Positions 1 to 64,000 of a stretch of DNA of 64,000 nucleotides are shown here, piece by piece. The position numbers were made by a program, and so were the translations under genes. Numbering within the stretch: position 1 is the stretch's first letter; the number at the start of each line of letters is the position of its first letter. The stretch spans positions 1 through 64,000 of IMG/VR virus record IMGVR_UViG_3300037471_000902; one strand, 5' to 3'. Source of the DNA: a virus. Under the pieces are notes generated by a model that was given only the letters and a program-made list of their open reading frames with translations, did no database searches and was not told the DNA's origin.

Positions 1-2
1 GG

Positions 3-1022
3 ATGCAAGAAAACTTGCTCAAGCTTCTTGAACATTTTGCGTCACCAACACCACCAGTCAATCCAACTATTGGTCAAATTTGGTTTAATTCGCAGAATAA
101 CACTCTGTTTGTTTATTTTGGCGGTACTTGGAATCATACTGGAGTAACACCATCTGCGACAGCACCAACTAGTCCTGCAGAAGGAACAATTTGGTATGAC
201 ACTGTAAATGATGCGCTTAAGGTATGGAACGGTGTTGCGTGGGATTCCTTTGTCACGTTAGCTGGAACACAGACGCTTACGAATAAGACTCTCACGGCGC
301 CAACACTGACGACCCCTACTGTCAGTGCAGGCGGTATTGTCATTAGCTCCACGGCTACACCGACACCAATTTCTAATGGTCACGTTTACTTTGATGGCAC
401 CACGCTTAACCTCCGTACTGGTGGTGCATGGAGAGGATTGGTAACCACGGACTATCTAACATCACAGGGATATGTCACGACATCTAACCTGTCGTCACAG
501 GGCTTCTTGACAGCTGAAAACCTATCAGGTTATGCAACTCAATCGTGGGTTACATCGCAGGGATATGCAACCGAAACGTGGGCTACTAGTCAATTCGCGC
601 CTATTGGTTCAGGTAGCAGCGGAACGACGGTCAGCGCAACCCATGTTTACACTTCTGGATCTGTTGACCTTACGTTATCATCATCAGTGACTGTTCAGAC
701 ACTTGCAGTAACTGCAACTGCTGGGCAAAACCTCTTGATCATTCTAACCATTACGCTGGCAGATAATGCAAAGCCTGATATGGTAAGCGGTGACACCACG
801 ATTCCAGGTGATCCAGGTGGATACAGTCTTTCGCTGCTTAGAGATGGTGTTGAACTTAAGAGCTGGGATGTAGCTGGCTTCATCGCACCATTTGGCGGCC
901 CTTGGAATGTTATTGACGTTCCTGGCGCAGGAACTTTCACGTACACCCTTGTTGCAAGTGGAATGGGCGACGGTCGTTCAGAGGGAGTGAGCGAGCGAGG
1001 AATAACTGCTCTAAGAATTTAA
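3..1022 (+). CDS. Tail/virion fibre protein (probably 5'-truncated by the window)
   Basis: Two PxxPxxGxxW(F/Y)[ND] fibre motifs, Thr/Gly/Ser-rich, TLAGTQTLTNKT motif shared with the fibres at 49.8-64 kb, YATxxWV repeats. Confidence 0.8.
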   Translation: MQENLLKLLEHFASPTPPVNPTIGQIWFNSQNNTLFVYFGGTWNHTGVTPSATAPTSPAEGTIWYDTVNDALKVWNGVAWDSFVTLAGTQTLTNKTLTAPTLTTPTVSAGGIVISSTATPTPISNGHVYFDGTTLNLRTGGAWRGLVTTDYLTSQGYVTTSNLSSQGFLTAENLSGYATQSWVTSQGYATETWATSQFAPIGSGSSGTTVSATHVYTSGSVDLTLSSSVTVQTLAVTATAGQNLLIILTITLADNAKPDMVSGDTTIPGDPGGYSLSLLRDGVELKSWDVAGFIAPFGGPWNVIDVPGAGTFTYTLVASGMGDGRSEGVSERGITALRI

Positions 1023-1035
1023 CATCCAGGTTTAA

Positions 1036-1065
1036 GTTTTCGTGGGTGTCTCCTCACAGTATAAT
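1036..1065 (+). promoter_or_regulatory. Early promoter GTTTT-N19-TATAAT
   Basis: The same motif and spacing recurs at 8 other gene starts in the window. Confidence 0.75.
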
Positions 1066-1123
1066 AGTCGAATAACACCCGCACGACCTAAGAAGAAAAG
1101 CGGGATAATGAGGAGACATTCCC

Positions 1124-2257
1124 ATGCTGCACATCCAGGGCCTAACGGCCCTAGAACACTTTCGCCTCCGCGTTAGCAACAAGCCCGAAATTGTAGAAGA
1201 AGAAATCGCACCAGGTTTGGTGTGTTTTTCCGTCATGAAGGGCGTGGCGACAGGCGACACCTACTCTGACGACTGGCTTCGTGAATGTCGCGGAATCACA
1301 TTCAGCAAAATGCACGGTGAAGTTGTAGGCAGACCGCTACACAAATTCTTCAACGTGAATGAACGTCTCGAAACTCAACTAGACAAGTTGAAATGGGAAG
1401 ACGTACAATGTGTGATGGACAAGCGTGATGGATCCATGATCCACACTGTCAGCGATAGGCAGTTCAAGTTTGATCTCGGCTTAAAGTCAAAGAAAGTATT
1501 TGACTCGGACATGGCAGTGCGCGCATATGAGCTACTCTATGCACCGGATAATTGGAAGCTTCGTGTCTTCTCCGAAATCATGATCGGAGCTGGCAATACT
1601 GTCATCTATGAATTCACGTCACCAAATAACCGCATTGTTCTAGGTTATCCGCACGATGAGCTGCGCGTCCTGCATGTTCGAAAGAACTACACGGGCGAAT
1701 ACATCTCTCGTGAACAGCTGCGTGAACTAGCTGCACTTTATGGTGTTCATCTGGTTGATGAAGTGAATGAGTTTAGCTCATTCGAACAAATGATTGAGGC
1801 TGCAAAAACTCGTGAAGGTATTGAAGGCTGGATAGTCCAGTTCAAGAATGGCGAGATGGTCAAAATCAAGACTGATTGGTACATGCGGCGCCATCGTGTC
1901 ATGACGTATTGGAGAGAGCGAGACATTGTTGAACTGATCATGAATGAGCAGCTTGATGATGTGAAATCCATGTTTGTATCTGACGGTTTGGACATCCAAC
2001 CAATTTTGGATATTGAAGCAAAGTATGCTCGCGTTTTCGGCGGTCTCATTGCAGAAGTAGAAGAGAAATATCAAGCAATTAAGCACCTTGAACCACGACA
2101 CGCCGCAGCAGTTGTCAAGGGTGACCCTATGAGTGGATTGGTGATGGCTCGGGTGAATAATAAGGAGCCTCGTTATCTCCACTACTTCACTCATAACATG
2201 TTTAAGGAGAACTTCGGTCTAGATACTGTGGGTTCGTTAATGAAGGTAGAAAAATAA
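1124..2257 (+). CDS. rnlA: RNA ligase 1 (T4 RnlA family)
   Basis: RECRGITF, KFFNVNE, motif I KRDGS, motif III YEF, motif IV EGWIV, motif V VKIKTDWY; AGGAG SD. Confidence 0.9.
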   Translation: MLHIQGLTALEHFRLRVSNKPEIVEEEIAPGLVCFSVMKGVATGDTYSDDWLRECRGITFSKMHGEVVGRPLHKFFNVNERLETQLDKLKWEDVQCVMDKRDGSMIHTVSDRQFKFDLGLKSKKVFDSDMAVRAYELLYAPDNWKLRVFSEIMIGAGNTVIYEFTSPNNRIVLGYPHDELRVLHVRKNYTGEYISREQLRELAALYGVHLVDEVNEFSSFEQMIEAAKTREGIEGWIVQFKNGEMVKIKTDWYMRRHRVMTYWRERDIVELIMNEQLDDVKSMFVSDGLDIQPILDIEAKYARVFGGLIAEVEEKYQAIKHLEPRHAAAVVKGDPMSGLVMARVNNKEPRYLHYFTHNMFKENFGLDTVGSLMKVEK

Positions 2258-3360
2258 TGACAAGAAAACTGGTAACTATCCGCACTGTAAGCGAAGTGAA
2301 TCCCATCGAGGGAGCTGACAGCATTGAGTGCCTGACTGTTGAAGGATGGAAAGTTGTCTCGCAGAAAGGCAACTTCCAGGTGAATGACCCCTGCGTCTAT
2401 TTCGAAATTGACTCCTTCTTGCCTGATGGCAATCCTCTGTGGCAAGACCTGGTTGATCGAAGCTCACGTGAATTTGAAGGCAAGAAGGGCCACGTGCTGC
2501 GTACTATTAAGCTGCGTGGTCAAGTCAGTCAGGGCTTCTGCATTCCGCTGCGTGAGTTCCCACAGATTATCAGCGCGCTGAACTTCAATCACGATCGCGT
2601 GACAAGCAAGGATTATGCGAAGTTCCGCGACACGGACTGGTCTGAGCTACTGGGTGTTGTGAAGTACGAACCACCTGTTCCGGCTGAACTTGCTGGTATG
2701 ACGAAGGGTTTGTTCCCATCTTTCATCAAGAAGACGGATCAAGAGCGTTGCCAGAACCTGGCTGGTGAAATCTTTGCAGACCTAGACGCAAAGTACGAAG
2801 TCAGCGTCAAGTTGGACGGTTCTTCTATGACAGTCTACCATGACGTTGATGGTATTGGCGGTGTTTGTTCGCGGAACCTTGACTTGGACGTGCACGCCAT
2901 TGAAAATGAAGGCAACACTCTCGTGAAGGTGGCAAAGGAAGGTGGACTGCTGAATGTTGTTGCTCTTCACCCCACGTTTGCTATTCAGGGTGAACTCATG
3001 GGTCCTGGAATTCAAGGTAATCGCGAACAGCTTAAAGCCGCTGGGTTCTTCATCTTTGATATCTTTGACATTGCCAATGGCAAATATCTGACGCCGTCTG
3101 AGCGATCAGAATTCCTGTTTGAGTTGATTGCCGATGGTCATCTCGCAGATCGTTCGCACCTTGTGCAACACGTGCCGATCCTCCATGAAAGTGCCAGCCT
3201 GCGTGAGCTTGGTATCACGAATGTTGAAGAACTGCTAGCATATGCAGAGGGCAAATCGCTAAAGCATGATGTTCGCGAAGGACTGGTTTTCAAGCGTCAT
3301 GACGGACAATTTAGTTTCAAGGCGATCTCAAATAAGTTCCTGCTTAAAGCAAAGGATTAA
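2257..3360 (+). CDS. RNA ligase, DRB0094 (Rnl5) family
   Basis: N-terminal OB-like RKLVTIR..PIEGAD.IE, VYFEIDS, KLRGQVSQG, KTDQER.QN, KLDGSS, REGLVFK, SFKAISNKFL. Confidence 0.9.
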   Translation: MTRKLVTIRTVSEVNPIEGADSIECLTVEGWKVVSQKGNFQVNDPCVYFEIDSFLPDGNPLWQDLVDRSSREFEGKKGHVLRTIKLRGQVSQGFCIPLREFPQIISALNFNHDRVTSKDYAKFRDTDWSELLGVVKYEPPVPAELAGMTKGLFPSFIKKTDQERCQNLAGEIFADLDAKYEVSVKLDGSSMTVYHDVDGIGGVCSRNLDLDVHAIENEGNTLVKVAKEGGLLNVVALHPTFAIQGELMGPGIQGNREQLKAAGFFIFDIFDIANGKYLTPSERSEFLFELIADGHLADRSHLVQHVPILHESASLRELGITNVEELLAYAEGKSLKHDVREGLVFKRHDGQFSFKAISNKFLLKAKD

Positions 3361-3362
3361 AG

Positions 3363-3665
3363 ATGAAATATCAAGTCACTCAGCTGGCCAATAATTCTGA
3401 TGTATGCGGGACACTTGATGATTTTATCAAGTCTGTCCGTGAGTGGGTAGAAAGCACTGTGCCAAACCAGTATATCAAGACAGCATACATCTCGTTGGAA
3501 AAGGACGTGTCGATGTATTCTGATCATGAACGCCCCGTTCTACAAGTCACGTGGCAACGGCCTGAAACTGATGAAGAAGAGCGTTCACGCGAAGCTCGTG
3601 AAAACACGCATAAAGCAGAGAGGCGTCGGCAGTATGAGGCGCTGAAGAAGGAGTTTGGCGAATGA
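3363..3665 (+). CDS. Hypothetical protein
   Basis: Tightly packed co-directional ORF. Confidence 0.6.
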   Translation: MKYQVTQLANNSDVCGTLDDFIKSVREWVESTVPNQYIKTAYISLEKDVSMYSDHERPVLQVTWQRPETDEEERSREARENTHKAERRRQYEALKKEFGE

Positions 3666-4099
3666 TGGACAAAAAGAAGGTTGATCAAACTCAGTTTTCG
3701 TCTGAGGATGGGACGGTGAATGGCAACTGCTTTTCAGCTTGTCTCGCCATGCTCTTTGACATCCCCATTGATGGGATTCCAAATTTCGCAGAGATGGGCA
3801 CTGATTGGTTCAACCCATTTCTTAGGTTCATCAATAACCATGGTTATGACTACTATGGAATGATCTACATGCTTCCGTTCAGAGAACATCCTGCGAAGAC
3901 ATGGGAAGATGTGTATAAGCGATCTCCAGGCGTAGATGGCTTTTACATTGTTGGTGGGCCAAGTCCTCGCACATACGTTAAGAACGGACATGCTGTACTT
4001 TACAAGGATGGCAAAATGTGGCATGACCCGCATCCATCACGCGATGGACTACTCGCTGTGCAGGATGTTTATATGATCGAGAGAAAGCGTGAACTTTGA
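3662..4099 (+). CDS. Hypothetical protein with papain/C39-like Cys-His-Asp motifs
   Basis: Q..GNCFSACLAML, GHAVLY, HDPHP. Confidence 0.5.
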   Translation: MMDKKKVDQTQFSSEDGTVNGNCFSACLAMLFDIPIDGIPNFAEMGTDWFNPFLRFINNHGYDYYGMIYMLPFREHPAKTWEDVYKRSPGVDGFYIVGGPSPRTYVKNGHAVLYKDGKMWHDPHPSRDGLLAVQDVYMIERKREL

Positions 4100-4556
4100 T
4101 CAGAATGAAAGGATTAAGCTCCTAGAATCTGATTGGGACACAGTTAGATTGCGAATCGAGAATGGCACATTGAAGAAGAAATCAGATGCCCAACTTTACG
4201 GTTTTGCAATTGACGCTGCCGTGAAGAGAGTGTTGGGACACGCTGGTGCGGTATTCGATAAATTTGATTTGGCAATCCCGCTTGACAACATCCTACATCA
4301 GGATGTAAAGAGCAGTAGAGGAATGTCGACTATCACTATTTCCCCTGATGAATTCAGATTTGCCAAAAATGAACATGCTAATGGGAAAGACGTTCTCTAC
4401 ATCATCTTTGAGCAGCTTCCACCTGATGAATTCAGATTTGAAGGCGTCGTGTTGTTCAGTGATCTTCATCATGCTGGATTGTTGAATAGCTCTCAATTCA
4501 AGCCTGGCGAATTCTTCTTCTACATCAACGCGGCACGCCGCTTTTTCCTGAAATGA
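4089..4556 (+). CDS. Putative PD-(D/E)XK endonuclease (DUF3883/NOV-C-like)
   Basis: FD....DVKSS..TITISPDEFRFA resembles the EVKS..F.IS.NE..FA pattern. Confidence 0.55.
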   Translation: MNFDQNERIKLLESDWDTVRLRIENGTLKKKSDAQLYGFAIDAAVKRVLGHAGAVFDKFDLAIPLDNILHQDVKSSRGMSTITISPDEFRFAKNEHANGKDVLYIIFEQLPPDEFRFEGVVLFSDLHHAGLLNSSQFKPGEFFFYINAARRFFLK

Positions 4557-5050
4557 AATTGACAGAATTACAAGAAACCAAGAAGGGCACGTATGCTGGT
4601 GTGCGTTTCTCTGAGCAGACAAAGCACAACATCAGAACGTACATTGCTGATAATAGAATCCCACGGCCATTATCAGTGTCAAAGCTGCACACCACGCTTC
4701 TATACAGCCGCAAGTATTGTCCTGACTATGAACCGCTTGGTATGCTAGACAAGCCCATCATTGCAAAACCAGCAGAATGGGACGTGTTCATGACTAGACC
4801 CACGAAGGGTGAACCTACTCGCTGTTTAGTCCTTAAATTATTCTGTCCTGATCTAGTTGCTAGACACATGAACTTGATGGGCGAGCTACAGGCAGAATAC
4901 GATTTCCTTGAGTACACCCCACACATCAGTCTCTCCTACAATATTGGCGATTATGACATCAATACACTGCCACCTGTCGATTTTGATATCGAGATTGTGG
5001 AGGAATATGGTAAGGATCTAGATTTAGATTGGGGTACCAAGAATGGTTGA
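4553..5050 (+). CDS. acb1: Anti-CBASS 2H phosphodiesterase (T4 gp57B/Acb1-like)
   Basis: LHTTLLYSR and YTPHISLSY 2H motifs, LVLKL..RH, C-terminal EY..LDLDW, colinear with T4 57B as recalled. Confidence 0.85.
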   Translation: MKLTELQETKKGTYAGVRFSEQTKHNIRTYIADNRIPRPLSVSKLHTTLLYSRKYCPDYEPLGMLDKPIIAKPAEWDVFMTRPTKGEPTRCLVLKLFCPDLVARHMNLMGELQAEYDFLEYTPHISLSYNIGDYDINTLPPVDFDIEIVEEYGKDLDLDWGTKNG

Positions 5051-5240
5051 TGCTGAACATTTTGCCAAATACTTGGCAAAACAGCTATGTGTTGACAAAA
5101 ATGATTGGACAAGCATTGTGTCAGGTTATTATGATCGAAGTGAGTATGTTGAAATTGATCAAGACGCACTGAAAGAGTCAATCCTGTGCTTTGTAAATAT
5201 GTACGTAAAGGAATTTGATAATGAAAACTGCAGGTATTGA
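5043..5240 (+). CDS. Hypothetical protein
   Basis: Overlapping packed ORF. Confidence 0.55.
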   Translation: MVDAEHFAKYLAKQLCVDKNDWTSIVSGYYDRSEYVEIDQDALKESILCFVNMYVKEFDNENCRY

Positions 5241-5442
5241 TGTTATTCGCGTCGTGTGGTCTCAAGATTATGACCCACTTACAGTAGCGCCATCCGCTGA
5301 CTGTCCAGGTTATGTGACAGTTGAACCACGTGGTGCAGATGCTGAATCTTTCTGGGGAAAATTCAGCATCACAATGCCGAAGGAATTGGCTTTGCAATTG
5401 GCAGAAGCAATTCGCGCGTGCGCAGAGGAACAGGATGACTAA
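5221..5442 (+). CDS. Hypothetical protein
   Basis: AAGGA SD upstream of ATG 5221. Confidence 0.6.
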   Translation: MKTAGIDVIRVVWSQDYDPLTVAPSADCPGYVTVEPRGADAESFWGKFSITMPKELALQLAEAIRACAEEQDD

Positions 5443-6031
5443 CTATGTGATCGGGCTGTGCGGTACGCATGGCACTGGTAAAAGCACCGTCATTCAAGGA
5501 CTGAAGAATGCAGGCATTCCCGTCAATGACGCGCAGCTTTCCAGAACCGCACAGAAAATGCTAGGATGGGATAGCTTGGCTCCAGTGAAAGAGTCAGTTG
5601 AGAACGTGTGGAAATTGCAGGATGCTATCCTTTCTGCGATGTATGACCGTGATACTCAAATCAATCAATCTGGCGTACACACCATTGTAGATAGAACGCC
5701 AGCAGATGTCGCGGCCTACACGCTCCTATGGCTGTTTAAATTGGATTACATTGGTCCAGAGAATAGATATCGTTATGATACGTTTCGCGGGCAATGCCGA
5801 AATTTGGCATCAAAATATTCTCACTACATTTATTTCCCAATTCGCGAGGAAATCCCATTTGTAGCTGAAGCTCGTCGTGCTGATGGAGAGGATCGTACCA
5901 CTCACGATAGACACATCAAGAACTTTCTCTATGGGAATCTTCCCACACTAGTGCTCAATTCGCTAACTCCAGAAGATCGCGTTGCTGAGATTATCACGCA
6001 GTACAACATCGAAAAAGCTAAATGTACATAG
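5435..6031 (+). CDS. P-loop nucleotide kinase-like protein (AAA_28/NadR-type)
   Basis: IGLCGTHGTGKST Walker A, DRTPAD; start reassigned to ATG 5435 (GAGG SD). Confidence 0.7.
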   Translation: MTNYVIGLCGTHGTGKSTVIQGLKNAGIPVNDAQLSRTAQKMLGWDSLAPVKESVENVWKLQDAILSAMYDRDTQINQSGVHTIVDRTPADVAAYTLLWLFKLDYIGPENRYRYDTFRGQCRNLASKYSHYIYFPIREEIPFVAEARRADGEDRTTHDRHIKNFLYGNLPTLVLNSLTPEDRVAEIITQYNIEKAKCT

Positions 6032-6043
6032 ACCCAGACTATC

Positions 6044-6286
6044 ATGACCCGTTCAAGGATGAGTGATAAGCGCTTCAAGGAACTTGATGACAAGTATGGT
6101 TGGCTCGCTCCAGGGGTTCGTAAAACCAAATTTGTTGGTAGGCAAGCAACGAAGGAAGAGGAGAAGATCTTCAAGGAACTGGGGAAGATATTTGCGCCTG
6201 CACAAGAAGCGCCCTTCAGAGTTTGGCAAGATTGGACTGATTATCAGATAGAAGTAGAATTGAGAGAAAGAGAAAATGAAAACTAA
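6044..6286 (+). CDS. Hypothetical protein
   Basis: Packed ORF. Confidence 0.5.
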   Translation: MTRSRMSDKRFKELDDKYGWLAPGVRKTKFVGRQATKEEEKIFKELGKIFAPAQEAPFRVWQDWTDYQIEVELRERENEN

Positions 6287-6905
6287 ACAATCGACACCGC
6301 AGTTTGGCCTATGTCTTGATTGGGAAACTAGTGGTGCTGCATTTGGCGAAGATTCTAGCAAAATCTATCAAGGTCTTTCCTTCGGTGCAATCGTCTTCAA
6401 CACGAAAACTTTTGAACCTGTTGAAGAAATGTACAGGGTAATTCAGTTTGATGAGACGAAATGGAAGTGGTCTGATGATGCTCAGAAAATCCATGGCATG
6501 AGTAAGGAGCACACGATCGAGAATGGTGTGAGTGCCGAACAGGCTGCAGCTGATTTGCTTGAAATGATCTTCAAGTATTTTGGTACCGGCAAGGTAATGT
6601 TTCTGGGGCACAACCCTGAATTCGATCGCCGCTTTACTAACCAACTGCTCAACAACATCAATATCGAGTTCTCTGTTGAAAGAACTCAACCACAGATGGA
6701 GGGCTGGTGTCAAGTTCACCATGTGATGCTTGATACGTCAGCGCTGGGATTTATTACGCTTGGCCTGTTTAAGTCTGACCTGCTCTTTGACAGCCTCGGT
6801 TTTGAAGAGCGGGGTGAGCACAACGCACTGCAAGATGCAATGCAGACATTGCAAACGTGTCAAGCGATTCGCCAGCTTGTGCAAATTGGAATGGGCGAAC
6901 TATAA
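6276..6905 (+). CDS. DEDDh 3'-5' exonuclease (DnaQ/epsilon-like)
   Basis: LDWETSG, GHNPEFD, LDT, HNALQDA. Confidence 0.85.
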   Translation: MKTKQSTPQFGLCLDWETSGAAFGEDSSKIYQGLSFGAIVFNTKTFEPVEEMYRVIQFDETKWKWSDDAQKIHGMSKEHTIENGVSAEQAAADLLEMIFKYFGTGKVMFLGHNPEFDRRFTNQLLNNINIEFSVERTQPQMEGWCQVHHVMLDTSALGFITLGLFKSDLLFDSLGFEERGEHNALQDAMQTLQTCQAIRQLVQIGMGEL

Positions 6906-6923
6906 AATGTTAGGAGATTAATC

Positions 6924-6983
6924 ATGCCAGTGCTATTTTGGATGTTCTTGTTTACATACCCTCTCTGGGTATTCAGTGCCTAA
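6924..6983 (+). CDS. 19-aa hydrophobic micropeptide MPVLFWMFLFTYPLWVFSA (not in ORF track)
   Basis: AGGAG SD (6912-6916) 7 nt upstream, TAAAAT at 6903; fills the gap and overlaps the next start. Confidence 0.55.
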   Translation: MPVLFWMFLFTYPLWVFSA

Positions 6984-7257
6984 AGTACTCAAGAAGGGAA
7001 CCAAACAGAAGGGCGTCTTCATCGGACGCCCTTCCAAGTGGGGAAATCCTTTCATTATTGGTAGGGATGGAACGCGAGAGGAAGTCATTTTGAAATTCGA
7101 GGAATGGTTTCGCAAGCAGCCTGAACTTGTAGAAGCTGCAAGGCGCGAACTGTATGGCAAAAATCTCATTTGTTTTTGCTCTCCACTTCCATGCCATGGC
7201 GACGTCATTTTGAAGATAGTTTATGAAGTTGATCCTCGAGGTATAATAAAGCTATGA
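6976..7257 (+). CDS. DUF4326 family protein
   Basis: FIGRPSKWGNPF, L.GKNLICFCSPLPCHGDVI. Confidence 0.85.
   Translation: MPKVLKKGTKQKGVFIGRPSKWGNPFIIGRDGTREEVILKFEEWFRKQPELVEAARRELYGKNLICFCSPLPCHGDVILKIVYEVDPRGIIKL
7219..7247 (+). promoter_or_regulatory. Early promoter GTTTA-N18-TATAAT
   Basis: Consensus match; ATG of the next gene lies 6 nt downstream. Confidence 0.65.
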
Positions 7258-7676
7258 ATATTCTTGGACCATACAAAGGCTATTTCGGTTCGGCTGAATT
7301 TAGCTTTGCTCATGCCGTCGGTGACGTAAATCACTTTCACGGAGAAATTCTCTTTGTAGCTCCAGATATGAAGGCGCCGCCTCTTACATATCGAGCAAAC
7401 ATCCAGAGCAGTGATGAATTTGACCCCTCCAAGTCGCTCGACGCGCAATTCAAAAACGCCGTTGACGACTACCTAAGGGTCTGTGCAGCGCAAGGTCGCA
7501 GTCCACATAAAACAGACGTCAATCTCATTGAAGGTGATATTTTGGGTCGTGAGACTGCAATCAAAGCTGAACTGGAATTTCTTGCCACTTTGAAAAAGGT
7601 ATTAGAAGAATGTCGGAAAGAACAACCTACGTCCATGACGGCACAGAAGTCGTCCTCACAGGAAGAACAGCTGTAA
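7254..7676 (+). CDS. HicB-like antitoxin homologue
   Basis: YKGYFGSAEFS..FHGEIL..FKNAVDDYL..C...GRSP.K matches the HicB N-terminal domain pattern. Confidence 0.65.
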   Translation: MNILGPYKGYFGSAEFSFAHAVGDVNHFHGEILFVAPDMKAPPLTYRANIQSSDEFDPSKSLDAQFKNAVDDYLRVCAAQGRSPHKTDVNLIEGDILGRETAIKAELEFLATLKKVLEECRKEQPTSMTAQKSSSQEEQL

Positions 7677-7810
7677 GGAAAATCCAAACACCTGGTTCCA
7701 GTGTTCCAAAGGAATTCAAGAAGGTGGAAATTACACCGCTTGAGTTCGTGGATGCTGGTGGTGGTTGGAAGAAGTGGGTTGATCCAAGTGAACTCTTTGA
7801 GATCCAATGA
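7610..7810 (+). CDS. Hypothetical protein
   Basis: AAGG upstream; protein-like sequence ending WKKWV...LFEI. Confidence 0.6.
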   Translation: MSERTTYVHDGTEVVLTGRTAVRKIQTPGSSVPKEFKKVEITPLEFVDAGGGWKKWVDPSELFEIQ

Positions 7811-7823
7811 CGGTAGTCGTTCG

Positions 7824-7889
7824 ATGTTATCATTAGCGTTTCTGATCTCAATCGCGTTGGACTTGTACAACCAGTCAGGTGAAAAATGA
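7824..7889 (+). CDS. Possible 21-aa hydrophobic peptide MLSLAFLISIALDLYNQSGEK
   Basis: Fills the gap; ATGA overlap with the next gene. Confidence 0.35.
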   Translation: MLSLAFLISIALDLYNQSGEK

Positions 7890-8071
7890 AAATTTGGTGG
7901 GTGTTAGTGTGGGAAAATTACTATCCTGAAGGCGAGTTAGACAATGTCAAGGGTATGTACCTGACAGAGCCTGAAGCTATAGCGGCCGCTAACGAGTACA
8001 AGACCAAAGCCTGGGATAATGTACGGGTAATAAACATCCTTGAATTCATGAATTCATTTCACAATTCTTAA
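7886..8071 (+). CDS. Hypothetical protein
   Basis: AGGT SD, packed ORF. Confidence 0.6.
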   Translation: MKIWWVLVWENYYPEGELDNVKGMYLTEPEAIAAANEYKTKAWDNVRVINILEFMNSFHNS

Positions 8072-8080
8072 AGCTCACAA

Positions 8081-8281
8081 ATGGCAATCAAAGTTGTAGG
8101 GCAACAGCACCCTAGCGCTGTTAAAAGAGTTGTCTGCAAGAACTGCGGCGCAGAATTAGAATACACTCTAGCCGATACGCATACGGAAACTCATCGTGAT
8201 TATGGCGGTGGCAGTGACACATACCGTATTCTTCAGTGTCCTCCATGCGGCAATAAAATCAATCTTGGATATTCATACTGA
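8081..8281 (+). CDS. Zinc-ribbon small protein
   Basis: CKNC...CPPC. Confidence 0.65.
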   Translation: MAIKVVGQQHPSAVKRVVCKNCGAELEYTLADTHTETHRDYGGGSDTYRILQCPPCGNKINLGYSY

Positions 8282-8289
8282 CACGTTCG

Positions 8290-8321
8290 GTCCTGAAGAA
8301 TAAATATGATAAAACCAGGAC
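8290..8321 (+). promoter_or_regulatory. Late promoter TAAATA (8301-8306) inside GTCCTG/CAGGAC stem covering the SD
   Basis: Direct read of a 6-bp inverted repeat; AGGA lies in the 3' arm. Confidence 0.5.
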
Positions 8322-8327
8322 TTACTG

Positions 8328-9383
8328 ATGTATATCACCTACACGTGCAGCGTCTGCAGACGAACTAAAGATATTGAGCAGGACAGCAAGAGGGCTGCGC
8401 CTAACCTGTGCACCATTACCAAGGGTTGTGGTGGCCGACTTATCAACACTGGTCAGACTAGCGTTCTAACACCAACCTCTCCTGTTGCGGGACTCGAGGA
8501 TTGGTACGCTAGAGGGCAACGCATCACGTCACCAGCAGCAGAAGTTGTTGAAGATGACGTGTCGATCGCTACCTCAAATGAAGGAGCGATCAGCTTGGCT
8601 GTTGCTGATTCTGGTGGTGTCATGCCAGAGACCATCACGATGAACCTCCTGCAACGTAAGGAGGGTGCTGTTCCATTCAACCAATACACGTTTAGGCTTA
8701 CGTCCGCTCTAAGCGTCATTTCTGGTAAGGATGTGAATGGTCGCAATCTTCGCTTCTCTACATCCAACGTAGAACAAGGCCAAGTTTATGTCCGCGTAAA
8801 TGGCGTTATTAACACTGACGTAGTACTTACCCAGGACACACTCACATTTCCTGAAGCTCTCCCGTCCAATTCTATCGTTGACGTCATCGTATATCTAGCC
8901 CCAGTCTATACGGCTGTAAGTCTGATCTTTACAAGAAACAGCAGCAAGATCCTTTCTGTTGCCAGAGGATCGTGGATGAATGTCGATTATGTGCAGCGCT
9001 GGGGTGCAGGAATCAAGAGCAAATTTATCCTCTACTCAGTTGATCTTGTCAACTTGGGTTCAGGCAAAATGCAGTTCTCTAACATCAACTTTGATGGTGA
9101 TTGTTTCTTCTGTTTGGCTGCACCTCCTTACGAAGCTCCAGACAGATATTACACCTTTGCAGTTGATTGTGCTGACATCACGGACTTCTCGCTATACGTA
9201 GCGCGGGACACCAACCACATGACTGTTCCTGCAGATCTTGTGAAAGAGGTTTTTCCATTACTTCAAGTCCCGGCAACGGGTCTTATTGAAGCAGACGAGG
9301 CACCAGCTGGTGCGTCTTCATTGATTCAAAGAGACGAATCAACTGTCAGAAAACAAACTAAAAAGATCATCGGTCCTACATGA
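8328..9383 (+). CDS. Probable virion structural protein with N-terminal Cys4 motif
   Basis: CSVC..CTITKGC; beta-rich; late promoter upstream. Confidence 0.55.
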   Translation: MYITYTCSVCRRTKDIEQDSKRAAPNLCTITKGCGGRLINTGQTSVLTPTSPVAGLEDWYARGQRITSPAAEVVEDDVSIATSNEGAISLAVADSGGVMPETITMNLLQRKEGAVPFNQYTFRLTSALSVISGKDVNGRNLRFSTSNVEQGQVYVRVNGVINTDVVLTQDTLTFPEALPSNSIVDVIVYLAPVYTAVSLIFTRNSSKILSVARGSWMNVDYVQRWGAGIKSKFILYSVDLVNLGSGKMQFSNINFDGDCFFCLAAPPYEAPDRYYTFAVDCADITDFSLYVARDTNHMTVPADLVKEVFPLLQVPATGLIEADEAPAGASSLIQRDESTVRKQTKKIIGPT

Positions 9384-9931
9384 TTGCAGACAAGATTCTC
9401 CCTAGTTTTTATCTTCTTGAGCTAAAGGGTGAAATCGCTTCATTTGAACAAATTGTTGGTCAGCGCTTCAACATAAAATCGATTCACATTGCCTCAGGTG
9501 ATTTTGGTTCTGATGTTGAGGCCATGGCTGCTGCTGAAAGTGTCGTCGAGTTTTTACTGCAAAATCCTCAAGTTAAAATAGAAGAATCAACAAGCAAATG
9601 TACGAAGCAGTTTAATCCTGACTTCTACCCAATGCTTGACGCTTTGGAAGTCTCTGACGAGACTCTTGAGGAAGAAGAAAGAGTTCAAGCCCAAGCCCTT
9701 ATGCTTGCGGAAAAGGACCCAACTTTCTCTAGCGCAATCATCACAAAGCGATTTGACGATATTGGCGATTTCATCGCATATCGAATGAATATTCAAGGTG
9801 AGAACTTTGATCTTCAGCTCAAAGTCGGCGTAGATCCGCACGTTTATATCTTGGAAAAACAAAAAGACCAGCAGGAAGAAGCTGAGCGACAGTATGGAAA
9901 ACTTACCGAACACAGACAACTCACTCACTAA
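9380..9931 (+). CDS. Hypothetical protein
   Basis: ATGA-coupled ORF. Confidence 0.6.
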   Translation: MIADKILPSFYLLELKGEIASFEQIVGQRFNIKSIHIASGDFGSDVEAMAAAESVVEFLLQNPQVKIEESTSKCTKQFNPDFYPMLDALEVSDETLEEEERVQAQALMLAEKDPTFSSAIITKRFDDIGDFIAYRMNIQGENFDLQLKVGVDPHVYILEKQKDQQEEAERQYGKLTEHRQLTH

Positions 9932-10358
9932 GGTTGGGTACAAATACGAGGTCAAGTTAGGTAAAGGTTGCAAGGTCTTCAGCGCAGAGCCCTTCGCAAG
10001 CAAATTCAAAAATCTGGGTGAAGTCGTCATCATGTCCCATGCCTTTGACGACTACCAACCATGCGCACAGGATTGCATGGATCTTCTTGGAAATCTTTCT
10101 AATCTGCTGCAACAAGCGTCAGATAGAAAGTACGTGATAGCATCCAAGATCAATCCAATTCATGATGACCTCGCGTCGAAGAACGACGATAGATCAGGTT
10201 GGCATGAACAGGATGTACTGAAGATGTTTCTCGCTGATGCTAAGGTGTTGCGAGATGACAATCTAATCAAATGGGAAGTGTGTGCAACTGTTTCAGTAGA
10301 GCACACCCATGGTGTTGATCTAAGATCTGCACCTGCAAATCAGCCCATATTCATCTAA
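9894..10358 (+). CDS. Hypothetical protein
   Basis: Packed ORF. Confidence 0.55.
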   Translation: MENLPNTDNSLTKVGYKYEVKLGKGCKVFSAEPFASKFKNLGEVVIMSHAFDDYQPCAQDCMDLLGNLSNLLQQASDRKYVIASKINPIHDDLASKNDDRSGWHEQDVLKMFLADAKVLRDDNLIKWEVCATVSVEHTHGVDLRSAPANQPIFI

Positions 10359-10388
10359 GTTTATTTCGGTAGTTGAAGAAAGTACAAT
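10359..10388 (+). promoter_or_regulatory. Early promoter GTTTA-N19-TACAAT
   Basis: Consensus match. Confidence 0.65.
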
Positions 10389-10435
10389 CACATATGTGGT
10401 TGTGCGTAATATAACATCAAGAGGAGAAACACACA

Positions 10436-10756
10436 ATGGCACGCGAACTAACTGTTCAAGGTAAGAAGAGCAAGGAATTTACACCTGTAGTTCAGATTCT
10501 TCAGAATCCGTCAATGAATGCTAAACTGCAGAACTACATCGATGAAGCAGTGAACTGCAAACAAAAGATTTTGATGGAAAATGAATCCATCAAAACTCTT
10601 CGTGAAAGCGCTCGAGAAGAATTGAATATTGACCCCAAAGTTTTTGGTAAGCTGGTAGGACTCTACTACAACAACAACTTTGAACAACAGAAAGAAGAAG
10701 CTGAAAAGTGGGAACTCCTGCTTGAGGCCTTGCTAAATCAACGTATTGGTGCCTAA
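10436..10756 (+). CDS. Double-stranded DNA-binding protein (T4 DsbA-like)
   Basis: YIDEAV.CK..I..E.ESIK.LRE.A.EEL.IDPKVF.KLV.LYY; GAGGAG SD. Confidence 0.7.
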   Translation: MARELTVQGKKSKEFTPVVQILQNPSMNAKLQNYIDEAVNCKQKILMENESIKTLRESAREELNIDPKVFGKLVGLYYNNNFEQQKEEAEKWELLLEALLNQRIGA

Positions 10757-11155
10757 ATGAAAACAGTGCTGCAAAACATAGCTAACGATGTTCAAGTCAT
10801 GGTGGAGAGCAGCACTGAATTCATAGACAAAGCTGGGCATATTTCCAAATATTGCGTAGACGCGGACGTTCTTCACAAAATCATAGGTCGGCTGAGTGAG
10901 ACTGGGATTCCTATCACAGTGCCGCATGCAGCAAGATCGATTAATGTAGATGTTGAAACTAGAATCGCTCAATTAGCGATTCGGCTTGAGCGCGCAAAAA
11001 TCGCAAAATTTGCTGCACAGGAATTTGATCATGGCATTTTTGAATCTGCGATCTATAACGCCATGATTTCAATTGCTAGCGAACTACATGAACTTGGTGT
11101 AGACTTAACAAAACTTGTTTCATTGGTGGATGATGACGAATCAGGAACTTCTTGA
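10757..11155 (+). CDS. Hypothetical protein
   Basis: Packed ORF. Confidence 0.55.
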   Translation: MKTVLQNIANDVQVMVESSTEFIDKAGHISKYCVDADVLHKIIGRLSETGIPITVPHAARSINVDVETRIAQLAIRLERAKIAKFAAQEFDHGIFESAIYNAMISIASELHELGVDLTKLVSLVDDDESGTS

Positions 11156-11342
11156 TCTTTGTGACAATGCGCTGGATGAGAGTGCATCAGTTCAAATCAC
11201 TAGTGAGGATCTTCGGCGATTGGGATATTTTCTTCTGAAGTCGCCAAAAGATCCCATCGTTTGGATACAAGTCAATCATCTCAGGCAAATGCTTTCTGAG
11301 AATGATGTTATTTCTCAGCAGCCTGCGTATGGTATAATTTAA
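11130..11342 (+). CDS. Hypothetical protein
   Basis: Packed ORF, start uncertain. Confidence 0.45.
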   Translation: MMTNQELLDLCDNALDESASVQITSEDLRRLGYFLLKSPKDPIVWIQVNHLRQMLSENDVISQQPAYGII

Positions 11343-11353
11343 GGGAGCATGGA

Positions 11354-11812
11354 GTGCATAAGGTGACGGGAATTATCAGATACGCGCCTAATCGCGGGAA
11401 TGATTTTAGAAAATCATTCAAGGCTAGGCCTGTTATCGTTCAGTTCCCGTATGATGATCTGACTGCGTTCTATCGATGGTTGGTAAAACGTCGCTATCAT
11501 CTTGATCTACAAGCACCTATGTTTGGCAATCATGTCACGATTGTTCGTGGGGATGAGAGGCCACCAAAAACAAAGGCATGGGAAAAGTACGAGGGGCATA
11601 AGCTCACTGTCGAATTAAGCCCACGCATCTACAAAGCCCACCACTTCTGGGTTCTCCCAGTTGTTAGTGATAGATGTTATGAGATTAGACGTGAGTTGGG
11701 CCTTTACAATTTCCACAATCTGCATTTAACGATTGGCAGAGAGTTCGAGAAGGATCGTAGTCGGTATTGGTCTACTCGTCAAATTGATTATCTTCAGGAA
11801 CATGATTCCTAA
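11354..11812 (+). CDS. 2H phosphoesterase family protein
   Basis: Two HxT motifs, NHVTIV and LHLTIG; TATAAT at 11333 and GGAG SD. Confidence 0.7.
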   Translation: MHKVTGIIRYAPNRGNDFRKSFKARPVIVQFPYDDLTAFYRWLVKRRYHLDLQAPMFGNHVTIVRGDERPPKTKAWEKYEGHKLTVELSPRIYKAHHFWVLPVVSDRCYEIRRELGLYNFHNLHLTIGREFEKDRSRYWSTRQIDYLQEHDS

Positions 11813-12074
11813 GCCAACCATTGTCATCTTTACCTGTGATTTGCAGGCGGAATGCTTTGCAGATCCTAATGGGAATGAATTCATTGGCAAAAGATCAATC
11901 AAGACAGGCGAGAAGGGCTATTTGATTAGAAGATTGTGTGGCCACACTGACTTCAATTTGGAGGGTAGAGGCCCCCTTATCTTCACACTTGAATCCGCAA
12001 TCTTTGACGCGGTTAGTTTACCAGCTGCAGAATGGCACATGCGCTGGATGCAATCATTGCTAGACAGTGATTAA
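11802..12074 (+). CDS. Hypothetical protein, member of a dispersed ~90-aa paralogue family
   Basis: AGGA SD before ATG 11802; ends EWHMRWMQSLLD. Confidence 0.55.
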   Translation: MIPKPTIVIFTCDLQAECFADPNGNEFIGKRSIKTGEKGYLIRRLCGHTDFNLEGRGPLIFTLESAIFDAVSLPAAEWHMRWMQSLLDSD

Positions 12075-12105
12075 GTAGACCTGCGTTGAGCGCAGTGCGT
12101 CCCGA

Positions 12106-12126
12106 GTTGCGTAAATATAGCGCAAC
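12106..12126 (+). promoter_or_regulatory. TAAATA (12112-12117) in the loop of a GTTGCG/CGCAAC stem
   Basis: Direct read. Confidence 0.45.
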
Positions 12127-12141
12127 ACAATAATCCAAATA

Positions 12142-13824
12142 ATGAGAAACAGCAACTATGTTGCTGCCTGGATGGACTACAGGCAGCAGAAAGTCGTTGT
12201 CACCGAACGGGACTGCGACACTGGTGAACGATTCACCACCCTCTGGAATTTCCCACTCTACTTCTATGTGCCTGATGAGAATGGTGAGCACACCACTTTG
12301 ACAGGCGAGCGTGTTACCAAGCTTAGCTTTGACACTCAAGAAGAATATGATTCGGCGATTAGGCAATACCCGCGCAAGTGGGAGTCTGATATTAGGCCTG
12401 TCAACAGAGTGTTGATGGATCACTATGGCCATAGTAGCGTGGCGCCAAATGGCAGGCCAACTCCGCCTGTCACATTCGCGTTATTCGACATTGAAGTCGA
12501 CTACAAGCAGAGTTTGGGATTCTCTTCTCCAACGAACCCATATGCTCCCATCAACGCAGTCACGATTTATCAATCGTGGTCTAAGCGCTTTATCACGCTT
12601 GCTGTTCCTCCGCCTGGAGTTGACAAGAACACTTTTGTTCTTCCCACAGCGAAGGAAATGAAGGATGAGTTCAAGTTCGATGTTGAACCAGAAATTTATC
12701 TGTGCGACAATGAGCTAGAACTGCTTGAGGGGCTTCTTGATTCAATTCAAGATGCGGACATCATCTCAGGTTGGTTTAGTGAGTTCTTTGACGTGCCCTA
12801 CGTGTGTGAGCGTATTCGCATGACGATGGGCGAACAGGCATTGAAGTCGCTTGAACTGCCTGGCGCACGTCCGCCTAAGAAGGAAATGGTAAACAGATTT
12901 GGTTCAGAGGAACCAATCTACAAGTTCTTTGGTCGTTCACACCTTGACTATCTTCGATTGTTTGAGAAGTTCACATTCGAAGGTCGATCCAGTTATTCAC
13001 TCGCGAACATCGCGTTCGAAGAGCTTGATGTACCAAAGCTTGAATATGAAGGTACTCTGGAAGAACTGTACAAGAATGACTTCCGCATGTTCCTTCTGTA
13101 CAACATTCGAGATGTCGAAATCTTGAAGTTGTTAGATGAGAAATTCAAGTTCATTCAGCTATGCAATCAGATGGCGCACGAAAATACCGTCGTGTTCTCA
13201 GCCATTCTTGGGACTGTGGCATACGTGGAAACAGGTATTACGAATCACGCCCACCACAAACTTTCTAAGGTAGTCCATGACAAAGTTATTTCAGAGCATG
13301 ACAAGGTAGAGGGCGCAGTTGTCTTGTCTCCACGCATTGGATTGCACGAATGGGTTGGATCTGTTGACATCAACTCGCTTTATCCTAACGTCATCCGCTC
13401 GCTTAACATCTCACCAGAAACCATCATTGGTCAGTTCAGCAATTACATTGAAGAACATGACTGGATGCAAATCAAGAACAGAACAGATGAGCGCATCACG
13501 CTCATTTTGGAATCTGGTGAGCAGGTCATCAAGACGGCTGCTGAATGGTCAGATGAACTGAAGGAAAATAAGTGGGCAGTTTCTGCGTATGGAACTGTCT
13601 TCGATCAGTCAAGAGGCCGTGGCGTTATCCCTGATATTCTGGGATATTGGTACACTGAGCGTAAGCGTCTCCAGGCAGAGAAGAAGAAGTGGGGCAAGGA
13701 AGTTAAATCCTTGCGCCAATCTCTGGGCATTGATATTTCGCACCTTGTGAAAGAGGTTGAAAAATCAGAAAAGGAAGATACTAAATCTATCTTTAATGAC
13801 GAAGATGGGATTCCAAATCTATGA
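12142..13824 (+). CDS. 43A: Family B DNA polymerase, N-terminal part (exonuclease + palm motif A)
   Basis: FDIEVD, GWFSEFFDVPY, YNIRDV, VDINSLYPNVIRSLNISPET. Confidence 0.9.
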   Translation: MRNSNYVAAWMDYRQQKVVVTERDCDTGERFTTLWNFPLYFYVPDENGEHTTLTGERVTKLSFDTQEEYDSAIRQYPRKWESDIRPVNRVLMDHYGHSSVAPNGRPTPPVTFALFDIEVDYKQSLGFSSPTNPYAPINAVTIYQSWSKRFITLAVPPPGVDKNTFVLPTAKEMKDEFKFDVEPEIYLCDNELELLEGLLDSIQDADIISGWFSEFFDVPYVCERIRMTMGEQALKSLELPGARPPKKEMVNRFGSEEPIYKFFGRSHLDYLRLFEKFTFEGRSSYSLANIAFEELDVPKLEYEGTLEELYKNDFRMFLLYNIRDVEILKLLDEKFKFIQLCNQMAHENTVVFSAILGTVAYVETGITNHAHHKLSKVVHDKVISEHDKVEGAVVLSPRIGLHEWVGSVDINSLYPNVIRSLNISPETIIGQFSNYIEEHDWMQIKNRTDERITLILESGEQVIKTAAEWSDELKENKWAVSAYGTVFDQSRGRGVIPDILGYWYTERKRLQAEKKKWGKEVKSLRQSLGIDISHLVKEVEKSEKEDTKSIFNDEDGIPNL

Positions 13825-15122
13825 TAATTGCAAACAAAGAACAACTTGACGCGCTAATATCGTCAGGCGATTATGTGATAGATGGAACTAAACTCTATCA
13901 TCGTGATGAATTTGAAAAAATCAAAGCTGCTGAGAAGCAGGAAGAACAATACGATCTTCTCCAGCTCACAAAGAAGATCGCCATGAACAGCTTGTACGGG
14001 GCTTTGTTAAATCAGGCGTTCCGATTCGGTGATCCGCGAATGGGTGCATCAGTGACTGCAAGTGGCCGTAAGATCACTCAGCACATGATGGAAACTATTG
14101 GTGAAGCGCTGACTGGAGTCAAGACGAATCTTGTCAAGCGATATGCTGACAAGGATTCTGGTGACTTCAACATGTACATGTCTGATCAAGCGTGGGATAT
14201 TTTCTGCAACTTTAATCAGCAACGTGGTACAGAACAGATTGCGTTGTACGCCACCGACAATCCGACCATCATCTATGGTGACACTGACTCCTGTTATTAT
14301 GTCTGTAATGGCGCAACAACCAGGGAAGAGGCGATCGAGATTGCAGATGCAGCTGCAACAATTGTGAATGACAGCTTCCCCAACTTCATGCGAACTGCCT
14401 TCAACTGCCAGCCAGAATTTGACCAACTGATCAAGGCTGGTCGAGAAGTAGTTGGCAGACGTGGTCTGTTCCAAGCGAAGAAGAAGTACATGATCAAGGT
14501 TGTTGATCTTGAGGGAACGGCTGTTGACAAGATGAAGTCTCAGGGATCAGAGATTAAGAAGGCTGACACTCCAAAGATCATCCAGAAATTCCTGAAGGAA
14601 ACAGTGGACATGATTTTGGATGGTAAGTCCTATGATGATGTTTGCAAGTTCGTGAATACCCAACGACGAGTCATCTTGAAGGATCCGAAGAATGTCTTCT
14701 TGCTTGGTGTGTCTAAGCAGGTAAACAATTTGGAAGAAAAATATGGGGAGTTCATTGCATACAACAAGGCTTCAGCTAAAGTTCAAGCAATGATGAAGAA
14801 GCCTAATATCCCTGGTCACGTAAGAGCCTCCATCAACTACAATGAGTTGTTGAACATCTTTGACAAGGGTGCTAAGATGATTAGGAGTGGTGATAAGGTT
14901 CTAATCTATTACCTCAAGCCTAACCAATTTGACTACAAATCCATCGCGCTGCCAGCCGATTTGCTGAAATTCCCAGCATGGTTCAACGACAACTTCCAAG
15001 TTGACATCAAATTGACTGAAGAGAAGATGTTTGAGAACAAACTTTCGGGAGTCTTTCGAGCACTGAATGAGGAGGTACCAACGTTGCAATCAGTTCACCT
15101 TGCCAAACTCATCAAGTTCTGA
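13821..15122 (+). CDS. 43B: Family B DNA polymerase, C-terminal part (motifs B, C, thumb)
   Basis: QLTKKIAMNSLYG, YGDTDS, KKKY; ATGA overlap with part A. Confidence 0.9.
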   Translation: MIIANKEQLDALISSGDYVIDGTKLYHRDEFEKIKAAEKQEEQYDLLQLTKKIAMNSLYGALLNQAFRFGDPRMGASVTASGRKITQHMMETIGEALTGVKTNLVKRYADKDSGDFNMYMSDQAWDIFCNFNQQRGTEQIALYATDNPTIIYGDTDSCYYVCNGATTREEAIEIADAAATIVNDSFPNFMRTAFNCQPEFDQLIKAGREVVGRRGLFQAKKKYMIKVVDLEGTAVDKMKSQGSEIKKADTPKIIQKFLKETVDMILDGKSYDDVCKFVNTQRRVILKDPKNVFLLGVSKQVNNLEEKYGEFIAYNKASAKVQAMMKKPNIPGHVRASINYNELLNIFDKGAKMIRSGDKVLIYYLKPNQFDYKSIALPADLLKFPAWFNDNFQVDIKLTEEKMFENKLSGVFRALNEEVPTLQSVHLAKLIKF

Positions 15123-15127
15123 AGAGA

Positions 15128-15157
15128 GTTTTTCCAGATCTCGGATCTCGATATAAT
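15128..15157 (+). promoter_or_regulatory. Early promoter GTTTT-N19-TATAAT
   Basis: Consensus match. Confidence 0.75.
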
Positions 15158-15179
15158 AGAAGAATAACAAAAATAACAC

Positions 15180-15908
15180 ATGAAAGTTACAGGGAACGAC
15201 ATCACACGTCTTGCAGAAATCGTATCAATTGCGAATCTTGCAGGCATCGAAGGTCTAGTCTTTCAACAAGACGGTCTTGCAAGTGGTCTGAATCCAGATC
15301 GTTCTTGCGCACTCATCACTCAAAAGGCTCCCAATTTTGGTCAGAAGTTGGGCATCACTCGCGTTGGTACTTTCAAGAATCGTTTGAACCTTCTCCTTAA
15401 TTTGAAGGATTTGGTTCTTGATGCGAAGGAGCACGAGCGTGGTGAAATCAGCCAGCTGGACTTCAGTGCTGGAAAAACCAAGATGTCGTATCGTGCATCA
15501 GCTTCCAGCATGATCAAGGCTCCTAAGGAGATTGATGACGAGACTGTTGGCATTTGCACCATTAAGCTTGCGCAGTGGAATGTGATCGTGCAGGCAGTGA
15601 AGAGCATGGGTGCAAAGCAAATCTGCATCATTCTCAAGGATGATGGTGAAGTTGTTTTTGAAGCAGCTGACGAGGCTACCACTGATAGGTTTAGTATTTC
15701 TGTCGATGCGCCTCTGGAAATTTTGAGCGACAACTTTGAGTCAGCTGTTCACTATATTCCAACAGACATGCTCACGACGATTGCTCGAGCAGCAACCCCA
15801 AGCGGTGCTGAAGAACTAGCATTCTCCATCGGAGCAGGTGGCACAATCAAAATGATGGTCGACGATTGCGAAATGTCTATTTTTGCACAGATCAACTCGG
15901 AGGATTAA
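15180..15908 (+). CDS. Putative sliding clamp (gp45-like)
   Basis: 242 aa, directly after the polymerase; two-domain alpha/beta pattern with Y..A...I..P linker. Confidence 0.6.
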   Translation: MKVTGNDITRLAEIVSIANLAGIEGLVFQQDGLASGLNPDRSCALITQKAPNFGQKLGITRVGTFKNRLNLLLNLKDLVLDAKEHERGEISQLDFSAGKTKMSYRASASSMIKAPKEIDDETVGICTIKLAQWNVIVQAVKSMGAKQICIILKDDGEVVFEAADEATTDRFSISVDAPLEILSDNFESAVHYIPTDMLTTIARAATPSGAEELAFSIGAGGTIKMMVDDCEMSIFAQINSED

Positions 15909-15909
15909 A

Positions 15910-16269
15910 ATGACGGATAGAATTAACCCCAACAACGCGTCAGAAGCAGTAGGAGCCGAAGCTCGCTACAAACTTCTTCATGAAAAATATGAAGCACTTC
16001 TTGCTGAATGCAATCAGTGGAAGATCAAGTTTGAAGTGACCGTGATTGGATCTGAGATCGACGTCGTGGGCTCTCTTGGTAATGGCAAGGGCGTTCGCAA
16101 GACTTTGAAGCTGGACGCCGTCGAGTATTGGAAGGACGACAAGAATAGCTTGGCTATCAACATTGCTGATGAAATGTTGGAAGCACTTCTGGGAAATCGC
16201 GCCCGCGAAGAATTGGCAGCAAAGCTAATTCCAGCGCTCACTAACCTTCTTAAAATTACAGGGAAATAA
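15910..16269 (+). CDS. Hypothetical protein
   Basis: GGAGG SD before ATG 15910. Confidence 0.6.
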   Translation: MTDRINPNNASEAVGAEARYKLLHEKYEALLAECNQWKIKFEVTVIGSEIDVVGSLGNGKGVRKTLKLDAVEYWKDDKNSLAINIADEMLEALLGNRAREELAAKLIPALTNLLKITGK

Positions 16270-16270
16270 A

Positions 16271-16567
16271 ATGAGCATTCTCATGAAGGCGCGTGAGTGG
16301 GTCGCCAAGAAATCAAATAAACCCTGGGCAGTGTTTGAAACTGCGGGGCCTGATCGTAGTGGTCGGATGGAATTCAACATTCGCTGGAACAAGGCGTTTG
16401 TTGACAATCTGCTTCGTCATGGTTTTACAGGGGACACTGACGAGGAATTAGTGCAGACCTTCTTCCTCTCTACTCGGGTTCTTCCTGAAAACCTCATCAC
16501 TGAAAACGTGGTGAACCCAGAAGCAACGCCTCGCCTCTCTAGCGAGGCCAACAATCTGGTGAAATAA
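16271..16567 (+). CDS. Hypothetical protein
   Basis: Packed ORF. Confidence 0.6.
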   Translation: MSILMKAREWVAKKSNKPWAVFETAGPDRSGRMEFNIRWNKAFVDNLLRHGFTGDTDEELVQTFFLSTRVLPENLITENVVNPEATPRLSSEANNLVK

Positions 16568-17517
16568 TGAAGCGAATGATTATTGACACGGCTAACTTAT
16601 TGTTCCGTGTTTCAGCAGCGAATGGCAAATATAACACCGGTTCCCCTGAGGAAAAGGCTGGGCTTGCCATGCACATGTCCTTGAATGTCATCAATCGCTT
16701 CTACAGGCAACATCGCCCTGATCAAGTTGCTGTAACGTTTGAGGGTGGACAGAATTGGCGGAAGGAGTATACTCGTTCTGCTGCCTGTAAATCGGGCAAA
16801 GTGTATAAGGCAAATCGGGTGAAGGACGACTCGATGATTCCGTTTTTTGAGCTCATCAAGTCCTTTGAGGAACTGGCTAGGGCGCACACCAGTCTTATCT
16901 GCCTCTCTCATCCTAAGCTGGAAGGTGACGACTTATTTGCTGGTTATGTGCAGAGATTCAGTGAAGCTGGTGATGAGGTGATTGGTGTCTCTGGTGACAG
17001 AGACTTTGTTCAACTGAAAAAGTACAAGAACTTCAAGCTCATTGATCCTGCTGATGGGAAGGAGCGTGTATGTGATGACCCGCTCTTTTTCATGTTTGAG
17101 AAATGTTTTCGTGGGGATTCAGGCGACAATGTCATGTCTGCCTATCCGCGAGTTCGTAAGACCAAACTGGAGGCTGCGCTAAAGGATGATTACGCCTTAA
17201 CCCAGCTTATGAATGAGCAGTGGACATTCACCGATCCAGAGACTGGCGAAGTGACCACCTACAAGGTTGGTGAACTCTTTGAAGAGAATCAACTGCTTAT
17301 GGATTTGGACATGCAGCCAGCTGACATTAGGCAGCTGATTAAGGAGACGCTTGATTATGAATTGGAACATCATGGCAAGTTCTCTCACTTCCACTTCACA
17401 AAGTTCTGCGGAAAATTCGGTCTGAAGCAGATCGCAGAGTCGTCTACAAACTTTGTTGACATGTTCTCTGGACGCAAGTACGCCCCCACACCTACTAAGA
17501 CCAAAATTATCTTCTAA
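16567..17517 (+). CDS. rnh: 5'-3' exonuclease / RNase H (T4 Rnh, FEN-like)
   Basis: IIDTANL, YKANR, EGDDL, SGDRDFVQL, RGDSGDNV. Confidence 0.85.
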   Translation: MKRMIIDTANLLFRVSAANGKYNTGSPEEKAGLAMHMSLNVINRFYRQHRPDQVAVTFEGGQNWRKEYTRSAACKSGKVYKANRVKDDSMIPFFELIKSFEELARAHTSLICLSHPKLEGDDLFAGYVQRFSEAGDEVIGVSGDRDFVQLKKYKNFKLIDPADGKERVCDDPLFFMFEKCFRGDSGDNVMSAYPRVRKTKLEAALKDDYALTQLMNEQWTFTDPETGEVTTYKVGELFEENQLLMDLDMQPADIRQLIKETLDYELEHHGKFSHFHFTKFCGKFGLKQIAESSTNFVDMFSGRKYAPTPTKTKIIF

Positions 17518-17726
17518 TGACGCACGACGAACTGCTTAAAAAAATTGATGACTTGATGTTCAAGCAAGTCATCTATCAAGCTAAAGGAAGCGCTCAACTG
17601 GCTCTAGAGATATGGGACATACAGAAAGAAATTTTGGCTGAGATTAAAAATCTCTATGATGATAGGGATGCTCTCGTCAAATACCAAACGCAGGAGTTGG
17701 TTGAGAAATGTGTGAGCGTAACCTGA
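17517..17726 (+). CDS. Hypothetical protein
   Basis: TAATG-coupled ORF. Confidence 0.55.
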   Translation: MTHDELLKKIDDLMFKQVIYQAKGSAQLALEIWDIQKEILAEIKNLYDDRDALVKYQTQELVEKCVSVT

Positions 17727-17734
17727 TTGTGTTA

Positions 17735-17764
17735 GTTTTTGAATGAAATAATTCTGACTATAAT
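17735..17764 (+). promoter_or_regulatory. Early promoter GTTTT-N19-TATAAT, followed by GGCTCAC/GTGAGCC hairpin (17777-17799)
   Basis: Consensus match; inverted repeat read directly. Confidence 0.7.
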
Positions 17765-17815
17765 TTGATAGTGCATGGCTCACCACATTCAAGTGAGCCT
17801 CAAATAAGTGTTGCA

Positions 17816-18475
17816 ATGAATTGGTTTCGTCAGAACATCTATGATTGGAAGGATGATTCCAATCAATCAGCGAACGTTGCTCCAGCACCGGCCGTAAATC
17901 CTGCACCAGCAGTGCAAGCACCTCCAGTTCAGACGCCAGTATCTACCCTCGATGAGGGTATGATTGCTGATGTCAAGAGGATCGTGCAACGACGGTCTGG
18001 CAGTCCATTCAACGCGCTCGAGGAAAATGCCGCGACCTTAGTCAGCGTCATTTCTGATGAGGTTACTCGCACCAAGGCTGCTTTTGCAATGCTGCAGAAG
18101 AACGGAATTGCGGCTTCATCAATTATCTCCCACATCGATTTGCACATTCGAGACATCGAAAGTGAGAAGGCTGTCTTCAAAACTACCGCGCAGCAAGCTG
18201 TAGCGAAGAAGGCGGGCACTCTTCGAACTGAAGCAAGTGCCATGCTTGATGCCAACAAGGCAGACGAAATTCAAATCAAGCAGTTGGAAGAGCAAATTCT
18301 CTCTATGCGAACCAAAATTCAAGAGCGAGCTGGACAGGCTGCACAGAAAGTGCACGAGGCAGAAGAAGCTGAAGCTGACATTCAGTCCAAGGTCATTCGC
18401 TTCCAAACTGCTGCTGATTCCGTCATCACAACTCTCAACAACAAGAAGGCATCTCTGTCTTCGACGCTCGCTTAA
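17816..18475 (+). CDS. Coiled-coil protein with Pro/Ala linker
   Basis: Heptad-rich C-terminal half; start uncertain (17771 GTG or 17816 ATG). Confidence 0.65.
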   Translation: MNWFRQNIYDWKDDSNQSANVAPAPAVNPAPAVQAPPVQTPVSTLDEGMIADVKRIVQRRSGSPFNALEENAATLVSVISDEVTRTKAAFAMLQKNGIAASSIISHIDLHIRDIESEKAVFKTTAQQAVAKKAGTLRTEASAMLDANKADEIQIKQLEEQILSMRTKIQERAGQAAQKVHEAEEAEADIQSKVIRFQTAADSVITTLNNKKASLSSTLA

Positions 18476-18487
18476 GGAGAGCTTCAA

Positions 18488-19501
18488 ATGAATGATCAAC
18501 AAACACTTCGCTCCTTCTGGGATCGTAAGGAAGGAAGTTGGGGATACGCGGTCATCGGGCTGTTCATAATTGGCGGCCTGGCACTCCTCAAAATCTTTCT
18601 GCCTGTCCTTGTCGATATCTTCACGCTAGGCGTTACAGCGCTGGGCAAACTGTGGATGCTGACATTCCTCGCCACAGGCTTGGGAGCATTTTTGTGGGTG
18701 CTCTTCTGCACTAAACTGCCTCGCCTCGTTGGTTATTGGTTCAAAGCGAGCGTGCGCAGATTGGCAGGTACCTTCACTTCGATCTACCCCATCGAAATCA
18801 TGGAGGAATTCATTGCCAAGATGAAGGTGAAGAAGCAAGAGTTCAGTGAAAAGAAGACTGAAATTCGCAAACAACAGCGGGTGCTTGAAGAAACCATCAA
18901 GCAGAATGACCATGAGCGAAGAGATGCACTGGCTAGGGTTGACGCTGCTGCAAAACGCGGCATGGAGATGGAGGTCACTCTTGCTGCTCGCCAAGCTGGT
19001 CGATTGGAAGAATTGAACAGCCGCCACACCGCTTCACTAGGCCAAGTTACTCTGCTTGGTGAACGCCTTCAACGTGTCGAACAAGTCTGTGACTTCAAAA
19101 TTCGTGACATGGAAAATCAGAAGAAGGCGCTGAAGCAAGAATTTGAAATCTCGAAGAAGACAAAGGGTGCCATCTCTGCAGCCAAGGCAATTCTTTCAGG
19201 CACTGATCCTGACCAGGAACTCTATGACAGGGCAGTTGAGTTCGTGATCGAAGACAGCCGTGCGACCATGGGTCTCGTTGATGACTTCATGAGCAGCACT
19301 GAAAGCATCCTAAATGGTGTTGATCTACAGAATGGCATGTGGGAAGAAAAAGCGCTCGCCCAAATCGCCGAACTGGAACAGAAGGAGAAGATGCTTATTG
19401 GCCGCAGTCCGCAGATGCAACAATTGACGCCAAGGACGGTGGATGCACCAGTCTTGCACGTTCTCCCGTCATCTGACTACAGCAGCAAATATTTCGGCTA
19501 A
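18488..19501 (+). CDS. Membrane protein (2 TM) with PspA/IM30-like coiled coil
   Basis: Two hydrophobic N-terminal segments, then a long charged helical region; AAGGAG SD. Confidence 0.55.
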   Translation: MNDQQTLRSFWDRKEGSWGYAVIGLFIIGGLALLKIFLPVLVDIFTLGVTALGKLWMLTFLATGLGAFLWVLFCTKLPRLVGYWFKASVRRLAGTFTSIYPIEIMEEFIAKMKVKKQEFSEKKTEIRKQQRVLEETIKQNDHERRDALARVDAAAKRGMEMEVTLAARQAGRLEELNSRHTASLGQVTLLGERLQRVEQVCDFKIRDMENQKKALKQEFEISKKTKGAISAAKAILSGTDPDQELYDRAVEFVIEDSRATMGLVDDFMSSTESILNGVDLQNGMWEEKALAQIAELEQKEKMLIGRSPQMQQLTPRTVDAPVLHVLPSSDYSSKYFG

Positions 19502-19505
19502 ATTA

Positions 19506-19525
19506 GATGGAGCTTAAGCTCCATC
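19506..19525. other. Perfect 20-bp palindrome GATGGAGCTTAAGCTCCATC
   Basis: Direct read; intergenic, no U-tract. Confidence 0.7.
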
Positions 19526-19544
19526 CATCCAAAGAATACTAAAA

Positions 19545-19994
19545 ATGAAGAGCTCAAAAATCATCACGTTGGTGATGCTGGGCACGATCGTTTCGGCATG
19601 TGGTAGTGATGATCGTGTTGAATACCACCAAAACCAATACAGGAGTCAGGCAGACTGTCAAAAAGATTGGGGCAAGGACGCTAAGGATTGTGCTCCTAAA
19701 TCAGGGGGTGGCGGATACGTAGGTCCCCGCTACATCTGGTCTGGCGGAACCCCTGTTGCAGTTTATCCTGACAACACGTCTAAGCTGCATACTGACTCTT
19801 ATCTTGCTCGTGGAACCCAAACTACAGCAATTGGCGCGGTTCGTTCAGTTGGATTAGTCCCTTCGTCTGCGCACAGTCTTCCTGGCGTAAGCGCTGCTAG
19901 ATCTAGTTTCGCTGCCCGAGCTGGATCTGGATTTGCGTCTGCTCGTGGTGGATTCGGTTCTTCTGCTAGTGCCCATGCATCTGGAGGCTCTTGA
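19545..19994 (+). CDS. DUF1190 (YgiB/YjfM-like) lipoprotein
   Basis: Lipobox IVSAC, Y.S..DC, C-terminal RGGFG plus Ser/Gly/Ala tail; adjacent to a GspS-like gene. Confidence 0.7.
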   Translation: MKSSKIITLVMLGTIVSACGSDDRVEYHQNQYRSQADCQKDWGKDAKDCAPKSGGGGYVGPRYIWSGGTPVAVYPDNTSKLHTDSYLARGTQTTAIGAVRSVGLVPSSAHSLPGVSAARSSFAARAGSGFASARGGFGSSASAHASGGS

Positions 19995-21118
19995 TGTTGC
20001 GTGTTAAATCTATCCCACGAGTTGATAGGAAAGAGAAGCTAGAAGAGATCGGTTTCTCATATCACGACTGGGATAACTGGTGGATTGAGGATGCTTCATA
20101 CGCCTTCCGTCTTGAGCAAATCGAAGAGATTGAAACCGCAACAAATGACTTGCATGAAATGTGCATGCAAGTCGTCGAGAAGGTTGTTGGCAATGACTAT
20201 TTTCTCAAGAAGCTGAACATTCCTGAGAAGTTTTGGGATGCCGTTGCCAATTCATACAAGCACGGCGACTTCTCCCTATACGGGAGATTTGACCTAGTGT
20301 ATGACGGCTTCAACCCGCCCAAGATGCTGGAGTACAACGCTGACACACCAACATCGCTGCTTGAGGCCGCAGTAGCTCAGTGGTATTGGTTGAAGGACGT
20401 GCACCCCACGTATGACCAGTTTAACAGCATTCATGAGCGACTTGTTCAAGAATGGGAACGGTTGGGTTCACGGTCAATGATCCACTTTGCTTCTCTAAAC
20501 GACGTAGAGGAGGATTGGGTCTGCACGTACTATCTCATGGAGACTGCGATCCAGGCTGGATATGATGTGAAGCACGTCTATCTTGAAGATATCGCGAAGA
20601 CTGCCGATGGGCAGCTTCTTGATCAAGATAACTGCTACATTGATACGGTGTTCAAGCTGTATCCATGGGAATGGATGATGCGCGAAGATTTTCAAACCAC
20701 CATCTTGACGTCGCATACAAAATTCATTGAGCCACTATGGAAATCTGTCCTTTCCAATAAGGGCATTCTTCCCATTCTGTGGGACATGTTCCCAAATCAC
20801 CCCAATCTTCTGCCAGCCTACTTCACTCCCAATCATGGCATGCAGAATTTTGTGAAGAAGCCGCTCTTCTCTCGTGAAGGGGCCAACATTGAAGTGTATA
20901 GAAATGGCATCTTGACAAACTCGGGCGCTGATCAAGACTATGGCGGTGAGGGCCACATCTACCAACAGCTCGTCGAAATTCCAAAAATGGATGATCGCTA
21001 TCCGCTGATTGGCTCTTGGGTCATTGGTGGCGCAGCTGGAGGAATGGGTATCCGAGAATCGAAAAGCCTTATCACTGACAACATGGGTCACTTTGTTCCT
21101 CATTATTTCATTGAGTAA
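19994..21118 (+). CDS. Glutathionylspermidine synthase-like ATP-grasp ligase (YgiC/YjfC family)
   Basis: LYGRFDL, LEYNADTPTSLLEAA, FKLYPWEWM, LSNKGIL, KKPLFSREGAN, IGSW, GIRE, FVPH. Confidence 0.9.
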   Translation: MLRVKSIPRVDRKEKLEEIGFSYHDWDNWWIEDASYAFRLEQIEEIETATNDLHEMCMQVVEKVVGNDYFLKKLNIPEKFWDAVANSYKHGDFSLYGRFDLVYDGFNPPKMLEYNADTPTSLLEAAVAQWYWLKDVHPTYDQFNSIHERLVQEWERLGSRSMIHFASLNDVEEDWVCTYYLMETAIQAGYDVKHVYLEDIAKTADGQLLDQDNCYIDTVFKLYPWEWMMREDFQTTILTSHTKFIEPLWKSVLSNKGILPILWDMFPNHPNLLPAYFTPNHGMQNFVKKPLFSREGANIEVYRNGILTNSGADQDYGGEGHIYQQLVEIPKMDDRYPLIGSWVIGGAAGGMGIRESKSLITDNMGHFVPHYFIE

Positions 21119-21131
21119 CGGCTTGTTGAGA

Positions 21132-21161
21132 GTTTTTATGCTACACGATTCTGTATACAAT
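21132..21161 (+). promoter_or_regulatory. Early promoter GTTTT-N19-TACAAT
   Basis: Consensus match. Confidence 0.7.
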
Positions 21162-21197
21162 CAACTCAACAATTTGATGCAACAAGGAGCCTAACAA

Positions 21198-21479
21198 ATG
21201 GCACTCAAACCCACTGGTGTAAAGATCCTGATCGTGATGGTTACTGCTGCAGCAGGAGCAGCAATTTGGTTCTCTGGTTTGCTGGATGTGAAGAAACAGG
21301 AAGTTGTTTCCACTCCCGCTATTGCTGAAGAAATTCCGATGGCAAAGCCAGCTCCGGCTGAATCACCTCGCCAGGAAACCCAACCGACACCTGCTCCTGT
21401 TCCCGAGCCTGCAGCTAATGCTCCGACCTCTCCTTCCAATGATGCGTTTGACGCGCTGATTAATAAAGGCAAGAAATGA
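21198..21479 (+). CDS. Single-TM protein with Pro-rich tail
   Basis: N-terminal hydrophobic helix, PAPA/PTPAP tract; AAGGAG SD. Confidence 0.65.
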   Translation: MALKPTGVKILIVMVTAAAGAAIWFSGLLDVKKQEVVSTPAIAEEIPMAKPAPAESPRQETQPTPAPVPEPAANAPTSPSNDAFDALINKGKK

Positions 21480-22378
21480 AAAAGTCCCTCATTATCATTG
21501 CTGCGCTTGTCGCAGGGATCGCCCATGCCACGCAGGTCGGCATCGCGTCCGGAAATCCAAGTGGCACCAATTATGCGATGACGCAAGACATCGTGAAGAC
21601 GTGTTCCACGCCCACATCGCCGATCAAGAACGTCTCGTCTGGCGGGTCGATCGAAAATCTGTTCCGTGTTCACAGCGACTCGAGCGTGCAATACGGCATC
21701 ACGCAAGCTGACGCTGCTGCCTATCAACAGATTGTTGACCCTGCCATGATGAGCAAGGTGCTCATGGTGTTCCCCTTCTTCAGCACCGAGTTCCACATCA
21801 TCACCAAAGATGGTTCGAACATCAACAATCTGTCCGATCTGTCCGGTCGCAATGTGATCGAGGGCGCGGAAAGTTCTGGCAATTGGGTCACCGCCCAAAT
21901 GATTCAGCGTCTTACTGGAATCAAGTGGCACGCTGTGCATGGTGATCTCAATCAACAACAGGGATTCGACGCGGTGAAGGCTGGCAAAGCTGATGCGCAA
22001 ATCGTTGTTGCTGGCCGTCCAATCGACATGTTGAAGGGTGCGACAGGAATCAAACTCGTCAATGTCAGCCATCCTAAACTGGATGCGTACAAGCTCTACA
22101 CATCGACGATGATTTTTCCGGACAAGGACTATCCCTTCCTCAAGTCCCCGGTGAAAACATACAAGGTTGACAACCTCCTTGTCACCTATGCTTTCAAGAA
22201 TCAGTACCAGAAGGAAATCGGCGAACTCGTTGGCTGCATCACGCGCAACGTGGAGAAGCTGCAGACTACTGGGCACCCCAAGTGGCGCGATGTTGACCCG
22301 CTCGCAGTCGAGCGTATCGACTGGCCTGTGCATCCGGCCGCACTCACTGCGATTAAGCGCGAAAACAAGAAGAAGTAA
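21476..22378 (+). CDS. TAXI-family TRAP solute-binding protein
   Basis: Signal peptide, IASG..SGTNY, SGGSIENL, GITQAD, E.HII, G..SSG. Confidence 0.8.
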   Translation: MKKSLIIIAALVAGIAHATQVGIASGNPSGTNYAMTQDIVKTCSTPTSPIKNVSSGGSIENLFRVHSDSSVQYGITQADAAAYQQIVDPAMMSKVLMVFPFFSTEFHIITKDGSNINNLSDLSGRNVIEGAESSGNWVTAQMIQRLTGIKWHAVHGDLNQQQGFDAVKAGKADAQIVVAGRPIDMLKGATGIKLVNVSHPKLDAYKLYTSTMIFPDKDYPFLKSPVKTYKVDNLLVTYAFKNQYQKEIGELVGCITRNVEKLQTTGHPKWRDVDPLAVERIDWPVHPAALTAIKRENKKK

Positions 22379-22400
22379 AAGCAGCAGTTAAGAGCAAGTG

Positions 22401-22430
22401 GTGAGAGAGGGAGCAAAAGACTCCCCTCAC
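22401..22430 (+). terminator. Hairpin after the TAXI gene (GTGAG..GGGAG/CTCCC.CTCAC)
   Basis: Imperfect inverted repeat; no U-tract. Confidence 0.35.
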
Positions 22431-22448
22431 AAGGGATGGAAAAGGTGC

Positions 22449-23303
22449 ATGATCGACTACTGGATCGTTCAATCAACTAATCTTCGTCGTTCAGATGAAG
22501 ATGTCCGGCGTTTGCTTGATGGACTAGATAGTGTTGGAATCAAATGGACAGATTTCGGCATACTTCCCAACAAGAACGTCATTGCAGGTGCAGACAAATT
22601 CCCACGCGGCAAGATGTTTTTGAGTGGGAGCACCAAGGCGCTGCGCATTGTTACCAATGCAAAGCTATCTCCACAGGAGATATTCCCAGAAGTTGGGGAG
22701 CATGAAGCCAACAAAATCAAGGAGAATGTCCAGGTCTTCTACGATGCTGATGGCTTTGACCAGTCTTTCTACATGCTCAATAGTGGTCTCCGGCCGCACC
22801 TGTTGAATGGAGATGCAACGATTGCCGATGTAAGGACCGGACTTGGATGGTGGAGCAAGGATCCAATCTTCATAAAACCAGGCAGTGATTTGAAACTGTT
22901 TGCTGGTGTGGTGATTGAACCTTACACTACGCTTCGTGAGGAACTCGACAAGACCGGCTGGGATGGTGCCATCAGTGAATATGACAGGATCATCATTGCG
23001 CCCATCAAGAAGATCCTCTATGAGTGGCGACTGTTCGTCGTGAATGGAATGGTCGTTGCTAGTTCACAATACAAGCGGCATGGTAAGATTGAGCATGACG
23101 TACGTGTTCCAGGTTATGTCATTCGCGAAGCTGAATCTTTTCTAATCCCTCTGTATAAGCCTGATCCCGTTGCATTCGTGATGGATGTCTGCCTGACAGA
23201 TGATGGTGACATCAAAATTGTTGAATACAATTGCATCAACTGCTCTGGATTCTACCAGGCCGATGTGGCGGAACTTGCCTACGCATTGAAGACTGCATTC
23301 TGA
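22449..23303 (+). CDS. ATP-grasp protein (R2K/DUF4343-like)
   Basis: FIKP..DLKLFAG, EWRLFVVNG, FVMDV, IVEYNCINCSGFY. Confidence 0.75.
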   Translation: MIDYWIVQSTNLRRSDEDVRRLLDGLDSVGIKWTDFGILPNKNVIAGADKFPRGKMFLSGSTKALRIVTNAKLSPQEIFPEVGEHEANKIKENVQVFYDADGFDQSFYMLNSGLRPHLLNGDATIADVRTGLGWWSKDPIFIKPGSDLKLFAGVVIEPYTTLREELDKTGWDGAISEYDRIIIAPIKKILYEWRLFVVNGMVVASSQYKRHGKIEHDVRVPGYVIREAESFLIPLYKPDPVAFVMDVCLTDDGDIKIVEYNCINCSGFYQADVAELAYALKTAF

Positions 23304-23497
23304 TGACATCCGAGTCAATTCCTGCCGTTCTCGTTCCGCCTAAACCATACAGCGGTATCTCAATGGAGCGCGCCCTAAAGCAGATCAAGGAACTGCTGGA
23401 GCAATCCTGGAGCGAAGTGATGACGCATGAGGACGCAGACAAACTTCAGGCCAGCATAGACGATGTCGATGTCATGCTGATGTGCATTAAAAGATAA
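23303..23497 (+). CDS. Hypothetical protein
   Basis: TGATG-coupled ORF. Confidence 0.5.
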   Translation: MTSESIPAVLVPPKPYSGISMERALKQIKELLEQSWSEVMTHEDADKLQASIDDVDVMLMCIKR

Positions 23498-23526
23498 TAA
23501 AGCCATGTCCTGAGAACTGCCCGGAT

Positions 23527-23597
23527 TCTCCTATAAATACGTGGTCAAAACCACGGGGTTTACAAAACGTGAGCACGTTATCCCCACATATAGGAGA
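23527..23597 (+). promoter_or_regulatory. Late promoter TATAAATA (23532-23539) and structured leader
   Basis: Exact T4 late consensus; TCTCCTATA/TATAGGAGA stem encloses two inner hairpins. Confidence 0.7.
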
Positions 23598-23602
23598 CTA
23601 TC

Positions 23603-24040
23603 ATGGCAGTAGCCGAGACCATTGAGCTGCGGGAAACACGCCTCCCGCACATTTTCCACTGTGACATCGACGACAGTGGTCTTCTTCGCGAGATTTTCCT
23701 TGTTAAGAAGAATAAGGACGGTTCGATTTTCTATATCGACATTGATCCTCTGCACCAGATCGACAAGGCCCGCCTGAAGAAAATCGTTACCTCACAACAC
23801 GCGAAGCTGTACGAAGGCTGGGAACTTCTGTCCCAACACAAGCTTAGCAATGGTATGAACGCGCTCGATTTCTTCCACGTGAATAACGTCCGTGTTAAGC
23901 GTCCAAAGGGTGCCCGCGCTGCTTCTGGTGGCTTGGAAACCATTGACAGCAATGTGCGCGATGAAATGATCGGAAATGACTTTGTCAACCCAGCTGAAGC
24001 GCAGCTTGATCCCACTACCAAGCGGTTTGACGTGCTTTAA
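23603..24040 (+). CDS. Hypothetical late protein
   Basis: AGGAG SD, own promoter and terminator. Confidence 0.75.
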   Translation: MAVAETIELRETRLPHIFHCDIDDSGLLREIFLVKKNKDGSIFYIDIDPLHQIDKARLKKIVTSQHAKLYEGWELLSQHKLSNGMNALDFFHVNNVRVKRPKGARAASGGLETIDSNVRDEMIGNDFVNPAEAQLDPTTKRFDVL

Positions 24041-24057
24041 GCAGGTGAAACACTTTG

Positions 24058-24083
24058 AAAAGAGCCCCAAAAGGGCTCTTTTT
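24058..24083 (+). terminator. Rho-independent terminator
   Basis: AAAAGAGCCC-CAAAA-GGGCTCTTTTT. Confidence 0.85.
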
Positions 24084-24123
24084 CGTTTCTGGAGGAGAAT
24101 TTTAAATTCTTCAGAAAATGTGA

Positions 24124-24153
24124 GTTTTATGATTCGTATTAAAAAGTTATAAT
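24124..24153 (+). promoter_or_regulatory. Early promoter GTTTT-N19-TATAAT
   Basis: Consensus match. Confidence 0.75.
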
Positions 24154-24188
24154 GATGTATATCAAAGAGTAATTTAAGGAAATTGCTC

Positions 24189-25367
24189 GTGCACAAGGAT
24201 GTTGAAAAGAGTATGATGCAAAAAGCACGAGAGCTTGCCGTCGCTCTGCTCGAGAGAATCAGCACCGACGCAGTGTCGCGAGAAGAAATAACCCGTAAAT
24301 TAACGGCTGAAGTTTCCGCAGTTTCTGTCCACACGCTGCTCAAAGGCGTAGCAAGTGACGTTTATATTAAAAAGAATCCTATCATCTTTGATAGGGTCAA
24401 GCTTCTGAAGCATCTCACTGGAGAGACACTCGGATTTACTGCAGCTCCTGTAGCAAAGGCAAGTGATCACATCCACCTGATCACTGACGATGAGGCCCCC
24501 ATGGAGGCGCTCATGTTAGACGCTACGCAGGATCCTTCTTTGGACAAGTTCGTACCGACACGCTCATACAGATTAGTAGAGCGGCGGATGAACCCCAAGT
24601 ACCCCATCAATCTCTTCATCTTTGGAGAGACTGGCGTCGGAAAATCGACGGCTCCTCTCCACATCGGTCGCAAGCAGCATCGCCCAGTCATTCGCGTCAA
24701 CCTCTCTCGTTATACAGATATTGACGATATCTTCGGTGGATTCCGAATCGTCGATGGAAATATGCATTTCGAGAAGGGGCCTGCGCTGGAGGCATTCGAG
24801 CGCGGCGCGATACTTTTGATGGATGAGGTCGATTCTGCTGACCCACAGCTTCTCACCGACTTGCACCCCATTCTGGAGGCACGGCCATACTTGATCAAAA
24901 AGATCAAGAAGTTGGCGAGGCCGCGCAAGGGTTTTATGGTCATCGCAACGGCCAACACAAAAGGCAGAGGCGACTTAAGCGGGCGATACATTGGTACTGG
25001 GCCCCTTAACAGGGCATTTTTGGATCGATTCGCAACATCGATCCACTACGAGCAGCCCACACCCGCTGAACTTCTTGACATTCTGATGTCGGAAGTTCCT
25101 GACACTCCTGAGACCATTCTAGATACGCTGTGCAGATGGTATGAGGAGATTTGCAATGCAGTTGCAAATTCGGCTGTTGGTGAAGGCCTAAGTCCTCGCA
25201 AGATGATCAACATCGCCACCCTCATGGTCGCAGATGGAGTCACCGAACCCAAATCAGCTGCAGCGAAGCAAGTCATAGCTGACGCAACCAATTTGATGGA
25301 TGACCACGTCTCGCAAGCTCTTATAGAGCTTTGGGATTTAATCATTCGCCCACGTCGAAATGTCTGA
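24189..25367 (+). CDS. MoxR/CbbQ/CobS-type AAA+ ATPase
   Basis: GETGVGKS, LLMDEVD, IATANTKG, LNRAFLDRF; start uncertain. Confidence 0.85.
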   Translation: MHKDVEKSMMQKARELAVALLERISTDAVSREEITRKLTAEVSAVSVHTLLKGVASDVYIKKNPIIFDRVKLLKHLTGETLGFTAAPVAKASDHIHLITDDEAPMEALMLDATQDPSLDKFVPTRSYRLVERRMNPKYPINLFIFGETGVGKSTAPLHIGRKQHRPVIRVNLSRYTDIDDIFGGFRIVDGNMHFEKGPALEAFERGAILLMDEVDSADPQLLTDLHPILEARPYLIKKIKKLARPRKGFMVIATANTKGRGDLSGRYIGTGPLNRAFLDRFATSIHYEQPTPAELLDILMSEVPDTPETILDTLCRWYEEICNAVANSAVGEGLSPRKMINIATLMVADGVTEPKSAAAKQVIADATNLMDDHVSQALIELWDLIIRPRRNV

Positions 25368-27540
25368 TATTTTTGACGACACCCGGATTTTTTCGATCTA
25401 TACCCAGCTAGCTCGCCTGCTAGCTGCTGAGGATATCACCGTCAGGTGGAATGTTCCAAATTTAAGCAGTGTTGCCGAAATGGACGCAGTCCGCCGCGTC
25501 CTTGACATTGCGCCCATAAGGAAGGGTGAAGAGAATCGGATAATGGGCAAAATCATCCACGAAGTTGCGCACTTTGTGGAGACTGAGAACTTCTCTAAGC
25601 GGACAGGCGGACTGCTTACCATCGATATGGAAAAATTCGATGAGTTCAAGCGAACTGTCCGGAGCGTGTATCTTTGGAACATCATTGAGGATGGTTGGGT
25701 AGAGCGCAGAGCTATTGCTCGGTGGCCGGGTGCGATGAAGCATCTTCGAATCCTCTATGAAGCTGATAAGGAAGAGATCTATTACACTGGTAATCCTGTC
25801 CTTGACACAATCAGCGCCCTGCATTTAAACGTTCTGGGCAGCAAATGGAACGAGCGGTTTGAGTACGAACACGATCTTCCACAACCTCTCCTCGACCTTT
25901 TAGAGGAGGCCCGCTCCGGTGGTGGGCCAACATCTATGGATCGTGCGCGTCTCGCCAACGCGATCCTTGAAGAATTAGAAAAACTCCCAGGATGGAGAGA
26001 ACTTGATGTGGACAACGATCAGACTAGTGAGGATGAACCCGCTAGGGCTCCAGCTGAAAAGACGGATGTCGATCAGGCTGGAGCGGTTCGCCTTCACACA
26101 GAGCGGAAAGAAGCCCCTCTGCTTCTTGGAGACACGATCGCTCGCAAGACAGAAGAAGAGGATGAAGGTCCGTCCATAGAGACCTTCATATCTGATAATG
26201 CTGCCCGTATCCTTGGTACGAACAAGTACTACATGGAACGGGCCGTCAACTTCGCTGAAATAGGTGATACGCTCTACGTTGCGACACCTGATGAAACAAA
26301 GTACGTGTCAGATGTGAAAGACATATTCAATCCTGAAATCAAAGCGAAGTTGAAAGGCTGGACGTTTGCCAAATTTGTACACCATATCCAGAAATCAAGC
26401 ACTGGACGTGGGATCTATGGCACCTTCGCCAGCAAATTTGACAAATCTCTGAGCATTGGACAGATGCTCTTTCAGCAATTTTTGACTAGAGCCAATGCTC
26501 AAGCATTGGCAATCACTCAGTACCAAAAAGCTGGTGTTCTTGACACCAATCGTGCGCCATTTTACAAGGTGTACGATGATGTGTTCAAGCGTCGGGCCAT
26601 ATCTCGAAACAAGATCAATCATTCGTACGTGTTGATGATTGACTGGTCAAAATCGATGGGACCATCCTCAATGGAGTTGTACCATCGAGTGTGCGAGCTG
26701 TATCATTTCGCAAGACTCGCCAACGTTGAAGTCGATATGTGGTTGTATACGACTAACGACTCAATGGTTAGAAACCCTCACCTCTCCCATGTGAAGGATC
26801 ATCTTAGGGAAAACATGCTGCTGACTGGGTCAGCATTCACCCGAGTTCTGAACAGCAAGACTGACAACCAGGATGAGGCGATGTTCAGACTGTTTTTGCT
26901 TTTCGCGAATGCGGTCATGCACAAGGATGTTACTGCTTCTAAGCAGGCTTTGCGCTTGACGATGGAGTGGTTTAGCGATCTATTTGACATTGACTTCCTG
27001 AGCAAGGTGTATGTGTCGATGGTGGGCACCAACATCTTCGAAGCAACCAACTTTGCAGTTGATCTTGCTTACAAGAGACCACGTCAGCCAAATGAAAAGC
27101 GGTCAGTGATTTTGCTCACTGATGGTGAGGACAATCCAGCCTTTACAGCGCTGATTCAGAATGGTGAGCGGCAATTCAAGACAGGCATGGCCAATGTGTC
27201 GAGCGTGATATACAAGGGTGTAGATTTGGTTGAGCTCGCAAAGAAAGCCCAAGCTGATTTGGACTCAGTTGTTGATAAATATGGAACTGATTCTCCGTTC
27301 AAGAGTCTCAGGACAGGAGCAACGTACCTCGTTGCTGAGGATGCTAGAGAGAACGATATCCCAATCATTGGGATCACCTGGGGATCAATCACTAGTCGCC
27401 CGCTAGAATTGATCACCGCTGGGAACGTTGCTCGGCTTCCAGTATCAGATAAGACAATAGCAGCACGAAGCATTCTGCCCTACTCAGCAGATGTCAACAC
27501 CTTTGCTGTGAAGATCACTGAAGCTCTTCTGGCATCTTAG
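25360..27540 (+). CDS. Metallopeptidase-like (HExxH) + VWA domain protein (CobT-like partner)
   Basis: HEVAH, NIIEDGWVE, MIDAS-like DWSKSM, LLTDGED. Confidence 0.75.
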   Translation: MSDIFDDTRIFSIYTQLARLLAAEDITVRWNVPNLSSVAEMDAVRRVLDIAPIRKGEENRIMGKIIHEVAHFVETENFSKRTGGLLTIDMEKFDEFKRTVRSVYLWNIIEDGWVERRAIARWPGAMKHLRILYEADKEEIYYTGNPVLDTISALHLNVLGSKWNERFEYEHDLPQPLLDLLEEARSGGGPTSMDRARLANAILEELEKLPGWRELDVDNDQTSEDEPARAPAEKTDVDQAGAVRLHTERKEAPLLLGDTIARKTEEEDEGPSIETFISDNAARILGTNKYYMERAVNFAEIGDTLYVATPDETKYVSDVKDIFNPEIKAKLKGWTFAKFVHHIQKSSTGRGIYGTFASKFDKSLSIGQMLFQQFLTRANAQALAITQYQKAGVLDTNRAPFYKVYDDVFKRRAISRNKINHSYVLMIDWSKSMGPSSMELYHRVCELYHFARLANVEVDMWLYTTNDSMVRNPHLSHVKDHLRENMLLTGSAFTRVLNSKTDNQDEAMFRLFLLFANAVMHKDVTASKQALRLTMEWFSDLFDIDFLSKVYVSMVGTNIFEATNFAVDLAYKRPRQPNEKRSVILLTDGEDNPAFTALIQNGERQFKTGMANVSSVIYKGVDLVELAKKAQADLDSVVDKYGTDSPFKSLRTGATYLVAEDARENDIPIIGITWGSITSRPLELITAGNVARLPVSDKTIAARSILPYSADVNTFAVKITEALLAS

Positions 27541-27547
27541 GAAAACG

Positions 27548-27955
27548 ATGAAAATTCGCCAACGACAAAAAAGTCGCCATCTCCCTCGAAAGCGCAAAAC
27601 GGATAGAGAATGGAACCGCTACTACCGAAATTTGCTACGGCAGTTGAAACCTGGCAAATTGTTCGAAACATGCGGATGTGATGTAGCAAGGGTGCTCTAT
27701 ACAATCCCTGAAAAGGATGAACTTGCATATGAAAGTTTGACTCGACATGGGTTTACTGGTTTGCCAGCTCGGGGGTACTGTAGTTTAATCCACTGCGTTC
27801 CAACTCCACTTACACGTGGAGAAGTGAACAGGCGCATGGAGATATTCAAAAGTGGCGGTAAGGTCGGACTATCGATGCGCTACTACACAGAAGAATGCAA
27901 GATGTCTGAAGAAGAGTCTGCAGAAATGATCAAGACATGGGAATCTGAATCTTGA
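27548..27955 (+). CDS. Hypothetical basic protein
   Basis: AGGA SD. Confidence 0.55.
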   Translation: MKIRQRQKSRHLPRKRKTDREWNRYYRNLLRQLKPGKLFETCGCDVARVLYTIPEKDELAYESLTRHGFTGLPARGYCSLIHCVPTPLTRGEVNRRMEIFKSGGKVGLSMRYYTEECKMSEEESAEMIKTWESES

Positions 27956-28200
27956 TTAGACCGCCATGTGAGAGAGTGCGAGATGAACTCGCACGTCGTG
28001 ATTTGGATGTTACTTCCGCCGCTAGACTACTTGGTGTATGTCGTCCAAGTTTGTCAAGAACGTTGAATGGACATTATGCGATTACGCCTAACATGGCAAT
28101 CGCCATTGAGCGTCATCTTGGTATCAGCGCTGAAGAGCTGCTAATCCAACAAGCTCGCTACGATTTGCTGCTGGCTAGAATGGAACAGCGCCGTGGGTAG
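27952..28200 (+). CDS. HigA-like HTH (XRE) antitoxin homologue
   Basis: AARLLGV.R.SLSR.LNG..AITPNMA..IE..LG.SAE.L...QARYDL. Confidence 0.8.
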   Translation: MIRPPCERVRDELARRDLDVTSAARLLGVCRPSLSRTLNGHYAITPNMAIAIERHLGISAEELLIQQARYDLLLARMEQRRG

Positions 28201-28417
28201 CAAGCGGCTTGCTACCGGGCAGCGGCGCACGATGAAACGCAAGCGCTGGTTCGACCCTAAGCTGCCCTTCGATGTGACAGCTTTTTGTGAAGACGAGGAG
28301 ACGCCCTGTGTTCTGCTGCAAAACGCCGACATGGACGTGTGCCTGACGGACTCACAGGCGCATGAGCTAATCAACAGGTTGAAACGCGCACTTTCGGTGC
28401 TTCCAACCAGCAAATGA
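28193..28417 (+). CDS. Hypothetical protein
   Basis: Packed ORF, start uncertain. Confidence 0.45.
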   Translation: MGSKRLATGQRRTMKRKRWFDPKLPFDVTAFCEDEETPCVLLQNADMDVCLTDSQAHELINRLKRALSVLPTSK

Positions 28418-28504
28418 TTTTAATTTAACTTAACCATAGGAGGACTGCCAACAACGCTTCCAACCCTTAACCCATGTCTTAACAACTGGAAAGGAAAAAC
28501 ACCA

Positions 28505-29101
28505 ATGAGACATATCATCGCCGCATTTGTGGCACTAGTGATCGGCTTCGCTCACGCCCAAGAGGTATCGGCAGAAGTCGAACTTCAACCAACAACAGTC
28601 GCACAAGCGACGACTTCGACGGAAGAAATTAAACCTCTTCCGAATTTTTTAACAACCCGCCAAAAACAAATTCTTACGTTGGCGGAGACCACAGCAAAGC
28701 AGGACGGTCATAAACACCCTGAATTACTGCAGGGAATTCTCCTTCAGGAGACCCGTGCAGGCATGGACCCCACTTACAGGGAAGCAAAAAACAAGTGTTA
28801 TGGGGTCATGCAAATCAGAATGGCTGCAGCACGTCAGGTGCTAAGAGAATTCCCTGAACTTCTAGCTAAGTTCCATGTGGATAAATCGCAGCTAGTCGCT
28901 CGTCTAATTCATGACGATGCGTTCAATATTGCAGTTGGGTCAAAGTATTTGTTGATTATAGCGCGCTCCGGATTTAATACAATAAAGCAAATAGCTCTAG
29001 CGTACAATCAAGGTACTGGTGGAGCTAAGAAGAAAAATCCTGAAACGTTCCGCTATTCTGTCAGTGTTGCTAAGCACATTGACTCATTAAGACAACTGTG
29101 A
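28505..29101 (+). CDS. Lytic transglycosylase (SLT) with signal peptide
   Basis: AHA signal cleavage site; ILLQET, YGVMQI, NIAVGSKYL, AYNQG. Confidence 0.85.
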   Translation: MRHIIAAFVALVIGFAHAQEVSAEVELQPTTVAQATTSTEEIKPLPNFLTTRQKQILTLAETTAKQDGHKHPELLQGILLQETRAGMDPTYREAKNKCYGVMQIRMAAARQVLREFPELLAKFHVDKSQLVARLIHDDAFNIAVGSKYLLIIARSGFNTIKQIALAYNQGTGGAKKKNPETFRYSVSVAKHIDSLRQL

Positions 29102-29331
29102 CCACCTACACCACCGTCAGCACAGCTCTTGATTTTATCCTCACAATCCTGTTTTTTGGTTCGTCAGGATTCATGTGGGTGACGGTGGTGAAGTCAATCT
29201 GGCAAGCCAGTAAATGGTTTGTCAAAGTTAGTCTAGGTGTCATCCTCATTACGTGGCAATTCACTATGGTGGGGATGGCATTGCTATACGCCTCTACGTG
29301 GCAAGAGGCTTGGGTGCTACTATTCTGGTGA
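29098..29331 (+). CDS. Small 2-TM membrane protein
   Basis: Two hydrophobic segments; GTGA-coupled to the SLT gene. Confidence 0.55.
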   Translation: MTTYTTVSTALDFILTILFFGSSGFMWVTVVKSIWQASKWFVKVSLGVILITWQFTMVGMALLYASTWQEAWVLLFW

Positions 29332-29390
29332 GCCTTGCCTGAATGCAAAGGAGGTTGAAGTGGCATTAATTAGAAGAACAAAGTCCCTTC

Positions 29391-30374
29391 ATGTTCAAAC
29401 AGCAAAAGCTAGAGGAGCTGATTCGAGAGAAGCTCCCACTCGGAAACGCTGACACACGCGGTTTCCACAACTTCAAGTGCCCGCTGTGTAATGACCACAA
29501 GCCACGGGGCGGCCTGAAGTTCGACAACAATAACGTCGTCTTCAATTGTTTTCATTGCTCAACTGCAGCGGTCTTTGAAGAGGGCGGAGACAGAATTTCC
29601 AAAACGATGCGTCGAGTCCTTACTGGACTGGGCATCGATGATAGTGACATCTCGCTCGTTGTCAACAGCTCTTTCTTCAATAAGAAGGAAGAGACGACCA
29701 AAATCACGCTCGATGCGCTGACAAAGGTCAACACTAACACTCCTCCAGTGAAGCTTCCTCCTAATTCTATTAGATTGGGAACCACAATGGACTGTTTAGA
29801 ATTACAAGGTAAGATTGTAGATTATCTGGTTAGACGTTGCGTTGACCTTGACAAGTACACGTTCTGGTTTTCTACAGAAGAAAGATTCAAAAATAAGGTT
29901 ATCATTCCATTCTATCGCAATGGCCAACAAATTTACTGGCAGGCGCGGTGCGTAGATGGATCTGACTCGCGCTATGACAATGCACCAGTGAGTCGTGAGG
30001 CAGTGATGTTCAACATGGATTCTCTGTGGGTCCATTCTCCTGCTCCGCTTTTTGTCTGTGAAGGCGTATTCGACGCAATGATGGTGGACGGTGTTGCGTT
30101 AGTGGGTAGCAAATTGACTGCTGCTAAGCTCGAACTACTTCGTAACTCTAGGCGAAGGATTATCTTTGTCATTGACAAGGATAAAAATGGTCGCAAGTTG
30201 GCGGAGATGGTGCTCGCCGCTGGATGGGAGATTGCGTTTGCGCCAGAGGGAGCATTTGATTTGAATGAATCCGTGCAGCGATTCGGGAAAACATGGACTT
30301 GTGTTCAGCTCATGAAGAGCATTCCGACGAGCGAGGCTGCAGCGCTTGTCTCAATTGGATTGAATTGTCATTGA
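29391..30374 (+). CDS. DNA primase (gp61-like)
   Basis: CPLC.D...FNCFHC zinc domain, IIPFY, WQAR, CEGVFDA, DKDKNG TOPRIM. Confidence 0.85.
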   Translation: MFKQQKLEELIREKLPLGNADTRGFHNFKCPLCNDHKPRGGLKFDNNNVVFNCFHCSTAAVFEEGGDRISKTMRRVLTGLGIDDSDISLVVNSSFFNKKEETTKITLDALTKVNTNTPPVKLPPNSIRLGTTMDCLELQGKIVDYLVRRCVDLDKYTFWFSTEERFKNKVIIPFYRNGQQIYWQARCVDGSDSRYDNAPVSREAVMFNMDSLWVHSPAPLFVCEGVFDAMMVDGVALVGSKLTAAKLELLRNSRRRIIFVIDKDKNGRKLAEMVLAAGWEIAFAPEGAFDLNESVQRFGKTWTCVQLMKSIPTSEAAALVSIGLNCH

Positions 30375-30386
30375 ATAGGAAAGAAG

Positions 30387-30602
30387 ATGAAGCTAGCAGG
30401 ACAAATTGCAAAGGAAGTCTACGGCAAATTCAGACATGGTGACATCATTGGAGATACCGAGTTGGCGATTGCTGCTATGTATTTCCACGATCTTGCTGAA
30501 AAGCTCTCATGGTTAGGACCTGAATTCAGCATCACGTGGAAGGAAGCAAACAATATTGCAATTAGGTTGGCTGAATTCTGCGATGCGAGGACTAAGAAAT
30601 GA
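30387..30602 (+). CDS. Hypothetical protein
   Basis: AGGA SD. Confidence 0.55.
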   Translation: MKLAGQIAKEVYGKFRHGDIIGDTELAIAAMYFHDLAEKLSWLGPEFSITWKEANNIAIRLAEFCDARTKK

Positions 30603-30844
30603 GCGAACAACTAGGCTTCATGTACCTTGCCAAGCGCCCGTGTGGGCGTGTCTCGGCTGCGGCATGGGACGATCCAGGCGAAGAGAAGCAGACAGCCAAA
30701 TCGGTCAGTGACTGGATTAAACGAGGACTAACCGTCGAGCGGATCAAGCGACAGGCGGGCGACCCGCAACCCGAATGGATTTGCGAGGAGTGCCGTGGCA
30801 AACCGTGTCGCAGTAATGGGATCAAGAATGATGGTGAAGGATGA
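30599..30844 (+). CDS. Hypothetical Cys-containing protein
   Basis: ATGA-coupled; GAGG SD. Confidence 0.55.
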   Translation: MSEQLGFMYLAKRPCGRVSAAAWDDPGEEKQTAKSVSDWIKRGLTVERIKRQAGDPQPEWICEECRGKPCRSNGIKNDGEG

Positions 30845-30935
30845 AGCATATAGACGGGCAACAATCGCCTATGTTCGCTTCATCGAGCAGATGAAACATT
30901 CTGTCCGCATCTATATGATGAAATATCGATTATGA
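30828..30935 (+). CDS. Possible 35-aa protein (not in ORF track)
   Basis: Fills the gap; ATGA overlap with 30932. Confidence 0.35.
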   Translation: MMVKDEAYRRATIAYVRFIEQMKHSVRIYMMKYRL

Positions 30936-31198
30936 GTCGACATGTTATTGTTTTTGATCTTGGCGTAACGCGTCTCGGAGACGGCGAGGCGTATCTTCAT
31001 AGTCCAGGATCAAAAGTATTTCTGATTTCGGAGAATAAGGCTTATGTTGCATTCTGTTTTGATCCTTACACCTACAGCAGCGCCGTCACGGAATTCACAA
31101 CATACCAAGCCAACAAAGAAGACTTTTACAGGTGTACACGTACCCATAGGGAATTTAGTCGCACGTGGCTAAATTCGCTGATTGATCTTGATGAATAA
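30932..31198 (+). CDS. Hypothetical protein, member of a dispersed ~90-aa paralogue family
   Basis: PGSKVFLI..VAF..FY.CT..EFSRTWLNSLID. Confidence 0.6.
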   Translation: MSRHVIVFDLGVTRLGDGEAYLHSPGSKVFLISENKAYVAFCFDPYTYSSAVTEFTTYQANKEDFYRCTRTHREFSRTWLNSLIDLDE

Positions 31199-31227
31199 AG
31201 CACGATGAAAGGCACATTAAATATGCA

Positions 31228-32559
31228 ATGGATTTAGAAAAACAAAAACTATTAGTCGGCTGTCTCTCCGCTAACCGAGACCTCATGTCGCTTACCGCGG
31301 GCATGATTCAACCTTCGTACTTTGACCCAGCTCTCCGCAAACCAGTCAAGTTCATTCTTGACTATTTTGGCAAGTACAAGGATGTTCCCAAAACCAATAT
31401 CATCAGGGCAGAGACTGGTGTTATTCTTGATGAAATTGAACAAGTCAGTAGAGCTGAAGTTCAATTCATTTCTACTGAACTAGAAAAGTTCTGTCAAGAA
31501 CGAGCGGCTGTTGAAGCCGTTCAAAAGGGTCCAGAATTCCTCCAAAAGGGAGATGTTGCTGGACTTATTGGTCTTCTGAAAAGCGCCACGACGGTTGGTT
31601 TGCAGAAGGATCTGGGTATTGACTATTTTGCAGACCCAGAATCACGACTCAAAACCACTCTAGAAAATCAAGCACGCGTCTCTACTGGCATTGCCGAGCT
31701 GGATGATTTGCTTGGCGGTGGTTTGGCTAGACAGGAGCTCATCACTTTCCTCGCTAACTCAGGCGGTGGCAAGTCGATGAACATGCTTAACTTGTGCCAT
31801 AACCTGCTAAAGCAGGGATTAAATGGAGTGTATTTCACTCTTGAAATGGCAGAAGGAGTTGTTAGCAAGCGACTAGACTCAATGATTTCTCGAGTTGCAC
31901 AGGGCGACTTGTTCAAGGAACTGAATAAGGTCAGCCTTGCGATTCAGAAAGCTGGCACTAAGATGGGCCAGTTCAGAATCAAACGATTTCCTGAAGGTCG
32001 GTCAAACATCAACCACTTCAAGTCGTATCTTCAGCAACTTGAGCAATCTACAGGATTTAGGCCAGACTTTATCTGCATCGACTACATTGACATTACTGGT
32101 TCCACATCAAATGTTCAGGTCGACAACCTGTTCTTGAAGGATAAATACGTCACTGAAGAAATCCGTAGCTTGGGCTTTGACTATGACGCAATCATGATCA
32201 GTGCCGCACAGCTTGGACGCGGAGCTATCGAAGCCGAGCAACTCACTCAAGCGCACATTCAGGGTGGTATTTCAAAGATCAACACATCAGATTGGACAAT
32301 TGGTATTCAGCAATCTGATCTGATGAAGTCGGCTGGTGAAATCTACTACTCAATTCTGAAAGCTCGTAACTCCAATGGTGTAGGGAAGAAGATCTTGCTT
32401 GCGTGGGATCCAATCTCCTTGACTGTATCTTCATTAGGGCGACAGCCCGAAAAGCTGGAATTGAAGAAATCAGCTCCAGTAATGCCAACCGGAAAGACTG
32501 TTTTTTCTGGTCAAAAGCCACAGTCTCCAAATATCCTTAACCTCTTCGAAGACAAATAA
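31228..32559 (+). CDS. Replicative DnaB-like helicase (gp41-like)
   Basis: ANSGGGKS, FTLEM, IDYID, SAAQL, LKAR; TAAATA 4 nt upstream of ATG. Confidence 0.88.
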   Translation: MDLEKQKLLVGCLSANRDLMSLTAGMIQPSYFDPALRKPVKFILDYFGKYKDVPKTNIIRAETGVILDEIEQVSRAEVQFISTELEKFCQERAAVEAVQKGPEFLQKGDVAGLIGLLKSATTVGLQKDLGIDYFADPESRLKTTLENQARVSTGIAELDDLLGGGLARQELITFLANSGGGKSMNMLNLCHNLLKQGLNGVYFTLEMAEGVVSKRLDSMISRVAQGDLFKELNKVSLAIQKAGTKMGQFRIKRFPEGRSNINHFKSYLQQLEQSTGFRPDFICIDYIDITGSTSNVQVDNLFLKDKYVTEEIRSLGFDYDAIMISAAQLGRGAIEAEQLTQAHIQGGISKINTSDWTIGIQQSDLMKSAGEIYYSILKARNSNGVGKKILLAWDPISLTVSSLGRQPEKLELKKSAPVMPTGKTVFSGQKPQSPNILNLFEDK

Positions 32560-32867
32560 TGTCAGAACAACAAAACCAAACTACTGAAACGCAAATCCAG
32601 ACGATTACGATCGACGACAAGACGTACCCGCTGTCACAATTTTCTCCACGCATTGTTTCAATGGTTGCGCTGCGAGAAGTGTGGAGCAATCAAGCCAACG
32701 TCGAGCGCGCTGCCCTAACTAAGACGGAAGCAGCCCTTCGCCAGCTAGACACTGAACTTCTCCAGATGTGCAATACAGAGCTGGAGGAGCAGGCAAAAGC
32801 TGAAGCAGAGCAAGTCGTTGAGCCTGCTCCAGAGGTCAAGGTTAAGAAGAAGAAGGCTGCAAAGTAA
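32559..32867 (+). CDS. Hypothetical coiled-coil protein
   Basis: TAATG-coupled ORF. Confidence 0.6.
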   Translation: MSEQQNQTTETQIQTITIDDKTYPLSQFSPRIVSMVALREVWSNQANVERAALTKTEAALRQLDTELLQMCNTELEEQAKAEAEQVVEPAPEVKVKKKKAAK

Positions 32868-32877
32868 GGCTTCTCAT

Positions 32878-33000
32878 TGCTTCTGAGGATAATCTGGAGG
32901 TGCCCAGAGGTCCTCAGAAGCACCTATCACAGCTACATGATAGGTACTATATCTCAGCGCACCATCATCTCTGAGCCATAAATAACCTATGGCTCAGAGA
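32878..33000 (+). promoter_or_regulatory. Three tandem hairpins; the third (13-bp perfect) overlaps late promoter TAAATA and sequesters the ATG
   Basis: TGCTTCTGAGGA/TCCTCAGAAGCA; ACCTATCA/TGATAGGT; TCTCTGAGCCATA/TATGGCTCAGAGA. Confidence 0.8.
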
Positions 33001-33447
33001 CATAAATTCAAAATCGTATCCTACATAGTCACCGCACTGACACTGATCATTGCGGCTATTATGTTTTCCGGGTTTGGACTACTAGCTTACTGGAATTTGC
33101 AATCCTCTGATAATGCTTATGTAGTTTTGAATCCCAATAAGCATTACGCTTACCTGTCTTATTACAACTCTATTCGCGTATATCGTGAATTTGAGATAAG
33201 GCGGCCGCTTGAAATCACCATTACTCGAGAGCTTAGACAAATGCGTGATGATGGTGTAGTCGTTCGAATTGAATTGGAATCAACACACGCATTTTATGAT
33301 GCTCCAGGCATTCACAAAGTTGAGCGTGGTGTCAACATTCCGTCCAACATTCAAGGTAAATGGCTTGTGATTGATAAGCTTTGCTGGCATGTTAATCCTA
33401 TTAGGAATGCCTGCGTTGATCTCCCAACTATATCTCTAGACGCATGA
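32989..33447 (+). CDS. Single-TM protein with extracytoplasmic domain (possible lysis component)
   Basis: Basic N-terminus, long hydrophobic helix, C-terminal Cys pair; late promoter. Confidence 0.55.
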   Translation: MAQRHKFKIVSYIVTALTLIIAAIMFSGFGLLAYWNLQSSDNAYVVLNPNKHYAYLSYYNSIRVYREFEIRRPLEITITRELRQMRDDGVVVRIELESTHAFYDAPGIHKVERGVNIPSNIQGKWLVIDKLCWHVNPIRNACVDLPTISLDA

Positions 33448-36400
33448 AACTCCACTCTGCGATTACCCTCAATGAGGGAATTACCCATATCGAGGACCTA
33501 CCCATCGATGATTTTATCAGGACTGTTAGGGACCTGAAAAGCAAGGTCGTTACCGAAAAGATGGATGGAGCGAATCTCTGGTTTGGCGTGGATGAAAATG
33601 GGCTCTTCACTTCACGTGAAGGTAAATCCAAGCGAGCAAAACGCTTCTACAACATCTCTGACTACCCGCTAGTTGCAAACTACAACGGATTCCGGGCAGC
33701 CCATCTTGCACTCAAGAAAGCTGAACATGGGATTGAGAAGATTTTGTCAGATGGTGACATGATCGAAATTGAAGTCATTTTTGGCAGGCAGCCAAACACC
33801 GTGACTTATGGAGCAGAGGACAAGAATTACATCGTCATTTTGAGAGCTGTTGAAGGAACAGATCAAGATAAGGCAGAGCGTCTTTCTAAAGCGCTACATG
33901 GGAAGTCTGTCACTGTCAAACCACAGATAGTGACATCTCCTGATGGAAATAAACTAGAAGTCACCGAACCTACTCAAGTTTGGCAGTTCACTGAAGTCAA
34001 ACCAATTGACACAAAATCGGTTGACACATCTCCAGCCCTTGAAAAATTGAAGGAGATGGAAAATTGGCTGGGAGCTCCAGCTGAGAATGTGCCTAACATG
34101 ACTAACAGGGAAGTCATTGAAGCCAAGCTGGGTAAGATTGACAAATCTCAACGCGATCTAGTCAAGTCAGAGCGTGAGACCCTTAAGCAAAGACTGCTTG
34201 ACAATTTCAAGCTGCCCATTAAAGAGTTTCTGTTAGGCACTCTTGTAAGAAAGATCAAGCCATCACTTCAGGGTGAAGTTCAACCTGATGAAGACGTGGG
34301 GGTTGAAGGCGTTGTTGTGCGTGATACTAACAACGGCGAGATGGTGAAAATTGTTGACAAGGACGTTTTCACAGCCATCAACAAATTCAACAATTCTGTC
34401 CGTGGACAGATCGCTGGATTGGTAAAGACAGATGATCAAGATGCACCAGTTGAAGCGCGAGGTGGTGTTTTCGGTGATGCAAAGATTCGCATAGGCATGC
34501 TTTTTGGGATGAAGGAGCTAGCCCTTTCGTCTAGTGCTCGTAAAATCCTCTCCAAATTCAAGGGTGTTGACGCGGCTGAGACAGCCAAAAACATGGCTGA
34601 CAACATTCAGGTGACTGATTTTGAAGCAATTCGTCACAAGGTTGCTGCAATTTTGAAGTCATCACTGGCAGAAATCGACAATATTCTGGTTCAATTCAAG
34701 GAAAATTCTGGTTCCTATAAATTGAAATTGAAGACAGGGAAAGAAATCGGATTCTCTCCTGATGTCATGAAGAGGAATCTGACGGCATTCGCTGAGACGA
34801 AGGTCGACATCAACAAAATTATCACCGCGGTGTTGAAAGCACGTACCATGCCTGAACTAATCATAGCGCTGTACGGTCGTACTATTCAATCTCTTTTTGA
34901 TACTAATGAGGCAGACAGCGTGAAGGAATCAATCTTCAAACAAATCAACCAAACGCTTAATGCGTTCGATCAACAAAAGCAAATGATGGAAGACGATGTA
35001 GGTGGGGCTCAACCACCTGCAACTGGCGCTGCAGCTATCTCTGGTCCTGACGGTGGACAAGCTCCTGAAAAGAGACTATTTGGTAATCGAGTCGTCGTAA
35101 AGCGTCAGCGCAATTTCAAGCGTAAGCCTCGCTTTGCGCAAGTTACTGAAAGCCTTCTAAAGCTTGTTGAATTTGACGCCGCGGTAGCAAGCGGTCAGTT
35201 TGCAACTGACGTCAATGACACAGTTAACGGCCGAAACGACGTTGAATTCAAAGCACTACGTAATCAAGTGAATGCGCCAGGTGCAAATGGAGCAGCAGTG
35301 TCGCAGACAGACATCTCAAATTATCTTGATAAAGCGCATGAGCTCAACGACGAGGTAGATACTGTCACTTTCGGCATGGAGATGGATGACGGAAGCGTCG
35401 CGAAGGTTTATGTGAATGCGACTCAAGCTGACCAGTTTGAGCAAACGCTGGCTGATATGCTGGGTAAAGAAGATAATTTAGAAAAGGTTATCGATGATCT
35501 AGCTCAGAACTTTGACATTGTTGACGTCGAGTGGCCACAAACAATGGCTCAACCCATGGACAGCACCGATCTGGGAACAGATTCTCAAGGAGATCCTGTA
35601 CTAGATCCCGTAATTGATTTAGGTAATCTAGATGATGAACCACCTGAGGATGATGCTGATGGTGGCCTGCTAAAGGCAATCAACGGCATGAAGAATCCTG
35701 AAGACATCGATTTGGCACCAGGTGCTGAACTTCCACCAGAAGAAACAGGTGAGGGTGTTCCACCAAGCGACGATGAAGACAGCAGTGAAGATCTCGATCT
35801 GATTAAGTCTGTCGCGAATGGTGAAGAGGGAGACGGTGGTACTGATGATACCCAAAACAATGACGTTGGCATTGACACGACCGTATTTGACGATGGAACA
35901 AATGATCAAGGTGATCAGGGTGATGATGATCAAGGTGATGATGATCAAGGTGATGAAGGCGGTTCTGGCGATGATAATTCACCAGCCCCTGAGGATGATG
36001 GATCGGGTGGCGAAGTTCCAGACGTTGATTTGGGTGACGCGGATGATGAGGATTCTGACGATGATTCCAATCAGACATCTGACGAAGATGCTAACGACAC
36101 GGATTCTGACAGCGAAGAAACACCAAAGAAAAAGAAAGCGTCCAAGGATGATGAGGACGAGGACGAATCAACTACTACACAGGAGTCGGCAATGACATTT
36201 GGCCAACAGTTCAAGGATAAGCTTCTTCTAGAAAAGAAAGAAACAAAGAAGTCAAAGAAAAAAATTGAGGTAGATTCTGTCGAGGGAACTTCCGAGTTTC
36301 CGGCTAGTCTCCAAAAGCTGATGCAATTCTTCCCTCAACGTGGTGAGAAAATGATGGTCGCCCTTATGTGGACCCTTGGTGCGCCAATCGAAGCACTCGT

Positions 36401-37358
36401 GATGAAGAAATCAGATCTTCGTGATTCTGTTCAGTCTTCTGGCGATATGTATCAGAAAGACAGCCAATTCCGTCTGTGGGTTAGCCGCGTAATTAACGGC
36501 TTCATTGCAGCTGAGAAGACGCAATCGACCGAAAAGGAAGTCAAAGAGAACAAGCTCGAGGATGAACTAAACAGCGTTTATCAGAAAGTAGTTTTGGAAA
36601 TCCTCGATAGGATTGGTTTGCCATCTTCTATTGAACGCATTGCAAGATTGCAGCTTCGCAACAATGTTCGCGAAAAGGCAGCGCTTATCCAACGCGACAG
36701 CCATCTTCGTGCATATGTAAAAATCCTAGCTGAACTTCTAGGTGTTGATGCAATCACTGGAATGAGAATGGCAGAAGCTATGTCTCCAGGTCTTCCAACA
36801 GATGCAGCGAATGATGATGACACAGCACCTAATCAGCAAGCGCAGCAGGCTCAGCGCACTGACGTTGGCGACACTAGCACGCAAGCATGGGTAGACACTG
36901 TCAAGGAACTTGCCATCGCTCTTGGCATTCCGTCTGATATTGTGAATTACAAGCAGACACAGACTGATATGATGATTAAGAAGCAGCGTCAATCTATCAA
37001 GAACAATGGTGTTGTTCTGCGTCGTGCACAGCAACTGCTCGCTCTTGTAAAGGGCAATGGTGCCGCAGTTAATGAGGCTGTTGAATTTGATCGAGCTGCC
37101 TCTGAAAAAGCTGCAGCACCTGTTGTTTCAGCACTCAAGAAGCAATTTGATGTAGATTATTCAATTAACAAGGATGGCTCTGTCACTGTCGTCGTGAATG
37201 GTGGATCTGTTGCACCACATGATGCAGGCAACAAAAATGTTGCATCTGCCAAAAATGTGTCGGCTGTAATTGACAGATTTTTCAAAGCCTACCGTGAGAA
37301 AGGCGTGACATTCACGCAACCAGTTAGCAACAAATTCACCATCGGAGTCAAGGCGTAA
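33444..37358 (+). CDS. Large probable capsid-internal protein: ligase-fold nucleotidyltransferase domain + acidic linker + helical domains
   Basis: TEKMDG, EGVVVRD, VKIVDK; many L/V/M-x-E sites; Asp/Glu-rich tract. Confidence 0.65.
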   Translation: MKLHSAITLNEGITHIEDLPIDDFIRTVRDLKSKVVTEKMDGANLWFGVDENGLFTSREGKSKRAKRFYNISDYPLVANYNGFRAAHLALKKAEHGIEKILSDGDMIEIEVIFGRQPNTVTYGAEDKNYIVILRAVEGTDQDKAERLSKALHGKSVTVKPQIVTSPDGNKLEVTEPTQVWQFTEVKPIDTKSVDTSPALEKLKEMENWLGAPAENVPNMTNREVIEAKLGKIDKSQRDLVKSERETLKQRLLDNFKLPIKEFLLGTLVRKIKPSLQGEVQPDEDVGVEGVVVRDTNNGEMVKIVDKDVFTAINKFNNSVRGQIAGLVKTDDQDAPVEARGGVFGDAKIRIGMLFGMKELALSSSARKILSKFKGVDAAETAKNMADNIQVTDFEAIRHKVAAILKSSLAEIDNILVQFKENSGSYKLKLKTGKEIGFSPDVMKRNLTAFAETKVDINKIITAVLKARTMPELIIALYGRTIQSLFDTNEADSVKESIFKQINQTLNAFDQQKQMMEDDVGGAQPPATGAAAISGPDGGQAPEKRLFGNRVVVKRQRNFKRKPRFAQVTESLLKLVEFDAAVASGQFATDVNDTVNGRNDVEFKALRNQVNAPGANGAAVSQTDISNYLDKAHELNDEVDTVTFGMEMDDGSVAKVYVNATQADQFEQTLADMLGKEDNLEKVIDDLAQNFDIVDVEWPQTMAQPMDSTDLGTDSQGDPVLDPVIDLGNLDDEPPEDDADGGLLKAINGMKNPEDIDLAPGAELPPEETGEGVPPSDDEDSSEDLDLIKSVANGEEGDGGTDDTQNNDVGIDTTVFDDGTNDQGDQGDDDQGDDDQGDEGGSGDDNSPAPEDDGSGGEVPDVDLGDADDEDSDDDSNQTSDEDANDTDSDSEETPKKKKASKDDEDEDESTTTQESAMTFGQQFKDKLLLEKKETKKSKKKIEVDSVEGTSEFPASLQKLMQFFPQRGEKMMVALMWTLGAPIEALVMKKSDLRDSVQSSGDMYQKDSQFRLWVSRVINGFIAAEKTQSTEKEVKENKLEDELNSVYQKVVLEILDRIGLPSSIERIARLQLRNNVREKAALIQRDSHLRAYVKILAELLGVDAITGMRMAEAMSPGLPTDAANDDDTAPNQQAQQAQRTDVGDTSTQAWVDTVKELAIALGIPSDIVNYKQTQTDMMIKKQRQSIKNNGVVLRRAQQLLALVKGNGAAVNEAVEFDRAASEKAAAPVVSALKKQFDVDYSINKDGSVTVVVNGGSVAPHDAGNKNVASAKNVSAVIDRFFKAYREKGVTFTQPVSNKFTIGVKA
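35903..35957 (+). repeat. In-frame tandem repeat encoding DQGDQGDDDQGDDDQGDE
   Basis: GATGATGATCAAGGT x2 plus flanking partial copies. Confidence 0.75.
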
Positions 37359-38269
37359 TGAACCTGATTCAAGAACTTCTGTCTATTCGTGAGGATTATG
37401 ACAAGCTCTTTGAGCTTGTCCAACTCCCAGCAAATGCTTCGCTTGAGGACCTTACTCGCCGTATGGACGCGTGCAAGCGCGCTTTAAGCCTGTGCGCAAA
37501 ACTTCCTAAGGAAGATAGGAAGAAGTGGCTGTCGCAGACTTTCAAGAACATGAACATTGTTCGCGCAGCGTTGAGGCGTGTTCAGAAAACTACTACTCCA
37601 AGCTCGTCTGGCACAGGTGGTCTTTCCGCAGCTACTGTGCAGCGAACCAACGATCTGTATATCCGTCTACAAAATCTTGAACGACAGATGCGCAGCATGG
37701 CTAGGGAGAGTGGCGTTAGCTTGCGTGAGGACACTGCTGTGAAGCATGAGATTTCGACACGAATTCGCCGCTTCATGCACGAGAACGACATCCACTATCC
37801 AGGCGTTGATTCTCTTGAGGATCTACAGAAGGCTCACGCTCAACAAATCCTTGATAAGGGTGGCTGGAAAGGCGCTGACAGCGAAGAACGTGGCCTTGCG
37901 CACGCAATTGGTATTGCAAATCTTAGCAATGACGAACTAGAAGACATAATCCGCCGCCCACATACCGAAAATGGTCAGTCTGTTTGGGAGTTTCAAGAGA
38001 ATGACATGGCGTTCAGTGGTGGTGACACATTGCATGGACCCACTGTCGGTAATAGAGCGTATGTGATTGCTCGTGAAACTGATGAACACGGAAAACCAGC
38101 TGACGCATATCAAGGTCTTGTGATGGACGTAGATGATGGTCATCAACCAAATGATGACGATGTGATTTGGACAAATGGACCTGATTCGCGTAATGATCTT
38201 GAGGATTGGTGCGATGTCCATGGGCTTCCACACCCCTCTGAAGAAGATTGGGCTAATTTAGGTTTGTGA
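37358..38269 (+). CDS. Probable capsid-internal protein
   Basis: MNLIQELLSIRE N-terminus, internal SLRE. Confidence 0.55.
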   Translation: MNLIQELLSIREDYDKLFELVQLPANASLEDLTRRMDACKRALSLCAKLPKEDRKKWLSQTFKNMNIVRAALRRVQKTTTPSSSGTGGLSAATVQRTNDLYIRLQNLERQMRSMARESGVSLREDTAVKHEISTRIRRFMHENDIHYPGVDSLEDLQKAHAQQILDKGGWKGADSEERGLAHAIGIANLSNDELEDIIRRPHTENGQSVWEFQENDMAFSGGDTLHGPTVGNRAYVIARETDEHGKPADAYQGLVMDVDDGHQPNDDDVIWTNGPDSRNDLEDWCDVHGLPHPSEEDWANLGL

Positions 38270-38679
38270 CAAAGCACCGCATTCCACCAAAACCTACATG
38301 GTTTGACACAGTTCCAGAAGGAACGTGTCGTTGGTGCAATGCGGTTGTCGGTTTGACTAAGACTGGCAGAGTTAGCAAAAGTCGCTGGCATCCAAGCTGT
38401 TTTGAAGAGTACGAATTACTTTTCTGGCCAAGTGCTACACGTAAAGCAGTTTGGAAGCGAGACAAAGGTGTTTGCTTTGAATGCAAGAAGCAGTGCGATA
38501 AGAAGGGTAAGAATGGGTGGGATCTTGACCATAAGGTCCCACTTATTGAGGGCGATGGCAGCCTTTCATTCTGGCAGATGGGAAATTTGCAAACCCTCTG
38601 TCGAGAGTGTCACAAGGCAAAGACAGCAAGAGAAGCAACTGAGCGTGCAGCTCGAAGGAAGCTAAATGAAGCTAAATGA
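38266..38679 (+). CDS. HNH endonuclease
   Basis: RDKGVCFEC, DLDHKVPL, NLQTLCRECHKAKT. Confidence 0.85.
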   Translation: MTKHRIPPKPTWFDTVPEGTCRWCNAVVGLTKTGRVSKSRWHPSCFEEYELLFWPSATRKAVWKRDKGVCFECKKQCDKKGKNGWDLDHKVPLIEGDGSLSFWQMGNLQTLCRECHKAKTAREATERAARRKLNEAK

Positions 38680-39253
38680 AATCATGGACGCATCGAGCGC
38701 TATCGATATTCATCAGGAATTTGCAGTAGTAAAAGCATTCAGGGCAACCATTTTAGGCACTAGTCGCGATTACGCGACATATCCATTGCCAAAGGGAACT
38801 GTAGTTAAGGTGACAAGCATTCATAACGGTTACGTGCGTTTTTCTACAGGTGACGAGTACACGTTAACCATGACAGAAAATGCTTTTAGGAAGCATATGA
38901 TGAAGCGGGCCGAGTATAGTAGGCAGTGGATGAAGGATTTGAATGAGCAACACACATACAAGCCTCAGCAACAGCTCGCTGTCATTGGCGAGTTCAGCGC
39001 CACTCCAATTAAGAACATTTTCAAGAAGTGGCATCCGTCAAATCGACAGAATCCCGGAATCCGAGTTTTCTCAAAGGACACGCATGATTTCCAATGGAAC
39101 ATCATGTTCGTTAAACAGGAAGGAGATAAGGTATACTTTGATTCTGGTACATGGCGATGGATGGCTGACGCAGCACAATTTTACTCATGCACGAAAGACA
39201 TGAAGATGTGGCGTGGTACTAATTTTCTAAATGATTTGAGTGATGAAGAGTGA
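38666..39253 (+). CDS. Two-domain member of the dispersed paralogue family
   Basis: MKLNEI start; the domains end WMKDLNE and FLNDLSDEE. Confidence 0.6.
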   Translation: MKLNEIMDASSAIDIHQEFAVVKAFRATILGTSRDYATYPLPKGTVVKVTSIHNGYVRFSTGDEYTLTMTENAFRKHMMKRAEYSRQWMKDLNEQHTYKPQQQLAVIGEFSATPIKNIFKKWHPSNRQNPGIRVFSKDTHDFQWNIMFVKQEGDKVYFDSGTWRWMADAAQFYSCTKDMKMWRGTNFLNDLSDEE

Positions 39254-39268
39254 GTGCCTAAAATTCTG

Positions 39269-39305
39269 AAAAGGGTGTGCATTAAATAACAAGTACACCT
39301 TTTTT
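39269..39305 (+). terminator. Terminator-like hairpin with late promoter TAAATA (39283-39288) in its loop
   Basis: AAAAGGGTGTGC/GTACACCTTTTT (two G-U pairs), U-rich 3' end. Confidence 0.6.
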
Positions 39306-39309
39306 GTTT

Positions 39310-39978
39310 ATGAAATTCAAATTTGACTATCCTGAGCTAATGACTGAAACAGTCAATGGCATGCGTATCTACATTACACCTCAAGGTGGTGCATATCCCA
39401 GCATCACAACTGTCCTGGGAAAGACAATGCCTGAAGAGAAGGTGAAAGCACTTGCTAATTGGGCAAATGCGATCGGTCAACTGAATGCGAAGAAGAAAAC
39501 CCAGGACGCAGCCGATCGAGGCACTGCAGTGCACACGCTCATTGAGCGATTCTTGAATGGTGAGGAAGAGTTCTCATCAAGTGAATTCTCTGCTGAAGCC
39601 CTCAACATGTTCAATGCGTTGAAGGTCAAGCTAAAAAAGATCGATGAGATTTGGTGCCAGGAAGTAGGCTTGTACTCTGACCTGCTCGCTCTCGCCGGAC
39701 GTGTAGATTGTATTGGTGTCTACAAGGGAGAGGAAGCAATCATTGACTTCAAGACATCTTCTAGGCTAAAGAGTCAGGAAGACATTGAAGATTATCGGTT
39801 TCAACTGTGTGCCTACGCGCTCATGCACAACGAGATGTTTGGCACCAATATCAATAAGGGCGTTATCTTAATGACGTCAGCGGCTGGTTTCCCGCAAGAG
39901 TTCCATGTAGATTTGATGCCTTACGTAGATAGACTATTTGATCGCGTACAAGACTTCTACAAGAAAATGGCACTATGA
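39310..39978 (+). CDS. PD-(D/E)XK exonuclease
   Basis: YPSITTVL, RGTAVH, E..LY, AGRVDC, IIDFKTS, QL.AY. Confidence 0.85.
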   Translation: MKFKFDYPELMTETVNGMRIYITPQGGAYPSITTVLGKTMPEEKVKALANWANAIGQLNAKKKTQDAADRGTAVHTLIERFLNGEEEFSSSEFSAEALNMFNALKVKLKKIDEIWCQEVGLYSDLLALAGRVDCIGVYKGEEAIIDFKTSSRLKSQEDIEDYRFQLCAYALMHNEMFGTNINKGVILMTSAAGFPQEFHVDLMPYVDRLFDRVQDFYKKMAL

Positions 39979-40467
39979 ATGAAACAAGTCGCCCAGCTAC
40001 ATGGGGATTTCACGCTTGTTTATGCTGACATAAATGGAGTTGAATCCTACGGATTAATGGAAAATGACAAGCTTGTCGCCTTTTGCAAGGTTGAACCTAC
40101 AACAGTTTGTGGCGTAGATTACAAGAAGCTTATTGTCCTATTCACACTATCTAGTTCTCGTGGACTTGGATACTCTCTAATCTTGCTCTATGGCATGAAA
40201 GAGAGCAATATCACACCAATACTGGTTGATGATGCAATCTTTGACGGTGGTTGGGCAGTCATTAAAAAATTAGCACAAAACAAGGCTAATCTATCTGTCA
40301 AGAAGCTTGACAAAAACACTGGCAACGTTTCTGATTTTGATGATTCAAATCCACGTCGAAATCACGCGTTCATTTTAGAAAATGATGGGATTGGCTTCTA
40401 CACCGACTATACTAAATATGGAATGGGTAAAGCCTATTACTATCTTTTTGACGGTGAACTACTATAG
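39979..40467 (+). CDS. Hypothetical protein, possible GNAT fold
   Basis: SRGLGYS resembles GNAT motif A. Confidence 0.4.
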   Translation: MKQVAQLHGDFTLVYADINGVESYGLMENDKLVAFCKVEPTTVCGVDYKKLIVLFTLSSSRGLGYSLILLYGMKESNITPILVDDAIFDGGWAVIKKLAQNKANLSVKKLDKNTGNVSDFDDSNPRRNHAFILENDGIGFYTDYTKYGMGKAYYYLFDGELL

Positions 40468-40491
40468 ATTTGAAGAGTATAAAATACTAAC

Positions 40492-40842
40492 ATGAAAGTC
40501 AACCAGCTACTTCACGACTCTCCTCTAAAAGGTGAGAAGCGTATTGCACTCAACATGCTTGACATTACGAGCGATTTCGTTTTTGCCCGAGTCGAGGGAA
40601 TTAACATAAGAGGCAACTGGATTGGCGCTAGAATTCCAGAAGGCACCCTCATTGAAGTGACTGGCGAAAGAGAAGACGAGATGGGCGAACCAGTTGTGGT
40701 CTTCTCAATTGTTCATGGTGCCGCTGACGAGGAGTATTGCGTCCATGTCAATGATTTTGATGATCGCTTTGTGAAAATTGAAGAACTAGAAGAAAAGAAG
40801 CGCGAACGCAAGTTGAAGTGGTTCAATGATTTGCAGGACTAA
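40492..40842 (+). CDS. Member of the dispersed paralogue family
   Basis: IPEGTLIEV..VVF..F..WFNDLQD. Confidence 0.6.
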   Translation: MKVNQLLHDSPLKGEKRIALNMLDITSDFVFARVEGINIRGNWIGARIPEGTLIEVTGEREDEMGEPVVVFSIVHGAADEEYCVHVNDFDDRFVKIEELEEKKRERKLKWFNDLQD

Positions 40843-41381
40843 AACCAATTCGGAATAGTCCGATCCCTCACCTTCCCATCCCACTTGGCGAATCTCAGCT
40901 TATCGAGACGATAAAAGTTTCGATAGCTCTCCACCACATCATCTGACTGATACTGCTCCGGCATTGCCTGGGGTGGGTCAATCCACTCTGCCTCGGGAAT
41001 GTTCTTGGGCGGATTCTCCAACACGTGTCCTAGTCGAATGAACACGTTATGGTCTCTCCCGTACCGCCAGTGATATTCAAACGCTAGAGCAGTGAAGAGC
41101 TCAAAAAGCCACATATAGTGCGCAGAACTTTGGCGCGCCCACTTGACGCATGGATGATTGATGTGAGTGGACTTGAACAGCTTCATTTCCATTCGAGGAT
41201 CGTCCATCCTGTAGCGAATCAGCTTTCGTCCTGACGAATCATCCACGTAAGGTTTACCGTCAAGAACACGGTGCGCAGTAGAGAGAATTTGTGCGTACTC
41301 AATAACCATCTTGAGTACGTGTTTGGAGCAGTGCATTTCTGCACACCTTACCACATCACGATCTAATATGAAAACGTTCAT
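40839..41381 (-). CDS. Pyrimidine-dimer DNA glycosylase/DenV-related family protein
   Basis: MNVF.LD, KHV.KM..E.AQILSTAH, H.NHPC..W, EY..RYG..H, PQAMP, YR.FY. Confidence 0.75.
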   Translation of the reverse strand: MNVFILDRDVVRCAEMHCSKHVLKMVIEYAQILSTAHRVLDGKPYVDDSSGRKLIRYRMDDPRMEMKLFKSTHINHPCVKWARQSSAHYMWLFELFTALAFEYHWRYGRDHNVFIRLGHVLENPPKNIPEAEWIDPPQAMPEQYQSDDVVESYRNFYRLDKLRFAKWDGKVRDRTIPNWF

Positions 41382-41407
41382 ACGCATATTTTATCACTTT
41401 GATTCCA

Positions 41408-41436
41408 GTTTAATTTCAGCGCCATGAAGTTACAAT
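41408..41436 (+). promoter_or_regulatory. Early promoter GTTTA-N18-TACAAT, divergent from an extended -10 (TGATAAAAT, - strand 41388-41396)
   Basis: Consensus match. Confidence 0.6.
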
Positions 41437-41547
41437 ATAAGGATTACGGGTAAAAACCATGATAACACTAGAAGATCTCAAGGGTGCATTCATGATCTGC
41501 TTGCAGCAGTACGCGCTCGTGGACCAGCAAGTTTTAAGGAATAAAAA

Positions 41548-41769
41548 ATGCCTAACTATACTCGCACTGTTTCTGTCAAGATCTCGTCTGAAGAACTCAC
41601 AGACATTCTGAAACAACATCTGAAGATCCCAGCGGATGCAAAGGTGACCTTCACTACTCGTGAAGTCAGCACTGACTATTTTGGTCGGGACTCACGAACA
41701 GTTTTTGATGGTGTTCGGATTGAATACGAGGAAAAACCCGTCGCAGAAAAATTTGAAAGGGGGTTCTAA
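41548..41769 (+). CDS. Hypothetical protein
   Basis: AAGGA SD. Confidence 0.6.
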   Translation: MPNYTRTVSVKISSEELTDILKQHLKIPADAKVTFTTREVSTDYFGRDSRTVFDGVRIEYEEKPVAEKFERGF

Positions 41770-41853
41770 TGGCTTGGCAAACAATGAAGACTGCCAAACG
41801 TGAAATTCTACGAATCGCGTTTTTGCAAAACTAATTTATAACGGGAGAAAATA

Positions 41854-41916
41854 ATGGGACTTTGGGCACTACCACTCTTTTTCAGCATCATGTTTCGAGT
41901 TTGGTTTGGACTATGA
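41854..41916 (+). CDS. 20-aa hydrophobic micropeptide MGLWALPLFFSIMFRVWFGL (not in ORF track)
   Basis: GGAG SD; ATGA overlap with the next ORF. Confidence 0.55.
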   Translation: MGLWALPLFFSIMFRVWFGL

Positions 41917-42092
41917 GCCGAAACGATATCACAGGCGACTCACTCGTCAGCAAAACCGCAAACCAAGCCTATCGCGACGGCTGGGATCGTATCTTCGGCA
42001 AGAAGAAAGAAGAGAAGAAGCAGGCACCAGAAGTTGGTGAAGAGGGTTACTCCGAGTATATTACTCGGATCATGGCGCAGAAAAAGCCATGA
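41913..42092 (+). CDS. Hypothetical protein
   Basis: NDITGD.L.SK...AYRDGWDRIFGKK; start reassigned. Confidence 0.6.
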   Translation: MSRNDITGDSLVSKTANQAYRDGWDRIFGKKKEEKKQAPEVGEEGYSEYITRIMAQKKP

Positions 42093-42138
42093 ACTAATGC
42101 GCCATCAGAAGCGCATAAGTACAATAAAGGAGACATCA

Positions 42139-42906
42139 ATGCAACTGCGAACAGCAGATATCAGGAAGACTTTTGTTCGTCTTCTTGCAGAAGAAAAATT
42201 CACACAAATTAATCGTGAATCCAGCATGACTGGGCTGGTTGGTAATACAACCATCGAAATCCTTGGTGCTAACTTCATTGCAGACGAGGACAGCATCTTT
42301 GGTGAAGTGAATTGGGATTACGTTAAGCGCGAAGAAGAGTGGTATAACTCCCAGTCATTGAACGTGAATGACATCCCTGGTGGTGCCCCAGCAATTTGGA
42401 AAGCCGTGGCAGACAAGGACGGCTTTATCAACAGTAATTACGGCCACTTGATCTATTCTCCAGAGAATGGCTTTAAAAAGCCGGCCGCATCAGGTTCGTC
42501 CATGCGTGAGGCTGAAACTGATGGATGGATGTCTCAGTACAAGTGTACACTTCAAGAACTAACGCAGAGCCCCTCTTCTCGTCGTGCTTGCATGATCTAC
42601 ACTCGCCCGCAGATCTGGCTGGACTATAACAAGAATGGTAGATCTGACTTCATTTGTACCAATGTGGTTCAATATCTGATTCGTGATGGCAAAGTCCATG
42701 CTGTTGTTCAAATGCGAAGCAATGACGCTGTGTTCGGATACAAAAACGACAAAGTGTGGCAGCAGCATGTTCTTGAGAAGCTGACATCTGATTTGAATGC
42801 GGCTGGAAATAACTACGAAGTTGGTGATTTGATTTGGAACGTAGGCAGTCTTCATGTTTATGCAAGACACTACAACCTTGTTGACCCCGTCAAGTACGCA
42901 AAATGA
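42139..42906 (+). CDS. 42: dCMP hydroxymethylase (T4 gp42-like)
   Basis: INSNYG, SRRA.MIYTRP, DFICTN.VQYLIRD, MRSND.VFG..ND (dCMP-specifying Asp), SLHVY.RH; AAGGAG SD before 42139. Confidence 0.9.
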   Translation: MQLRTADIRKTFVRLLAEEKFTQINRESSMTGLVGNTTIEILGANFIADEDSIFGEVNWDYVKREEEWYNSQSLNVNDIPGGAPAIWKAVADKDGFINSNYGHLIYSPENGFKKPAASGSSMREAETDGWMSQYKCTLQELTQSPSSRRACMIYTRPQIWLDYNKNGRSDFICTNVVQYLIRDGKVHAVVQMRSNDAVFGYKNDKVWQQHVLEKLTSDLNAAGNNYEVGDLIWNVGSLHVYARHYNLVDPVKYAK

Positions 42907-43124
42907 AACTGAGCTTCTACATTAGTGGACAAGCCGGATACGCGTTCTGTGATTCAGTGGAACTGGATTCTCGCATTCCAGTTCCACGAATTGGAGAGAA
43001 GGTTCTTCTAAAATGTGCTGATGAATACTATCGCCAGCACATCGTGACGGACATTGTCCACTCCTACTGTACTGAAACGATTTTCATCTACGTCCTTCCA
43101 CCCTCAAACGAAACAGATATATGA
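42903..43124 (+). CDS. Hypothetical protein
   Basis: ATGA-coupled; PVPRIGEKV. Confidence 0.55.
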   Translation: MKLSFYISGQAGYAFCDSVELDSRIPVPRIGEKVLLKCADEYYRQHIVTDIVHSYCTETIFIYVLPPSNETDI

Positions 43125-43546
43125 GCCTTCTTTCTGAAATCAAAACTCTGCAGCTTACGGCTAGAAAAAATCGTGATGCTATTGCCTCAGCACTTCTGAC
43201 AACACTGCTTGGCGAAGCCAGCATGCCCGGCAAGAATGATGGAAATCGTGAATCGACAGACATGGAAGTTGTTGCGGTTATCAAGAAGTTTGTGAAGAAC
43301 ACGCAAGAAATGATCCGACTTGCTGACAACGAAACCTCTCGAAAGGAGCTCTCTATTTTGGAAAGTTTCCTGCCGAAGCAGTTGACTGAGGATGAACTTC
43401 GCCGGGCGTTTAGCGAAATCATTGAAAACAACGTCGTCAAGAATATGGGCGCATATATGAACACGCTCAAAACATTCTATCCAGGGATGTATGATGGTGC
43501 GACAGCTAGTCGCATTTTGAAGGAACTTCTTGGTATGCAGAAGTGA
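43121..43546 (+). CDS. GatB/YqeY domain protein
   Basis: IKKF.K, E..ILE.FLPKQLTEDEL, MG..M..LK. Confidence 0.75.
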   Translation: MSLLSEIKTLQLTARKNRDAIASALLTTLLGEASMPGKNDGNRESTDMEVVAVIKKFVKNTQEMIRLADNETSRKELSILESFLPKQLTEDELRRAFSEIIENNVVKNMGAYMNTLKTFYPGMYDGATASRILKELLGMQK

Positions 43547-43734
43547 TTCAATACGTTCTCCGTTTTAAGGACAACACATACCACTCGTGTGTCGGTATTG
43601 GAAGTTCTACTGAGGAGAAGGGCATGGCAAAGCGTTATCAATCAATTAAGGAAGCTCAAGACGATGCTAATTTCCTAGTTGATGTTGACGCTATTGTCAT
43701 GGCTAATTCTGAACAAATCGTGAAACGATATTGA
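43543..43734 (+). CDS. Hypothetical protein
   Basis: GTGA-coupled ORF. Confidence 0.5.
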   Translation: MIQYVLRFKDNTYHSCVGIGSSTEEKGMAKRYQSIKEAQDDANFLVDVDAIVMANSEQIVKRY

Positions 43735-43739
43735 TCACG

Positions 43740-43769
43740 GTTTTACTGCAGTGTCTCTCGAGCTATAAT
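43740..43769 (+). promoter_or_regulatory. Early promoter GTTTT-N19-TATAAT
   Basis: Consensus match. Confidence 0.75.
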
Positions 43770-43777
43770 AAGAAGAA

Positions 43778-45505
43778 ATGAAATATGAACAACAAATTCT
43801 CGAGTCCTTCCAGCGACTCAAGTTCACTCCTCGAGCTGGACAAGCAGCAGCTGTAAATCAAGTTCTTTCAGCTTTCCTTGATGAAGGAAAGCGAAATGTT
43901 ATTCTGAACGCATCAACTGGAACTGGTAAGTCCATCATTGGTGCAGTCACTGCTGAAACGCTTTCCTCTATCCGTGGTGGAGGCTCCTTTAGGCCCAAAT
44001 CCAGCATTAGCCTCACTGCTACAAACGTTCTCGCCAAGCAATATGAGAATACTTTTGAGCAGTTGCTGGAGGATCGTCGCTTCATCATGATCAAGGGTGC
44101 GAACAATTATGATTGTTCTGCTCTGACCACGGATGAAAAATTGGAAAAAGCAGATGCATGTGCGTGGTTTACCATGGTGCAGAATGCATCTGAATTCCAG
44201 CAGACGCTTGACAATCACTGCGAGAAATGCGATTACCTTAGCATAAAGAAAGCAAGGAATCATGTTCGTCACCTCACGACGAACTATTCCTTCTACTTCA
44301 TCGATCGCATGTACACTGGCAAGTTCGAAGACAGAGACTTGATTGTGTGGGATGAGGCACACCTTGTCAATGACCTGTTTAGTGAGCACAATGCAATCTA
44401 TTTCTCGCAGAAGATCATGCAGCGAACAGCTCAGGATATTGCTGACACAATTCAGCTGACTGATTTGGAAATTGCCAAGAAGATCAAGCGCGTTGGTGAT
44501 GATTGCGCCAAGAAAGATAAAATCAACGATAGCAACTACAAAGCGTATCTCCATGCGTTGATTGACATCTACAAGTACGCAAAGGAACGCGGAGTAATTC
44601 GTCAAGAGAAAGCATTGCGCTCTGGTAAGATGAGCGAATACAGCAAATTGACGCGCTTCGTGAAGGAATACGAGGGCAAGCTCTGCAAGATTGACGATCT
44701 CTTCAAGTACGAATATGATCACGTATTCGAATACAAGGAAGACGAGAGCGCAGTATCAGTGAAGCCAATCTTCGTTGGCAACATGATGGAAGCTCTTGAA
44801 GCTGCTGACTTTAACCTCTTCATGTCTGCCACGATTAGTGATGAGTTCATGACAACAACGATGAAGCTTGATCCTGAAAAGACCAAGTTCATTAAGTTAC
44901 CGCCAACGTTCCCAAAAGAAAATAAGGAAATTGTTTTCTTCGATCCTATGTCGTTGAACTTCACGTCATTGAAGGATCCCCAGACTGTGGTGAGACTGAG
45001 GAAGAACGTCGCAAAGATTGTCAAGCACCATATCGAGGATGGAGAGCGAGGCATTATTCTCACACCCTCGTTCAAGTTGACGCAGGAAATTTCTGCTGAA
45101 ATTAGCAAAATCAGTGGATACAAACTGTTTGAACACAAGCAGGGTGAGAAGCTGGAAAATGTCTTGCATGCGTTCAAGAATTATAAGGGTGTTGCTATCC
45201 TTATGTCGCCATCCATGTTTGAAGGTGTTGACCTTCCTGGCGACCAGTCTAGATTCCAGATCGTTGTAAAGGCGCCATTCCCCTCGCTAGGTGACAAGCG
45301 AATGAAATTCATTCTAGATCATCACCAGTCTCTCTACAACACTATCACTATCATGAAATTGGTCCAAGGAGCAGGTCGATCTGTTCGTTCCATGGACGAC
45401 CATGCGGTGACTTATGTCTTGGACGCAAATGGAAAAAGGCTGTTTACGTCCAAACAGAACATCTGGCTTGACGAATTCAATGTTAGATTCACCAACATGC
45501 TGTAA
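43778..45505 (+). CDS. DinG/XPD-like SF2 helicase
   Basis: PRAGQ, ASTGTGKS, Cys cluster, DEAH, MSAT, EGVDLPGD, QGAGRSVR. Confidence 0.88.
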   Translation: MKYEQQILESFQRLKFTPRAGQAAAVNQVLSAFLDEGKRNVILNASTGTGKSIIGAVTAETLSSIRGGGSFRPKSSISLTATNVLAKQYENTFEQLLEDRRFIMIKGANNYDCSALTTDEKLEKADACAWFTMVQNASEFQQTLDNHCEKCDYLSIKKARNHVRHLTTNYSFYFIDRMYTGKFEDRDLIVWDEAHLVNDLFSEHNAIYFSQKIMQRTAQDIADTIQLTDLEIAKKIKRVGDDCAKKDKINDSNYKAYLHALIDIYKYAKERGVIRQEKALRSGKMSEYSKLTRFVKEYEGKLCKIDDLFKYEYDHVFEYKEDESAVSVKPIFVGNMMEALEAADFNLFMSATISDEFMTTTMKLDPEKTKFIKLPPTFPKENKEIVFFDPMSLNFTSLKDPQTVVRLRKNVAKIVKHHIEDGERGIILTPSFKLTQEISAEISKISGYKLFEHKQGEKLENVLHAFKNYKGVAILMSPSMFEGVDLPGDQSRFQIVVKAPFPSLGDKRMKFILDHHQSLYNTITIMKLVQGAGRSVRSMDDHAVTYVLDANGKRLFTSKQNIWLDEFNVRFTNML

Positions 45506-45511
45506 ATCAAA

Positions 45512-45763
45512 ATGAAGATTGAAATCAGTATTGGCAACAATCGTCCTGTTGACGCCATCAATACAATCCTAGACACCCCAATCATGAAAATCAATCCTGC
45601 GGTGTCTAAGTATTTGGAGGATTGGATTGAGAATGATGAAGAAAGAGAATATACATTTCGTGAATTCCTTTCAGCGATAGACAGTGCATTTGACAGATCA
45701 GAATGCTTCTGCATTGTGATGGAAACACTGCTAGATGAGGTGATGAAAAGTGAATCTAATTGA
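45512..45763 (+). CDS. Hypothetical protein
   Basis: Packed ORF. Confidence 0.5.
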   Translation: MKIEISIGNNRPVDAINTILDTPIMKINPAVSKYLEDWIENDEEREYTFREFLSAIDSAFDRSECFCIVMETLLDEVMKSESN

Positions 45764-45776
45764 GTCCGGAGGACGA

Positions 45777-46289
45777 ATGAGCGAAGAATTGAAGCCGTGC
45801 CCGTTCTGCGGGAGCGCCCCAAGGCTCCTGCGGTTGGTGGAGGCATACCAGGATGCCGATGGACAGCATGCGGGCGAATACGACGCATGGTTCAACGTGC
45901 AATGCGACAACTGCGGCATTGAGCAGGGCGATGAATACCGATCCAGTGCAATTGCAGCATGGAACAAGCGCGCCTCGCGTGACGCGGAGGTGCAGAGGCT
46001 GCAAAGCCCTTCGTACATGCGACACCAGCCCATAAGCAACTGCGAGTGCGCCGACTGCATCCGATTCTTCCAGCTTGCAGCAATCAGGGGCGACGCTATT
46101 CAGCACGATTTGCTCAAGCTTTCCCAAGAGGTTGAAACTTTGAAAAAGAATCTGAAGGATTGGGAAGATAATGCCAAATATCTCCTTGACTCAACACCTG
46201 GTGCTATTCGCTCATGCTACAAGGGACTCGACGAAAATCTGCTCGAGTCCCTCTGCATTACCTACATCAAGTTACGCGGTCAATCTTGA
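45777..46289 (+). CDS. Lar-family restriction-alleviation-like protein
   Basis: ELKPCPFCG, V.C..CG, AIAAWNKR; GGAGG SD before 45777. Confidence 0.7.
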   Translation: MSEELKPCPFCGSAPRLLRLVEAYQDADGQHAGEYDAWFNVQCDNCGIEQGDEYRSSAIAAWNKRASRDAEVQRLQSPSYMRHQPISNCECADCIRFFQLAAIRGDAIQHDLLKLSQEVETLKKNLKDWEDNAKYLLDSTPGAIRSCYKGLDENLLESLCITYIKLRGQS

Positions 46290-47866
46290 TCGAATTTGAC
46301 CTTATCAGGGGTGCCGGCTTTGCGTTCACCAACATAGATAAAAATGCAGAGCATGTCCAAAAAGTCCTTGAGCGGTTCATGGTGTTCGCGGCTAATGTAA
46401 CTCCGCTTTTCACCAGTGATTTTTGTTCTTAGACTGGCACCAAAGGTCTTACGATCTACATACTGTCCATTGACATAGTCGGTTGTTTTAACACTGTTCG
46501 GTTTTATTTCCACTTTAATGTGGTATGGACTCGAGGCTGCAATTTCTTGGATTGCAGCCTCGATTTTCTTTGCGATGGACGGCATCTTTTTATTCCATTC
46601 AGCAATGTCCTTTGCTACAATCGCCATGAACTTTCTAATTTTCTCTTTGGCGTGTTCTTTTTGATTGACAATGAGGTCATCCTTTTGTTTCCGCAAATTG
46701 TTGGCAAAGTCATCCTGTACGTCATCATCATACAAACCAAGCATTAGATCGATCTTTCTAGTGTCAGGTGCTCTCTGCGATATGAGATTGCGAAGTTGCG
46801 CGGTCTCATTAAAAACTGGTGGGTAGATTATTAGTGGATTAACTTTTTCTGGTTTAAACCAGCCAGTGCCATCACCATTATGACGGTAGAGCCCAGTTTT
46901 AGCAGCATTTGTACTAAAGCCCTCATGTTCATGGGGTTTGCTGCGGGCGAGGGCATGATACTGTGGTCCAAATTTTAGCTTCTCGTGTAGGATCTCCATA
47001 ATATCAGACATGATCTCATCACGGCCTTTGGCAGCTTGGACCTCACCATCAAAGATGAAAGTTACCTTATTGCTATCACTCCTGTTAAGGAATTTATCAA
47101 GATTGAACGTCTTGATGTCATCAAATCCATAAAGATTGCTTGCGCCAGGACCGTCAATCCACCCTATTAGATGGAATCCTGATTCCTCAGCCTTGGCTAA
47201 CCATTTCTCAATAGTTTCCTTCTGAAATTGTTTGACTAATTCTCTGTGACTGTCATCTGTCTTAACGCTTGGTTTTTTAAATGACCTAGTCTTAGGGTCA
47301 TACTGTTCCTGAAATTTGAATGGACTCACCTCAATCGTGACGCTCTTAATCTTCCTTTTCTCTAAACCATAGGCTGTCTTCTTGGCATTAGGAGGAGACT
47401 TCATCGAGCTATTGACTGATCCGATTTCAAGAAAGTCCGTCAATTTATCTTTTCTATTTGCTGGTTTTGACGGATCATCTGGCATTCTTGATTGATAGGA
47501 GTTAGCAATCTCCTTGAATGCGCGTGCAAGAACAGAAGATGGGGTTCCTGTTCCAGCTGTTGCTTCGGTCAGATCATCAAGAAACTTCTTATCATAGTCT
47601 TTCTTCAGCACCGTATCTCTGTTAATGTAGTAACGATACGCCCAGAATAGTTCGGGACTGTCTTTCTTTTGGAAGAGAATCTTATCATATCCAGGCATTT
47701 CGCCTGGCACGATTGAATGAACAGTAAGTTCAGTGCCAGGAAAAACATATGTGCCATCCGTTTCACCATGAAAGGAAAGCGCGTAAAAGTTCTCTTCTGT
47801 CGAGATTAGTTTTGTACCCGGTTCTAGGTCTAGATACGCTTCAGAAATAAATTGCTTGAATCTCAT
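46280..47866 (-). CDS. Probable capsid-internal protein; N-terminal domain belongs to the paralogue family
   Basis: MRFKQFISE start; FPGTELTV..FLDDLTE. Confidence 0.65.
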   Translation of the reverse strand: MRFKQFISEAYLDLEPGTKLISTEENFYALSFHGETDGTYVFPGTELTVHSIVPGEMPGYDKILFQKKDSPELFWAYRYYINRDTVLKKDYDKKFLDDLTEATAGTGTPSSVLARAFKEIANSYQSRMPDDPSKPANRKDKLTDFLEIGSVNSSMKSPPNAKKTAYGLEKRKIKSVTIEVSPFKFQEQYDPKTRSFKKPSVKTDDSHRELVKQFQKETIEKWLAKAEESGFHLIGWIDGPGASNLYGFDDIKTFNLDKFLNRSDSNKVTFIFDGEVQAAKGRDEIMSDIMEILHEKLKFGPQYHALARSKPHEHEGFSTNAAKTGLYRHNGDGTGWFKPEKVNPLIIYPPVFNETAQLRNLISQRAPDTRKIDLMLGLYDDDVQDDFANNLRKQKDDLIVNQKEHAKEKIRKFMAIVAKDIAEWNKKMPSIAKKIEAAIQEIAASSPYHIKVEIKPNSVKTTDYVNGQYVDRKTFGASLRTKITGEKRSYISREHHEPLKDFLDMLCIFIYVGERKAGTPDKVKFDQD

Positions 47867-48744
47867 TTCAGTTCTTCTGGAATTGGAAGCTTGGCTTCTT
47901 TGAGTGATTTTATTGCATCAGCAAAAATCTCTTGAGCATCTTTTCTAGCCCTAATTTGCTTGATGACGTCTTCGGCAGTCATGATGTCTTTTGCTGATAC
48001 ATTCTGTCCAAATAGGAATTTGGCAACAGTATCTGGATCAGTGATGATATCTGGATTTGGGTCAAACTTAATATTCTTTCCAGAGATAGCCTGGGCGTGC
48101 ATGGCTAATTGGCCTGGATCCATCTTATTCATCGTCTTTCCAAACGTCTTTGTTTCCTTGTCATATTTTGCGGCTTTAAACAGCCGCTCTACGCCAGTGT
48201 CTAATTTGATAGCTCTTGACGCACGAGCTACGACTTCACCCTTATACTTCATGATGAAATCTTTTCCACCTTCATGAGTATGGCGCATCGCTGCCATGAG
48301 AAGGAAGTTTCTAACTACGCCTGGATACTTAGACTTGTCACCTTCGGAAGAATAGTAGATGAACTTTGCCCATGTTTTGTCATTCACAAACATTAAGTCA
48401 ACCTGAACTTTCTTTCCGCCCACATCTACTGCGTATGAGCCGATTTTTGTTCCCTTGTTGAACGTGCCCTCATTGTTTACCAATTCCATCATTTTCAAAT
48501 TGGCTTGTTCGCTAGACATCTCATCATTTCCTATGACGATGTCAATGTCACCGCTATCATTCTTTTTACCCGCAAGAGTGAGGTGAACCGTTCCAAGAGT
48601 GCGGTTCTTGATATCGGGCAAATTGAGAGTTCGACCCACGATGTCAAGGGCTTTCTCAATGTCTTCTTTCGTTGCTCGCTGAGTGTTGAACTTCTCAGTT
48701 GCAGCACCGCCCTCAGCAAGAAATTGTTTGAATGTTGTGACCAT
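47863..48744 (-). CDS. Pol-beta-superfamily nucleotidyltransferase with capsid-targeting-like N-terminus
   Basis: TFKQFLAE start; LGT..SGDIDIVI and VQVDLM catalytic aspartates. Confidence 0.7.
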   Translation of the reverse strand: MVTTFKQFLAEGGAATEKFNTQRATKEDIEKALDIVGRTLNLPDIKNRTLGTVHLTLAGKKNDSGDIDIVIGNDEMSSEQANLKMMELVNNEGTFNKGTKIGSYAVDVGGKKVQVDLMFVNDKTWAKFIYYSSEGDKSKYPGVVRNFLLMAAMRHTHEGGKDFIMKYKGEVVARASRAIKLDTGVERLFKAAKYDKETKTFGKTMNKMDPGQLAMHAQAISGKNIKFDPNPDIITDPDTVAKFLFGQNVSAKDIMTAEDVIKQIRARKDAQEIFADAIKSLKEAKLPIPEELK

Positions 48745-48768
48745 TTGTTTGAATTGGTGTTCTAGATC

Positions 48769-48781
48769 TATTTACTAAATA
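48769..48781. promoter_or_regulatory. Back-to-back late promoters TATTTA-C-TAAATA
   Basis: Palindromic pair between divergent genes. Confidence 0.7.
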
Positions 48782-48802
48782 TCTGATTACAGGACACGTA
48801 AA

Positions 48803-49768
48803 ATGCCCAATCAATATATCACGCCAGTCTGGAACAGTGAGGTGTGTCACACCCTTATTCTTAGAACTGGCTCTGTTTCTGCTGGGACAGTCACTGTCAA
48901 ATACATGAACCATCGTCTGTCGACGGGCGATGTGATGAGTTTGGAGACAAATGCTGAGTATTCAGCATGGAGTGGTGAGCACCCCATTACAGTGGTTGAT
49001 CAGAACACATTCACATTTTCAATCACAGGCACGCTACCTTTTCCTTCTCAAAAACCAGGACAAGGAATTGCACTAACTGCAAGATTTAAAAAGTACTCAC
49101 AGCTGATGACATTTCCAGCTAAAGCGAGAATCACTATACCTGCTGGAACAACAGTGATTGTGGAGCATTATGATTCTGGATGGAAGACGCTGAAGACACT
49201 TCATTCGACCGATAGTCCTTCTGATATTGTGTTCTCCAATCAATTCAAAGAAGTCAGATTGCAAGTTTCTGCGGGACCTGGTCAAGGAGAAGCCATCGCT
49301 ATCCATGAATCAGCACCACCATTGTCCGATCCAACTACCACTTATCCTGTCCCAACAACAATTCCAACTATTGGAGCACCTGGTACTTATGGGGTGGTGA
49401 CAGTGAACGAATTTGGACAAGTCATTGCTGGCGAAGCTCCGCAGGGTGAGCAGAATATTTTTAGTGGATCAGCGCAAGTTACGTCAACTTCGACGACAAT
49501 CATCGATTCAATCTCTACTGTCACATACAGATCGGCAAAATATCAAGTTCAGATTACTGATGGCGTTAACGTGGAAACTGTAGAGGTTATGCTGATGCAT
49601 GACAACAGTGATGTCTTTGTTTCAGAACATGGAAACGTATTCAACTCGCCAAATTCGCTTGGAAACTTTAATGCATTAATGTCTGGGAGCACAATTTCCC
49701 TTACATACACCGCATACACCGCCACTAACAAAACAATACGCTTTATCAGGACGGCTATTGATAGTTAA
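48803..49768 (+). CDS. Virion fibre-associated protein
   Basis: GTYG.VTVN..GQV motif; C-terminal YRSAKY domain shared with the next gene. Confidence 0.7.
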   Translation: MPNQYITPVWNSEVCHTLILRTGSVSAGTVTVKYMNHRLSTGDVMSLETNAEYSAWSGEHPITVVDQNTFTFSITGTLPFPSQKPGQGIALTARFKKYSQLMTFPAKARITIPAGTTVIVEHYDSGWKTLKTLHSTDSPSDIVFSNQFKEVRLQVSAGPGQGEAIAIHESAPPLSDPTTTYPVPTTIPTIGAPGTYGVVTVNEFGQVIAGEAPQGEQNIFSGSAQVTSTSTTIIDSISTVTYRSAKYQVQITDGVNVETVEVMLMHDNSDVFVSEHGNVFNSPNSLGNFNALMSGSTISLTYTAYTATNKTIRFIRTAIDS

Positions 49769-49801
49769 ATAAATAGATCCTAGAACTTACCTAGGGTCAA
49801 C

Positions 49802-52800
49802 ATGGCAACAATTAAGGACTTCTTCGTTAAACAAGGTGCACAGGCAACGACAACACTCGTTGCGGGTGCAGGTCAGGCAAACCAGCTCACACTCGCTGGT
49901 GGAGCATCCGGCTCTCCGGGCATTGTGAGCCTGACAGCGTCTGGCACTGATACTAACATCAACGTAAACGTAGTCACCAAGGGAACCGGCATATTCACTG
50001 TTAACGGTAACCCCATCACGGTGACTCCGGCTGGCACGAGTGGACAAGTCCAATACAATAACAGCGGATCATTCGGTGCTTATTCGATCACTGGTACTGC
50101 TGGTTCTGTTGTTATGTCCAACGCGCCGACAGTCGTAGGCGGATCATTCACAGCCCTAACGACTCTTACTGTTCGCAACGCCGGTACTGGTGCGTTCGAT
50201 ATGTCTGTCTCGCACAACGGAACCCTAACTGCGAACAGAACCCTAACAGTCAATCTTAACGACGCATCGCGAACTCTCTCCCTTGCAGGCGACTTAACAC
50301 TAGCAGGTGCGTTCACTACTTCCGGCGCAAACGCACTGACACTGACAACTACTGGTTCGACTAACGTCACGTTGCCTACTGCGGGTACACTTGCGACTCT
50401 GGCAGGAACAGAGACGTTCACCAACAAAACGCTGACCACACCGCAAATTAACGCGGCAACAGTCGGCGTAAATGCGGCGGTAACTGCAGGTACTAACGCA
50501 CAGGGTCAAGGTGCTCTCACTAGCGACATCAACGTCATCACGACGAACGCGTCGAACCCAGGTGGTGTGACTCTGCCTACCGCTACGGTAGGACGTTGGG
50601 TTTCAATTGTTAACAAGTCAGCTAACCCACTGAAGGTTTATCCAGCCTCTGGCGCCGCGATTGATGCCGGTGCAGCTAACGCTTCAATTGATCTTCCTGC
50701 TGGTGGTAAGCTAGAATTCCTTGCTAGCTCGACCACGCTGTGGCACTCGTCTGCGACAGGCGCCAAGGGCAACGGTATCCTGACTCTGGCAGGTAATTTG
50801 ACCACGTCAGGTGCGTTCGCTACCACCTTCACAATGACTGGTGCTACAAGCGTCACCTTCCCAACGTCTGGTACACTGATGACCACGACTGGTAACACGT
50901 CAGGTCAGGCAGGTTCTGTTGCAAACGCGGTCACGTTCAACAACGGTGGTGCAGGTGCTGCATCAGGCTCGACGTTCAACGGTTCGTCTGCAGTCACTGT
51001 ATCGTACAATACGATCGGTGCTCCATCAACAACAGGTACAAACGCGTCCGGTACATGGGGCATCTCGATCTCGGGAACCGCAACCAACGCGACAAACGTT
51101 GGTATTACTGACGACACAGCAACCAACGCTACGATGTATCCAGCGTGGGTTACTGCCAACACTGGTAACCTACCAGTAAAAACAACGTCGACAAAGCTGA
51201 CGTTCAACCCATCAACAGGTGTACTGTCCTCGACGTCGTTCACTGGTGCAGGTACCGGATTGACTGGTACTGCAGGCTCATTGAGTATTGGTGGTAACGC
51301 CGCCACGGCAACCAAGGTCAATAACGCTGTCACGTTCAACAACTCGAACTCTGGTGCCGCATCTGGAACAACATTTGATGGTTCCAGCGCGATCACCATT
51401 TCGACGAACACAATCGGCGCTGTTCCACTAGCCGGTGGAACAATGACTGGATCATTGACACTGAATGCAGACCCAACTCAAGCATTGCACGCTGCGACGA
51501 AGCAATATGTTGATGCAACTGCTAGTGGCTTGGATATCAAGGGTTCTGTTCGCGCTGCTACTACCGCGGCTCTGACTGTCACCTACTCTAACGGCGCAAG
51601 CGGCGTTGGTGCAACGCTTACCAACGCTGGTGCTCAAGCAGCTTTTGTTCTTGATGGTGTAACTCTTGCCACAAACGATCGTGTTCTCGTCAAGAACCAG
51701 GCATCTGCATTCCAGAACGGTATCTACACGGTCACTAACATTGGATCAGGCTCTACTAACTGGGTGCTGACTCGAGCTGTTGACGCTGATACAGCAACTG
51801 AAGTTACACCAGGTCTCTTCACATTCATTGAGGAAGGAACGACGCTAGGTGACACTGGCTGGATCTTGACATCCACTGGTGCAACGACTATCGGTACTAC
51901 CAACCTGCCATTCACCCAGTTCTCTTCAGCTGGTGTGGCTACCGCGGGTAACGGTATCGTTCAATCGGGTAACGTTTTCCACTTTGCGAAGTCTTCGAAC
52001 TATACTGTTGGCGATCTTTTCTACGCCAACTCTACGACGGGACTTACGACACTAACAGCTGTCGCGACAGGTAATGCAATTATTTCTGGTGGTGTTGGTG
52101 CTGCTCCATCATGGGGTAAGATTAACCTCGACACTTCTGGAACTGCACACGTAACTGGTACTCTGCAAGTTGGATCTGGTGGTTCTGGTGCTACGACACT
52201 AACTGGATACCTCAAGGGCAACGGTACTTCTGCCTTCACCGCATCGGCAACAATTCCTGGTGCTGACATTAACGGCAACATTTCTGGAAATGCAGCAAAC
52301 GTAACTGGCACTGTCGCGATTGCTAACGGTGGTACTGGCGTGACCTCGACTACTCAGTGGGGTATCGTATACGGTGCGTCAAGCACCACATATGGAACAA
52401 CTGCGGCTGGTACAGCTGGACAGGCGCTTGTTTCCAACGGATCTGCAGCACCAACATGGCAGACACTTGACATGTCGTATCTGCCAGATTCTGCATTAAA
52501 GAAATCTGTAAAGGCGGCAACCACAGCTAGCGTCACCCTCGCTGGTTCTGCACCCAACACGCTTGATGGTGTCACACTTGCAGCTAACGACCGCATTTTG
52601 GTTAAGAACCAGGCTACTGCTGCTCAGAACGGTATCTACATTGTTCAAACTCTGGGTACAGGCGCTAACGGTACTTGGGTTAGATCCGCAGATGCTGACG
52701 TTGCTAGTGAAATTGCAGGTGGTTTTGTAAACGTTGACCAGGGAACTGTCAACGGCGGACTGATGTTCAAGACGACGTTCAAGACGACTGACACGCTTGG

Positions 52801-53839
52801 CACCACCGGCATGACTTGGTACCAAGTCTACACGTCAAATGACTCCGCAACAGCTAACACTGCCAACGCTCTTGTTCTGCGTGATGGTTCTGGTAACTTC
52901 AGCGCTGGCACAATCACTGCTACGCTGTCTGGTAACGCAACATCAGCGACCACTGCAACTAACTCGACGAACGCGGCGATCACTGATGACACGTCAACCA
53001 ACGCGTCGATGTTCCTCGCATGGGTTACTACAGCGTCTGGCAACCAGGCAGTGAAGGTAAGCTCTACAAAGCTGACATTCAACCCATCAACTGGTGTGCT
53101 GACAGCGTCGGGTGGTTTCTCTGGAACGGCTACAAACGCAACGAACACTGCGATCACAGATGACACAGCGACTAACTCGACGATGTACCCTATGTTCGTC
53201 GCGGCAGCATCTGGTAACCAGCCAAACAAGGTAAGCTCCACAAAGCTAACCTATAACCCATCAACTGGAACATTGTCTGCAACCACGTTCAGTGGTGCGT
53301 TGAGTGGAACTGCGACGAACGCAACGAACATTGCGATCACCGATGATACCTCTACTAACGCCACGATGTACCCAGTGTGGGTTACTACAGCATCTGGTAA
53401 CCAGGCTGCTAAGGTGTCAAGCTCGAAGATGTCGTTCAACCCTTCAACGGGTACTGTAACAGCGTCTAACTTCAACACTGCTGGAACCACGACAACTGGT
53501 ACCACAGCGTATGGATCAAATGCGACAGTAACGACGGGTTCTGCATCTGTGACCACGACGTCAACTACAACTGTTGACACATGGCTTGCTACATCATATC
53601 GTTCTGCGCGCTATACAGTACAGATTGCTGATGGAACTAGCTATGAAACAGCTGATATGCTGATCATCCATGATGGTACAACAGCATACGTTACTGTCTT
53701 CGGTAACGTGTTCACGTCAGCATTCTCGTTGGGTAACTTTGACGCATCCATCGCGACTGGTACGCTTAGCGTCACCTATACCGCGACGGCAGCTACTTCC
53801 AAAACCGTGAAGTTTACTCGCCAGCTAATGACTGTCTAA
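49802..53839 (+). CDS. Long modular fibre protein
   Basis: Thr/Gly/Ala/Ser-rich; DR.LVKNQ..NGIY x2, ITDDT..NPSTG x4; TAAATA at 49766. Confidence 0.85.
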   Translation: MATIKDFFVKQGAQATTTLVAGAGQANQLTLAGGASGSPGIVSLTASGTDTNINVNVVTKGTGIFTVNGNPITVTPAGTSGQVQYNNSGSFGAYSITGTAGSVVMSNAPTVVGGSFTALTTLTVRNAGTGAFDMSVSHNGTLTANRTLTVNLNDASRTLSLAGDLTLAGAFTTSGANALTLTTTGSTNVTLPTAGTLATLAGTETFTNKTLTTPQINAATVGVNAAVTAGTNAQGQGALTSDINVITTNASNPGGVTLPTATVGRWVSIVNKSANPLKVYPASGAAIDAGAANASIDLPAGGKLEFLASSTTLWHSSATGAKGNGILTLAGNLTTSGAFATTFTMTGATSVTFPTSGTLMTTTGNTSGQAGSVANAVTFNNGGAGAASGSTFNGSSAVTVSYNTIGAPSTTGTNASGTWGISISGTATNATNVGITDDTATNATMYPAWVTANTGNLPVKTTSTKLTFNPSTGVLSSTSFTGAGTGLTGTAGSLSIGGNAATATKVNNAVTFNNSNSGAASGTTFDGSSAITISTNTIGAVPLAGGTMTGSLTLNADPTQALHAATKQYVDATASGLDIKGSVRAATTAALTVTYSNGASGVGATLTNAGAQAAFVLDGVTLATNDRVLVKNQASAFQNGIYTVTNIGSGSTNWVLTRAVDADTATEVTPGLFTFIEEGTTLGDTGWILTSTGATTIGTTNLPFTQFSSAGVATAGNGIVQSGNVFHFAKSSNYTVGDLFYANSTTGLTTLTAVATGNAIISGGVGAAPSWGKINLDTSGTAHVTGTLQVGSGGSGATTLTGYLKGNGTSAFTASATIPGADINGNISGNAANVTGTVAIANGGTGVTSTTQWGIVYGASSTTYGTTAAGTAGQALVSNGSAAPTWQTLDMSYLPDSALKKSVKAATTASVTLAGSAPNTLDGVTLAANDRILVKNQATAAQNGIYIVQTLGTGANGTWVRSADADVASEIAGGFVNVDQGTVNGGLMFKTTFKTTDTLGTTGMTWYQVYTSNDSATANTANALVLRDGSGNFSAGTITATLSGNATSATTATNSTNAAITDDTSTNASMFLAWVTTASGNQAVKVSSTKLTFNPSTGVLTASGGFSGTATNATNTAITDDTATNSTMYPMFVAAASGNQPNKVSSTKLTYNPSTGTLSATTFSGALSGTATNATNIAITDDTSTNATMYPVWVTTASGNQAAKVSSSKMSFNPSTGTVTASNFNTAGTTTTGTTAYGSNATVTTGSASVTTTSTTTVDTWLATSYRSARYTVQIADGTSYETADMLIIHDGTTAYVTVFGNVFTSAFSLGNFDASIATGTLSVTYTATAATSKTVKFTRQLMTV

Positions 53840-53858
53840 CGACAGTTTTAATCAGGTT

Positions 53859-53887
53859 AAGGGGGACACCATTTAGGTGTCCCCCTT
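53859..53887 (+). terminator. 12-bp hairpin after the fibre gene
   Basis: AAGGGGGACACC-ATTTA-GGTGTCCCCCTT; weak U-tract. Confidence 0.65.
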
Positions 53888-53934
53888 CCTCATGCGCCAG
53901 TGGATAAATAAAGCGTTGATCGCTAGGAAATTTA

Positions 53935-56900
53935 ATGGCAACGAAAAACTTCTTCACACGCGCACTAGGCGTAGATTTTGGTAACTGGACGCTAAATCTT
54001 GACGCGTCAGGAACACCATTCACTGCCAACAGGTTGCTGTCATTTGACACTGCAGATTCAGATAGAACTATTTCTCTCTCAGGCAACTTAAGCATTGCCA
54101 ACAACTTCACAACGTCAGGGAATTTTCCTCTAACACTCACAACCACTGGTAGCACTAACGTCACGTTTCCAACTAGTGGAACATTAGCAGTAACGGGCTC
54201 AAACACCTTTACTGGAAATCAGACAATTTCTGCAGCGGGAAGCACCTCATCAGCTCAATTGGTGTTCTCTGGCACAACGATGAACTGGGTAGATTTTGGA
54301 ATACTTGGTTCCGCGGCTCCAGCGTTCACTACACGAAGCGCAGGAACCAAGATTGTTCTGTCAAACACATTGTCTGGTAGTGCTGCAGATTTCGCGTTGG
54401 GTATGGAATCTGGTGCGATGTGGTTCTCTGCTGCCGGAACAGGTAACAGCTTCAAATGGTATGGCGGCACTACCACTGCCATGACATTGACTGGTGGTGG
54501 TAACCTAACGACAACTGGTTCTCTTACTGTTGGTTCAGGGATTACTAGCGCAAACAACTACTTAACGTTGGCAAACCCAGGTATCGGTTTTGGTAACGGT
54601 TTCTCATTCACAAGAGGCACTGACCAAGCGGGTATTAACGTAATTGAAACAGCGAGTGATACCACGCTGTATGAAATTTGGATGGGTGATAACCCTGATG
54701 GGACATCAGACGCAATCCAGTTCAGATGGACTGATTGGCAGGGCGCCAACAGTATGGTTGTTCCATTTTATATGGCCGACAAATCTGTTCGTGTTGTTGG
54801 TTCACTTGCGCACTGGGGCACCATTTCTCAGCAAGGCGCAAGCAATTTCTACACGACAGCCAACACCAGTGCTATTAATGGAGCAGATAAACTTCTCCAA
54901 TTCAACACGATCGGAAAACTACGAGTTGTAGGTTCAACTGTTGACATAAACGCATTTGACGTCACTGGCTACAGTGCAACGAGCGGTAACTCGTTTTGGA
55001 TCAAGCTAGATACCACGACCACGTTTGCGTGGGGGTATGGGTCAGTTTCAACTGGCACCGCGACTGCGACTGGCATTGCACTGTCAACATCACCACAAAC
55101 ATTAGCCAACGGGGTGTCTGTCGGATTTACAGCGACAACCGGAGCTGTTGGTGATGCTTGGCATTGCCGAATTTACAAGGGCACAACTAGCTCACCAAAT
55201 GCTCTAGGAAGCACCAATATTACTGGTGTTCTAAACGTCAGTCAGACAACCGCGAACGCAATAAATGCCAGCCTTGCTAGCATGGGCAGCACCGCTGACA
55301 CAAACTTCAAGTTAGTAGTTGCCAACGGTTCTGGTACAAACGGAACCGGACAAGAAGTAGCGAATCTTGGTGTTCGCTATAATAGTGGATCGCTACTGTC
55401 TGGATTCAGCTTTATTCGTGGCGCTTCTTCTACTAACTCGTATTTTGATTTTTACTCTGACGGCTCGGTGCGCGGCCGCCTTACTGGTGGTGGAAACTTA
55501 TTAATCGGTACGACTACTGACGATGGTATCAGCAAATTGCAAGTCAGTGGTCAGGTAATGACCACTGCTAGCGTTAACCTCTCGTCAGGCAGTACGAACG
55601 GGGCTGGTTCGGGCGGGGTAGTGTTGGGTCTTAAGTTTGCGCAGGCAAACCCAGGTACCGCGACGAACTACAAGATTGCAACCTTACCAGTATCAAATGC
55701 CGCAACATTTGAACATCTTGTTCTGGAAGGTGTCTTTGATTCTGGTTGGGGTTCAGCCAACAAGACAACATTCAAGATTCTTGTTAGCAACCGTAACGCG
55801 CTCATTGTGCAATACGAAAAGGGTGCTGCTCGCCAATCACATATTGACATGTACACTGAAGCGGATGGTTCAGTGTCAGTGTGGCTTGTCATGGATGCTA
55901 GCACGTACACTTCAGCCACCGTCAATATGCACGGAGTTGGGTCGTCGCCAGCTAACCATATCCAGCTGTACCACAATCCAAGCACAGGCACGCCAACCGG
56001 TACTCTTTCGTTCAGCACCGCGACAGCCTCTCCAATCTATCAAACTTCTAGCGGTGGACGCTTCATCATTGGTTCTGGTACAGATGATGGCGTGAACAAG
56101 CTTCAGGTTAACGGCCTTGCGAACTTCAGCACGGACGTAAACGTTAACGGCGACATCTACGTCATTGGTGGTGATGTCAGAATTAGAAACTCTGGCACAG
56201 GTGCTTTTAACTTTGTTGAGCGTCACAGCGGTACTATGACCGCTGATAGGTCTCTTAACTGGGACTTGGGTGATGTTTCTCGCAACATTACCCTCGGTGG
56301 AAACATCACCACAGCTGGTAGCTTCACAATCTCCGGTGCATTCGCCACAACCCTGACAGTTACTGGCGCAACAACCCTGACATTGCCTACCTCTGGTACA
56401 GTCATTGCGACGGCGAGCATGCAGGGCGGTCGCTCCTATTTGACGCATGATTTCTCTACGTACATTCAGCTGTACGAGACAAAGTTCATCAACCCGACAG
56501 GATCAACAAACCTCCCTACTGGCTACTCTGGTAACGGATACTTATTTGGTATGGGCGCAGGTGACGTCGCCTCTCGCGGTTTTGAACTGCTTGGTTCCAG
56601 CTCTAACCAGTTATGGTACCGCGAGCGTGGATCTGGAGCGTGGATTCGAGTAGCAGGCACTGACCCAACTCAATATGGCACAGGCCAAACAAGCTATGCT
56701 ACTGGCGACATGCTCTATGCGTCTGCCACGAACGCGCTCAGCAAGCGAGCAATTGGCACAACAGGTCAAGCGCTAACCGTTTCAGGTGGAGTACCTACAT
56801 GGTCGACTCTCGACATGAGTTACCTGCCTGACGCTGTCTTCAAGAAATCAGTAAAGGCAGCAACGACAAGTACGTTAACTATTACAGCTCGCGCGTCCAC

Positions 56901-58929
56901 GACGTTAACTGTAGGTGGAACAGCCTTAACACTTGACGGTGTTTCCCTTGCAAACACCGATCGCGTGCTTGTTAAAGACAACACAACTGGCGTCGCAGGT
57001 GCAGGAGCAGCTGATAATGGCATCTACTCAGTAAGTGGTATTGGTACTTCTGTTGTTTTAACGCGAGTTGTTGACGCTGACATTAGTTCTGAGATCGCAG
57101 GTGCGGTGGTTGGTGTTGATCAAGGCACTGTGAATGGTGGACAGCTGTTCACGACTACCTTCAAGACAACCGATACCCTTGGCACTACGTCAATGCTGTG
57201 GTATCAAAACTATACATCGCAACAGTCAGCCACGGCCAACACAGCGAACACCCTCGTATTGCGCGACGGTTCTGGAAACTTTTCTGCAGGTACAATTACA
57301 GCTACTTCCTTCTCTGGTAGCGGTGCATCACTAACTAGCCTTAACGCTTCTAACCTTAGTTCTGGAACAGTAGCAACTGCACGATTAGGTAGTGGATCCG
57401 CATACAACGCATCCTTCTTACGCGGTGATGGAACATGGGCGCGTCCAGGTAATTCGATCGTGGCATCTGCTGTCAATACCGCTGGCACAGATCAGAACAA
57501 ATGGGCGCGTCTAGCAGCACTGACAATTACAGCGCAATTTGGCGATGCTAATATTTCTCTTGACATAACTGGTTTAGGAACTGGGTCAGGAACATCGAGC
57601 TTTGGCAGAGTGTATGTACGCGTTAAACAACAGAACGCGATGGCTGGCGTTCCAGTTTATTCCCTATACTGTGATGGCTTAGTTGTTCTTGATCCAACCC
57701 GTCTGGCACTTGTTATTGTTCAGAATGATGCAAGTGCCACAGTCGCGGAACTATGGATCAAGGCACCACTGACTTTTGAAACCATCTACGCCTTTGAACG
57801 TTTTGGGTATGTAAGCAGTGGGTCTATCAATTATTACACTGGTTCAACATATCAGGCAGCTCTTCCAGCAGGGTCATTTATCACCGCTGATCCGATGCCG
57901 GGATGGATATTGAATAGCGGCACCGGCGATTTCGGAATCAACGTGTCTCACAATGGCACCTTGACAGCCAACCGTAATCTATCGTGGAACCTGAATGATG
58001 CTGATCGTACGGTTAATTTGTCAGGTAACTTAACGCTTGCGGGCAACCTCACGACGGCCGGTGCGAACTCCATTACTTTGACGACCACTGCTCCAACTAG
58101 TGTTACGCTGCCTACGACTGGAACACTTGCAACAGTTGCAGACACCCTTGCGTTAGTGGGTGGGTACCCTGTTTCTGCGTCAAACACTGATTTAAACAGC
58201 TATACCACAACTACGGCATTCTTGCGCGGAACAAACATGACAAACGCGCCAGACTTAGGATGGTGGCAAGTTCTAGTTCAGACACACGACTCGGGTACAT
58301 TGTGGGTAATGCAAACAGCCTGGGCTTATCAAGCTGGTACACCTGCTACGACTGCAACTACGATGTACAAGAGAGCTCGAGTGAACGGTGTCTGGACAGC
58401 GTGGAACAAGATTATTGACAGCAACTCACTGATCCTTGCTAATACGCTCACCACGTCTGGTAACTTCGCGGTCACTCTGACTTCAACAGGAACAACCAAC
58501 GTTACCTTGCCGACTACTGGTACTCTTGCAACGCTTGCAGGAACAGAGACGCTGACGAACAAAACAATGTCGACAGGAAGTACATGGAATGGTAATGCTG
58601 TTCCTGTCGCCAATGGAGGAACTGGCGCGACTACAGCTTTATCAGCTCGTGCTAATTTGGCCGCGGCGACCTATACTGCAGACACTGCGGCACCGTCAAA
58701 TCCAAATGACGGTGACAAATGGCTAAATACAACCACTGGCATTGAGTTCACCTACGTTGATGATGGTACATCAGCACAGTGGGTTGAATTAGGTGGAACA
58801 TTGGTCACGCAGAATGGTGCGCAGACGTACATAAGTGACACCCAACCAACAGATTCAGGACCATATTTCTGGATACAGACCGGAACAGGCTCAGATGGAA
58901 CAGGCGTAATGCTCTGGTTCAACGTGTAA
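53935..58929 (+). CDS. Long modular fibre protein
   Basis: Repeated LTTSG..TLT.TG.T.VTLPT.GTLA, IG.GTDDG..KLQV x2, W..W module; TAAATA at 53905. Confidence 0.85.
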   Translation: MATKNFFTRALGVDFGNWTLNLDASGTPFTANRLLSFDTADSDRTISLSGNLSIANNFTTSGNFPLTLTTTGSTNVTFPTSGTLAVTGSNTFTGNQTISAAGSTSSAQLVFSGTTMNWVDFGILGSAAPAFTTRSAGTKIVLSNTLSGSAADFALGMESGAMWFSAAGTGNSFKWYGGTTTAMTLTGGGNLTTTGSLTVGSGITSANNYLTLANPGIGFGNGFSFTRGTDQAGINVIETASDTTLYEIWMGDNPDGTSDAIQFRWTDWQGANSMVVPFYMADKSVRVVGSLAHWGTISQQGASNFYTTANTSAINGADKLLQFNTIGKLRVVGSTVDINAFDVTGYSATSGNSFWIKLDTTTTFAWGYGSVSTGTATATGIALSTSPQTLANGVSVGFTATTGAVGDAWHCRIYKGTTSSPNALGSTNITGVLNVSQTTANAINASLASMGSTADTNFKLVVANGSGTNGTGQEVANLGVRYNSGSLLSGFSFIRGASSTNSYFDFYSDGSVRGRLTGGGNLLIGTTTDDGISKLQVSGQVMTTASVNLSSGSTNGAGSGGVVLGLKFAQANPGTATNYKIATLPVSNAATFEHLVLEGVFDSGWGSANKTTFKILVSNRNALIVQYEKGAARQSHIDMYTEADGSVSVWLVMDASTYTSATVNMHGVGSSPANHIQLYHNPSTGTPTGTLSFSTATASPIYQTSSGGRFIIGSGTDDGVNKLQVNGLANFSTDVNVNGDIYVIGGDVRIRNSGTGAFNFVERHSGTMTADRSLNWDLGDVSRNITLGGNITTAGSFTISGAFATTLTVTGATTLTLPTSGTVIATASMQGGRSYLTHDFSTYIQLYETKFINPTGSTNLPTGYSGNGYLFGMGAGDVASRGFELLGSSSNQLWYRERGSGAWIRVAGTDPTQYGTGQTSYATGDMLYASATNALSKRAIGTTGQALTVSGGVPTWSTLDMSYLPDAVFKKSVKAATTSTLTITARASTTLTVGGTALTLDGVSLANTDRVLVKDNTTGVAGAGAADNGIYSVSGIGTSVVLTRVVDADISSEIAGAVVGVDQGTVNGGQLFTTTFKTTDTLGTTSMLWYQNYTSQQSATANTANTLVLRDGSGNFSAGTITATSFSGSGASLTSLNASNLSSGTVATARLGSGSAYNASFLRGDGTWARPGNSIVASAVNTAGTDQNKWARLAALTITAQFGDANISLDITGLGTGSGTSSFGRVYVRVKQQNAMAGVPVYSLYCDGLVVLDPTRLALVIVQNDASATVAELWIKAPLTFETIYAFERFGYVSSGSINYYTGSTYQAALPAGSFITADPMPGWILNSGTGDFGINVSHNGTLTANRNLSWNLNDADRTVNLSGNLTLAGNLTTAGANSITLTTTAPTSVTLPTTGTLATVADTLALVGGYPVSASNTDLNSYTTTTAFLRGTNMTNAPDLGWWQVLVQTHDSGTLWVMQTAWAYQAGTPATTATTMYKRARVNGVWTAWNKIIDSNSLILANTLTTSGNFAVTLTSTGTTNVTLPTTGTLATLAGTETLTNKTMSTGSTWNGNAVPVANGGTGATTALSARANLAAATYTADTAAPSNPNDGDKWLNTTTGIEFTYVDDGTSAQWVELGGTLVTQNGAQTYISDTQPTDSGPYFWIQTGTGSDGTGVMLWFNV

Positions 58930-58942
58930 ATAAGGAATAGAA

Positions 58943-59239
58943 ATGGCATTGCAAAACCTATTAGGCGATATAGCACTTGACTCGAATCTTCAGAAGATCG
59001 CAGAATATCTTGAAGTGATTGCTTCAACAATTGGTAGAACTTACCCGGATTCAAACGGTCGTCTTCAGGTTAACGTTGCAGCAGGCACTCTTCCCACCGT
59101 GACAACTGTCACCACCGTAAGCACCGTAAGCACCGTTACTAACGCCACTCAGCAAAGTGGATATAGCACTGCATACGATCAGTATTGCCAAATGATGACT
59201 AACGCATCATATATCAGAAGCAGAATCACCACAAGTTAA
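58943..59239 (+). CDS. Small virion protein with TV(T/S) repeats
   Basis: PTVTTVTTVSTVSTVT; TAAATA at 58927 and AAGGA SD. Confidence 0.65.
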   Translation: MALQNLLGDIALDSNLQKIAEYLEVIASTIGRTYPDSNGRLQVNVAAGTLPTVTTVTTVSTVSTVTNATQQSGYSTAYDQYCQMMTNASYIRSRITTS

Positions 59240-59246
59240 ATAGAAA

Positions 59247-60662
59247 ATGACGACTACAGTTAACCTTAAGAGACTACTTGATCGCAAACAGTGGGAAATG
59301 TGCAGCTTCGCACCGGTGACAACTGGTGCGGGCATGTTCGTGGCATCAAGTGGACTGTTTGATCAATACCAATATTTGGTTGCATCAAACACCACCGCAT
59401 ATGTGTATGATCCATTTGAAGATGGATGGACAACATTGCCTTCTCCTGCATTAGCTGGTACTTTTGGTGCGGGGACTGCTGGAACAAGGCATCCCGCAGG
59501 ACCACGGGGATTCCCAACTGCTGGAACGACGACCACCATCACAACGTCGCTTAACCTGCAACGTCAACTTTCTGGATATGTGATTCGTATCATTGCCGGT
59601 CCCAATGCTGGAAGTGAATACACGATTTTGAGGAACACGACAGGTTCAAACTCAATCATTACGATCACTGGAACGGCAGCTCAAGCCTTTACTACCGCGA
59701 GTGAATTCATTCTGGTGACTGGTCGCTTATGGGTTGTTAACGGTGGTACTCTTGCATCTGGTTCTTTCAAGTACTACGATTTAGCTACCAACACGTGGAA
59801 CAACGCGACACAGACTGGTCTTCCAGCCACAATCGGCACTGATAGTAGATTGGTTGCAACTCCCGGGTATCTACTAAACAACTTTGTCACGGCGACAGCG
59901 ACTGTCTTTTCTACCACTACTATTGGAACTGGCTCGGCTACATGGGCGACAAACATGTGGACTAACTATCAAGTTCGCATCACGAGTGGAACTGGTGCTG
60001 GACAATTTAGATCAATTGCATCTAATACTGCAACAACTCTAACAGTTTCATCAGCGTGGACAACTACCCCAGATGGAACATCTCAGTACGTTATTGAGGG
60101 AAATGATGACTACATCTATTACCTAGGTAACAACGCGGTGACGATGTACCGCTATAGCATCTCGGGTAACACGTGGTCGACACTATCGCCTGTTGCTGCC
60201 CGTACTGGTGCACCTGTCGCCGGTATGAGTGCGCATTGGGTTTATAACGTCAGCGATTCTTCTTGGAGTGATCTAACTGGCGCGACTAACTTCTTGAATG
60301 GCCGCTACATCTACTCGTTTAGAGGCGGCGCGGCAACACTAGATCGCTATGACATCGCGGCAAACACGTGGGAAAGTGACGTTGCATACGCACCCAAGGG
60401 CGAAACACTAAGTTCTGGCTCAAGCTATGCATACGCAGATGACTACATCTACGTAAACCTAACTAATACCGGACGTGTTGTCAAGTATAACGTCGCAAAG
60501 CAATTGCTTGAACCTTTTACCCAACTCTTCTACGCACAGAGCACCACAGCGCTTGGTGATCGCTTCTTTGATGTGGTTTATACTGATGGAGCGACAAAGC
60601 TTCGCTGGCTTTACTTCATCACGCACACTCAAACTGCGATGTTCAGAATTTTGGTATTTTAA
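59247..60662 (+). CDS. Kelch-like beta-propeller virion protein
   Basis: Repeated Y.YD....W blades; TAAATA at 59237. Confidence 0.65.
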   Translation: MTTTVNLKRLLDRKQWEMCSFAPVTTGAGMFVASSGLFDQYQYLVASNTTAYVYDPFEDGWTTLPSPALAGTFGAGTAGTRHPAGPRGFPTAGTTTTITTSLNLQRQLSGYVIRIIAGPNAGSEYTILRNTTGSNSIITITGTAAQAFTTASEFILVTGRLWVVNGGTLASGSFKYYDLATNTWNNATQTGLPATIGTDSRLVATPGYLLNNFVTATATVFSTTTIGTGSATWATNMWTNYQVRITSGTGAGQFRSIASNTATTLTVSSAWTTTPDGTSQYVIEGNDDYIYYLGNNAVTMYRYSISGNTWSTLSPVAARTGAPVAGMSAHWVYNVSDSSWSDLTGATNFLNGRYIYSFRGGAATLDRYDIAANTWESDVAYAPKGETLSSGSSYAYADDYIYVNLTNTGRVVKYNVAKQLLEPFTQLFYAQSTTALGDRFFDVVYTDGATKLRWLYFITHTQTAMFRILVF

Positions 60663-60665
60663 TCT

Positions 60666-63600
60666 ATGGCGCTTAATTTTCCGTCAAGTCCTACGCCTGG
60701 ACAAACATATACGTTCGGCTCTAAGACCTGGACGTGGGATGGCACTGTCTGGAATCTAACACCAACTGTAGCATTGTCGAGTCAGTATGGTGGTACCGGC
60801 GTGAACAACGCCGGGAAAACTATTACACTTGGTGGTAATCTAACAACGTCTGGATCAAATGATCTGACGTTTACAACAACTGGTTCCACAAACATTACAT
60901 TGCCAACAACTGGGACAGTAGCTACACTTGATGGTGTTGAGACATTCACGAACAAGACGATATCAGCACCAGTTGTTATTGGACCAGTTGACCAACGCGA
61001 TGGAACAACAGGACAAGACTATAGACTCTATAACACCTATACAGACGCATCTAATTACGAGCGTGCATACCTACGTTGGACTGGAAACGTCTTAAAGTTC
61101 GGTACTGAAGCTGCAGGAACTGGTGTGGTTCGTGACATTTGGGTAGTTGCAGGTACTGGCGGAAACGTGTATATTGGGGCGAACACCGCACCACGGTGGC
61201 TGGTCAACAACACTGCGGCCTTCCTGCCAGCTGCTGATAACACACAGACAATTGGCAGCGCGAGCGCTCAAGTGTCTGTTGTGTATATTGGTAGCCGCAT
61301 TCAATTAAACGCAGTCGGATACCTTGCGTGGGGAGCCGACACGAACATGTACCGGGAGGCAGCAAGTACTCTTGCTTATCGCAACGGTGGCCAGCCTAAC
61401 ACGTTGCGAATCTACAACACATACACTGACGCATCAAACTATGAACGTTTGAGACTTGGATTTGCAACCAACATTGCATATCTAAGCACTGAGTCCTTAG
61501 GCACCGGTACGCAGCGTGGTTTGGTTATCAACGCGGCCACTCAGGATTTTCAGATCGCAGGTTCAACAAAATGGTCAATTGACAGTAGCGGAAATCTAAC
61601 AGCTACTGGATCGAATGACATTACTACGTCTGGCGACTTCACGGCTGGTAACCATCGTATATTCAGCTTCACTCGCACAGTTCCAACAACTGTTGGTGTT
61701 GAAGTCGACATAGGCACATTTTCATTACTAACTGTTGGCACGACGAATATTGACATGTGGATCAACGTTCAGAGCAGCAGTTTTTCTGTCGCCAAGCGCT
61801 ACAACATCCCAGTCACTTATGGAGCAACAAGTGGTGCTTGGCAGACGGTGGTGCCAATCAATAATTCTGGTCCGTACTTAGGTAATGACTTTGACTTAGA
61901 GATCCAGGTAAACTCCGGATCAGCGCTCTTACGTATGCGCCGTTCCGCTGGAACAACTGCGGGCACAGCCTACATCGTAATGTCTGTAGCTGGTGTGTCA
62001 AGTGACGCATTTTCACCGTCCACTACCACATCCGCAGTGGCAGCACCGACCGTTAAGTACGCGCCAGCGCTGGTGAATATTGACACAGTCACTAACCCAG
62101 ATATTAATGGTGGTACAGTTGATTCGCTAACCACACTTTCTATTCGTAACCAGGGAACTGGTGCTTTTGATCTATCTTTTGTGCATAACGGCACAATGAC
62201 CGCAGGGCGATCACTGACTCTTAATGTCAACGACGCATCACGCAGTATTAGCCTGAGTGGTGATCTAACGCTTGCGTCAGCACTCACTACTGTCGGTGCA
62301 TTCACGCTGTCGTTAACAACTACTGGAACAACTAACGTCACCTTACCAACAACAGGAACGCTTGCCACGTTAGCAGGCACCGAGACGTTTACTAACAAGA
62401 CGATTGGCGATACTTTAACTCTGGGTGCTGCTGGAAGTGCAACTTCACCGCAAATTTTGCTGAACGGCTCCAGTATGAACTGGATTCAGTTCACGATTGC
62501 GGGTGTTGGTGCACCAGCATTCACAACAAGAAGTTCAGGTACGAAGCTTGTGCTGTGGCCTCAAGTCGACGCTACGAACGTCGACTATGCAATAGGCATA
62601 GAGAACTCTAACATTTGGTTTAGTGTTCCAACCTCGGCTAGCCAGTATGGTTTTAAGTGGTACACAGGTACGACCAACGCTGCCACTCTGAATTCTGTTG
62701 GTTTAACCGTTACTGGTACGATCGCGGCGTCTAATCTGAGTTTAGGTGGAAACTTTGCTACGTCTGGCGCGAGTGCTCTCACTCTGACAACGACTGGCGC
62801 GACGAACGTCACACTTCCTACCGCAGGTACACTTGCGACTCTGGCTGGAACGGAAACGCTCACAAATAAGACACTGACCACGCCGCAAATTAACGCAGCT
62901 ACGGTCGGTGTGGCGGCTACTGTCACCGCAGGTACTAATGCGCAAGGCCAGGGTGCATTGACGTCAGATATAAACGTCGTCACAACAGCCTCTAACAATC
63001 CTAGTGGTGTGACACTACCAACGGCGACGGTGGGCCGTTGGGTGAGTATTGTGAACTCGGGTGCCAATCCATTAAAAGTCTATCCTGCTTCAGGTGCAGC
63101 AATTGATGGTTTGGGAGCGAACGTCGCTGTTGATCTACCAGTTGGTGCTAAGCTAGAATTTTTAGCTTCGACAACAACAAAATGGCATTCATCAGCAACT
63201 GGTGCCAAGGGAGCGGGTGTTCTGACACTCGCTGGCAACTTGACAACGTCTGGTGCGTTCGCCACAACACTCACGATGACTGGTGCTACCAGCGTCACGC
63301 TTCCAACAGCTGGTACCCTTGCAACACTTGCTGGTACTGAAACACTCTCGAACAAAACTATCAGCGGTGGCACGTTCTCTGGCACGATCGCTGGAACTCC
63401 TACTATTTCTGGCAACTGGACCATGGACGGGGCATTCCCCGGCATGTACCTAAACGAGAACGATCAGGGAACTGACCTTAAGAAGTGGTTCATGGTCGTA
63501 GATGGACAGCAATTCCAGTTTCAGACGCGAACTGACGCGAACGCTGTTATCGCAACACCATTTGCGGTGAATAGATCTGGAAACTTGACTGTTCTGGGAA

Positions 63601-64000
63601 CAGTAACTAGCAACGGCGGAAAGGTTCTGACTCTCGCTGGTAATTTGACAACGTCTGGAGCATTTGCTACTACCCTAACAGCTACTGGAACCACAACTGT
63701 TACCCTACCCACGACAGGTACACTGGCAACACTGGCTGGAACAGAAACGTTTACCAGCAAGACATTAACTAGTCCAACGGTCAACGGTGGAGCTTTGACG
63801 GCACTGACTGCTCTAGGAATTAGATCAACGGGTACGGGCGCTTTTGACCTTACACTTGCCAATACCGAAAACCTGACGGCTGGCCGCACGCTTACACTGA
63901 AGGTCAATGACGCTGCACGTACAGTCGATTTGGCTGGTAACCTGACGCTCGCATCATCCTTCACCACGAGTGGCGCCAACGCACTCACGTTGACCACAAC
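60666..64000 (+). CDS. Long modular fibre protein, runs off the window (absent from ORF track)
   Basis: MALNFPSSPTPGQTY...W.WDG..W; segments translated by hand are open and repeat the modules of the other fibres. Confidence 0.85.
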   Translation, partial: MALNFPSSPTPGQTYTFGSKTWTWDGTVWNLTPTVALSSQYGGTGVNNAGKTITLGGNLTTSGSNDLTFTTTGSTNITLPTTGTVATLDGVETFTNKTISAPVVIGPVDQRDGTTGQDYRLYNTYTDASNYERAYLRWTGNVLKFGTEAAGTGVVRDIWVVAGTGGNVYIGANTAPRWLVNNTAAFLPAADNTQTIGSASAQVSVVYIGSRIQLNAVGYLAWGADTNMYREAASTLAYRNGGQPNTLRIYNTYTDASNYERLRLGFATNIAYLSTESLGTGTQRGLVINAATQDFQIAGSTKWSIDSSGNLTATGSNDITTSGDFTAGNHRIFSFTRTVPTTVGVEVDIGTFSLLTVGTTNIDMWINVQSSSFSVAKRYNIPVTYGATSGAWQTVVPINNSGPYLGNDFDLEIQVNSGSALLRMRRSAGTTAGTAYIVMSVAGVSSDAFSPSTTTSAVAAPTVKYAPALVNIDTVTNPDINGGTVDSLTTLSIRNQGTGAFDLSFVHNGTMTAGRSLTLNVNDASRSISLSGDLTLASALTTVGAFTLSLTTTGTTNVTLPTTGTLATLAGTETFTNKTIGDTLTLGAAGSATSPQILLNGSSMNWIQFTIAGVGAPAFTTRSSGTKLVLWPQVDATNVDYAIGIENSNIWFSVPTSASQYGFKWYTGTTNAATLNSVGLTVTGTIAASNLSLGGNFATSGASALTLTTTGATNVTLPTAGTLATLAGTETLTNKTLTTPQINAATVGVAATVTAGTNAQGQGALTSDINVVTTASNNPSGVTLPTATVGRWVSIVNSGANPLKVYPASGAAIDGLGANVAVDLPVGAKLEFLASTTTKWHSSATGAKGAGVLTLAGNLTTSGAFATTLTMTGATSVTLPTAGTLATLAGTETLSNKTISGGTFSGTIAGTPTISGNWTMDGAFPGMYLNENDQGTDLKKWFMVVDGQQFQFQTRTDANAVIATPFAVNRSGNLTVLGTVTSNGGKVLTLAGNLTTSGAFATTLTATGTTTVTLPTTGTLATLAGTETFTSKTLTSPTVNGGALTALTALGIRSTGTGAFDLTLANTENLTAGRTLTLKVNDAARTVDLAGNLTLASSFTTSGANALTLTT

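Follow-up and report, generated by a model that had tools for sequence, protein, structure and literature searches.

T4-type leaders on putative head-packed nucleotidyl-transfer enzymes of an uncultured jumbo phage

Genes and features of the locus

The window analysed here, a stretch of viral DNA of 64,000 nucleotides, is the first 64 kb of a 111,857-bp contig (111.9 kb). The contig is a fragment, covering about 31% of the genome of an uncultured jumbo phage of the T4 superclade of roughly 350 kb, and the closest cultured relative found is RsoM2USA, the PolB of which is 47% identical. A ligase-fold gene and a nucleotidyltransferase (NTase) gene lie ~10 kb apart in the window, on opposite strands, and both encode proteins with a short N-terminal leader. 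The features at issue are the following.

32968..33000, plus strand: hairpin with a perfect stem of 13 bp, occluding the start codon (ATG) of the gene at 32989, with cATAAATA in arm and loop
32989..33447, plus strand: 152-aa predicted membrane protein, encoded after the promoter-like site and overlapping the ligase-fold gene by ATGA
33444..37358, plus strand: 1304-aa protein, ligase-fold adenylyltransferase domain at residues 12-350
33444..34493, plus strand: its RNA-ligase-type nucleotidyltransferase domain, modelled as residues 1-350 (AF2 pLDDT 91.9)
33444..33476, plus strand: leader MKLHSAITLNE, predicted cut after Glu11; hydrophobic, with L-N-E just before the conserved GITHIEDL
37358..38269, plus strand: 303-aa protein, which opens with MNLIQELLSIRE, a leader of the Alt type; the start of its gene overlaps the stop codon of the ligase-fold gene
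38666..39253, plus strand: 195-aa protein starting MKLNEI, a weak case that fits a broad leader class only
46280..47866, minus strand: 528-aa orphan, putative cargo, translationally coupled to the NTase gene by an ATGA overlap
47840..47866, minus strand: MRFKQFISE, leader of the 528-aa protein, with cleavage predicted after Glu9
47863..48744, minus strand: 293-aa family-X-like (Pol beta superfamily) NTase with an IP-type leader
48712..48744, minus strand: MVTTFKQFLAE, leader of the NTase, with cleavage predicted after Glu11
48769..48774, minus strand: TAAATA, resembling a late promoter, 30 nt ahead of the start of the NTase gene

Neither a head module nor a Peptidase_S77 prohead protease was found in the 111.9-kb contig, which holds only ~31% of the genome, and it is because the contig lacks the head module that the phage's own protease and capsid genes are unseen. 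A gp21-type protease (Peptidase_S77) scores above the Pfam cut-off in 5/5 complete relatives, all of which carry the NTase. In the relative G002, leader-bearing genes are clustered next to the gene for the protease and those for the putative portal and capsid proteins.

The leader and the capsid-targeting sequence of T4

The T4 capsid-targeting sequence consists of the first 10 residues of IPIII, of which residues 4 and 7 serve targeting and residues 8 and 10 processing, and T4 gp21 cleaves after L/I-x-E (PMC9026906). IPIII and IPII of T4 start with MKTYQEFIAE, and IPI with MKTFKEF. All five leader-like N-termini listed in the initial annotation are present in the sequence at the coordinates given there, in classes that differ in strength, and the case for them as a whole is stronger than was first put. 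MVTTFKQFLAE and MRFKQFISE, both on the minus strand and the strict leaders inside the window, are T4-like leaders of ~10 residues (compare MKT(Y/F)(Q/K)EF) and have the T4 spacing, aromatic-x-x-Phe-Leu/Ile-x-Glu. The N-termini encoded at 33444 and 37358 resemble this type loosely, in an Alt-like form, and that at 38666 does not. The leaders of the window end in L-A-E, I-S-E, L-N-E and I-R-E, as expected for the gp21 motif.

The strict motif FK[QE]F[LI]xE occurs 4 times in a six-frame translation of the whole 111,857-bp contig, each time at residues 3-5 of an open reading frame; the two occurrences beyond the window belong to the frames at contig positions 70176-70625 and 98649-99236. Four of 122 N-termini carry it, compared with 0/572 internal methionines (Fisher p=9e-4). 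The five complete relatives have all of their 15 occurrences at or adjoining the start of a frame, with a methionine 1-3 residues upstream in 14/15 and an implied GTG/TTG start for the other one, and RsoM2USA has 6/6 at N-termini. The cargo of this motif in the relatives is unrelated and includes an AAA_33/Zeta-type P-loop kinase. On its sequence, the leader M-x(1-3)-F-K-Q/E-F-L/I-x-E (~10 residues) is homologous to the capsid-targeting sequence of IPI, IPII and IPIII, and Alt-like variants of it occur.

The weaker leaders are less uniform. MNLIQELLSIRE, which opens the 303-aa protein, resembles MELITELFDE of T4 Alt and also MQLLRELHAINE, MELLRELHSLIE and MLIKELTAIIE from the G002 head module. 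The N-terminal ~100 residues of this protein have relatives in G002 and in a further sequence, G003 (E 7e-7 and 3e-5); the one in G002 is encoded within the head module, with the prohead protease gene ~8 kb away and two genes with the same type of leader next to it. For the 195-aa protein encoded at 38666, a search for relatives found none. The looser pattern M-[KRN]-hydrophobic-x-[EQDN]-hydrophobic is likewise enriched at N-termini (12/122, compared with 2/572 internal methionines), but it was chosen post hoc, and as MKLNEI fits this broad class alone, its proposed role as a leader is not supported as specific.

The ligase-fold protein

The ligase fold assigned by the initial annotation to the 1304-aa protein is borne out by a high-confidence model, by agreeing fold searches and by intact catalytic motifs. 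The best VIA matches are REL1 (Z 10.3), NgrRnl (10.2), Trl1 (9.8), T4 Rnl2 (9.4) and T4 Rnl1 (8.8); RNA ligases thus reach Z 8.8-10.3 over 176-217 residues and DNA ligases up to ~8, and all 43 of the top 43 matches belong to the ligase or capping-enzyme superfamily, including the homologous cap-binding domain of snurportin. Ligase motifs I (KxDG), III, IV and V are intact, with K39, D41, G42, E110, E288, G289 and K302 invariant in 55 sequences. In profile searches, the window protein scores 19.1-22.7 bits against Pfam RNA_ligase (PF09414), below the cut-off of 27, 28/55 family members give weak matches to it (best E 5e-7), and a profile search of PDB sequences gave no match. The rest of the protein comprises a helical region, an extended low-complexity stretch rich in acidic residues and a C-terminal part without an assigned fold. 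Family members range from roughly 320 to 1400 aa, and their C-terminal extensions vary in length. The phage already encodes leaderless Rnl1- and Rnl2-type RNA ligases separately, and each of the five complete relatives has a canonical DNA ligase, so the ligase-fold protein is an extra enzyme.

If cut after Glu11, the mature protein would start with GITHIEDL, from Gly12. The leader is disordered in the model (residues 1-9, pLDDT <50). Representatives of the family carry an extension of 5-35 residues before GIxHIEDL, with Glu at P1 in 67/110 and Leu or Ile at P3 in 68/110; a T4-like aromatic-x-x-aromatic motif opens the extension in 21 of them, and hydrophobic leaders such as MELIKSFILQE also occur. 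The homologues of Atu_ph07 and Phosso are leaderless and start with MKH(L/I)xDL, at the predicted cleavage site. MKLHSAITLNE itself is not of the strict FKQF type, and its L-x-E-G could belong in part to the conserved domain.

Data on virions exist for two relatives. Ten SDS-PAGE bands of purified RsoM2USA virions were identified by LC-MS/MS, and these include ORF438, ORF89 and ORF132 (PMC8504454). ORF438, with the N-terminus ...MLTFKQYAQPILTE-GISHLEDL, is homologous to the ligase-fold protein (37.5% identity across 350 aa), and ORF89 and ORF132 start with MKTFKQFLSE and MKTFKQFL; all three are abundant in the virion (hypergeometric P of 2e-4 for this result). ORF438 is listed at 51.69 kDa versus a predicted 62.4 kDa. 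The homologue of PA5oct is 28% identical, and its leader, MNIAEIQKHK, has no Glu at P1. The PA5oct record does not flag this protein as found by ESI-MS/MS, although it flags the neighbours.

The Pol-beta-type nucleotidyltransferase and its coupled orphan

The 293-aa protein had been called a Pol-beta NTase, and here too the high-confidence model (AF2 pLDDT 92.3) and the fold searches agree, and the active-site triad GS/DxD/D is intact, with G51, D66, D68 and D116 invariant in 30 homologues. The protein contains the family X pattern that was tested, G[SG]-x(9-13)-DxD followed by a third palm carboxylate. VIA matches at Z 9.0-9.5 over 156-175 residues cover the palm and thumb of Pol beta (142-335), TdT, Pol lambda and African swine fever virus (ASFV) Pol X, which is among the best (Z 9.0), and 50/50 top Foldseek matches are family X (E 1.5e-4). 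The margin of family X over other NTases is small, as palm-only VIA matches to TUTases reach Z ~8. Pfam DNA_pol_B_palm and related families stay below the cut-off of 25 (best E 0.03, 14.5 bits, 6/30 members), and the 8-kDa lyase and fingers domains are not seen. The protein should be filed as a new family of the Pol beta superfamily, not as a Pol X orthologue.

In the leader of this family F5 and E11 are invariant and L9 is at least 90% conserved, among homologues that are 45-74% identical. The predicted cut after Glu11 would yield a mature protein starting with GG, from Gly12. Residues 1-7 are disordered in the model (pLDDT <50), and the leaderless homologues of Atu_ph07 and Phosso start with M-GG, that is, at the predicted P1' residue. 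Disordered in both models, and absent from homologues that begin at P1', the leader of these two enzymes suggests a detachable module. No NTase homologue is detectable in RsoM2USA, and the virion data of this phage therefore do not bear on the NTase.

A search of 5.8 billion proteins gave no homologue comparable in length to the 528-aa protein coupled to the NTase. This protein contains a second site-like element, KKFLDDLTE, ending at residue 101. In the metagenomic protein P0033, a module resembling its N-terminal one precedes KKFLDGLME, after which comes the NTase.

Late-promoter-like motifs

TAAATA is present in 36 copies, where base composition would, by a rough estimate, give ~87, and 23/36 lie within 80 nt upstream of a start on the same strand, mostly at 27-36 nt. 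The motif that had been proposed as a late promoter is real as a signal, and one copy stands 30 nt before the start at 48744; in 14/21 related loci ATAAATA is found 15-60 nt upstream of the NTase orthologue. Before the 33444 block the proposal fares less well, since TAAATA lies there inside the hairpin and 10 nt ahead of the start of the upstream gene 32989 instead of ~30 nt, an atypical spacing. The region 32870-33010 has a folding z of -8.1, and the 152-aa predicted membrane protein encoded at 32989 has no Pfam or PHROG match. In G002 and RsoM2USA, a terminator-like hairpin and TATAAATA or AATAAATA precede the ligase-fold gene by 31-33 nt. A (T)ATAAATA motif is conserved in this way ahead of both genes in relatives. 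These promoter-like motifs suggest that the NTase and the ligase-fold protein are made late.

Discussion

The reading favoured here, to which we give a probability of about 60%, is that a T4 internal-protein system loads the head of this jumbo phage with leader-bearing enzymes, which are then delivered to the next host. The initial annotation had proposed that the ligase-fold protein and the NTase are made late, packed into the head and injected, and that they may then act in, for instance, tRNA or RNA end repair, protein NMPylation or interference with nucleotide signalling. Packaging is likely, because the leader matches that of T4, leaderless homologues exist, relatives encode the protease, the promoter motif is present and the RsoM2USA homologue is a virion protein; the folds agree with the proposal, and the unflagged homologue of PA5oct counts against it. 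As in T4, the leader would attach its protein to the prohead's scaffolding core, a gp21-type protease would cut after the Glu of L/I-x-E to free the mature protein inside the capsid, and this protein would, as judged from T4, exit with the DNA at the next infection. The probable cargo encoded in the window would comprise the NTase, the coupled 528-aa orphan, the 1304-aa ligase-fold protein and probably also the 303-aa protein. Cleavage, injection and enzymatic activity we infer, the first two from T4.

Several known systems resemble this arrangement in part. IPI, IPII and IPIII of T4 share with it an N-terminal leader of 9-11 residues in the same register, M-x-T-(F/Y)-(K/Q)-(Q/E)-F-(L/I)-x-E, on unrelated cargo, a gp21-type (Peptidase_S77) protease (here in relatives) and a T4-late-like promoter motif upstream. 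The internal proteins of T4 are small and basic, however, whereas here enzymes or large proteins of several domains would be carried, namely a Pol X-like NTase and an RNA-ligase-fold protein, with a P-loop kinase in relatives; moreover, the present phage, which has a genome of ~350 kb and is thus a jumbo phage, is only distantly related to T4, and cleavage and injection are predictions here. T4 Alt, an ADP-ribosyltransferase that is processed by gp21, travels in the head and is delivered along with the DNA, is closer in being an enzyme, and its MELITELFDE is similar to MNLIQELLSIRE and to the hydrophobic leaders of the ligase-fold family, but its catalytic fold is different and no ART domain was identified in the window. 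The jumbo phages phiKZ and SPN3US pack many head proteins that are cut after Glu and have a gp21-like protease (PMC9026906); their motif, however, is S/A-x-E without a T4-type N-terminal leader, and they belong to another phage lineage.

Alternatively, the ligase-fold protein and the NTase may be ordinary intracellular replication or RNA-repair enzymes that are not delivered to the next host, in a pairing like that of RNA ligase and RlaP, and the N-terminal motif may serve translation efficiency, partner binding or turnover. RNA-ligase-associated Pol-beta NTases have been described in jumbo phages (Iyer et al. 2021, PMC7824862), and pairs of RNA ligase and RlaP (Burroughs and Aravind; Iyer et al. 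2021) are matched by the adjacent, leaderless ligase-fold and NTase genes of Atu_ph07 and Phosso. Together with the position of the ligase-fold gene just downstream of dnaB in four distant phages (Atu_ph07, Phosso, G002 and the present one), this indicates that the ancestral role of both proteins was probably intracellular, and the lack of a virion flag in PA5oct points the same way. The nearest folds of the present NTase family are nevertheless family-X polymerases, and RlaP is not among the 25 Pfam families most frequently matched by 30 members at E<=5, a search in which HMMER filters may hide weak matches; unlike in Atu_ph07 and Phosso, the genes of the window are far apart and bear leaders. 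That the same leader is found on unrelated proteins and at N-termini only, that it matches an experimentally defined T4 sequence, that the RsoM2USA homologue is abundant in virions, that late-type promoter motifs precede both genes in relatives and that separate genes exist for canonical RNA ligases (as well as, in the relatives, for a DNA ligase) makes a purely intracellular role unlikely.

We consider it quite unlikely that only the NTase and the 528-aa protein bear true targeting leaders and that MKLHSAITLNE, MNLIQELLSIRE and MKLNEI are generic amphipathic starts, in which case there would be no coherent kit. These three N-termini do lack FK[QE]F[LI]xE, the broad pattern is post hoc, the 195-aa protein stands without known relatives, and the promoter spacing before the 33444 block is unusual. 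But 21 representatives of the ligase-fold family have aromatic-x-x-aromatic starts at this very place, Glu at P1 and Leu or Ile at P3 dominate, ORF438 is found in virions, and the relatives of the 303-aa protein in the G002 head module have Alt-like leaders. The rank of ORF438 among the ten most abundant virion bands of RsoM2USA, and the C-terminal extensions of the family, which are long, acidic and helical and differ in length, would also suit a packaged protein that is mainly structural or DNA-associated (in the core or an inner body, or binding DNA ends) instead of a catalytic repair enzyme. This is very unlikely, as the invariance of all catalytic motifs in 55 diverse members argues for retained nucleotidyl-transfer chemistry.

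If leader-bearing enzymes are indeed loaded into the head and delivered, their most probable activity would be the healing and sealing of nucleic-acid ends, by filling or tailing and then ligation, before phage gene expression, and they could act on the genome as it enters or on host or phage RNA that has been cleaved. A ligase can be packaged already adenylylated, and would then need no ATP for one turnover. It is tempting, if rather speculative, to think of an injected, ready-to-use end-repair kit, composed of a pre-adenylylated RNA-ligase-fold enzyme and a Pol X-like NTase (plus a P-loop kinase in relatives), which would fill and seal breaks before any phage gene is expressed, either in the genome that enters the cell or in RNAs that nucleases of the host's defence have cut. 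The particle of African swine fever virus carries Pol X O174L and the DNA ligase NP419L, for which repair of viral DNA before replication has been proposed (PMC12172490). The likeness lies in a minimal family-X polymerase and a ligase packaged in the particle; as this is a eukaryotic virus with another packaging mechanism, and only the fold is shared, it is an analogy and not homology of the systems. T4-type head delivery is already known, and ligase-fold and Pol-beta-like enzymes would be a new kind of cargo for it. If such a kit exists, its components would be the first repair enzymes delivered in a bacteriophage head, and a parallel in bacterial viruses to the two enzymes packaged by African swine fever virus.

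The leader peptide

The T4 capsid-targeting sequence is the classic phage route for carrying proteins into the next host, and its known natural cargo consists of small anti-restriction proteins and the Alt ADP-ribosyltransferase. Five N-termini in the window were likened to this sequence in the initial annotation, and all five are found as stated, though unequal in strength. In a six-frame translation of the whole contig, the strict form of the leader, FK[QE]F[LI]xE, occurs four times, each at residues 3-5 of a minus-strand ORF:

46280-47866, minus strand: strict leader of a 528-aa protein, whose gene is coupled to the next
47863-48744, minus strand: strict leader of the 293-aa Pol-beta-superfamily nucleotidyltransferase (NTase)
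contig 70176-70625, minus strand: strict leader, beyond the window
contig 98649-99236, minus strand: strict leader, beyond the window

The strict motif is carried by 4 of 122 N-termini and by none of 572 internal methionines of the contig. Paralogy was rejected as the source of these common N-termini, as an all-against-all BLASTP of the contig revealed no similarity among leader proteins outside the leader, and a mobile DNA cassette was rejected as their cause, as the DNA 5' of the four strict leaders is dissimilar. Since the four proteins are not paralogous and their upstream DNA is unrelated, the conserved entity is the peptide.

Read directly from the T4 record, IPIII and IPII begin MKTYQEFIAE, IPI begins MKTFKEF and Alt begins MELITELFDE. 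The first 10 residues of IPIII are enough for targeting, with positions 4 and 7 mattering in targeting and 8 and 10 in processing, and gp21 cleaves after L/I-x-E (PMC9026906). The register of the T4 IP leaders, aromatic-x-x-Phe-Leu/Ile-x-Glu, is identical in the leaders of the window, and MNLIQELLSIRE, the start of a 303-aa protein (37358-38269, plus strand), resembles the N-terminus of Alt. MKLHSAITLNE, which opens the 1304-aa ligase-fold protein (33444-37358, plus strand), is a hydrophobic variant of the leader ending in L-N-E. MKLNEI, the start of a 195-aa protein (38666-39253, plus strand), is present but can be placed only in a broad class, M-[KRN]-hydrophobic-x-[EQDN]-hydrophobic, a pattern defined after the data were seen and enriched at N-termini (12/122 versus 2/572 internal methionines).

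Further along the contig (68939-105133), at least seven small late proteins have leader-like starts and a common internal acidic motif, (D/S/N)-L-(Y/H/S/V)-D-(G/D)-(D/P/N)-(D/E), as in DLYDGDDAED and DLHDDPDVQD, which could represent a second common tag. On the minus strand at 98649-105133, a run of apparent gp27-, gp5-, gp25- and gp6-type baseplate genes is broken up by three leader-bearing genes of 342, 295 and 195 aa. The corresponding genes of a relative (G002, 121588-129413) are contiguous and lack the three insertions. From their placement, the cargo genes seem to behave like morons dropped into late operons.

Leaders, protease and virion proteins in related phages

The split family-B DNA polymerase of the contig best matches that of the Ralstonia jumbo phage RsoM2USA (47% identity), followed by those of XacN1, SCTP-2 and PA5oct-like phages. 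The contig further encodes DnaB, a primase, a thymidylate-synthase-like gene, giant tail-fibre genes and a T4-like baseplate. These polymerase matches and this gene content therefore indicate that the single 111,857-bp IMG/VR contig, whose bases 1-64000 form the window and whose estimated completeness is 31%, belongs to a T4-superclade jumbo phage of ~350 kb. The contig lacks the head module, with its major capsid protein (MCP) and prohead protease, and megablast of the 33-49 kb region against 50,697 phage records gave no match.

Five NTase-bearing relatives of 310-368 kb, four estimated complete and one at 87%, three with terminal repeats, were compared; metagenomic contexts were taken from IMG/VR loci only. 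A Peptidase_S77 (T4 gp21-type) protease is encoded above the Pfam cut-off in all five. All 15 motif matches in these genomes lie at or beside an ORF start, and 14 of them are preceded by a Met at a distance of 1-3 residues. Among the mutually unrelated cargo proteins are a P-loop kinase of the AAA_33/Zeta-toxin type and a second small protein that is NTase-like. Most of the leader-bearing genes of G002 fall between 77 and 98 kb, beside the protease (105 kb) and putative genes for portal, scaffold and capsid. A protein encoded in this head region is homologous to the first 100 residues of the 303-aa protein, and the genes flanking it start MQLLRELHAINE and MELLRELHSLIE.

In the RsoM2USA paper, SDS-PAGE and LC-MS/MS of purified virions yielded ten bands, assigned to ORFs 38, 86, 89, 132, 257, 356, 359, 361, 383 (MCP) and 438, the last located at 309479-311161 in the supplementary table (PMC8504454). 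By tblastn, ORF438 is the homologue of the ligase-fold domain of the window (37.5% identity over 350 residues), and its N-terminus runs through MLTFKQYAQPILTE into GISHLEDL. ORF89 starts MKTFKQFLSE and ORF132 starts MKTFKQFL. The pattern T-F-K-[QE]-[FY]-hydrophobic, searched as DNA, occurs six times in the 343.8-kb RsoM2USA genome, each time at an ORF N-terminus. With ORF438, whose MLTFKQYA start escapes the pattern, this gives seven leader genes, three of which are among the ten reported virion bands from 486 ORFs (hypergeometric P = 2e-4). The mass listed for ORF438 is 51.69 kDa (PMC8504454) versus 62.4 kDa computed for the full ORF, a gap that may reflect processing. Three unexplained abundant RsoM2USA virion proteins bear the tag, apparently unremarked: the available text of the paper terms them unknown or uncharacterised and does not mention the leader (PMC8504454). 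Against the reading that the ligase-fold protein is packaged in virions counts the record of PA5oct, in which the ligase-fold homologue (28% identical, without the P1 Glu) is not flagged as ESI-MS/MS-detected while its neighbours are.

The nucleotidyltransferase

The identification of the 293-aa protein as a Pol-beta NTase held. In a Foldseek search with its AF2 model (pLDDT 92.3; residues 1-7 below 50), family-X polymerases fill all of the top 50. VIA-align gives Z 9.0-9.5 over ~160-175 residues against the palm and thumb of Pol beta, TdT, Pol lambda and ASFV Pol X, versus Z ~8 over the palm only for terminal uridylyltransferases. The catalytic triad (G51, D66-x-D68, D116) is intact and conserved in 30 diverse members of the family, as is the leader, M-x-x-F-K-x-F-L-x-E-G-G, in which F5 and E11 are invariant. 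At E ≤ 0.001 the NTase has more than 240 homologues, several of them encoded by contigs of 330-368 kb. Pfam gave no family above threshold for it, and RlaP was not detected. The protein represents a new Pol-beta-superfamily family and most resembles a minimal Pol X.

One metagenomic homologue (P0033, 339 aa) consists of a leader, MIRFKQFLLE, an ~85-aa module like the N-terminus of the 528-aa protein, the sequence KKFLDGLME and then the NTase. This fusion hints at a polyprotein-like cargo with internal cleavage sites, and could also be a frameshift artefact.

The ligase-fold protein

The proposed ligase fold is likewise borne out. The model of residues 1-350 (pLDDT 91.9, residues 1-9 disordered) matches RNA ligases best (REL1 Z 10.3, NgrRnl 10.2, Trl1 9.8, T4 Rnl2 9.4, T4 Rnl1 8.8), with DNA ligases (Z ~6-8) and capping enzymes (~5.5-7) weaker; PF09414 matches the protein weakly. 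Across 55 sequences, motif I (K39-x-D41-G42), E110, E288-G289 and K302 do not vary. The domain has 405 relatives among 1.8 billion representatives, in length clusters of ~450-520, 720-820 and 950-1400 aa. The extension preceding the conserved G-I-x-H-I-E-D-L varies from 5 to 35 aa; it ends in Glu in 67/110 and has Leu/Ile as third-last residue in 68/110, and its start is T4-like in 21 representatives (MKTFKQFI and MKSSFKEFL are examples).

Within the 1304-aa ORF, at 35400-36200 (plus strand), lies an acidic low-complexity tract of ~250 residues rich in D, E and G, lying between the conserved N-terminal part and a C-terminal region not conserved in G002.

The window also encodes two canonical RNA ligases without leaders:

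1124-2257, plus strand: Rnl1-type RNA ligase (PF09511, E 2e-23)
2257-3360, plus strand: adjoining RNA ligase with OB-fold, Rnl2-type (PF21189 and PF09414, E ~1e-24 to 1e-28)

A role of the ligase-fold protein as the phage's only DNA ligase was rejected, as a canonical DNA ligase is encoded in 5/5 relatives. Given the Rnl1 and Rnl2 types in the window and the DNA ligase in the relatives, the ligase-fold protein is an additional enzyme, encoded by a third ligase-fold gene.

Other leader-bearing and neighbouring genes

The 528-aa protein has no homologue of similar length and no usable ESM Atlas lead (own model pLDDT 0.49). A pattern search of viral contigs found no relatives of the 303- or 195-aa proteins, and the 195-aa protein has none in the five relatives. 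The 293-, 303-, 195- and 528-aa proteins have no significant Pfam family, PHROGs has no family for any of nine proteins, and PDB sequence searches with single sequences and profiles A1 and A2 returned nothing meaningful. A small beta-rich segment after the leader, P-x-G-T-x-hydrophobic-x-V, is seemingly common to 38666-39253, 40492-40842 and the N-terminus of 46280-47866, too weakly for BLAST. Four genes gave domain matches:

4553-5050, plus strand: 165-aa Acb1 (anti-CBASS 2H phosphoesterase) match, with broad-class leader MKLTELQE (Pfam, E 2e-29)
38266-38679, plus strand: HNH endonuclease among the leader-bearing genes downstream of the ligase-fold gene (E 2.5e-8)
39304-39978, plus strand: PD-(D/E)XK nuclease among the same genes (E 9e-11)
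45750-46289, plus strand: 179-aa protein with Lar restriction-alleviation domain, adjoining the minus-strand cargo pair (E 1e-11)

Leaderless homologues

In Agrobacterium phage Atu_ph07 and Sinorhizobium phage Phosso, the ligase-fold and NTase genes are adjacent, downstream of the replicative helicase, and both enzymes lack leaders. Their NTase homologues begin M-G-G, matching exactly the residues downstream of the predicted cut in the family of the window, and their ligase-fold homologues begin M-K-H-(L/I)-x-D-L, at the conserved core. From these leaderless, adjacent homologues it therefore follows that leaders were added to two pre-existing enzymes in the lineage of the window. By this comparison the leader is a detachable module, and the NTase gene has moved beside tail-fibre genes.

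Promoter-like motifs and timing

TAAATA is depleted in the window (36 copies versus ~87 expected from a rough base-composition estimate), and 23 of the 36 are found no more than 80 nt ahead of the start of a gene on the same strand, 13 of them at 27-36 nt. Tail-fibre genes, other late genes and the NTase gene are among those with such an upstream copy, and ATAAATA lies 15-60 nt 5' of the NTase orthologue in 14/21 related loci. With 1 copy in the window versus 0.6 expected, the exact late promoter of T4, TATAAATA, shows no enrichment, which leaves the shorter TAAATA as the informative motif.

The late promoter proposed ahead of the block at 33444 stands in part: cATAAATA is present and fits late transcription, but its spacing is unusual. 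After a 102-aa gene, three consecutive stem-loops occupy 32870-33010 (plus strand; MFE -60.3 kcal/mol, z = -8.1). The last of them forms a perfect 13-bp hairpin over the ATG at 32989, the start of an inserted membrane-protein gene, with cATAAATA in its arm and loop, and resembles a T4 device restricting translation to late transcripts. The arrangement is consistent with late transcription of the ligase-fold block. The G002 ligase-fold gene has a GC-rich hairpin and then TATAAATA 31 nt from the ATG. In RsoM2USA (MG752970.1 309479-311161; locus L056 5971-7653), a hairpin is followed by the late-promoter-like AATAAATA, 12 nt before the annotated ORF438 ATG. Because AATAAATA lies 33 nt before the Met of MLTFKQY, this later start is favoured, and the annotated one is probably 7 codons too early.

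The convergent 528-aa gene contains, within its 3' end, a strong terminator-like hairpin (46531-46563, plus strand; 15-bp stem and T-run) that is probably the terminator of the plus-strand operon ending at 46289.

Implications

What the evidence supports best is that the leader represents the capsid-targeting sequence of T4, operating in a jumbo-phage clade. Proheads would then be loaded with the NTase, the 528-aa protein and the ligase-fold protein, probably also with the 303-aa protein; each would be trimmed after Glu and, on the T4 precedent, injected into the next host. A ligase and a Pol X-like enzyme form a classic fill-and-seal pair. The ASFV virion packages a Pol X and ligase pair (PMC12172490), like the predicted cargo of the window, and jumbo phages are reported to pair RNA ligases with Pol-beta NTases in RNA repair (PMC7824862). 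By analogy, either the incoming genome or cleaved RNA could therefore reasonably be what is repaired, two roles not separable here. The further suggestion of protein NMPylation or interference with nucleotide signalling by the cargo enzymes finds no specific support.

A literature search on the capsid-targeting sequence and jumbo phages returned only phiKZ, SPN3US-type phages and unrelated work. The targeting mechanism is already known; its reach into a jumbo-phage clade and its enzymatic cargo appear undescribed. This tag-bearing clade is widespread and mostly uncultured, and the leaders point to a new cargo class, nucleic-acid repair enzymes. With the same tag recurring on diverse enzymes, injected effectors in jumbo-phage metagenomes would become predictable by a simple sequence rule, and a tag functional in jumbo capsids could load foreign proteins into large phage heads.
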